From Promethearchaeota archaeon (GTDB taxonomy: Archaea > Asgardarchaeota > Lokiarchaeia > Sigyniarchaeales > Promethearchaeaceae), in assembly GCA_016933055.1 (NCBI GenBank), contig JAFGBS010000028.1, positions 270,001 through 302,000 of the forward strand: a stretch of 32,000 bases of DNA. Reading direction: 5' to 3'. The notes under the pieces were generated by a model. That model was not told the origin of the DNA, ran no database searches, and saw nothing but the letters and a program-made list of their open reading frames with translations. The position numbers and the translations under genes were made by a program. Position 1 is the stretch's first letter; every line of letters starts with the position of its first letter. This document shows, piece after piece, positions 1 to 32,000 of this stretch.

Positions 1-1
1 A

Positions 2-571
2 TTAATTTTTCTCAATGAGAAAGCAGAAAATTTCGTTTTTATCATCAATGATATACTGATATGATACGGATAAGCTATTTAATATACTTCTAGGGTGGAC
101 AGCAGGGGGATGATATGGTGAATTTTTGCTTATTTGCTCAATTCGTTTTTTCGTATAGTCAAATAATATTATTTTACCCTCTTGAGTTAGGACTCTTAAT
201 ATTTCGTTAAAAACTCGATCTTTGTCTGGTATATGGTGTAAGCTTCCTAATAAGAAAACATAATCAAAATTTCCATCAGAAAAATCCAATTTCTGTGCAT
301 CTATACGCTGATAATTGATTTTTTCAAATACACCTGCAATTTTTGCGTTATTCTCCCATTCTGCCCACTTATTTGGTTCCCCAGTAATTACGTTATATCC
401 ATGGAGTGCGAGTAATATAGCCATTTTGCCCCATCCTGTTCCTATATCTAAAATTCTCGAATCATGGGGCATATTTAATGATTGAATAATCTTTGAAATG
501 AAATCTGAATCTAAAACAATTTTGTCTCCCAATTTATTTAATATAGATAACTGCATAAGGACGAAATACAA
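2..571 (-). CDS. Class I SAM-dependent methyltransferase
   Basis: Motif I ILDIGTGWG, motif II IDAQKLDFSDGNFDYV, and LHHI. Stop TAA is at 2-4. The true start may lie downstream of 571. Confidence 0.88.
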   Translation of the reverse strand: MYFVLMQLSILNKLGDKIVLDSDFISKIIQSLNMPHDSRILDIGTGWGKMAILLALHGYNVITGEPNKWAEWENNAKIAGVFEKINYQRIDAQKLDFSDGNFDYVFLLGSLHHIPDKDRVFNEILRVLTQEGKIILFDYTKKRIEQISKNSPYHPPAVHPRSILNSLSVSYQYIIDDKNEIFCFLIEKN

Positions 572-621
572 AGAAATAACAAAAATCGTTGTATTAAGAA
601 AAAAAAGAAGAATTTAGGAAA

Positions 622-1701
622 TTATTGAACTTTATAAGCATCCTCTAGAATCGAAAGATGTTCTACTAAGACCATGTCATTTTTAACTTTATCATTGTAG
701 TCTTGTCTTATGACATTCAAGATATATTCTGGAAAAATCCTCTTAATGCAAATGTCCGATTTTAAAGCATAATACTCGTTACCTGCTGGATCTTGCATTA
801 CAGATAAGAAATTTGCGTCCCATAGGTTCTTCAAAACCATTTCCAAGTCCTCAACCCCTTTCTTCTGAAGTTTTTCCAGATCATCGCGAGTAACAATGGC
901 TTGCCTCATTAATTTTACAGCCTCATAGGTTTGAGGATCTAAGAGCGTTTCGACCATCACTAAATTATCCTCTTCGGTAGGATTGTATGATTCGAAAAGG
1001 GTCTTGCATTCGGTCAAATAGTCCTCGGTAAGTTCAATGGGTAGTCCTCTCGCATTGGGATTTTTTAATAGGGTCACTACAGGTTGTCTGTATATCATAA
1101 TATCACCACTGAGAAAGAGTGTTTCTACAGCAAGTTGCTTAACTGATATCTGCTTGACAATCCCAATTTTTACAAAATTTGATACTACGCTTTCAATATC
1201 GATAAATCCAGTTTTATACAGATCTTTCAACCACACAGCTACCTCGGAACGTGCCACTGATCCCTCTTCCCGCAATCTCTGGATTAATACTCGTTTTGTT
1301 TCATCGAAATACAGCATCATTAAGCGCTGTTCTTCATCCAATTTGGGATAAATGGATACACGTTGAAATAACGAGGGAAGTATTTGCCTATACGCCTCTC
1401 CATCCATATTCTGTACGACAACTCGGCATACGTCTGCTAAACCGTCCTCAAAAGTGTCAGGATCCTCATCTACTGTTAATACAAGGATCACATAAAGACT
1501 ATGATCTGGACCGCTAAAATAACTTGCAATAGTAGACGCTCCTGCCATAAGACTGATCATACCTGCTTCTTGATTGTATTCGTGGGTACTATAAACTTGC
1601 ATTAAAGTCTTATCTGTAACTAAAAGTTCTTCCGGATATTTCGCTAGTGTTTCTGCACCAATTCTTTCATCCCATCTCATCAATACGATTCCAATAGGCA
1701 T
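622..1701 (-). CDS. Conserved Asgard-type protein: N-terminal longin/uDENN-like domain plus two predicted winged-helix domains
   Basis: The N-terminus MPIGIVLMRWDERIGAETLAKYP fits the beta-hairpin [F/W]DxxxGxxxxxxxP pattern of longin/uDENN domains and is followed by an alpha-beta-beta-beta-alpha-alpha pattern. Two HTH+wing segments follow (EGSVARSEV...VKIGIVKQ; IVTRDDLE...WDANFLSV). RBS GGAGGT and a TAATG overlap with the upstream gene. Confidence 0.7.
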   Translation of the reverse strand: MPIGIVLMRWDERIGAETLAKYPEELLVTDKTLMQVYSTHEYNQEAGMISLMAGASTIASYFSGPDHSLYVILVLTVDEDPDTFEDGLADVCRVVVQNMDGEAYRQILPSLFQRVSIYPKLDEEQRLMMLYFDETKRVLIQRLREEGSVARSEVAVWLKDLYKTGFIDIESVVSNFVKIGIVKQISVKQLAVETLFLSGDIMIYRQPVVTLLKNPNARGLPIELTEDYLTECKTLFESYNPTEEDNLVMVETLLDPQTYEAVKLMRQAIVTRDDLEKLQKKGVEDLEMVLKNLWDANFLSVMQDPAGNEYYALKSDICIKRIFPEYILNVIRQDYNDKVKNDMVLVEHLSILEDAYKVQ

Positions 1702-4700
1702 TATTCATTACCTCCTTCGAGTTTTTCAGAATCCATATATGATTCTGAGGATTTGGATTTACCCTTGCCTTTCCCGATTTTCTTATCTTTAAGAGATAGC
1801 CCTAATAAGGAAAAAGCACCTTCTGCATTGTCTGCAATCAATTCATCCATGGATCGGGTGATTTTGGTTTGTGTAAATCGAGATTTCTTCTTAATAGATT
1901 TCTTTGTAGCAGTAATCTGCTTAATTATCCATGGAATTCGTGCATATTGGATTCCTTTGGTTATGGCAAATGCTCCCAAAGCAAGTACCGCTACACCCCC
2001 CCCAATCAACCAATAAATTAAGGGAATATTAAACGGTCCTAGTGGTGGACGAATTTGGATTGTTATTGGAATTGGATTTATGGTATAATTTTCATTGACG
2101 GTGATTGATATTTGTGCCGAGAATAACTTATCAAATGCTAGGGTTTGATATGCATTCGTATCCACAATGTGATAATATGTACCCGTTGAATCTATTTCAA
2201 TCATATTGTATGTATTTCCATCGTATGTTATTGTCACAGTTGCTCCAGAAATAACGGTATTGTATACGGGATCGTTTATTTTAAGGGTAATATTGATAAG
2301 ATCTCCCTTAGGCGCAGTGAAAATTGCACCGGAAATTTCCTCCTCTAATTCAATAGGAATTTGAAGAATGGATATACTGATTGCTGATTGTCTCTCTATA
2401 TAATTATTCGCACCGATTCTTACAACAAGACTATAGGTACCAACTTCTAGAATGGATGTATCAAAATTCTTTAACGAGTACACTCCGGGTGTTGCAGTTT
2501 CAATTAAGCTTCCTGTTGTGAAGCTTATCGGAGATCCCTGGGAATCAAATTGTTGTAATTCCCAATCCAAAGTATCAGCATCAGTTATTCCTAATCCACT
2601 CCCTGTAGTATAAGTAAAGAAATACGAATGGGACGTAGTCACATAGATATCAAACGTTTTTTGCAAGAATATGGTTTGATTTAATTCTGTATAGATATCT
2701 CGAATTTTTAGATCGATGTCAATTGTAGGGGTAGTATAATCGTCACGTTCTCCCCGCAAGTTCAGTATATAGCTACCTGTATTCCCAAATAAGCTAGAAT
2801 TTATATTTAATTCATAATAATTTCCGACGGGTGTTAAGGTTCCGGCTATAGAGGGTCGTTTAGCAATTCCATAATTAACGGTTCCATCGGTTATCAATTG
2901 ATTATAATATGTATCGTTAAGTTGCACAGAGAATGTTATATTTTCCCCCCAATTTACTTCGATATCTGTTGTAGTTGCAAGAATTTCAAGCGGTACTGGT
3001 TTTAATGTTAACAAGGTTGCATTCATTATAGGAGTATAACCCGGTCTCGTTGCAGTCACGTAGATGTTTAAAGGAGTGTCCCCTGGCAACCCAAGAGCTT
3101 GAGAATCGATTGTTATCCCATAATATCCATCTGGGCCATCCGGACTAAGAGGTCCATCAATTATGTAACCTGGTATAGTATAAGTAACTGTTGCTCCTGA
3201 TATAGCATAAGGAACATCACTGACTTGGTAGAAATAATATACATCTAAGTCAAAAGATTCTCCCCATGTGTAGGATGTCATCGTTAATCCAGACTCCATT
3301 AGCAGGCTTGTTGAGAAGTCTTGTATTTGTACTTTTGCAACTAAACTGGTATAGTTCTCTAATGGTGTAGTATGGTTATCTTCAAAAATCCCAGTAACAT
3401 TGATCTGCTTTAAGTCTCCAAGGAAAGTGACTTCAAATGTATAATTTAAGACACTTGGGGATTGATTTAGCCAGTAAAAGGATGCAATACCAGAACTATC
3501 AGAAAAGATATCGCCTACTACTTCTGAGGATACAGAATCATTCGTATAAAACGTAACTTTCGCCCCAATTATAGATTCTGGATGAACACCAGTGCTTTGT
3601 AGATTCAGATCCAAGCGAGTTAATCCCAATTCGTCAATAGTTATTGAACGAGAAGAATTTAAGGGAGTAATATCGACAGTTTTCAATTCAATAGGGCCTT
3701 TTCCAAATGCTTCATAGGTCACATTAACTGTATAATCCGATTCTTTTAGCCGCTCAAAATATACCTTACCATTCTCATCTGATAAAGCGTTTGGAGATTC
3801 AGGATTGTCCCATACTCCCGGATCCGAAGTGTTTACGAGAGAAATATTTACTCCTGAAGCAAAATACCCATCATGATCCAAACACGTGATCTCGAGATTG
3901 AAGAATAAATCTTCTTCAGTTCCCATGGATACACTCAAAGGATTCATCAAACTATTATATACACCATCCACATAGGCTAAAGCACCCACATAATCATCAA
4001 TGGATCCGATATCATCATCCAAAAACTCCCAAAAGGTCATAGTTATTGTATAATCTGAAGGATGAGGTCCATCATTATTATCAAGATTGGTTTCATTTCC
4101 CGGAACAATATTTACAAGACTCGGACTTCCGGGTATATAGAAGCTAGTCCAATTGATTTCATCTAGCTGAATATAGGCGTTACCGGCCTCCAATTCCGTC
4201 AAGAATAATCCAATTGTAGTTAAGCGATTTCCTCCATCGAAATCTCGGATCAATGTGTAATCGTGAGATGTTATTTGATTAGTCAATCCAAATGTTCTTT
4301 GATTATCGTAAAGATATTCATCAAAATTAGTTGCAGTATAGTAAGTGTTGATTGCAGAGAAGGAAGAATTATCAGGACTCACATGGTATTGCTCCCAATA
4401 AAATGTTCGCTCACATTTCCACATATTTAATTTTTCATAAAACGTTACTACATCAGTTACTTCCATGTCTTGACTTGGAGTCCATGTTAATTCAAATTGA
4501 CTATAGATCGGTCCCGACTGGATTAGTGCAACATTAGAGATGACCGATTGTGGTATTAATGAAAGAGTAATGTTCGTTATGGCATTTGTTCCATCCGTAA
4601 AATACCTCAAGACATTATCAGTTGAAAATCTTAGGGTGAATGACCAATCACCTCCAGCTTCTTCGCAAAATACAATAAAGGAATGCCATCCTTGTGTCAT

Positions 4701-5807
4701 ATTAAAAGGTGCGCTAACCCATCTATCTCGACTACCTAATGAATTTAGAGTATGATGATACATTAATCGAGGATATTCATGGTCCATAATCACTCCGACT
4801 CCATCATCTGCTGCCACCTTCAAATAAATATCGACAAAATCACTTGGAGCATATACATAGACCATAGCATATGCTGTTCTCCGGTCCCCACCATATATTG
4901 CATTAAAATCAATCCGATAATCTGCATCATTATGAATTTCCCACTGTTTTGTGGGGTCTAACCCAATAGTTGCATTTCCACCGGTAGCATAATCACCGTC
5001 TACATAATCTTTGGTAAGATCCAAATGAGCCGTATTAGTTACGGAAGCATATTCAGTCCATGTGGAAGGTTCAGTAAAGGGACCTACGATTAACCAATCA
5101 GTAATAAAACCGCGGGAATCAGTTGTATACGTGGTTGATCCAAGTTCGAGAACGGTACTCAGAGGCATGAAAGAGTTTTCCGTATGGTAATTGACATCTT
5201 TATATTCAAAATTATAGATTGCTGAATCTTCTGCAAACTCTATTTCGTAATGTCCATTATCCACATTTACAGTAGTCCCATCATATGCAGTAACTAGCGA
5301 AGATATAGGCGAATACACAGAAATTCCAGGATCATCCGAATAGTATACATAATAATCGATAGCCGCATTCAGATTGATAGTAACCAAAAAAGTTATGGTA
5401 AAACTCTGAATATAGGTACCATCGTCTGTAACATTACTCAATTGGAAAGAGGTAAGTGTCCAAGTACCTAAGGAATATTTTAATAAGCGAGTGGAATTTA
5501 TCAGATGGGTACCATCTTTAAATTCAAGATAGACTTCAACGGGTTCGTTTGTTCTTTGATATATATTGGGTTCTTGTATTGATACAAGTAAACGGTGAGT
5601 GTAACTTTCATTCCACCATGTTGATGCCGTATCAGATGCAGATGGGACTAAAGGAGGAATATCATTACTAAACAAGGAATTCCCATCGGATCCAACGGAA
5701 TCAAATGTTGTAGAATTCAAATTTGGGTGTAGAGTTACCGTAACGAATAGAATTTGCCCAAAGAACAACAATATCAACGCATATGAAGTATATTGTTTTC
5801 TTTTCAT
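1701..5807 (-). CDS. Large secreted, C-terminally membrane-anchored surface glycoprotein (DUF2341-like, PA14-like and Ig-like repeat domains, basic cytoplasmic tail)
   Basis: 1368 aa. N-terminal hydrophobic signal, WWNESYTHR DUF2341-like start, PA14-like block (GFITDWLIVGPF...AADDG...GWHSFIV), repeated GATVT/DGTVN beta modules, many NxS/T sequons, a TM helix (LIYWLIGGGVAVLALGAFAI) and a Lys-rich tail of about 80 aa. Confidence 0.85.
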   Translation of the reverse strand: MKRKQYTSYALILLFFGQILFVTVTLHPNLNSTTFDSVGSDGNSLFSNDIPPLVPSASDTASTWWNESYTHRLLVSIQEPNIYQRTNEPVEVYLEFKDGTHLINSTRLLKYSLGTWTLTSFQLSNVTDDGTYIQSFTITFLVTINLNAAIDYYVYYSDDPGISVYSPISSLVTAYDGTTVNVDNGHYEIEFAEDSAIYNFEYKDVNYHTENSFMPLSTVLELGSTTYTTDSRGFITDWLIVGPFTEPSTWTEYASVTNTAHLDLTKDYVDGDYATGGNATIGLDPTKQWEIHNDADYRIDFNAIYGGDRRTAYAMVYVYAPSDFVDIYLKVAADDGVGVIMDHEYPRLMYHHTLNSLGSRDRWVSAPFNMTQGWHSFIVFCEEAGGDWSFTLRFSTDNVLRYFTDGTNAITNITLSLIPQSVISNVALIQSGPIYSQFELTWTPSQDMEVTDVVTFYEKLNMWKCERTFYWEQYHVSPDNSSFSAINTYYTATNFDEYLYDNQRTFGLTNQITSHDYTLIRDFDGGNRLTTIGLFLTELEAGNAYIQLDEINWTSFYIPGSPSLVNIVPGNETNLDNNDGPHPSDYTITMTFWEFLDDDIGSIDDYVGALAYVDGVYNSLMNPLSVSMGTEEDLFFNLEITCLDHDGYFASGVNISLVNTSDPGVWDNPESPNALSDENGKVYFERLKESDYTVNVTYEAFGKGPIELKTVDITPLNSSRSITIDELGLTRLDLNLQSTGVHPESIIGAKVTFYTNDSVSSEVVGDIFSDSSGIASFYWLNQSPSVLNYTFEVTFLGDLKQINVTGIFEDNHTTPLENYTSLVAKVQIQDFSTSLLMESGLTMTSYTWGESFDLDVYYFYQVSDVPYAISGATVTYTIPGYIIDGPLSPDGPDGYYGITIDSQALGLPGDTPLNIYVTATRPGYTPIMNATLLTLKPVPLEILATTTDIEVNWGENITFSVQLNDTYYNQLITDGTVNYGIAKRPSIAGTLTPVGNYYELNINSSLFGNTGSYILNLRGERDDYTTPTIDIDLKIRDIYTELNQTIFLQKTFDIYVTTSHSYFFTYTTGSGLGITDADTLDWELQQFDSQGSPISFTTGSLIETATPGVYSLKNFDTSILEVGTYSLVVRIGANNYIERQSAISISILQIPIELEEEISGAIFTAPKGDLINITLKINDPVYNTVISGATVTITYDGNTYNMIEIDSTGTYYHIVDTNAYQTLAFDKLFSAQISITVNENYTINPIPITIQIRPPLGPFNIPLIYWLIGGGVAVLALGAFAITKGIQYARIPWIIKQITATKKSIKKKSRFTQTKITRSMDELIADNAEGAFSLLGLSLKDKKIGKGKGKSKSSESYMDSEKLEGGNE

Positions 5808-5968
5808 GTTTGTTCACTTTAAAAATAGCTCGTTTAATGAAACTAATGAATTACTTGTTTTTTCACCTAAATTTTTTTGTACCTTTTATAGTTCTCGAAA
5901 TTATTAAGAATGAAATTAACATAATTAATTTACAGTTGTGCGGGAACAACAGTAAATGTGAAAAACAG

Positions 5969-6874
5969 ATGATAAGAAAAGCACAAGTTGCTGGAGGCTT
6001 TTATCCGTTTTCTGAAACTAAGTTAATTCGATCTATTGAGGAAAGTTTTTCTGATCCCCTTTTTGGACCAGGAAATTTAGTTATTAATTTTAATCCTCCC
6101 GAAATGAGAAACGTGATTGGGGGAATTTGCCCCCACGCAGGTTATATATATAGCGGAGCTGCAACAGCACATACTATCAAAGCCATATTCGAGGATAAAT
6201 GTCCAGACACGATCATTATTTTGGGTACTTCTCATACGGGGTATCGAGGGATTGCTCTTATGAAAGCAGGAAAATGGGAAACTCCATTAGGGTTAGTTAG
6301 TATTGATACAAAACTCGCAGAAACTATTCTTTCCCATTCAGAATACCTGAAAGAAGATAACAGCGCGTTTTTTGGCTATCACGCTCGTGAACATAATATC
6401 GAGGTACAAATTCCGTTTTTGCAATATGCTGCTGGTAAATATAATAAAAGTATTGAAATAATTCCAATTAAAGTAGGAGACATGAATTTAAAGCATTTGG
6501 AGCAATTGGGAAAAGAACTTGGACAAAAAATAGCTCAAAGCGAAAAAAATGCCGTAATACTTTCTTCTAGCGATATGACTCACAAACAACCAAATAATTA
6601 CTATCAACCCACGAAAGATCTTGAAGATATGTACCAGAAAGATAAAGCAGTATTTGATTCAGTTACGAATTATGACTGGAATGCAGTATTTGAAAATGCA
6701 ACCAAAACTTCAGTTTGTGGCCCCCAAACAATTGTCACTGGAATGATAGCATGTAAGGAGATGGGTGCTAAGCAATCTAATGTACTGAAATATTATACTT
6801 CTTATGAAAAATTGGGCGGAACGGGACCATGTGAATATTCGGTGGGATATCTTTCCGCAATATTTACGCGTTAA
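5969..6874 (+). CDS. amrB: MEMO1 family protein (AmmeMemoRadiSam system protein B)
   Basis: MIRKAQVAGGFYP start, PHAGYIYSG, GTSHT, EHNIEVQIPF, SSDMTH and CGP motifs. Start moved to ATG 5969 because the longer ORF-track start overlaps the divergent gene. Confidence 0.92.
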   Translation: MIRKAQVAGGFYPFSETKLIRSIEESFSDPLFGPGNLVINFNPPEMRNVIGGICPHAGYIYSGAATAHTIKAIFEDKCPDTIIILGTSHTGYRGIALMKAGKWETPLGLVSIDTKLAETILSHSEYLKEDNSAFFGYHAREHNIEVQIPFLQYAAGKYNKSIEIIPIKVGDMNLKHLEQLGKELGQKIAQSEKNAVILSSSDMTHKQPNNYYQPTKDLEDMYQKDKAVFDSVTNYDWNAVFENATKTSVCGPQTIVTGMIACKEMGAKQSNVLKYYTSYEKLGGTGPCEYSVGYLSAIFTR

Positions 6875-7751
6875 CATCGAGATTCGGAGGATAGGTAAAA
6901 AACTTAATCTGATTTTTCTGCCATGCATGAATAATTGTGTTAAATACCTTATTTTCGTTAACCTCCCCCCCAATTTTCAAATAACCTCGTTTAAATCCAA
7001 TCAACTGAATTAACAGCTCAAAATCAGAATATTTTCTCATTTTTTCATCAGAAATAAGATATTTTTTGATGAAATCTTCAGACTGTTCAGGAAATTTAGT
7101 CTTTATATACCCAAGATCAATACCAAAATGTTCTAATAATTTACTAGGAGTCACATATAGTTCTATTAATGACTGCACTACCGCTTCCTTGTCAATAATC
7201 TTTTCTGGATTTATTACTCCTTTTACTGCTTGTTCTACTTCACTATCTTCAGATATAGGGATAATTCCCGGGGTGTCAAATAGACTTAAATGTTGAGAAA
7301 TTTTAATTTCCATTATTCCTCGAGTATAACCTGCACGAGAGGATATTCCTATTTTTTTTTTTTCGCGACTTAATGCTTGGATTAAAGATGATTTACCAGT
7401 ATTTGGATACCCGATGATAATAGCTTTTGTTTGTTTTTTGGAAAAAATATGCGCTAGAGATTTTTTAAATGCAATTATGCCTCGATTGTACAAAGCGCTA
7501 ACGGTATAAATATCATAAGGAGTAGTTTTTTTCAAATATTGTATCCATTCGGTCAATATAGGTCGAGGAAGCATATCTATTTTATTCAAAACAAGAAAGA
7601 TTTTCTTATCTGGTGCATTTTTTTGAATGAATTCCTCTAATGCTAAATTTCGTGTACCTAATGGATTTCGAGCGTCTAAAACTTGAAAAATTACATCCGC
7701 GTCTGATATTATCTTTGCAAAAATTTCTTTAATATGGCGTTCAGTTTTCAT
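6864..7751 (-). CDS. Circularly permuted ribosome-biogenesis GTPase (RbgA/YlqF/GNL family)
   Basis: Motif order G4 NKID, G5 VSA, G1 GYPNTGKSS, G2 T (GYTRG), G3 DTPG, plus VLDARNP. Confidence 0.92.
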   Translation of the reverse strand: MKTERHIKEIFAKIISDADVIFQVLDARNPLGTRNLALEEFIQKNAPDKKIFLVLNKIDMLPRPILTEWIQYLKKTTPYDIYTVSALYNRGIIAFKKSLAHIFSKKQTKAIIIGYPNTGKSSLIQALSREKKKIGISSRAGYTRGIMEIKISQHLSLFDTPGIIPISEDSEVEQAVKGVINPEKIIDKEAVVQSLIELYVTPSKLLEHFGIDLGYIKTKFPEQSEDFIKKYLISDEKMRKYSDFELLIQLIGFKRGYLKIGGEVNENKVFNTIIHAWQKNQIKFFTYPPNLDVNA

Positions 7752-7767
7752 GTTCGATCTTGCTTTT

Positions 7768-8379
7768 TTATTGTTTATATTTTGACTCCATTTTCTTTTT
7801 CTGGTAAAGATAAACTTCTAGTAATACGAAATATCCAATAAAAACATACCAAAATTCACTGGCAAACACGAATAAAACCAAAAACGATACAAGGGAAATA
7901 CTTATACCAATAACAAGAACCAAAGAATCCGAAAAGTATCTATCTATGGCAAAACTCGTGGGATCCATACCCGATTCCATTTGCAATTGCTTCCGCGTTT
8001 TTCCGAGATTTTTTTCATCTTCGGAGATTAATAGTGCCCATCCATAAAGTTTTTTCCCATAAAATAATCGCGTTTGCCAATCAACACAATCCAGTATTAT
8101 ATGACTACTATAAGCTAATCCTATTAACCAAATGATATGGATTTTCCAAAAATATTCTGCTAAAACCCCGATTAATATTATAATTCCTGCTGGATAAATA
8201 GAATGGGTGAAAAAGTTTCTATGGTCACGATCCAAAGCCCTCTTGAAAAAAAATGCATCTAAATCCGCTATGATTGCGGAGGAAATGATAATTAGAAAAA
8301 CCAACCAGTTCATGGGGAATAAAAAATGAGCTAAACTTGCAATTAATATTCCCACGGCATAATGGATATTTGTATGCAT
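7768..8379 (-). CDS. Membrane-bound metal-dependent hydrolase (YdjM/DUF457-like)
   Basis: N-terminal His (HYAVG), DLD, HRNFFTHS and SHIILD motifs in a multi-TM protein. Confidence 0.8.
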   Translation of the reverse strand: MHTNIHYAVGILIASLAHFLFPMNWLVFLIIISSAIIADLDAFFFKRALDRDHRNFFTHSIYPAGIIILIGVLAEYFWKIHIIWLIGLAYSSHIILDCVDWQTRLFYGKKLYGWALLISEDEKNLGKTRKQLQMESGMDPTSFAIDRYFSDSLVLVIGISISLVSFLVLFVFASEFWYVFIGYFVLLEVYLYQKKKMESKYKQ

Positions 8380-8397
8380 AGATATCTCAATATATGG

Positions 8398-9393
8398 TCA
8401 AAAAGAGTTATATTTTACCTTTTTGTGGAAGGGGGATGGAATTGTTTTCATCTTCTGTAATCTCTCATCGATTTGTTTTTTGCTGGCAAAACCATGAGGA
8501 CCTTTTTCTTCCAGCAAAAAGGATGCAGCACAGCTCGCAACATATCCGCAGCGTTTAATTTCATCCCATGTATAATCACTATTGATATATTCTGATAAAA
8601 AGGTAGCTAAATAACAGTCACCTGCTCCAGTCTCATCTGCTACTCCTCTTTCTGGGATAAAAGCGGGGATATGAATCATTTTCTCATCTCGATATTTAAT
8701 TAGGGACCCATGCGATCCCAATGTAGTACATAGAATGAAATTACCAAGTCGGGCAATATGCTTAGTACTTTGAATTACATCTATATTTTGTGCAATATAT
8801 TTAATTTCATCATCAGATGCTTTGAGAATAAGTCGTTCTCCACATTTTTCGATTATATTTTTTGTGGATTTTATTAATGAATCATCATATTCTTTTTTTA
8901 TCGTTCCATCTAAATGGAAATCTCTGATAAATCCTTGAATATCCACACCAATCCAGCCAGTTGAGTGTTCTAGTAAATCAATAATGAATTTTTCAGAAAT
9001 CTCGTTGGCAATCGAGGATATCATGAAACTACGGGAATTGGCCATAATACTTGGGAAGTGATTGTACTCAAGGGATTTTGCTCGGGATTCAAGAGTTAAG
9101 GTCCTTCCTCCCTCGGGAAAATACCGTATTTTATAATGGGTAGTGTGTTCTGAGGATTGATTTACTCCATTTAGATAAATTTCACTATTAAATATGTCCA
9201 ACCAACTTTTATCAAAGTTTTTTCCCACTTCACTAAATATGCCTATTTTTTGGTCTTGGTTATAATTATGCGCACTAAGACTCCCAAAAGTGACTCCGCC
9301 CCCTAAAGAATTTGAAAAGGTTCCATCTGCAGTGATGATCGTATCTCTAGCGAAATGTCCAATAAATATTATATCGAATCGGGAGGTCATCAT
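8398..9393 (-). CDS. PfkB/ribokinase-family carbohydrate kinase
   Basis: N-terminal GGG, TTLGSHG and the anion-hole DETGAGD motif. Confidence 0.9.
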   Translation of the reverse strand: MMTSRFDIIFIGHFARDTIITADGTFSNSLGGGVTFGSLSAHNYNQDQKIGIFSEVGKNFDKSWLDIFNSEIYLNGVNQSSEHTTHYKIRYFPEGGRTLTLESRAKSLEYNHFPSIMANSRSFMISSIANEISEKFIIDLLEHSTGWIGVDIQGFIRDFHLDGTIKKEYDDSLIKSTKNIIEKCGERLILKASDDEIKYIAQNIDVIQSTKHIARLGNFILCTTLGSHGSLIKYRDEKMIHIPAFIPERGVADETGAGDCYLATFLSEYINSDYTWDEIKRCGYVASCAASFLLEEKGPHGFASKKQIDERLQKMKTIPSPFHKKVKYNSF

Positions 9394-9471
9394 TCATGAT
9401 TATTAAAAGCAATTTTTTAAGGTAATGGAAGCATTTTTTTAGTATTCTAAACGAGTAATTAGGTTCTTGTC

Positions 9472-10047
9472 ATGAGCAAAAAAGATTTTACCACCATGTG
9501 GAAAGATAAAATGAATTCTAGTCCACGCACAAGTGTAATTGGTGAATTGAAACAGTTACTTCAGGATAAAAAAGATGAGATAATTGAACTCAATGCCAAA
9601 ATTGGCAAACTAGAAGAAGATGTGTATGATTTAAGCGAAAAAAATCGGAAATTAGAGCAAGATCTAAATCAAAAGGATATGAAGCTCAAGGAGCAAGAGG
9701 ATTTTGTAAGGGACCTAAATATACGATTTGAGATGTTAAATGAAGAGGGTGTACAGATTTCCGACGAAGACGTTCATGAATTCACTCAAATGAAAAAATT
9801 GAAAATGCAGATAAAAGCATTAGAAGACAAATTATATGTATTTGGAGCCCTTGCTGATAGAGTAAAACAACTTGAGGATGAAAACACACAATTGAGGGGA
9901 GTTCAAGAAATAGAGCGCGGAGCTACACCAAGTGCGCCTGGGCAAATCATCCAAGATTTACAGCAGAAAATTGAGACTCAAAACAAGCTTATTGCAGACC
10001 TTAAAACCCAGAATCAAGAAATGAAGGTTATATTGCAAAATAAGTAA
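9472..10047 (+). CDS. Uncharacterised coiled-coil protein
   Basis: 191 aa, E/K/Q/L-rich heptad pattern over nearly the whole length, no TM segment. Confidence 0.75.
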   Translation: MSKKDFTTMWKDKMNSSPRTSVIGELKQLLQDKKDEIIELNAKIGKLEEDVYDLSEKNRKLEQDLNQKDMKLKEQEDFVRDLNIRFEMLNEEGVQISDEDVHEFTQMKKLKMQIKALEDKLYVFGALADRVKQLEDENTQLRGVQEIERGATPSAPGQIIQDLQQKIETQNKLIADLKTQNQEMKVILQNK

Positions 10048-10060
10048 AAATAAAAGAAAA

Positions 10061-10858
10061 TTATTGTCTATAACCAAAGTATAGGTTAAACAATAATATC
10101 ATTCCCATTCGCAGACTAACTTGTACATTTACTAAGGGAATGAAAAATAAATCCCGGTTCCAATTAATTGTATAAAAGATTAATACTATTATTAGGACTG
10201 AGAGCATAAGGATAGCTAGGAATCCCTCAGTAACTCTTCCAATTTTTCTCTCTTGTTCTTCTAGTATTTCAATTAATTCTTCATGAGTTCCCTCATGCTC
10301 GCGCAATCTTGTTTGGATTTTTCTCTTCAATTGCTTTTGATGAATTCTTCTAAAAATTAAACCTATGATGAAAAAAAATACAATGAATATCAGTTCTGTA
10401 ATAGTGTTTGTACTGGAAAACTCTAATGTTTCCGAGAAAACTCCCAATCCCGTCAGCACAACAGTCAATATAAGCAAAGAAAATAGGATTATACGCACAG
10501 TAAATCTGGGAAAATACAAAGGTAGCTCATTTCGAGTTTGAACATATTTCGCTGGATCTTTTATTTCTTTAAGTAATTGAGGTATACTTTTCTCAAATGC
10601 CCGAGCTTCGAAATAGAAAGCTACAACCACAAAAAGTGTGCTGATGTACCATTGCTGGATGGTAATAGGGAATAATGAAGGAAATAATTCATATAAAATT
10701 AACTGGTTCAAGGGAAACGTCACAATTAGCAATGCAATGCATGCACGAACTGTTCCTTCAGGTAGCCCCAGAGGTACACCCACAACATTTTTCTTTTTCA
10801 GCAATCGCTCTTCAAATATCCATAGCAGTAAAAATACTGCTAACAACCAAGTGATCAT
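10061..10858 (-). CDS. Uncharacterised polytopic membrane protein with duplicated PLxxPxxTVR motif
   Basis: About 7 hydrophobic segments. Motifs PLGLPEGTVR and PLYFPRFTVR each precede a TM pair. Confidence 0.75.
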   Translation of the reverse strand: MITWLLAVFLLLWIFEERLLKKKNVVGVPLGLPEGTVRACIALLIVTFPLNQLILYELFPSLFPITIQQWYISTLFVVVAFYFEARAFEKSIPQLLKEIKDPAKYVQTRNELPLYFPRFTVRIILFSLLILTVVLTGLGVFSETLEFSSTNTITELIFIVFFFIIGLIFRRIHQKQLKRKIQTRLREHEGTHEELIEILEEQERKIGRVTEGFLAILMLSVLIIVLIFYTINWNRDLFFIPLVNVQVSLRMGMILLFNLYFGYRQ

Positions 10859-11092
10859 CTTTTCTTATCTCCATCATGATACAAATATCAAATATCTGAT
10901 GAAATCATGGAGATTTGAATAAATAAAGATTTACTACTTGCTGAAAAATCTGTAAATCGTTTTTATAAAGATATTAAGGTCGAAATAGCTATGTCATACA
11001 TCAGTGCTAAAAATATAAAGAGGAACTCCTAGAGACCTATGTACAATCAATCAGTACATACTCGAAAATAGAGTCATAAAAGCATGATGAAA

Positions 11093-11108
11093 ATAAGTAC
11101 TTATATAT
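11093..11108 (+). promoter_or_regulatory. TATA box (TTATATAT, 11101-11108) overlapped by palindrome ATAAGTACTTAT (11093-11104)
   Basis: About 40 bp upstream of the GTPase ATG. The 12-bp palindrome was read directly; its function is inferred. Confidence 0.45.
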
Positions 11109-11147
11109 TCAAAAAACAAGCGCAAGAGACGAATAAGGTTAGCAAGC

Positions 11148-11741
11148 ATGAGAGACACAAGAGATCCGGACTACATCTTTAAAATCTTGATGCTTGGAGA
11201 TGGTTCTGTAGGGAAAACAAGCCTTTCCAAGCATTATATTGAACGTGCTTTTACACCTGATATTCGTCTTACAGTTGGAATTCAATTTTTCATCAAACAA
11301 GAAATTAAAGTAGAAGATAAACGAGTAAAACTACAAATTTGGGATTTTGGAGGGGAAGATCGCTTCCGAATCATGGTCCCAACGCTTTGTTTGGGTAGTC
11401 ATGGCTGTATATTTATGTATGATGTAACTCGTCCATCCACCTTGAATTCACATCATTCGTGGACCTACATTGTCAAAGAACGCTGTGGAAAAGATGTACC
11501 CATCATGCTGGTAGGAAATAAGATTGATCTAGTGGAAAAACGAGCGATCTCTACTGAACATGGGATTGAAGTGGCAAAACGATCGGGATTCACAGGATTT
11601 TCCGAAACATCTGCTAAGGATGGAACAAACGTTGATTCTACTTTTGAAACCATTGCCAGATTAATGGTACAACGCATGCATCGATTAGAAAAAGAAGATC
11701 AATCTAAAGACAAAAAATCAACAGTAATCGTGGGGAAATAG
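11148..11741 (+). CDS. Rab-like small GTPase (Ras superfamily)
   Basis: G1 GDGSVGKTS, G2 TVGIQF, KLQIWDFGGE (G3), G4 NKID, G5 ETSAK. No C-terminal Cys. Confidence 0.95.
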   Translation: MRDTRDPDYIFKILMLGDGSVGKTSLSKHYIERAFTPDIRLTVGIQFFIKQEIKVEDKRVKLQIWDFGGEDRFRIMVPTLCLGSHGCIFMYDVTRPSTLNSHHSWTYIVKERCGKDVPIMLVGNKIDLVEKRAISTEHGIEVAKRSGFTGFSETSAKDGTNVDSTFETIARLMVQRMHRLEKEDQSKDKKSTVIVGK

Positions 11742-11750
11742 GTGATTAAG

Positions 11751-12683
11751 ATGGAACAAGAATATCGTCCAAAATTTTCATCTCTTATCGATTTGTTTGA
11801 GTCGATAAGTGTTGTGGAAAAAGGCATTGAGCAAGTGTATGATTTCTTGTTAAAAACACCCATAGTCGAAGATATAAATGTTCTAGTGGAAACCCTTGAT
11901 CTAAAACCTAAACGTATTTATAAAATTAATTCTGTTTTGAAAGATCTTGGTTTAATCCAAATATATTATCGTCCAATGAAAATCCAATTATTAGATCCTG
12001 TAGATTCATGGGAAAAACTCATTCAAACAAAAATTAACACTATCCAAGAAGAGGCTAGTTCCCGTATAAAATATTGTCATGAATCTCTTGAAAAAATGTT
12101 TTCTGCATATGAACTCGTGAAAACACCGCAAATGTTGGTGGAATTTGTCTCATTTGTTACCCCTGAACTAGATCTAGAAAGTGAATTCTTTACACTAGTT
12201 TCTCAATCTGAATCTTGGATCGCGCATGGAATATTTTATAAGTATGATTATAGTCGCACATTTGAAGCAATAAAAAAGTTCTCCAGCGAATTTCTTACTA
12301 ATATTGCGAAGATGATTAAAACGAATCAGTTCAAAATCCTAGTAAGCGATGATTATCTCGAACAAGTGGATAACCTATTTGAAAAAAATAAAAAATTCAT
12401 CCCCACTTTGGGAAATCTGCTAGATGCAAATCTAAATTTTGATCTGCGGCATACAAATAAACAATTTAGCAATTTTGTCTTAAAAGATCAATCTGTTCTA
12501 ATTCAACCCAGTTTTGATCCCTCAGGGGAAAATTTAATTGGTTGCTTTATATCGAGCCCAAAAGAAATTGTAGAAGTTTTTTCGAATAAATTCAATGAGC
12601 TTTTCAAAGATGCAAAACCTGTTCGACGCAATGAAAAATCTAAACAGGAGCATAATTTTTACCAGATTTTAGCAGCACTTTAG
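11751..12683 (+). CDS. TrmB-like transcriptional regulator (N-terminal wHTH, C-terminal effector domain)
   Basis: KRIYKINSVLKDLGLIQ...P...DP..EKL matches the TrmB wHTH pattern. RBS GGTGA (11741-11745) overlaps the GTPase stop, favouring ATG 11751 over GTG 11742. Confidence 0.65.
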   Translation: MEQEYRPKFSSLIDLFESISVVEKGIEQVYDFLLKTPIVEDINVLVETLDLKPKRIYKINSVLKDLGLIQIYYRPMKIQLLDPVDSWEKLIQTKINTIQEEASSRIKYCHESLEKMFSAYELVKTPQMLVEFVSFVTPELDLESEFFTLVSQSESWIAHGIFYKYDYSRTFEAIKKFSSEFLTNIAKMIKTNQFKILVSDDYLEQVDNLFEKNKKFIPTLGNLLDANLNFDLRHTNKQFSNFVLKDQSVLIQPSFDPSGENLIGCFISSPKEIVEVFSNKFNELFKDAKPVRRNEKSKQEHNFYQILAAL

Positions 12684-12697
12684 GGTCTACATTTACC

Positions 12698-12926
12698 TAA
12701 TCAATATCTATCTGAGTTCTTAAGGCTCCATTGGTAACGTAAACTATGTATTTTTAACGTATTTTCACGTTGAACGTCAACAACCACATCCAACGTAAAA
12801 TCTACTGACCTTTTAGGGTTTAGGCACGCCTACGCTAAAAGCACCTTTTTACGTTCTTGAAAAAGGCTTTTTAGCGTAGTGTATTGAGAAATAGGCTATA
12901 GCATGAAGTGGGATGGATATTGATTA
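12698..12926. mobile_element. MITE-like element 1 (229 bp) with 15-bp terminal inverted repeats
   Basis: Left end TAATCAATATCTATC; right end GATGGATATTGATTA (reverse complement TAATCAATATCCATC), 14/15 match. No ORF. Internal hairpin at 12831-12878. Confidence 0.72.
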
Positions 12927-12990
12927 AGCAAAAAATAGAATTTATGTTTACTGACAAGTATCCACTAGAAAATTCTTAATAAGTAGTCAA

Positions 12991-14820
12991 ATGAACTTTG
13001 AATTTATGAGAGAAAAAAAGGAGAAAATCTATCGATATTTGTTTCTCCTGCCATTTTTACTCTTATTCACAGGGATTATATTATCTAATATTGGCTTTCA
13101 TACCGTTTATGACAGAGTAGAACGTTATTCCGCAAAATATCCTGATAATGACATCCCTATCATTGGTAATATCTATTATCCAAAATGTTCTGTTTATCCT
13201 AAACCACCTGTACTAGTATATATGTCAGGATTTATGATGCAAAAGGACCTAGATCCCCGAATTCCCATGGAATTTTGTAGAAGGGGATTTATGGTGGTAA
13301 GCGTGGATATGCATGGACATGGAGAAATGGGAGGAATATTTGGACCTAAAACATATACCGATGGCAAGAATGCAATTAATTATGTGTATGATTATCTCTC
13401 TGATATTGGAAATACATCACAAGTTGCGGTGGTAGGACATTCGGCAGGTGGTTTGGGAGCTTTAGGATTAAATGACTCCCGTATCCAAGCCATGGTTACT
13501 TGGGCGGCACCAGTCTATTATTCGGAAGAATTAATTGCGAATTTTGAAAGAGAATTTAATCTCTATAATCCCGAAATTGATTTATCTAATCGTACATTGA
13601 TTGAAGAACTTAATGCTAGTGCTCCCTATACAATCATCAGTGAAGCTAACCCTAAAAATTTACTTGCTATACATCATCTTGAAGACCCGTTAGTAAACAT
13701 ATCTCATGCATACGAAATTCAAAATAAAACAAATTGTACATTGATTGTCTTAAATGAAACTGAACAAGGGTATGCCCTTTTAAGTAATATGGATGAAGCG
13801 ACCCATGGATTATTATATGATTCGGTTATGCAAAGCACAATAAATTGGGTTGAAGATAAGCTAAACTTGCATAACGTTCCTATAAATACTGAGTACAAAT
13901 ATATCTCTAAAATGTATATAATTGCAGTAACTATATCCCTATTTAGCTTGATCGCTAGTTCATTTAGTTTCATATATTATTTCTGTAAACATTTTAACGA
14001 TACTCACCGACAACCAGATTTGACATTCACTACTTTCAGAGATCGAGTAGTTCATAAGTACAAAATGGAGAAAAATCCAAAACTAAAATTACTACTACCT
14101 TTTATTTTTGTAACTTTTCTATTCTTCTTAGCATTTATCATAGAATGGACTATTAATACGTTTTCCAGCCCATTTAACATGAATTTGGTATTTTTAATTC
14201 CTTCTATCTTTTTAGGAGCAATCCTTATATTATTTCTTCTAATGGCAAAAATAAAAATAAAAATCGACTTAAAAGGCTTGATTTTTTCAATTTTCTTTAC
14301 AATCTTACTTTTAGGAGGATTTATTTCCTACACGATAGGTTTCCGAACTATTATTATTTATCCTCATCATTTTGTGAATGTATTCTACGCTTTTATTGTA
14401 ATTAGCCCTTATATCATCTTAAGTAGCATTGTTTTATGGAAGGTACTATTTAATTTATTACCCGATATGATTTTTGACCCCATAACCGAATTTACAGAAG
14501 CTGTAATAAACCTTCTTCGCACTAAACTGCTACATAATAATAGCATAAACTTTTCAAATGAACACAATAAGTTAGTGCAGTTACGGTGGAAGGTTATCTA
14601 TATTGTAATCATACAATTACTGTTCAACTTGTTGATTTTTAGCCATCTTCCGTTTACTATTAATATTCTTACTGTTGGTATCCTATTGCTTATTTCGGGA
14701 TTGGGCTCCGCTTTATATTACTATCTGCGGCGTGAGATAACCAGTATGATTCTCTTTAATATATTAATTTTGACTTACTTCTATAGTACGTGTTACTGGT
14801 TTTTCCCAAATTTCCCATGA
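12991..14820 (+). CDS. Membrane-anchored alpha/beta hydrolase with C-terminal multi-TM domain
   Basis: N-terminal TM, nucleophile elbow GHSAGG, candidate Asp (EDPLV) and His (ATHG), and about 7-8 C-terminal hydrophobic helices. Confidence 0.82.
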   Translation: MNFEFMREKKEKIYRYLFLLPFLLLFTGIILSNIGFHTVYDRVERYSAKYPDNDIPIIGNIYYPKCSVYPKPPVLVYMSGFMMQKDLDPRIPMEFCRRGFMVVSVDMHGHGEMGGIFGPKTYTDGKNAINYVYDYLSDIGNTSQVAVVGHSAGGLGALGLNDSRIQAMVTWAAPVYYSEELIANFEREFNLYNPEIDLSNRTLIEELNASAPYTIISEANPKNLLAIHHLEDPLVNISHAYEIQNKTNCTLIVLNETEQGYALLSNMDEATHGLLYDSVMQSTINWVEDKLNLHNVPINTEYKYISKMYIIAVTISLFSLIASSFSFIYYFCKHFNDTHRQPDLTFTTFRDRVVHKYKMEKNPKLKLLLPFIFVTFLFFLAFIIEWTINTFSSPFNMNLVFLIPSIFLGAILILFLLMAKIKIKIDLKGLIFSIFFTILLLGGFISYTIGFRTIIIYPHHFVNVFYAFIVISPYIILSSIVLWKVLFNLLPDMIFDPITEFTEAVINLLRTKLLHNNSINFSNEHNKLVQLRWKVIYIVIIQLLFNLLIFSHLPFTINILTVGILLLISGLGSALYYYLRREITSMILFNILILTYFYSTCYWFFPNFP

Positions 14821-14876
14821 AGAAACATTCTCACAAGTTCATCATGTTTATTTTATCTCATTCACATCTCATCCTA

Positions 14877-15221
14877 ATGAGTTTTGATCCCCTAGCACCT
14901 GAAAATCGATTTGAAGCAGATGATTATAAGCATTTTATTGAAGAATTGCAGCGGATAATATATGAGGTTCCAGCTGGTAAAAGTGGAATGCAAGCAAAAT
15001 TCGCCAAAACTATTAAATACCTCAAAGAAAAACAGAATTTGGTTAAAGGTACTCATGGAAGGGTAATTAATAATGAGGAATTATTCAAACGTTTGTTTGA
15101 AGTGGTAGAAAGGGATTTGGAAGATGCGTCCTATGATGAAAACAAGTTCGAAAATCTTTTAATCTTAACTAAATTGCGAGAATTTATTTCACAAGAGAAG
15201 AAGAGACGACGAATTACTTGA
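14877..15221 (+). CDS. Hypothetical helical protein (114 aa)
   Basis: Charged, protein-like sequence from MSFDPLAPEN. The ORF-track start at 14790 overlaps the previous gene and is probably spurious. Confidence 0.65.
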   Translation: MSFDPLAPENRFEADDYKHFIEELQRIIYEVPAGKSGMQAKFAKTIKYLKEKQNLVKGTHGRVINNEELFKRLFEVVERDLEDASYDENKFENLLILTKLREFISQEKKRRRIT

Positions 15222-15325
15222 ACTTAAGAGTTCTGGGATTTCTATTTCTAATTTATGAACAAATATATATACATACATAGCTAACTTTTGAGCAATACCT
15301 AGACATAAAATGAGGTTCATGAAAA

Positions 15326-16246
15326 TTGGAACATTATCAAGAGCAACCCATAGAAAAACAAAGATGGATCATTCCTACATTTGCATGGGGATCCATGTTA
15401 ATTGCAAGTTCTTCGGGAATCATAATAATTCGAGAATTTGGTATTGATGTCCCATCTTGGTATCCATGGTTTCATGTCGGAGTATTGGGAATTATACTGA
15501 CGTTTTGCTTTTTAATTAAAAAACTTCATCCATTAAGAGCATATGTTGTAATTTTGTTGATACTATTCTTATTGGGATTTGGCGGAGGGTGGAATTGGGG
15601 ATTAATTCCATATGTCAGGAGTACACCAATATGGATCGAGTGGGAAACATCTTCATCATGGGGAATTGAAGCTCTTGGTCTTCATTCATTTCGCCTACTC
15701 CCGGCTCTAGTTATTTTCATATTTTTATTGAGTATCGGAAAAAAACCTCGTGATTTTTATCTCGTGATCGGTAATATCCGATCAGATGCTGAACCTACGA
15801 AAATTATTGGTATGAAGAAACCAGAACCATGGCCGAAGATCGGTTTAATTTTTGCAGGTATTTTCTTTTTAGGGACTTTAATTTTTTCCCTTATTGTTAA
15901 CCCGATAACTTGGGAGCAATTTAAAACAAATTGGTATTTCCTACCAATTGCTTTGATTATTGCTGCAATAAATGCTTTTAATGAAGAATTTTCATTACGG
16001 GCTGCACCCCTATCGCAGTTGTACGGGGTTCTGGGAAAAACACATTCACTTTTAATAACTAGCATCTATTTTGGAATTGGACATTTCTACGGGGTGCCTA
16101 ATGGAATTATAGGGATATTGCTATCGACATTTCTGGGATGGTTTATAGGAAAAAGTTTGATAGAAACTAAGGGAATTTTCTGGGCTTGGTTTATTCATTT
16201 TCTGCCAGACATAGTCATTTTTTCGTTTTACGCTCTTTCCACTTGA
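15326..16246 (+). CDS. CPBP (Abi/CAAX protease-like) intramembrane metalloprotease
   Basis: Motifs NEEFSLR (EExxxR), FGIGH and HFLPD in a multi-TM protein. TTG start with GAGGT upstream. Confidence 0.88.
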   Translation: MEHYQEQPIEKQRWIIPTFAWGSMLIASSSGIIIIREFGIDVPSWYPWFHVGVLGIILTFCFLIKKLHPLRAYVVILLILFLLGFGGGWNWGLIPYVRSTPIWIEWETSSSWGIEALGLHSFRLLPALVIFIFLLSIGKKPRDFYLVIGNIRSDAEPTKIIGMKKPEPWPKIGLIFAGIFFLGTLIFSLIVNPITWEQFKTNWYFLPIALIIAAINAFNEEFSLRAAPLSQLYGVLGKTHSLLITSIYFGIGHFYGVPNGIIGILLSTFLGWFIGKSLIETKGIFWAWFIHFLPDIVIFSFYALST

Positions 16247-16252
16247 TGGAAT

Positions 16253-16270
16253 AATTGATAGTTATCAATT
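16253..16270. terminator. Short inverted repeat between convergent genes, possible bidirectional terminator
   Basis: AATTGATA-GT-TATCAATT lies in the 35-bp gap between two stop codons. Confidence 0.3.
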
Positions 16271-16281
16271 TACGCAAAAAA

Positions 16282-17922
16282 TTATAATTTCTTAGAAGGG
16301 TTGAAAATTAATTTTAGAAAAAATTTCATGGGTTTATAGCAAGTTTTCTTCATTTTTTTTCCATTTATGTAAGTTTGCGAAACAACAATATTTAGTAGTT
16401 CAGTTGGACTAATTTGAAAGGGATCTTTAGGAAGAATAATGAAATCCGCACATTTACCCAGTTCTAACGTACCACGTTCGTCTTCTTCAAAAGTTGCATA
16501 AGCTCCATTATAAGTATAAGTTCTTAGTGCTTCATACACGGATATTCGCTCGGATTCTATCGGAAAGTTTACCATCCCGTGGATTTGTAACCACGGATCT
16601 AAATATTGCACAGGACTATCAGAAGAACCGCAGACAATTCCTCCAGTCTCGATAATGGTCTTCAAGGGAGTCTGTCTTTTTACAACCTCTTGCTCAAGAT
16701 ATTTCTGATAGGTATTCATTCCAGGATAATTTGCATCGATCCAATTGAATCCGGGCTGAGGGACGACTAATAAACCCAATTTATTTATTGCTTTTTCTAC
16801 GGCATCCTTGGATGGAAATTCAAAATGATCGATTCTGTGGCGATATTTATTATCGGTGTCATTGAATTCTTCCATAAGTTGTGAATACGCTGCAATTAAT
16901 TCATCGATAGCTCTGGTTCCTATTGCGTGAGAAGTAATTTGCGCACCCAGGGAATGGGCTTTTCTCATTAGGGGGAGTAAATCCTCTTTTGTTAATAATA
17001 GACTTCCATAGTTGTTCGGCTCTCCCCGATAAGGGATATCGAATGCTGCTGTTTTGGCTCCGACTGCACCATCCATATCCCAAGCACCGCATCCTCCAAT
17101 GCGCTTTGTTCGCATTTTGCGGAAAAATGGCGAAAGTTTTGAAATGTCTCGTATTTGAGGATATAATCGTAATTTTAACGGAATTTTGTTCCCAAAGAGT
17201 TTTAAAAATTTTAAGCTTATATCTTTAGTGGGATCTGCTTGGAAGCCATCTAAACAATGTATTCCTACTAAGCCCATTGCAATTGCATCATTTATAGTTT
17301 TTTGAAGTCCCTCGAGCAGATATTTAATGGTAAGATTATCAGTAAATAATTTTACTATCTTATCCATGTCAAATTCTTCCATATCTTCATTTAAAATTCC
17401 ATCATGTTCATCCGGGTTCAATCCTAACTTCTTTAAAACTAAAGATGAGAGTGAGACTGAATGTCCATCAATCGCAATAAAAGTAATTAATCGATTTGGA
17501 GCCCATTCATCAATTTCCATATGAGTAGGTAAACGATCCTCTCGAATTGATGGAATTATATAATTGTTAAATATGATAGGTTTGGAAGCTGGTGTATTTT
17601 CTACCGTACGGACAACAAGATCTTTCACCCCTTCAAGAGTATTGGGATTAAAGTGATTATTCTCATATACTGAGACTGGAGTGCTTAATACATTAATTGC
17701 AGCAGTCATAATAAAATGAACGTGACTGTCAATCAATCCGGGAAGAATAGTCTGATTTTGGGCGTTAATTACCTTTCTCGCGATTTGATTATGGTCTTCA
17801 TTCGGAGGATTTTTTGAATATAATTGTGAGATTTTCCCTTTCAAAACACTCATGGCAGCAAATTTTTCACCCTCTTGTGAAAGAGTGTATATATGGGCAT
17901 TGTAGATCAGTAAATCATCCAT
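16282..17922 (-). CDS. Amidohydrolase family 3 (YtcJ-like) metal-dependent hydrolase
   Basis: PGLIDSHVH, DG..GAKTA, HAIG, RIDHFE, GSSDSP, GTLELGKCADF. Confidence 0.9.
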   Translation of the reverse strand: MDDLLIYNAHIYTLSQEGEKFAAMSVLKGKISQLYSKNPPNEDHNQIARKVINAQNQTILPGLIDSHVHFIMTAAINVLSTPVSVYENNHFNPNTLEGVKDLVVRTVENTPASKPIIFNNYIIPSIREDRLPTHMEIDEWAPNRLITFIAIDGHSVSLSSLVLKKLGLNPDEHDGILNEDMEEFDMDKIVKLFTDNLTIKYLLEGLQKTINDAIAMGLVGIHCLDGFQADPTKDISLKFLKLFGNKIPLKLRLYPQIRDISKLSPFFRKMRTKRIGGCGAWDMDGAVGAKTAAFDIPYRGEPNNYGSLLLTKEDLLPLMRKAHSLGAQITSHAIGTRAIDELIAAYSQLMEEFNDTDNKYRHRIDHFEFPSKDAVEKAINKLGLLVVPQPGFNWIDANYPGMNTYQKYLEQEVVKRQTPLKTIIETGGIVCGSSDSPVQYLDPWLQIHGMVNFPIESERISVYEALRTYTYNGAYATFEEDERGTLELGKCADFIILPKDPFQISPTELLNIVVSQTYINGKKMKKTCYKPMKFFLKLIFNPSKKL

Positions 17923-17924
17923 TT

Positions 17925-19274
17925 TTATCCCACTAATTCAGTTTCAATGATTTTAATCCCTTTTGTTTCCGGAAGCACCGTCGCCGTTAAAATGCATACG
18001 CCCATTACACTTAGGGCAGATGAAATCAAGTATAAGTATTGTAAATCAAGAAATTTTACTAAAAAGCTTGAAAGTAGCGATCCCAGGATCAATCCTACTG
18101 CATAGGAAAAACTTCTCCACCCCGTAGCCGTACCTCGTGTGTGTGTAGGAAAGTTCTCTACGCAATATGTTTTTGACAGCATAAACATTCCCCAAAAAGA
18201 TCCATTCATAAAGAAACCAAATAGTGAAAAAATCCAAAAGATTCCCAAACTGGCGAATCGATTTGCTGCGAAAGCAATGATAGCGTAGAAAACTAAATTT
18301 ATACCCGCATAAATATACATGGTAGGTTTTCTACCTAATTTGTCCGCTAAGAACCCTGTAATGCCAAAGAACACAAAAGTACCCAACGTAGCTAGATAAA
18401 TTACATAGGTAACTTGATCTGGGCTTCCCCCGTGTGTTATAACAATTATTCCAGTGAGATACTCCTCAAATGTTGCGATTACTGCAGCCATCATGCCTAG
18501 AAGAAAGCCAATTATCATGAATGCAATTATTCTACGCCTGGTTTCAGGTTGTTTAAATGGAACTCCTAAGTTCGCCCGTTTAAATTTCTTCAGGAGGCTA
18601 ATTTCTTGTTTTGTCTGTTTTTTAAGTAAAAATGCTTTCGTTTCTTTCATTCCAAAACCTAGCAACGCTAAAACCATAGCTGCTAAAGCTAAATAATTCA
18701 TCCCTCTCCATTGAGACGGATTTATAGATGGTTCTGTTTTGATAAATATTTGACGACAAATCGGAATTGCTATTGCTCCCAGAGCACCAACCGTCGCTAT
18801 TAGATAGGAATACCTCGCTCTTTTCTCAGCTGGAGCTTCCTCAGCAACAATGATTACCCACATATCGCTGGAGAAAAATATCCACGACAACAGGAAACCG
18901 AATGTAAATAAGTAAATGTTACGTGATATATGCATTATAAGAGAGGCAAAACCCATCCCAAAGAATACGATAATCATCATGGGTTTTCGTCCTATGCGAT
19001 CCGCCAAGTTTTGCACAAAAATCACAAGCAGTAATCCTATAGAAGCGATAGCTTGAACCATATAAAACTCGGGATTTCCAATGTTAAAATCAGCTTGAAT
19101 ATAACTAACTACCGAGGTGTAATAACTAGTAGTATAAGTATCCATGAATTCATATAGCATCATATACGCGAATAAAAATACAATATAACCAACGGATCTC
19201 TGCACAAGTTCTGTAGATGATTCTTTTTTCATTACTATCAACTCATTTTTTCTATCATGTTTTCCTATAGTCAT
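17925..19274 (-). CDS. MFS transporter (co-transcribed with the amidohydrolase)
   Basis: Two motif-A copies (LADRIGRKP, LADKLGRKP), about 12 TM helices, C-terminal LPETKG. 2-nt gap to the next gene. Confidence 0.92.
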   Translation of the reverse strand: MTIGKHDRKNELIVMKKESSTELVQRSVGYIVFLFAYMMLYEFMDTYTTSYYTSVVSYIQADFNIGNPEFYMVQAIASIGLLLVIFVQNLADRIGRKPMMIIVFFGMGFASLIMHISRNIYLFTFGFLLSWIFFSSDMWVIIVAEEAPAEKRARYSYLIATVGALGAIAIPICRQIFIKTEPSINPSQWRGMNYLALAAMVLALLGFGMKETKAFLLKKQTKQEISLLKKFKRANLGVPFKQPETRRRIIAFMIIGFLLGMMAAVIATFEEYLTGIIVITHGGSPDQVTYVIYLATLGTFVFFGITGFLADKLGRKPTMYIYAGINLVFYAIIAFAANRFASLGIFWIFSLFGFFMNGSFWGMFMLSKTYCVENFPTHTRGTATGWRSFSYAVGLILGSLLSSFLVKFLDLQYLYLISSALSVMGVCILTATVLPETKGIKIIETELVG

Positions 19275-19680
19275 TAATTAAAAGATTACGTCACTTGGTT
19301 ATTCTAATTTGAGAATTAAAGCGAATCTATTTTTAACAATTAACAAAATATAGTCTTTGGGACATAATAGGAGGTTAAAATGAATTAGAATGCAATTAGA
19401 TTGCAAAAAATGATGTTAAAGATTATTTGTATGAGGAAGAAAATTTATTTAAACCGTAAATGGAGCAAAACGGTGTATAGCAAAAAACATTTGGATTATT
19501 ACAGAAAAAAAAACACTCAAATCTATGCTTTACCTCTAAAAAAAACATAAACAGATAATGAATTCCGAGAGTTTTACCTTAAAAGAGAAGAAAAAATCAA
19601 TTATTAGTTAAAAAAAAATCTTTGTTCAGCACTTTATCAGCGATAACTTATATTATCTTTATAATATTGAGTGGAAGTGT

Positions 19681-19845
19681 GTGTTAAGTCACACAATTTA
19701 TGATTATGAAAGAGAATTAGATCATGGAAAAGAGACAGAAAGGAGATCTTTTCCGGTCAACAGAGAAATGTATTTGGATACGAAAAATCATATTTTATAT
19801 CTTGAGGACGAGGAGGGTATACTTTATTCTTTATTGATAAACTGA
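19681..19845 (+). CDS. Putative unannotated small protein (54 aa, GTG start)
   Basis: My translation: VLSHTIYDYERELDHGKETERRSFPVNREMYLDTKNHILYLEDEEGILYSLLIN. Purine-rich island in an AT-rich spacer with TATA-like sequences at 19648-19664. Confidence 0.4.
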   Translation: MLSHTIYDYERELDHGKETERRSFPVNREMYLDTKNHILYLEDEEGILYSLLIN

Positions 19846-20098
19846 ATTTGTATAGTTATGTCGTCGAACCACATAAACGAATTCGATACTTAGAGAAATT
19901 CAAACTGAAAGAAGTGGAATAAATTAGAGCTATATCAGAAATCAATTATAAGTAATTGAATTTTCGAGAAAGGTTTTTTCTTTTATTTCATGCCGAATTT
20001 TATTGCCAATTATTAGGTTCAATTTCAGAAGAAGATTTAAGCAAGTTTCTATAACGATTGATAATAGAGTTCGTATTCTGACGGGAGGAAATGCAAAA

Positions 20099-21334
20099 AT
20101 GGAGAATTCTCATCTAAATAATTTGGGTATTTCTGCCAAAAAGCGCAATTCAGTATTCCTCTCGCTAATTTTTGTAAATATTATACGAAATATTGGTTAT
20201 AATTTTGTTAATATCGGTTTACCTGATTTTATAACAGGTTTAGCCGGTGACATAGCACTCTATGGTGTAGCCGTTGGCATATACCAGGTAACACAAACAA
20301 TTTTTCAAATCCCTATGGCATATATTTCGGATAAAATTGGGCGAAGAAACGCGATATTTATTGGATTTTCTATTCATATAATCGGAACTATATTATGCGG
20401 ATTTTCTACTCAATTATGGCAGATCATTTTATTTCGAGCCATTCAGGGGATAGGAGTTTACGCTTCCATCATTTTCGCTACTCTGGCTGATTTGTATGTT
20501 GAAAATGAAAGAGCCCAAAAATTTTCGTTTTATTCAGTTTCCCTCACAATTGGCTATATTCTAGGAAATTTCTTTGGAGGAATTGTCTCAGATTACATTC
20601 CTCTAAACTATCTGTTCTTCATCTCTGCAATCATGAACCTTTTTGCTTTTATCTATTTAATTATTATCATACCAGAGACAAATCCTCACAAATTAAATTT
20701 AAGACACCATCTAAATACTAAGAAATCGATAGAAAAAGATCTTCCGAGCAAAAAAGAAAAAAACTGGATAACATTACCCTTCATTTTCGGATTAATTGTT
20801 CATGGAATTCGTAATTTTTTCTTTTCTGGATTTTTGACTTTTTCAATTTGGAATTATGCTCAATTATTTGATTTGAGTGGAACTCAGACAGGTTTAATCC
20901 TCCTTCCTCTCACGCTGTTTTATATCGGTGGATTATTAATTGCTCCTGCTTTTGGTAAAAAAACAAAATATTTTCCCTATATTATGATCACATCCGTAAT
21001 ACTTGCTTTTTTATTAATAACAACAAGCATCAGCTTTACCAGTCTGTGGTTATATCTGAGTTTAACTTTCTTCCTAGCGGTGATTTTAGCAATGCAAGAT
21101 CCAATAAATACTGCTTTTATAACGACTCACATGGATGAATCTAAAAGAGGATTGGGAAGTGGAATTATGAGTATGGTCGGGATTTTTTCAAGCGCATTGG
21201 GGCAAATTGGCATATCAGGACTTGCACGATTAACTAGTTTTCAATGGGTTCATATAATAGCAGGATTCTTTTGGCTGTTTCTTGTGATTATAATTCTCTT
21301 AGTAAATTCACGAATAAAACGGAATGAAAATTAA
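20099..21334 (+). CDS. MFS transporter
   Basis: Motif A ISDKIGRR, FRAIQGIG, about 12 TM helices. GGGAGG at 20083-20088 favours ATG 20099 (MENSH). Confidence 0.9.
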   Translation: MENSHLNNLGISAKKRNSVFLSLIFVNIIRNIGYNFVNIGLPDFITGLAGDIALYGVAVGIYQVTQTIFQIPMAYISDKIGRRNAIFIGFSIHIIGTILCGFSTQLWQIILFRAIQGIGVYASIIFATLADLYVENERAQKFSFYSVSLTIGYILGNFFGGIVSDYIPLNYLFFISAIMNLFAFIYLIIIIPETNPHKLNLRHHLNTKKSIEKDLPSKKEKNWITLPFIFGLIVHGIRNFFFSGFLTFSIWNYAQLFDLSGTQTGLILLPLTLFYIGGLLIAPAFGKKTKYFPYIMITSVILAFLLITTSISFTSLWLYLSLTFFLAVILAMQDPINTAFITTHMDESKRGLGSGIMSMVGIFSSALGQIGISGLARLTSFQWVHIIAGFFWLFLVIIILLVNSRIKRNEN

Positions 21335-21434
21335 GAAGAGCATTAATTGATTTTTGGAGAGATTAACGATTTATTTATAATATGTGTGCGGTGAGTATAT
21401 TATAGTTAGACCATTTGTTAAGAATTGAGACGAA

Positions 21435-22610
21435 ATGTTAAGTTACAAGTATCTTATTATTGGCGGTGCGATGACATCTAGCGCTGCTATTGACGGAATT
21501 CGTAGTATAGATGAAGATGGCTCCATAGGAATTATTTCTGAGGAGGAGTATAAACCTTATGAACGACCCCCTTTAACTAAGGGCTTATGGCATGAAACAA
21601 AATTAGATTCCATCTTTCTGGAGTTTAACAATACTAATATAGAATTTTACTTAAACACTAAAGCTACAAAAATTGATGCTAAAAAGAAAAATGTAACTGA
21701 TAATAAAGGTCAGCAGTATAAATATACGAAATTACTACTCGCGACAGGTGCTTCTCCGAAAATTATTTCGAAAGAATCTGATCGAGTAATTTATTATCGA
21801 TATTTGCGTGATTATAAAAAACTACGGAAATTAACGGAAAAATACTCCACTTTTGGTATAATCGGTGGAGGGTTTATCGGTTCTGAAATTGCAGCTGCTT
21901 TAGCATCTTTAGGAAAAAAAGTCACAATGATTTTTCCTGAAGAAGGAATAGGTGGATTACGATTCCCTGAAGAGTTAGCAATCTACTTAAATAGATATTA
22001 TGAAGATAATGGTGTTGTTGTTCATCCACGAACAAAAGTCGAAACGGTTGGTGAAAAAAATAACCGCGTTATCATTAAAACAGATAAAGGAGAATTTTCC
22101 TATGATGCAGTAATTGTTGGAATTGGAGTTTCTCCCAATACTGATCTAGCCCAATCTATAGGAGTGAAAATAGATGATGGTATCAAAGTAGATGAATATC
22201 TTAGGACTTCCGAAGCAGACATCTATGCCGCTGGTGATGTCACGAGCTTTTATTCCCCCGATTTAGATAGGAGTATTAGAGTAGAACATGAAGATAATGC
22301 ATATGAACAAGGTAAACTGGCAGGAAAAAACATGGCGGGAGCCTTAAAGAAATACGATCATTTGCCATTTTTCTACTCCGACCTTTTTGACTATGGATAT
22401 GAAGCAGTTGGCATACTTAACCCTAAATTAGAAGTGATTGAAGATTGGAGGGATGAATATGAAGAGGGGATCATATATTACTTGCAGAATGGAATTGTTG
22501 TTGGAGTACTACTTTGGAATGTGTGGGATCAACTGGATAACGCAAGGGAATTGATTGCAGGAAAGAAAAAATTACAAAAAGAGGAACTTCTCGGATACTT
22601 ACCGAAATAG
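21435..22610 (+). CDS. FAD/NAD(P)-dependent oxidoreductase, AIF/ferredoxin-reductase-like
   Basis: IIGGAM, PYERPPLTK, LLLATG, GGGFIGSE, IYAAGDV, RVEHEDNA, FFYSDLF, VVGVLLWN. Confidence 0.9.
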   Translation: MLSYKYLIIGGAMTSSAAIDGIRSIDEDGSIGIISEEEYKPYERPPLTKGLWHETKLDSIFLEFNNTNIEFYLNTKATKIDAKKKNVTDNKGQQYKYTKLLLATGASPKIISKESDRVIYYRYLRDYKKLRKLTEKYSTFGIIGGGFIGSEIAAALASLGKKVTMIFPEEGIGGLRFPEELAIYLNRYYEDNGVVVHPRTKVETVGEKNNRVIIKTDKGEFSYDAVIVGIGVSPNTDLAQSIGVKIDDGIKVDEYLRTSEADIYAAGDVTSFYSPDLDRSIRVEHEDNAYEQGKLAGKNMAGALKKYDHLPFFYSDLFDYGYEAVGILNPKLEVIEDWRDEYEEGIIYYLQNGIVVGVLLWNVWDQLDNARELIAGKKKLQKEELLGYLPK

Positions 22611-22635
22611 TATTAATTTTTTCAAATCATAGATA

Positions 22636-23853
22636 TTAATTAATATAGATGAAATCCTTCGCGGGTGAGACCAAGAATTCGCATCCTCGTTCCGTTACAA
22701 CAACCATCTCTTCTAATGATACACTACCATGATGTTCAGTTCTTATGCTGGGTTCAAGAGTAAATATTTGACCGACTTCTATTAATTTCTTAGGGAGATC
22801 ACCATACCGTTCCCATATCGGACCTAACATCCCCCCTCCATCATGAGCCATAATTCCTACTTGGTGTCCCAAACCATGCAAATACTCTTTATATCCCCTC
22901 GAGAGTTGATAATCTCGAACTATCTTGTCAATTTTATAACCTGGAATCCCCGGCTTAATATTATCTGCAGCAAGTTGAATTCCATTGATAATTGTTTCAA
23001 GCGCGTGGTGCAATTCATTAGGGACTTCTTCCTTTTTTCCAAAAAACCACATTCTCTGGAGATCACTTGCGTATCCATGAAAGAGAATTCCGAAATCATT
23101 ATGAAGAGTACTACCCTCGGAAATAACATTTGATGTTTGTGGTAAAACGTGGCCAAATTCTTTTGGGCTAATATCTACAGCAGGATTACCGATTTGTTGC
23201 CAAGAGAACCCTAATCCTCGTTTTTGTACTTCAGCATGAAACATTTGCTGTATTTCAAATTCATTTTGACCTATTTTAAGCTGTTTCGTGATCAAGTGAT
23301 TGATCTCTTCCGTAATATCGCAAGCTTTACGGATAAGAGCTATTTCAGTTTTAGATTTATTGCTACGTATTGTGTTTACAATCTTTTGTGCACTTGTGAA
23401 GTTATTCTTATATCTTGGAATTAGTTGGTTAAGTAAAAGGAACATTCCGTGACTCAGACCATCTGCAGAAAAATCATCTAAGGAAAAATTTAAGCCGATT
23501 TTTTTTGGATTTAACTCTTTCATTTTAGCTTGTAAATGAGATTTTATTCCTTTTTCATATCCAATGACCTCATCCCAGAATCCTTTTTTTTCTTCAGCTG
23601 CAGCATCAAAATTTGCGACTAAAGCACATTTCTTTAAAGATCCATCGGATTGTATGGCAAAGATGAATGCTGATGCAAGAACAATATCACCCCCTACAAC
23701 AAATTTCATAGAACTATCGGGTGTCGTGGCGGTTTCTCGCGCAAATATTATCCAGCAATCAACACCTGCATCAACCATAATTTGAGGTAGTTTTGCGTGC
23801 TTTTCTTGAATTATCTTTAGATGTTCCTCTAATGGTGTAGTTTCTTGGTTCAT
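22636..23853 (-). CDS. M24 family Xaa-Pro peptidase
   Basis: Creatinase-like N-domain. Metal ligands in DFG, DLQR, HGLGHQVG..HD, LEP and LEE. Confidence 0.92.
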   Translation of the reverse strand: MNQETTPLEEHLKIIQEKHAKLPQIMVDAGVDCWIIFARETATTPDSSMKFVVGGDIVLASAFIFAIQSDGSLKKCALVANFDAAAEEKKGFWDEVIGYEKGIKSHLQAKMKELNPKKIGLNFSLDDFSADGLSHGMFLLLNQLIPRYKNNFTSAQKIVNTIRSNKSKTEIALIRKACDITEEINHLITKQLKIGQNEFEIQQMFHAEVQKRGLGFSWQQIGNPAVDISPKEFGHVLPQTSNVISEGSTLHNDFGILFHGYASDLQRMWFFGKKEEVPNELHHALETIINGIQLAADNIKPGIPGYKIDKIVRDYQLSRGYKEYLHGLGHQVGIMAHDGGGMLGPIWERYGDLPKKLIEVGQIFTLEPSIRTEHHGSVSLEEMVVVTERGCEFLVSPAKDFIYIN

Positions 23854-23970
23854 GATTGGATTTATAGAATGAATTATTTTTAAAATGGAATAATAGTTAG
23901 CATTGAAGGCAATTTAAAACTAAATAACGAGAACAAAGTGATAATTTCGGTTATTTTTTTCATGGTGTTT

Positions 23971-25428
23971 TTATAAACTAACTTTAAATGAATGAGCATA
24001 ACTTGCTGGAAGAGAGTTTGGAATATTTACCTCAAGAGAATTTTTGTCAAATTTCCACTCCAACTCTATTTTCATACCTAGAATTTCGATCTTTTTTATT
24101 TGGTTAAATCCCAGGTTCTTCAGACGTATAGTTGTATCTTGAGGATTTCCTAACAAAATGATATAAATTGTCAATTCTTTTGAAGTAAATCTTATCGGAA
24201 TTCCACATTTCGTTTCACTTTGGGGGATTTTCCAAGGTCGAGTTTCATAAATTGCTTCTCCATTGACCTTTAACCAGTTCCCAAGTTCGAGCAACAATTT
24301 CTTTTGGAAATCGGGTATGGTTCCATCCGATTTTGGACCTACATTTATGAGGAGGTTACCATTTTTACTTACCACATCGATCAATTGATGAATCAGTTCC
24401 TTGGGGCTTAAATAATCTTTTTCTGATTCTTTTTTATTGTACCCAAATGAGCTACCCAAACCACGACAAGTTTCCCATTTGTATTTTTTGATTTCCGATT
24501 CTACTTGATATTCTGGGGTGGAGAAATCATACAAAGGAAGATAATATTCTCTGCTTTCTTGAGAATCTTTTTTATTTTTTGTAATCATACGAAATACGAT
24601 GTTGTTGATGATTTTACCAATTATTGGATGTCTTATACACCATCTAACAATAGAAGGAATCTGTGTCCAACGATTATTAATTACACCCTCAGGATTTTTG
24701 GTGTAAAAATATGCGAAAATCTTCAGTTTATTCGATTTAGCGGGATATCCAATATCATTCCAAAGGATCCACGGTTGATAGGTATCAATAAGCTCGTACC
24801 AATGATTTTCTGCATATTTTGGATATTCTGGTTGCTTTGGTTCATTATCTAGCATAGTAACAAAGTCATTGATGCTATTTTCTTCAAAAGACCAATCAAT
24901 TTTCCCCGAATAATATAATCCCATTCTTAAATTTTGCTTCTTAACCGCTTTTGTTAACTCCCATACAATATCTCGGCTAGCATGATAATTCTTCTTATAG
25001 GGATTTGGATATTTTGAAGGCCATAATGTGAATCCATCATGATGTTTAGCAACTAATACAACATATTTTGCTCCACTTTGTTTAAAAATAGATACCATTT
25101 CATCTGGATTCCATTTCCTAATTTCTTGATTAAAAATCGGGGCAAAATCTTCGTATCTAAATTCAGATCCGTATTGTTTTTGATGGTATTCATAAGTTTT
25201 TGTCTCTTTTAGTCTTAAAGAATTCTGATACCATTCTGCGTAAGGATTTCTGTAAAATTGACTTTCAATCCCGCTATCTTTTTGTATTTCATGATAATTC
25301 TTAGCACTTATTTCAGCAAATGCAGGAATGGAATATAAACCCCAATGAACGAAAATACCTAATTTCACGTCGTGATACCATTGAGGAACTTTATGTTTTC
25401 TTATGGAACGACGAGTTGGTTTAAACAT
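23971..25428 (-). CDS. Alpha-L-fucosidase (GH29)
   Basis: GIFVHWG, AEWY, KHHDGF, LWND nucleophile, TPEY acid/base, KWETCRG, VVSKNGNLLINVGP. No signal peptide. Confidence 0.95.
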   Translation of the reverse strand: MFKPTRRSIRKHKVPQWYHDVKLGIFVHWGLYSIPAFAEISAKNYHEIQKDSGIESQFYRNPYAEWYQNSLRLKETKTYEYHQKQYGSEFRYEDFAPIFNQEIRKWNPDEMVSIFKQSGAKYVVLVAKHHDGFTLWPSKYPNPYKKNYHASRDIVWELTKAVKKQNLRMGLYYSGKIDWSFEENSINDFVTMLDNEPKQPEYPKYAENHWYELIDTYQPWILWNDIGYPAKSNKLKIFAYFYTKNPEGVINNRWTQIPSIVRWCIRHPIIGKIINNIVFRMITKNKKDSQESREYYLPLYDFSTPEYQVESEIKKYKWETCRGLGSSFGYNKKESEKDYLSPKELIHQLIDVVSKNGNLLINVGPKSDGTIPDFQKKLLLELGNWLKVNGEAIYETRPWKIPQSETKCGIPIRFTSKELTIYIILLGNPQDTTIRLKNLGFNQIKKIEILGMKIELEWKFDKNSLEVNIPNSLPASYAHSFKVSL

Positions 25429-25470
25429 CTATCAGGATATAGATAGTAATGATGCAATTTAAGATGGTTG

Positions 25471-25490
25471 ATACTCAGAATTCTGAGAAT
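25471..25490. promoter_or_regulatory. Palindromic candidate operator in the GH29/GH16 divergent promoter
   Basis: ATACTCAGAATTCTGAGAAT: perfect 14-bp core CTCAGAATTCTGAG (25474-25487), 9 of 10 arm pairs overall. Confidence 0.4.
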
Positions 25491-25590
25491 TTTTTCTTAA
25501 GATAAAATGTACCCCATGGTGTTTGGAATTCTTTGTCAATTATTATAATCCGCATTCATTTAATATAGATAAAATGCATAAAAAGAGGAT

Positions 25591-26472
25591 ATGGTTAGAT
25601 TTATGAGTATAAAATATCGAATTCTCAAAATCTTACACGTGATCTGCATTGTATCTCTTATCACTTATTCTCCGCAAAAATCAGAATCTGTGGTGAAATC
25701 TGGGACCAATCAAGATGGTATCTCATTTTCGGGTTATCAGTGGAATATCAAGACATCATCAAATACTCTGGTAGGACCAGGTCCTAATTATTTTAATGAT
25801 AGCATCCACCACGTGTGGGTAGATACCTATGGGTTCTTACACCTTCGTATAACTCATAATATTTATGAAGATATTTGGTATTGCGCTGAAATCTTTTCCG
25901 TGGAATCATTCGGATATGGAACATATCAATTTACACTCGCTCCAGGATTTGATTTATTAGACAAAAACGTAGTTCTTGGTCTATTCACTTATTTGGATGA
26001 TTTTAATGAAATAGACATTGAATTTGCAAAATGGGGTAATGATGAAAATGAAAATGGTCAATATGTCCTACAACCATCATGGAAAATGAATCATAAAAAG
26101 CGATTTAATTTTATTTCTAATACAGAAGATTCGATACACGGATTTAAGTGGTGCAAAAATTCTATTCGGTTTTGGTCATTAATTTCTGAAAATGAAGTCA
26201 GATGGATATATTTTGGTCCGGGCATTCCAGAACCCAGTACTGAACATGTGAATATCAACCTATGGCTAATGCAAGGATTGGCACCTTCTAATTTTTTAGA
26301 AGCTGAAGTTATAATCAAATCCTTCGAGTTTATTCCATTCGAGTGTTTGAATTGTCCGATAGGCTTCTGGTGGGTAGCATGTTTTTCAATTGTCGGATTT
26401 GTCGCAATAATCACTATCATTACGATAGTATTTTGGGACAAAAAGAGAAGAATGAAATCAAAATTACTTTAA
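25591..26472 (+). CDS. Membrane-anchored GH16-like glycoside hydrolase
   Basis: Catalytic ExDxE motif (NEIDIEF), N-terminal hydrophobic signal, and a C-terminal TM helix followed by KKRR. Confidence 0.8.
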   Translation: MVRFMSIKYRILKILHVICIVSLITYSPQKSESVVKSGTNQDGISFSGYQWNIKTSSNTLVGPGPNYFNDSIHHVWVDTYGFLHLRITHNIYEDIWYCAEIFSVESFGYGTYQFTLAPGFDLLDKNVVLGLFTYLDDFNEIDIEFAKWGNDENENGQYVLQPSWKMNHKKRFNFISNTEDSIHGFKWCKNSIRFWSLISENEVRWIYFGPGIPEPSTEHVNINLWLMQGLAPSNFLEAEVIIKSFEFIPFECLNCPIGFWWVACFSIVGFVAIITIITIVFWDKKRRMKSKLL

Positions 26473-26684
26473 TTATTTTGTCTGGATAAATTACGCTTTC
26501 CCACTATCGTAAATATGATATTTACTATATCAGCTACACCAAAAATACAAATAAAAAAAAACCCTGTCAAATTCATATTCAAATCTCATTCCATTGACCT
26601 TAAAACTGACAAAAAAATACCAATAGCTAAAAAAATATTAAATCCTAAAAATCCAATAATAGTACGCAGTTTATAGTTATATAT
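26469..26684 (-). pseudogene. Decayed small 2-TM membrane-protein gene (in-frame TGA, no ATG start)
   Basis: My translation: IYNYKLRTIIGFLGFNIFLAIGIFLSVLRSME*DLNMNLTGFFFICIFGVADIVNIIFTIVGKRNLSRQNN*. TGA at 26588-26586. The stop shares TTAA (26469-26472) with the GH16 stop. Confidence 0.5.
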
Positions 26685-26756
26685 TTTTAAACAATTAGAT
26701 AATTTGCATTACTATAATTTTTGGAGAAGAATTATTGGAGAAAAAAAAATATAAAA

Positions 26757-28151
26757 TTAAGATTTGATTTTGACTTCTGGTGGTTCTTCACTTGTGGATG
26801 TGATTTCCAGTACTTCCTCGGCAAAATTTTCAGATGCTGAACCATAGTCAATAGGAGGAGTTTTCTCTCCCTCTTGTTGATATGATATTTGTCCGAATCG
26901 CTTTTTTGTCAATTTGTGCAGCAATAAGAATCCAAATACTGCCATTAAGCCGATTCCAAAGATAATATACCAAAGCACTCTTGAATCGAAAGTGTCCATT
27001 ACATAACCTGCCGCAACCACTCCGAATAGATTTGGCACTATCCACGAAAAACTACCGATTGCCATATATCTACCACGCTTATCCTCCGGTGAAAATAATC
27101 CAATAAGTGACATTTGATGAGGAGCAACCAAACATTCACCAATTGTAATTATAACCATTGCAATAAAAAACATCCAAACCTCACTTACAAATCCATACAT
27201 GCCAAATCCAATTGAATATAGTAATGTTCCTAATCCAATCATGATAAATGGCGGATATTTTCGAATTAATCGGGTTATTAACGCTTGAAATATCACAACA
27301 ATAAGTGCATTAAGGCTAATTAAATATCCAAACCATGCAGCAGGAAAATTATATTCATTCAACAAAAATACACTCAGCGTCGAGTTAAGTTGCATGCATA
27401 CTAAACTCATAAGTGCAAGAACTAAAATATAAAACATGAAAATTCCGTCACCAAAAACTTGGAAATATCCCTGCATTGTTTGTTTAAACGAGCTTTGCCT
27501 ATTCTGAGTTTGCGTAATTTCACCCTCAACTTTTGGTTTTGCTTCTGGTTTCGTTTCGGGTATTTTAATGAATACAATTATTGCTGTAATAATAGATGTA
27601 ACAGCGTCAAATATGAATAAAAGCAAGTAAGTACCGGTGGCAGTGAAGATGAAACCTCCCAAGATCGGGCCAACAAAAGCGCTTACATTGAAAGCAATCC
27701 GAAAAATTCCAAATCCTTCTGTTCTTTTTTCAGGTGGAAGAATATCTGTCATTAATGCGCCTCGTGCTGGACCACCAACTGAGCCTAAAAGGCCTGAAAG
27801 AGCTGCTAATACATAAAACCATTTTATTTCTGCTAAGAAAGGCATAAAAAGGCTGGATAAGGCACTTGATACTAGACCAAAAATTATTACAGGTTTTCGA
27901 CCGACTTTATCTGCAATAGCGCCGCCAAAAAGCCCACCAAAAATTCCCCCTATTGAAAACATCGTGAACATAAAACCTATATCTGTGAAGCTAATGGAAA
28001 ATTGTGTGTAGACAAAATAGCCAAAAAATGGCGCTAGCATATAACCACCCATTAAATCTATAAAAACTGCTAAGATTATTACCCAAAAAGCGGATGGATA
28101 ATAGGTGAGTTTTTCTTTAAGTGTTATTTTACTATTTTTTTTATTGGACAT
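26757..28151 (-). CDS. MFS transporter (drug:H+ antiporter/MdtH-like)
   Basis: Motif A IADKVGRKP, GPILGG, GEC...P, about 12 TM helices and an acidic C-terminal tail. Confidence 0.92.
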   Translation of the reverse strand: MSNKKNSKITLKEKLTYYPSAFWVIILAVFIDLMGGYMLAPFFGYFVYTQFSISFTDIGFMFTMFSIGGIFGGLFGGAIADKVGRKPVIIFGLVSSALSSLFMPFLAEIKWFYVLAALSGLLGSVGGPARGALMTDILPPEKRTEGFGIFRIAFNVSAFVGPILGGFIFTATGTYLLLFIFDAVTSIITAIIVFIKIPETKPEAKPKVEGEITQTQNRQSSFKQTMQGYFQVFGDGIFMFYILVLALMSLVCMQLNSTLSVFLLNEYNFPAAWFGYLISLNALIVVIFQALITRLIRKYPPFIMIGLGTLLYSIGFGMYGFVSEVWMFFIAMVIITIGECLVAPHQMSLIGLFSPEDKRGRYMAIGSFSWIVPNLFGVVAAGYVMDTFDSRVLWYIIFGIGLMAVFGFLLLHKLTKKRFGQISYQQEGEKTPPIDYGSASENFAEEVLEITSTSEEPPEVKIKS

Positions 28152-28179
28152 ATATCAAGAACCACATAAATTTCAATTA

Positions 28180-28250
28180 GTTGTTAATATACAACGTTTC
28201 ATATATAAGGTTTTCTACAACGTTGTGATGGAAATGTTGTTTACAACGAT
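28180..28250 (-). promoter_or_regulatory. BRE/TATA promoter of the MFS gene embedded in six GTTGT/ACAAC half-sites
   Basis: Minus strand AGAAAACC-TTATATAT (28216-28201). Half-sites at 28180, 28191, 28217, 28222, 28236 and 28243. Confidence 0.6.
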
Positions 28251-28384
28251 TATGAAAAACACAATGATCAAAACATTAAAAACAAATTAGGGCTGGATGT
28301 TATCAAATACCTATTTTTGAAGTATATGCGTGCAAATTCAAAAATATCGTATGAAACTATTCGAATTAGTTTTATAAAACATAG

Positions 28385-28725
28385 ATGACCAGATATATAA
28401 CGATAAGGAACATCATACTCGGAAAAATCGGAATAACGGTATTTAGCGTTTATTTTATCGCAATTTTTGTTGAAATTATGTTTATAATTTTCGATATTAT
28501 CCCGAGTATTGCAATCTACCAGTATGATTTCTCATTTTAGCGTTATTTTTTGTTATTTACACAATTACAGCTATTAAATATTATGAATTCTACGAGATTG
28601 CATCTAGAGTTGATTTATTATCTTTTTCAGTCATTTCTGGGATGCAACTTGTCTCTGCAGGATTTTCCATTCTTCTCCATTCACAGACCATTAAAAATTG
28701 TAATTTCATTGTTGGTTATAATTAA
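28385..28725 (+). pseudogene. Frameshifted membrane-protein pseudogene
   Basis: Frame 1 MTRYITIRNIILGKIGITVFSVYFIAIFVEIMFIIFDIIPSIA continues after a 1-nt shift near 28513 as NLPV*FLILALFFVIYTITAIKYYEFYEIASRVDLLSFSVISGMQLVSAGFSILL (TGA 28525-28527, stop 28723-28725). Confidence 0.5.
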
Positions 28726-28953
28726 AATTCATTATAAAATGAATTAGTACTGTTATTAAATATGCAAATGGAGACATAAAGTCGTAATATCAATTCAGCA
28801 TTCAGAGTAATTTCTTTTTCAATTCAATTCAATTATAATTTTCTGTTTTTAAACCTGAAATAAAAACATGGAAACAAAACTATCGAAAAATTTATGAAAA
28901 TTAGTTGCAGTTGAACCCCTAAATTCAAATTTGGGATATGCACTATATTAACC

Positions 28954-30483
28954 ATGAGTAAAACAGAAGAATTTATCACACAAATTATAAATGGGTATCA
29001 ACCCAAGGGTGAGTATCTGATTTTAGGAGGAGCAATGCTGAATGGGGAGGCAATTCCCGATACCCATGTAAAAATACCTCTTAAAACCATGAACCGACAT
29101 GGATTAATAGCCGGAGCAACCGGCACGGGGAAAACAAAAACCCTTCAAGTCATATCAGAGCAACTTTCCGAAAAAGGTGTACCTGTTTTAGTTATGGATA
29201 TAAAAGGTGATCTGAGCGGGATTGCAAAACCTGGTGTAGAAAAATCATTCATCACGGAAAGACACGCAAAAATTAATTTACCCTATTCAGTGAAAGGTTT
29301 TCCAGTCGAATTAATGTCCCTTTCCCAGCAAGATGGTATTCGTATGCGAGCCACGGTTTCTGAATTTGGACCAGTATTATTTTCCCGAATTCTTGATTTG
29401 AACACGACTCAAGCGAGCATACTATCCACTATTTTCAAGTACTGTGATGATAATAAAATGGCACTGCTTGATTTAAAAGATATAAAAAAAGTTATTCAGT
29501 TTATTACTGATGAGGGTAAGGAAGATTTTGAGAGTGAATACGGGAAAATCTCTGCTTCTTCGACAGGGGTCATCCTTCGAAAGATTATTGAACTCGAACA
29601 ACAAGATGCTGACCTCTTTTTCGGAGAAATCTCTTTTGATATTGATGATCTTATGAGGGCTGATAGAAAGGGAAACGGTTATATTAATATTATCAGATTA
29701 GATGATATTCAAGATAAGCCTAAGCTGTTTTCAACCTTTATGTTATGTTTGTTAGCCGAAGTTTACGATCAAATGCCCGAAAAAGGAGATGCCGAAAAAC
29801 CAGAGTTGGTGATTTTCATAGATGAAGCACATCTTATATTCAAACAAGCTAGTAAAACTCTACTCGAGCAAATTGAGACTATTGTGAAACTGATCCGATC
29901 AAAAGGAGTAGGAATATTCTTTGTAACACAAAATCCTATGGATGTACCCAATAGTGTACTAGCTCAACTTGGACTAAAGGTACAGCATGCTTTGAGAGCT
30001 TTTACGGCGACCGATCGAAAAGCGATAAAACTCACTGCTGAAAATTTTCCAATATCAGATTATTACCAAACTGATGAAGTGCTTACTTCTCTTGGTACGG
30101 GAGAAGCTTTGGTAACTGCGTTAAATGAAAAAGGGAGACCAACTCCTCTTGCAGTTACAATGATTCGAGCACCAATGAGCAGAATGGATATTTTAACACC
30201 CAAAGAGCTTACTGCTATCAATACTGCCTCAGACCTTGTAAAAAAATATAATAAAACCGTTGATCGCGAAAGTGCTTATGAAATTTTAAGTAAAAAAATC
30301 GAGATTATAGAGAAAGAACAGAAAAAGGAAGTTGAAAGGAAAAAAAAAGAAACGGAAAAAAAACAAACATCAAAATCTTCATCTAACCGAAGCAGAAAAA
30401 GCACTAAATCTGTAACAAAAGTCTTAACCAGTGCCACTTTTATTAGAGGAGCATTGGGTATTTTAAAAAAAGTCATTCGTTAA
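28954..30483 (+). CDS. DUF853 / YjgR-family HerA-like ATPase
   Basis: NRHGLIAGATGTGKT (Walker A), MDIKGDLSG, VIFIDEAH (Walker B), LIRSKGVG, VQHALRAFT. Confidence 0.93.
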   Translation: MSKTEEFITQIINGYQPKGEYLILGGAMLNGEAIPDTHVKIPLKTMNRHGLIAGATGTGKTKTLQVISEQLSEKGVPVLVMDIKGDLSGIAKPGVEKSFITERHAKINLPYSVKGFPVELMSLSQQDGIRMRATVSEFGPVLFSRILDLNTTQASILSTIFKYCDDNKMALLDLKDIKKVIQFITDEGKEDFESEYGKISASSTGVILRKIIELEQQDADLFFGEISFDIDDLMRADRKGNGYINIIRLDDIQDKPKLFSTFMLCLLAEVYDQMPEKGDAEKPELVIFIDEAHLIFKQASKTLLEQIETIVKLIRSKGVGIFFVTQNPMDVPNSVLAQLGLKVQHALRAFTATDRKAIKLTAENFPISDYYQTDEVLTSLGTGEALVTALNEKGRPTPLAVTMIRAPMSRMDILTPKELTAINTASDLVKKYNKTVDRESAYEILSKKIEIIEKEQKKEVERKKKETEKKQTSKSSSNRSRKSTKSVTKVLTSATFIRGALGILKKVIR

Positions 30484-30509
30484 TTTTATCTTTTTTCTTC
30501 TTTTTTTAT

Positions 30510-30627
30510 TAATCAATATCTACACCACTCCTTAAGGGTTGATAACCCAAATTAACCATGTGGTTTTAGTGTAAAACTAAACCGAGCCTACGATGACCCG
30601 TATAGGGTGGGTGATAGATGTTGATTA
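30510..30627. mobile_element. MITE-like element 2 (118 bp), same terminal repeat family as element 1
   Basis: Left end TAATCAATATCTA; right end TAGATGTTGATTA (12/13 match). Imperfect pairing extends to about 32 bp. Confidence 0.7.
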
Positions 30628-30692
30628 TAGAAAAACTGTGTTTGGAGGACGAATCAGCTTTATATGTATGAAAAATAAAAAAAGAGAAAAAT

Positions 30693-32000
30693 TTATTTCT
30701 TTTTTGCTGGACCTTTTTCTTTCAGTAAATCGAATGTATCAATAAGTTCAAGTATTCCATACACTGGGATGCCGTGATTATCTCTCTCGTTTGCGTCATT
30801 GAGGTTTCTCCAGCAGAATGGACATTCCGTAAGCATGATATCTGCTCCGACTGCTTCAGCTTCATCCAGCCGTCTAGAGGATGTATTTAAACTGAACTCA
30901 GGATATTGAGCCCTTACACCCCCCCCGGCTCCGCAACAGAAAGAGTTTTCTTTAATTCGATACATTTCGTTAAATTTGATGCCAGGAAGTGCCCGAATAA
31001 TGGTTCGGGGTATTTCAAACCAGTCATCTACTCTCTTGCTTAGTTTTCTTTTGTCAAGAAAGAGATTATCGGAACTATTGATCAATTCTCTTTTGAAATG
31101 TTCGGCGAAATGTCTTCCTGTGTGGCATGGATCATGATAAGTTACCGTTTTTCCCTTAAGCTTTGGATGTTCTTTAAACTCTAACTTTCCGTCAGTAATG
31201 AGTTGAGCTATTAGTTCCATTGCATGTTGTGTTTTAAATGTGTTTTTCTTACCCGTCCATTTAGGATAGTCAATTGTAAAGGTTCGGTAGCAACCTGCGC
31301 ATGAAAACAGAATCAGTTCGTAGTTAGCAAAAAATTTCAAGTTATCATTCATTAGGCGCTGAGCAGTGTTTGTTTTTCCAATTCGGAAGAAAGGAGATCC
31401 GCAACATACTTCTTCTGTGAGAACAGTTATATCTAATCCCAATTTTTGAAGCAGTTTAACCGTAGCACCCGCAATATTCTTCTGTCGATAAGCAGCAGTA
31501 CATCCTACGAAATAGGCGATTTTCGCATCCTTTTTGTTGAGAAGTTTTGGATCGATGCCTGCTTCTTTAACCCAATCAACACGTTCGACTTTTTTACCAC
31601 CATACGGATTGTCTTCTTTTTGGGTTATATTATCCACAAGTTCGTGTTTATCCCGAGCAGGTACTCCAGCTTCTAAAACTGCTGCGCGTAATGCTTCAAT
31701 AATGTCTACAGTGCGCACATCGTTTTCGCATTGCTCCCCACAGAGCCCACACGTTATGCATGGGTAAATCACATCTGCCACATTATCGTCAATTTCAATT
31801 TCACCTTCCAGAATGCTGCGAGCAATCCACATTTTGCCGGCATTGGCGTAAGCTTCCCACCCATATTCTAATTGTGCAGGACACGATTTTAACATACCCT
31901 CATACAGTACTCGTTCCTTTGAGAAAGAACCTTTGTGTTCTCCGACACCTTCTCTACTTGGATCACCAGAATACGCAAATACGCAGGCTTTACAGTGGAT
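30693..32000 (-). CDS. HdrD/GlpC-like (Fe-S)-binding protein with two CCG domains (5' truncated by the window edge)
   Basis: The frame is open from 32000 (IHCKAC...), so the ORF-track start at 31895 is internal. CITCGLCGEQC ferredoxin motif; CCG motifs FVGC, CCGSP, CAGC, YHDPC, CCGAGGG, CPFC. Confidence 0.9.
   Translation of the reverse strand: MHCKACVFAYSGDPSREGVGEHKGSFSKERVLYEGMLKSCPAQLEYGWEAYANAGKMWIARSILEGEIEIDDNVADVIYPCITCGLCGEQCENDVRTVDIIEALRAAVLEAGVPARDKHELVDNITQKEDNPYGGKKVERVDWVKEAGIDPKLLNKKDAKIAYFVGCTAAYRQKNIAGATVKLLQKLGLDITVLTEEVCCGSPFFRIGKTNTAQRLMNDNLKFFANYELILFSCAGCYRTFTIDYPKWTGKKNTFKTQHAMELIAQLITDGKLEFKEHPKLKGKTVTYHDPCHTGRHFAEHFKRELINSSDNLFLDKRKLSKRVDDWFEIPRTIIRALPGIKFNEMYRIKENSFCCGAGGGVRAQYPEFSLNTSSRRLDEAEAVGADIMLTECPFCWRNLNDANERDNHGIPVYGILELIDTFDLLKEKGPAKKK

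Follow-up and report, generated by a model that had tools for sequence, protein, structure and literature searches.

Two members of a TA-targeting, non-coding MITE family in a single genus of Promethearchaeota

The window (the whole stretch of 32,000 nt that was analyzed) contains two short sequences, e1 and e2, that carry similar inverted repeats at their ends and that a first-pass annotation had taken for related members of an apparently unnamed MITE family. The question raised by this locus was whether e1 and e2 are transposon copies and, if so, what moved them. They are real members of a TA-targeting, non-coding MITE family, which among the genomes searched occurs in only one genus of Promethearchaeota (Loki-type Asgard archaea). 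In the reading preferred here (probability about 0.8), e1 and e2 each arose by a separate insertion of a non-autonomous DNA transposon, and both belong to one family restricted to that genus.

Structure and loci of e1 and e2

Positions of the elements, their parts and the flanking genes are given in Table 1. The inverted repeats at the ends of e1 and e2 have the family consensus TAATCAAYATCTAT. For e1, the left end reads TAATCAATATCTATC and the right end, read inward, TAATCAATATCCATC (14/15 match). The ends of e2, TAATCAATATCTACA and TAATCAACATCTATC, match at 12/15 positions, or over ~20 nt if extended with one indel. Across the family the terminal inverted repeats are discrete and 14–16 nt long. 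Re-reading of the sequence confirmed the four annotated termini, together with CTTAAGG at an identical offset in the two left arms, GTGGG adjoining the right repeat in both elements, GCCTACG within each, and TA on both sides of each. The claimed relatedness of e1 and e2 was upheld at the level of one multi-copy family with the same ends, but their interiors resemble each other only weakly. When the e1 subfamily was turned into a profile that included 25 nt of flank at either end, its match at the e2 locus (E = 1.9e-4) ran from 7 nt before e2 to nucleotide 64 of the element, the likeness being limited to the ends and ~65 nt of the left arm. The two genomes of the genus, this one and the MAG Promethearchaeota archaeon AMARA_1 (the sister genome), contain no close relative of e2; both assemblies are incomplete (91% and 76%). 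Neither element has coding capacity, as 229 and 118 bp are too short for an ORF of at least 80 aa, and none was listed inside. When folded, both scored better than all of 200 shuffles (z = -4.1 for e1, with the terminal repeats as closing stem, and z = -4.6 for e2).

Table 1. Features of the two elements and their neighborhoods, in window positions
Feature	Positions	Strand	Remarks
e1, complete copy in the e1 subfamily of the MITE family	12698..12926	+	229 bp
e1 left terminal inverted repeat	12698..12712	+	First two bases are TA
e1 right terminal inverted repeat	12912..12926	-	TA at its end
Conserved hairpin module in the center of e1: GGGTTTAGG, followed by a conserved palindromic stem that encloses an inner stem of variable sequence	12814..12887	+	Model R1, 82 bits
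e2, short member with family ends and e1-like left arm, without the central hairpin module	30510..30627	+	118 bp
e2 left terminal inverted repeat	30510..30523	+	
e2 right terminal inverted repeat	30614..30627	-	Identical to the family consensus
Gene upstream of e1, 313 aa, without Pfam family	11742..12683	+	Stop codon ends 14 nt before e1
Gene downstream of e1, S9/S15-type alpha/beta hydrolase, 609 aa	12991..14820	+	Start codon 64 nt past e1
Gene upstream of e2, HerA-like ATPase	28954..30483	+	Stop codon ends 26 nt before e2
Convergent gene after e2, CCG / 4Fe-4S domain protein	30693..31895	-	Stop codon 65 nt past e2

The orthologous places in the sister genome are without e1 and without e2. 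There, the ortholog of the 313-aa gene has no element behind it, the hydrolase gene does not adjoin that ortholog, and the ortholog of the CCG / 4Fe-4S gene has different neighbors and no element. As both elements lie at synteny breaks, no clean empty site was found for either; the sister genome retains one flanking gene per place, with other neighbors. An independent hot-spring run from 2017 yielded contigs with an identical e1, and no joint skipping e1 or e2 was found in contigs of four runs. No RNA data set was listed among those containing the sequence, two metatranscriptome runs had next to none of the sequence words, and an exact-protein look-up returned one Logan contig for one protein and no record for a second.

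Copies, target site and hairpin module

In this genome (3.76 Mb) the 14-mer end has 27 exact occurrences and another 38 that differ at one base, vs. 0 and 2 in a reversed-sequence control, and a second end search gave 32 exact matches vs. 0. As these counts are far above the reversed-genome control, the end repeats are more than chance. Exact ends numbered 32 here and 4 in the sister genome, and none of 39 other relatives had more than 2. The two genomes hold dozens of copies, scattered over non-orthologous sites and for the most part intergenic; they range from 118 to ~430 bp and form several subfamilies with different internal modules. At least nine full copies belong to the e1 subfamily, two of them in this genome and seven in its sister, all at non-orthologous sites. 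In the alignment of these nine, homology begins and ends exactly at TAATCAA and TTGATTA, with no similarity in the flanks, and in a six-frame comparison of the loci only the element itself matched. Identity within the subfamily was 63–83%; cross-genome e1 pairs were 82% alike, vs. 76% for flanking coding DNA, and the closest copy pair found in the family was ~96% identical (matches at contig ends set aside). The first-pass annotation had named a fixed orthologous sequence with no other copies or parent element as the outcome that would speak against a MITE; instead, further copies were found, and the sister genome carries neither element at the corresponding places.

Outside these genomes, JGI metagenome contigs gave 0 matches to the e1 left-end pattern and 0 to the hairpin pattern, the end pattern gave single, chance-like matches in IMG/VR, and no pattern matched phage and plasmid records. 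One 1415-bp end pair in IMG/VR (L086) was rejected as an element, as it spans ordinary virus genes.

Although proxy genes make up 86% of the genome, 59 of the 65 ends lie outside them. Ends facing a gene 3' end (31, median distance 149 nt) and those facing a 5' end (28, median 162 nt) were placed much like random intergenic TA dinucleotides (control medians 162.5 and 147.5 nt, respectively). The reported position of e1 and e2 shortly after plus-strand stop codons was accurate for these two elements, but it is no trait of the family.

In the first-pass annotation the flanking TA could not be separated from the terminal repeat. Its status as a duplicated target is now supported by evidence from other family members, not from e1 or e2. 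A 225-bp member (contig C4, 3106-3330) interrupts a pseudogene. At the insertion point, which in the filled site is bounded by TA on either side, the intact paralogue (C13:17372-18715) shows a single dinucleotide; the A-run to the right of the insertion already exists in this paralogous empty site. As the dinucleotide of the empty site is AA, not TA, one substitution must be assumed. At C27:107597/8 two elements abut and have one TA in common; no adjoining elements separated by two TAs were seen. A TTAA or 3-bp duplication was ruled out, TA alone being repeated at the junctions. The preferred target is palindromic, TTTNNN-TA-NNNAAA, with T at -6 to -4 in 71–83% of the 65 ends vs. 32% in the background. 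A locus on C24 was rejected as the orthologous empty site of a sister-genome copy: both flanks map, but ~1.1 kb differs and consists of a membrane-protein ORF plus the element.

The central hairpin occurs in e1 and at ~27 other sites, in most copies but not in e2. Of 151 genomes of the order, 2 contain it, both in this genus. In the alignment 89% of cells are paired, and both sides have changed in 6 of the 18 pairs, with a covariation score reached by 0 of 500 shuffles, while the inner stems are wholly different between copies. The conserved hairpin is probably a cis feature of the element.

Search for a transposase

The first-pass annotation had proposed an IS630/Tc1-mariner origin with mobilization in trans. 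This found no backing in the protein searches: the DDE_3 (IS630) profile matched neither this genome nor the sister genome, while it matched 5 reference genomes as a control, and the IS630 ends of related genera are unrelated to those of the family, twelve IS630 loci there being without the family repeat and the ends of a two-copy element in genome G011 also being unrelated. Profiles for rve, DDE_Tnp_4 (Harbinger), the TnpB zinc ribbon and IS1595 likewise had no match in either genome. The mariner and pogo profiles also had none, a result that says little because the control matched 0 of 14 reference genomes. The sole DDE genes were a DDE_Tnp_1 pseudogene here (G000:C8) and, in the sister genome, an intact 421-aa DDE_Tnp_1 gene (G001:C33) and a Mutator-like gene; no homologues of the two sister-genome transposases were found in this genome by tblastn. 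As sources, the DDE_Tnp_1 loci (IS5-type) were rejected for having other ends, with no family end within ~1.5 kb on either side, and the Mutator-like gene for ends that differ from those of the family.

A transposase-bearing insertion sequence with the same ends, which the first-pass annotation had suggested looking for, was found nowhere examined. The TIR pattern gave none in this genome, the sister genome and 39 other relatives, and e1-specific and TIR patterns gave none in JGI metagenome contigs, IMG/VR, GTDB species genomes and phage and plasmid records. Three further candidates were set aside. The longest repeat of the genome (C4/C13, 856 bp), which supplied the empty site, belongs to a 448-aa membrane protein. 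At C17:633925 an isolated end, itself a 45-nt fragment, is followed by two ORFs that occur once in the genome and have no Pfam match. The multi-copy ORF families tested, the ten largest, were housekeeping paralogues: peptidases, Cdc48, thermosome, AFOR, MFS and similar, or had no Pfam match.

Origin of the family and its significance

In the preferred reading, copies would have moved by cut-and-paste with a transposase supplied in trans, which would bind the ATCAAYATCTAT ends and insert the element at a staggered cut of TA. As TA is duplicated, an IS630/Tc1-mariner-type DDE enzyme is the first candidate. The enzyme would have been lost, or not assembled, in both assemblies and, as it is missing from both, the family may now be a fossil, the closest copy pair (contig-end matches set aside) being ~96% identical and e1-subfamily copies 63–83% alike.

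It is conceivable, if unlikely, that elements of the same kind were moved by an IS5-type transposase (ISL2/IS427-like, with a 2–4 bp duplication) or by an unrecognized one, with the hairpin required in cis and the family possibly active. DDE_Tnp_1 genes do exist in the genus and no ITm-type transposase was found in either genome. The two-sided changes that keep the hairpin paired, the divergent inner stems, the closest copy pairs and the excess likeness of cross-genome e1 pairs over flanking coding DNA all lean the same way. The DDE_Tnp_1 loci lack matching ends, though, no multi-copy ORF family tested in this genome resembles a transposase, e2 has intact ends although its hairpin is absent, and templated repair within one strand can hold palindrome arms complementary with selection unneeded. 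We regard as more doubtful again the specific proposal that the transposase escapes current profiles and that the hairpin is its cis recognition signal or an RNA or DNA element used by the host; if true, the family would represent a novel type of transposon peculiar to one Asgard genus, not an IS630 relic.

That the elements are structured sequences retained for a host function (small RNA genes, promoters, terminators) is very improbable. The orthologous places in the sister genome do without them, the loci are unrelated and show no gene-end preference, one copy disrupts a coding sequence (C4), e2 lies between two convergent genes and no Rfam family matched over 12400-13200; these points stand against the favorable folds of both elements, the short distance from the e1 end to the next gene start, and TTTTTA on both arms of the conserved module, which we take to resemble an archaeal TATA box. 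Chance inverted repeats in AT-rich intergenic DNA might be suspected in a genome of 65% A+T, in which the end has 933 matches at 3 mismatches, but this explanation is refuted by the 65 exact or one-mismatch ends vs. 2 in the control and by full-length homologues in the second genome.

Three known systems come closest to the family. MITEs derived from IS630/Tc1-mariner elements include SM1 of Sulfolobus, with ISC1048, and the Stowaway elements of plants. Like these, the family consists of small non-coding units with short inverted repeats and a 2-bp TA duplication, in an AT-rich, roughly palindromic target and with many dispersed intergenic copies; unlike them, it has no such transposase in either genome, and the IS630 ends of related genera differ. 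As no transposase and no matching ends were found, it is the TA duplication alone that suggests this derivation. Correia elements (CREE/NEMIS) of Neisseria are a TA-flanked inverted-repeat family of ~100–160 bp, mostly intergenic, whose transcripts form long hairpins, and no transposase for them is known in their host. By analogy, the present family may be compared with them in being TA-flanked, mostly intergenic and without a known host transposase; the Correia host is bacterial, whereas here the host is archaeal, the size range is wider and several subfamilies are built from different internal modules. Palindrome-associated elements (PATEs), derived from IS200/IS605, are non-coding, hairpin-rich and common in archaea, and are without terminal inverted repeats and target duplication. 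The family resembles them in its non-coding, hairpin-rich nature, but has inverted repeats and the TA duplication, and of the TnpA(Y1)/TnpB partner of PATEs the TnpB-type zinc ribbon had no match in either genome. Among Asgard genomes, IS200/IS605 ranks as the most common IS family (PMC13343696).

The family thus has the short non-coding sequence, inverted repeats, TA duplication and dispersed copies of MITEs, while the autonomous partner was not found; it is an ordinary kind of element. MITEs of Asgard archaea seem to be undescribed: a full-text literature search found no paper on them, and a survey of archaeal insertion sequences from 2026 deals with IS families and not with MITEs. Should the transposase be found, and only then, a family that duplicates TA in the prokaryotes most closely related to eukaryotes would bear on the history of IS630/Tc1-mariner elements. 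In practice the repeats break short-read assemblies, as contigs from two independent runs both begin at base 12700, within the left end of e1, and in these genomes they serve as markers of variable regions and of synteny breaks.

A many-copy family with common ends

The first-pass annotation had read two elements in the window, e1 and e2, as members of one MITE family, and its coordinates, ends and stop-codon distances were all reproduced. Both elements begin with TAATCAA and finish with TTGATTA. The distance from the preceding stop codon is 14 nt for e1 (ORF 11742-12683) and 26 nt for e2 (ORF 28954-30483). When folded as single strands, both were closed by a stem formed of the terminal repeats (e1, z = -4.1; e2, z = -4.6; 0/200 shuffles folded equally well).

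The assembly (G000; 3.76 Mb, 36 contigs, 91% complete; window = C2:270001-302000) was searched for the end TAATCAACATCTAT. There were 27 exact and 38 one-mismatch matches vs. 0 and 2 in the reversed-genome control. With Y at position 8, 32 exact ends were counted here, 4 in the sister genome of the same genus (G001, MAG Promethearchaeota archaeon AMARA_1), and no more than 2 in each of 39 other relatives, not above their control counts. Several subfamilies were distinguished by the sequence adjoining the repeat. Units between paired ends measured 118 to ~430 bp, and many ends had a decayed partner 200-500 bp away. A profile of the e1 subfamily found ~35 copies or fragments in G000 (E < 0.001); BLAST with e1 gave 8 e1-like places in G001 and one further full copy in G000.

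In an alignment of nine full e1 copies, homology ran exactly from TAATCAA to TTGATTA, and the flanks were unrelated except for T-rich and A-rich runs. The copies are not orthologous, as the element alone matched in six-frame comparison of their loci. They were mutually 63-83% alike and the closest pairs were cross-genome (82%), which indicates sub-lineages common to both hosts. In G001, ~1.1 kb of contig C145 (L166:2257-3265) comprises a ~250-aa membrane-protein ORF and an e1-type MITE; the same two flanking genes are separated in G000 by a 51-nt spacer (C24:24027-24079).

No full-length relative of e2 was found in G000 or G001, and its central hairpin module is missing. The e1-subfamily profile, built including 25 nt of flank, matched the first 64 nt of e2 plus 7 nt of its T-rich left flank (E = 1.9e-4). 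We take e2 for a family member that is short and has either diverged or lost internal sequence; the case for its kinship with e1 draws mainly on the ends.

Contigs from the probable source run spanned e2 without differences. In an independent hot-spring run of 2017, a contig of 252 nt spanned e1 and was identical. Contigs of both runs begin at 12700, within the left end of e1, where its sequence is common to the copy at C6:400690. No contigs bypassing e1 or e2 were found in the run data.

Coordinates of elements and associated loci (C, contig of G000 unless G001 is stated; L, extracted locus)
Feature	Position	Size	Remarks
e1	window 12698-12926	229 bp	ends agree at 14/15 positions
e2	window 30510-30627	118 bp	ends agree at 12/15 positions
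Second full e1-type copy in G000	C16:280372-280617		BLAST
DDE_Tnp_1 pseudogene	L045 (G000:C8:3190-3495)		four stop codons
DDE_Tnp_1 gene	L044:1360-2625 (G001:C33)	421 aa	intact
Mutator/MULE-like transposase element	L170:130-1950 (G001:C35)	~1.8 kb	556-aa gene, weak Pfam hits
Multi-pass membrane protein pseudogene	L042:3036-4202 (G000:C4)		vs. intact L043:3373-4719 (G000:C13)
Peptidase/hydrolase paralogues near family ends	G000 C23:16810-17919, C17:203304-204428, C30:1304-3193, window 12991-14820		

Target duplication and insertion sites

The longest repeat in G000 is a 448-aa membrane protein gene (C13:17372-18715) with a pseudogene copy in C4, which is fragmented and has a 225-bp family member inserted in it (C4:3106-3330); a third fragment of the gene lies at C13:21503-21793. 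The paralogues align gaplessly on both sides of the insert. The empty site, in the intact gene, has the single dinucleotide AA, and the filled site has TA at either insert end, the sole sequence repeated at both junctions. The right-hand A-run is also in the empty site and so is part of the target, not of the element. Two elements that adjoin at C27:107597/8 have one common TA, the outcome expected had the later arrival inserted into the TA next to the earlier one; pairs adjoining with two TAs were not found. The TA duplication, which the first-pass annotation could not tell apart from part of the terminal repeat, is supported by these two sites.

Across the flanks of 65 ends, T was found at -6 to -4 in 71-83%, A at -2 in 52% and C or T at -1 in 75%, giving a preferred site of about TTTKAY-TA-RTMAAA (roughly TTTGAT-TA-ATCAAA). 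This is similar to the element's own tip, GTTGAT-TA(-ATCAAC), a likeness which may explain end-to-end pile-ups of elements. Such pile-ups were seen at C27:107253-108024, C6:400690-401435 and C2:36166-36757.

Most ends (59/65) lay outside proxy genes, which make up 86% of the genome. Ends faced 3' gene ends in 31 cases (median distance 149 nt) and 5' gene ends in 28 (162 nt), with medians near those of random intergenic TA, so a location just behind a stop codon is ruled out as a family rule. The annotation had set against transposition a fixed regulatory feature conserved at orthologous loci. The G001 data speak against such a feature. Behind the G001 ortholog of ORF 11742-12683 lies a different gene, and the neighbours of the CCG-domain ortholog are not those seen in G000, neither place carrying an element; with neighbours differing at each, e1 and e2 both sit at synteny breaks.

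Several family ends lay 7-110 nt from peptidase/hydrolase paralogues (M29, M42, S9/S15-type). Positions 11148-12683 of the window hold a small GTPase of the Ras family (197 aa; Pfam, E = 4e-44) and, directly downstream without intervening sequence, a 313-aa ORF for which no Pfam family was found. Ras-family small GTPases are typical of Asgard archaea, and the pairing may be functional.

A conserved hairpin module

In e1 and many other copies, GGGTTTAGG is followed by a long hairpin, with a conserved outer stem (CTACGMTAAAAAGC pairing with GCTTTTTAGCGTAG) and then CC/GG. The inner stem that comes after these keeps its complementarity while its sequence is wholly different between copies. Across 14 copies, 89% of cells were paired vs. 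36-57% with the partner column slid; both sides had changed in 6/18 pairs, and the covariation score was reached by 0/500 shuffles. The arms of DNA palindromes can remain complementary through templated repair, so this covariation is not proof of a selected RNA or DNA structure. A covariance model matched 27 places in G000 and 13 in G001 (4 of the 13 being opposite-strand matches at the same sites), with no matches in 149 further genomes from 24 genera of the order. Among 185,579 species genomes, the sister genome was the sole match to the exact module pattern.

Parent element and place of the family

The annotation had proposed a search for a transposase-bearing IS with the same ends, and none was found in any source searched. 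DDE_3, rve, DDE_Tnp_4, TnpB zinc ribbon and IS1595 had no match in G000 or G001; mariner and pogo profiles likewise had none, but these two results carry little weight, as the control search for them hit 0/14 reference genomes. No transposase-like multi-copy ORF family was found in G000. The DDE_Tnp_1 loci of both genomes and the Mutator-like element of G001 were rejected as parents, all being without family ends; the last has its own ~30-nt inverted repeats, beginning CAAACCAATTTAAAC, between a T-run and an A-run. No homologues of the two G001 proteins were found in G000. Four further genomes of this taxonomic family contain IS630 elements, whose ends are unrelated to those of the MITEs. The MITE assignment holds and the TA duplication is supported; with the parent absent from every source searched, the derivation from IS630 can only be inferred.

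In a 2026 survey (PMC13343696), which did not have MITEs in its scope, Asgard genomes carried a mean of 8.5 insertion sequences, with IS200/IS605 in >65% of genomes, and IS630 occurred across archaea. Full-text literature searching returned no account of MITEs from Asgard archaea. Non-orthologous e1-type copies are up to 82% alike between G000 and G001, and flanking coding DNA is ~76% alike, which suggests that the element is under constraint or that it spread once the hosts had diverged. The family is a further instance of an already known kind of element.
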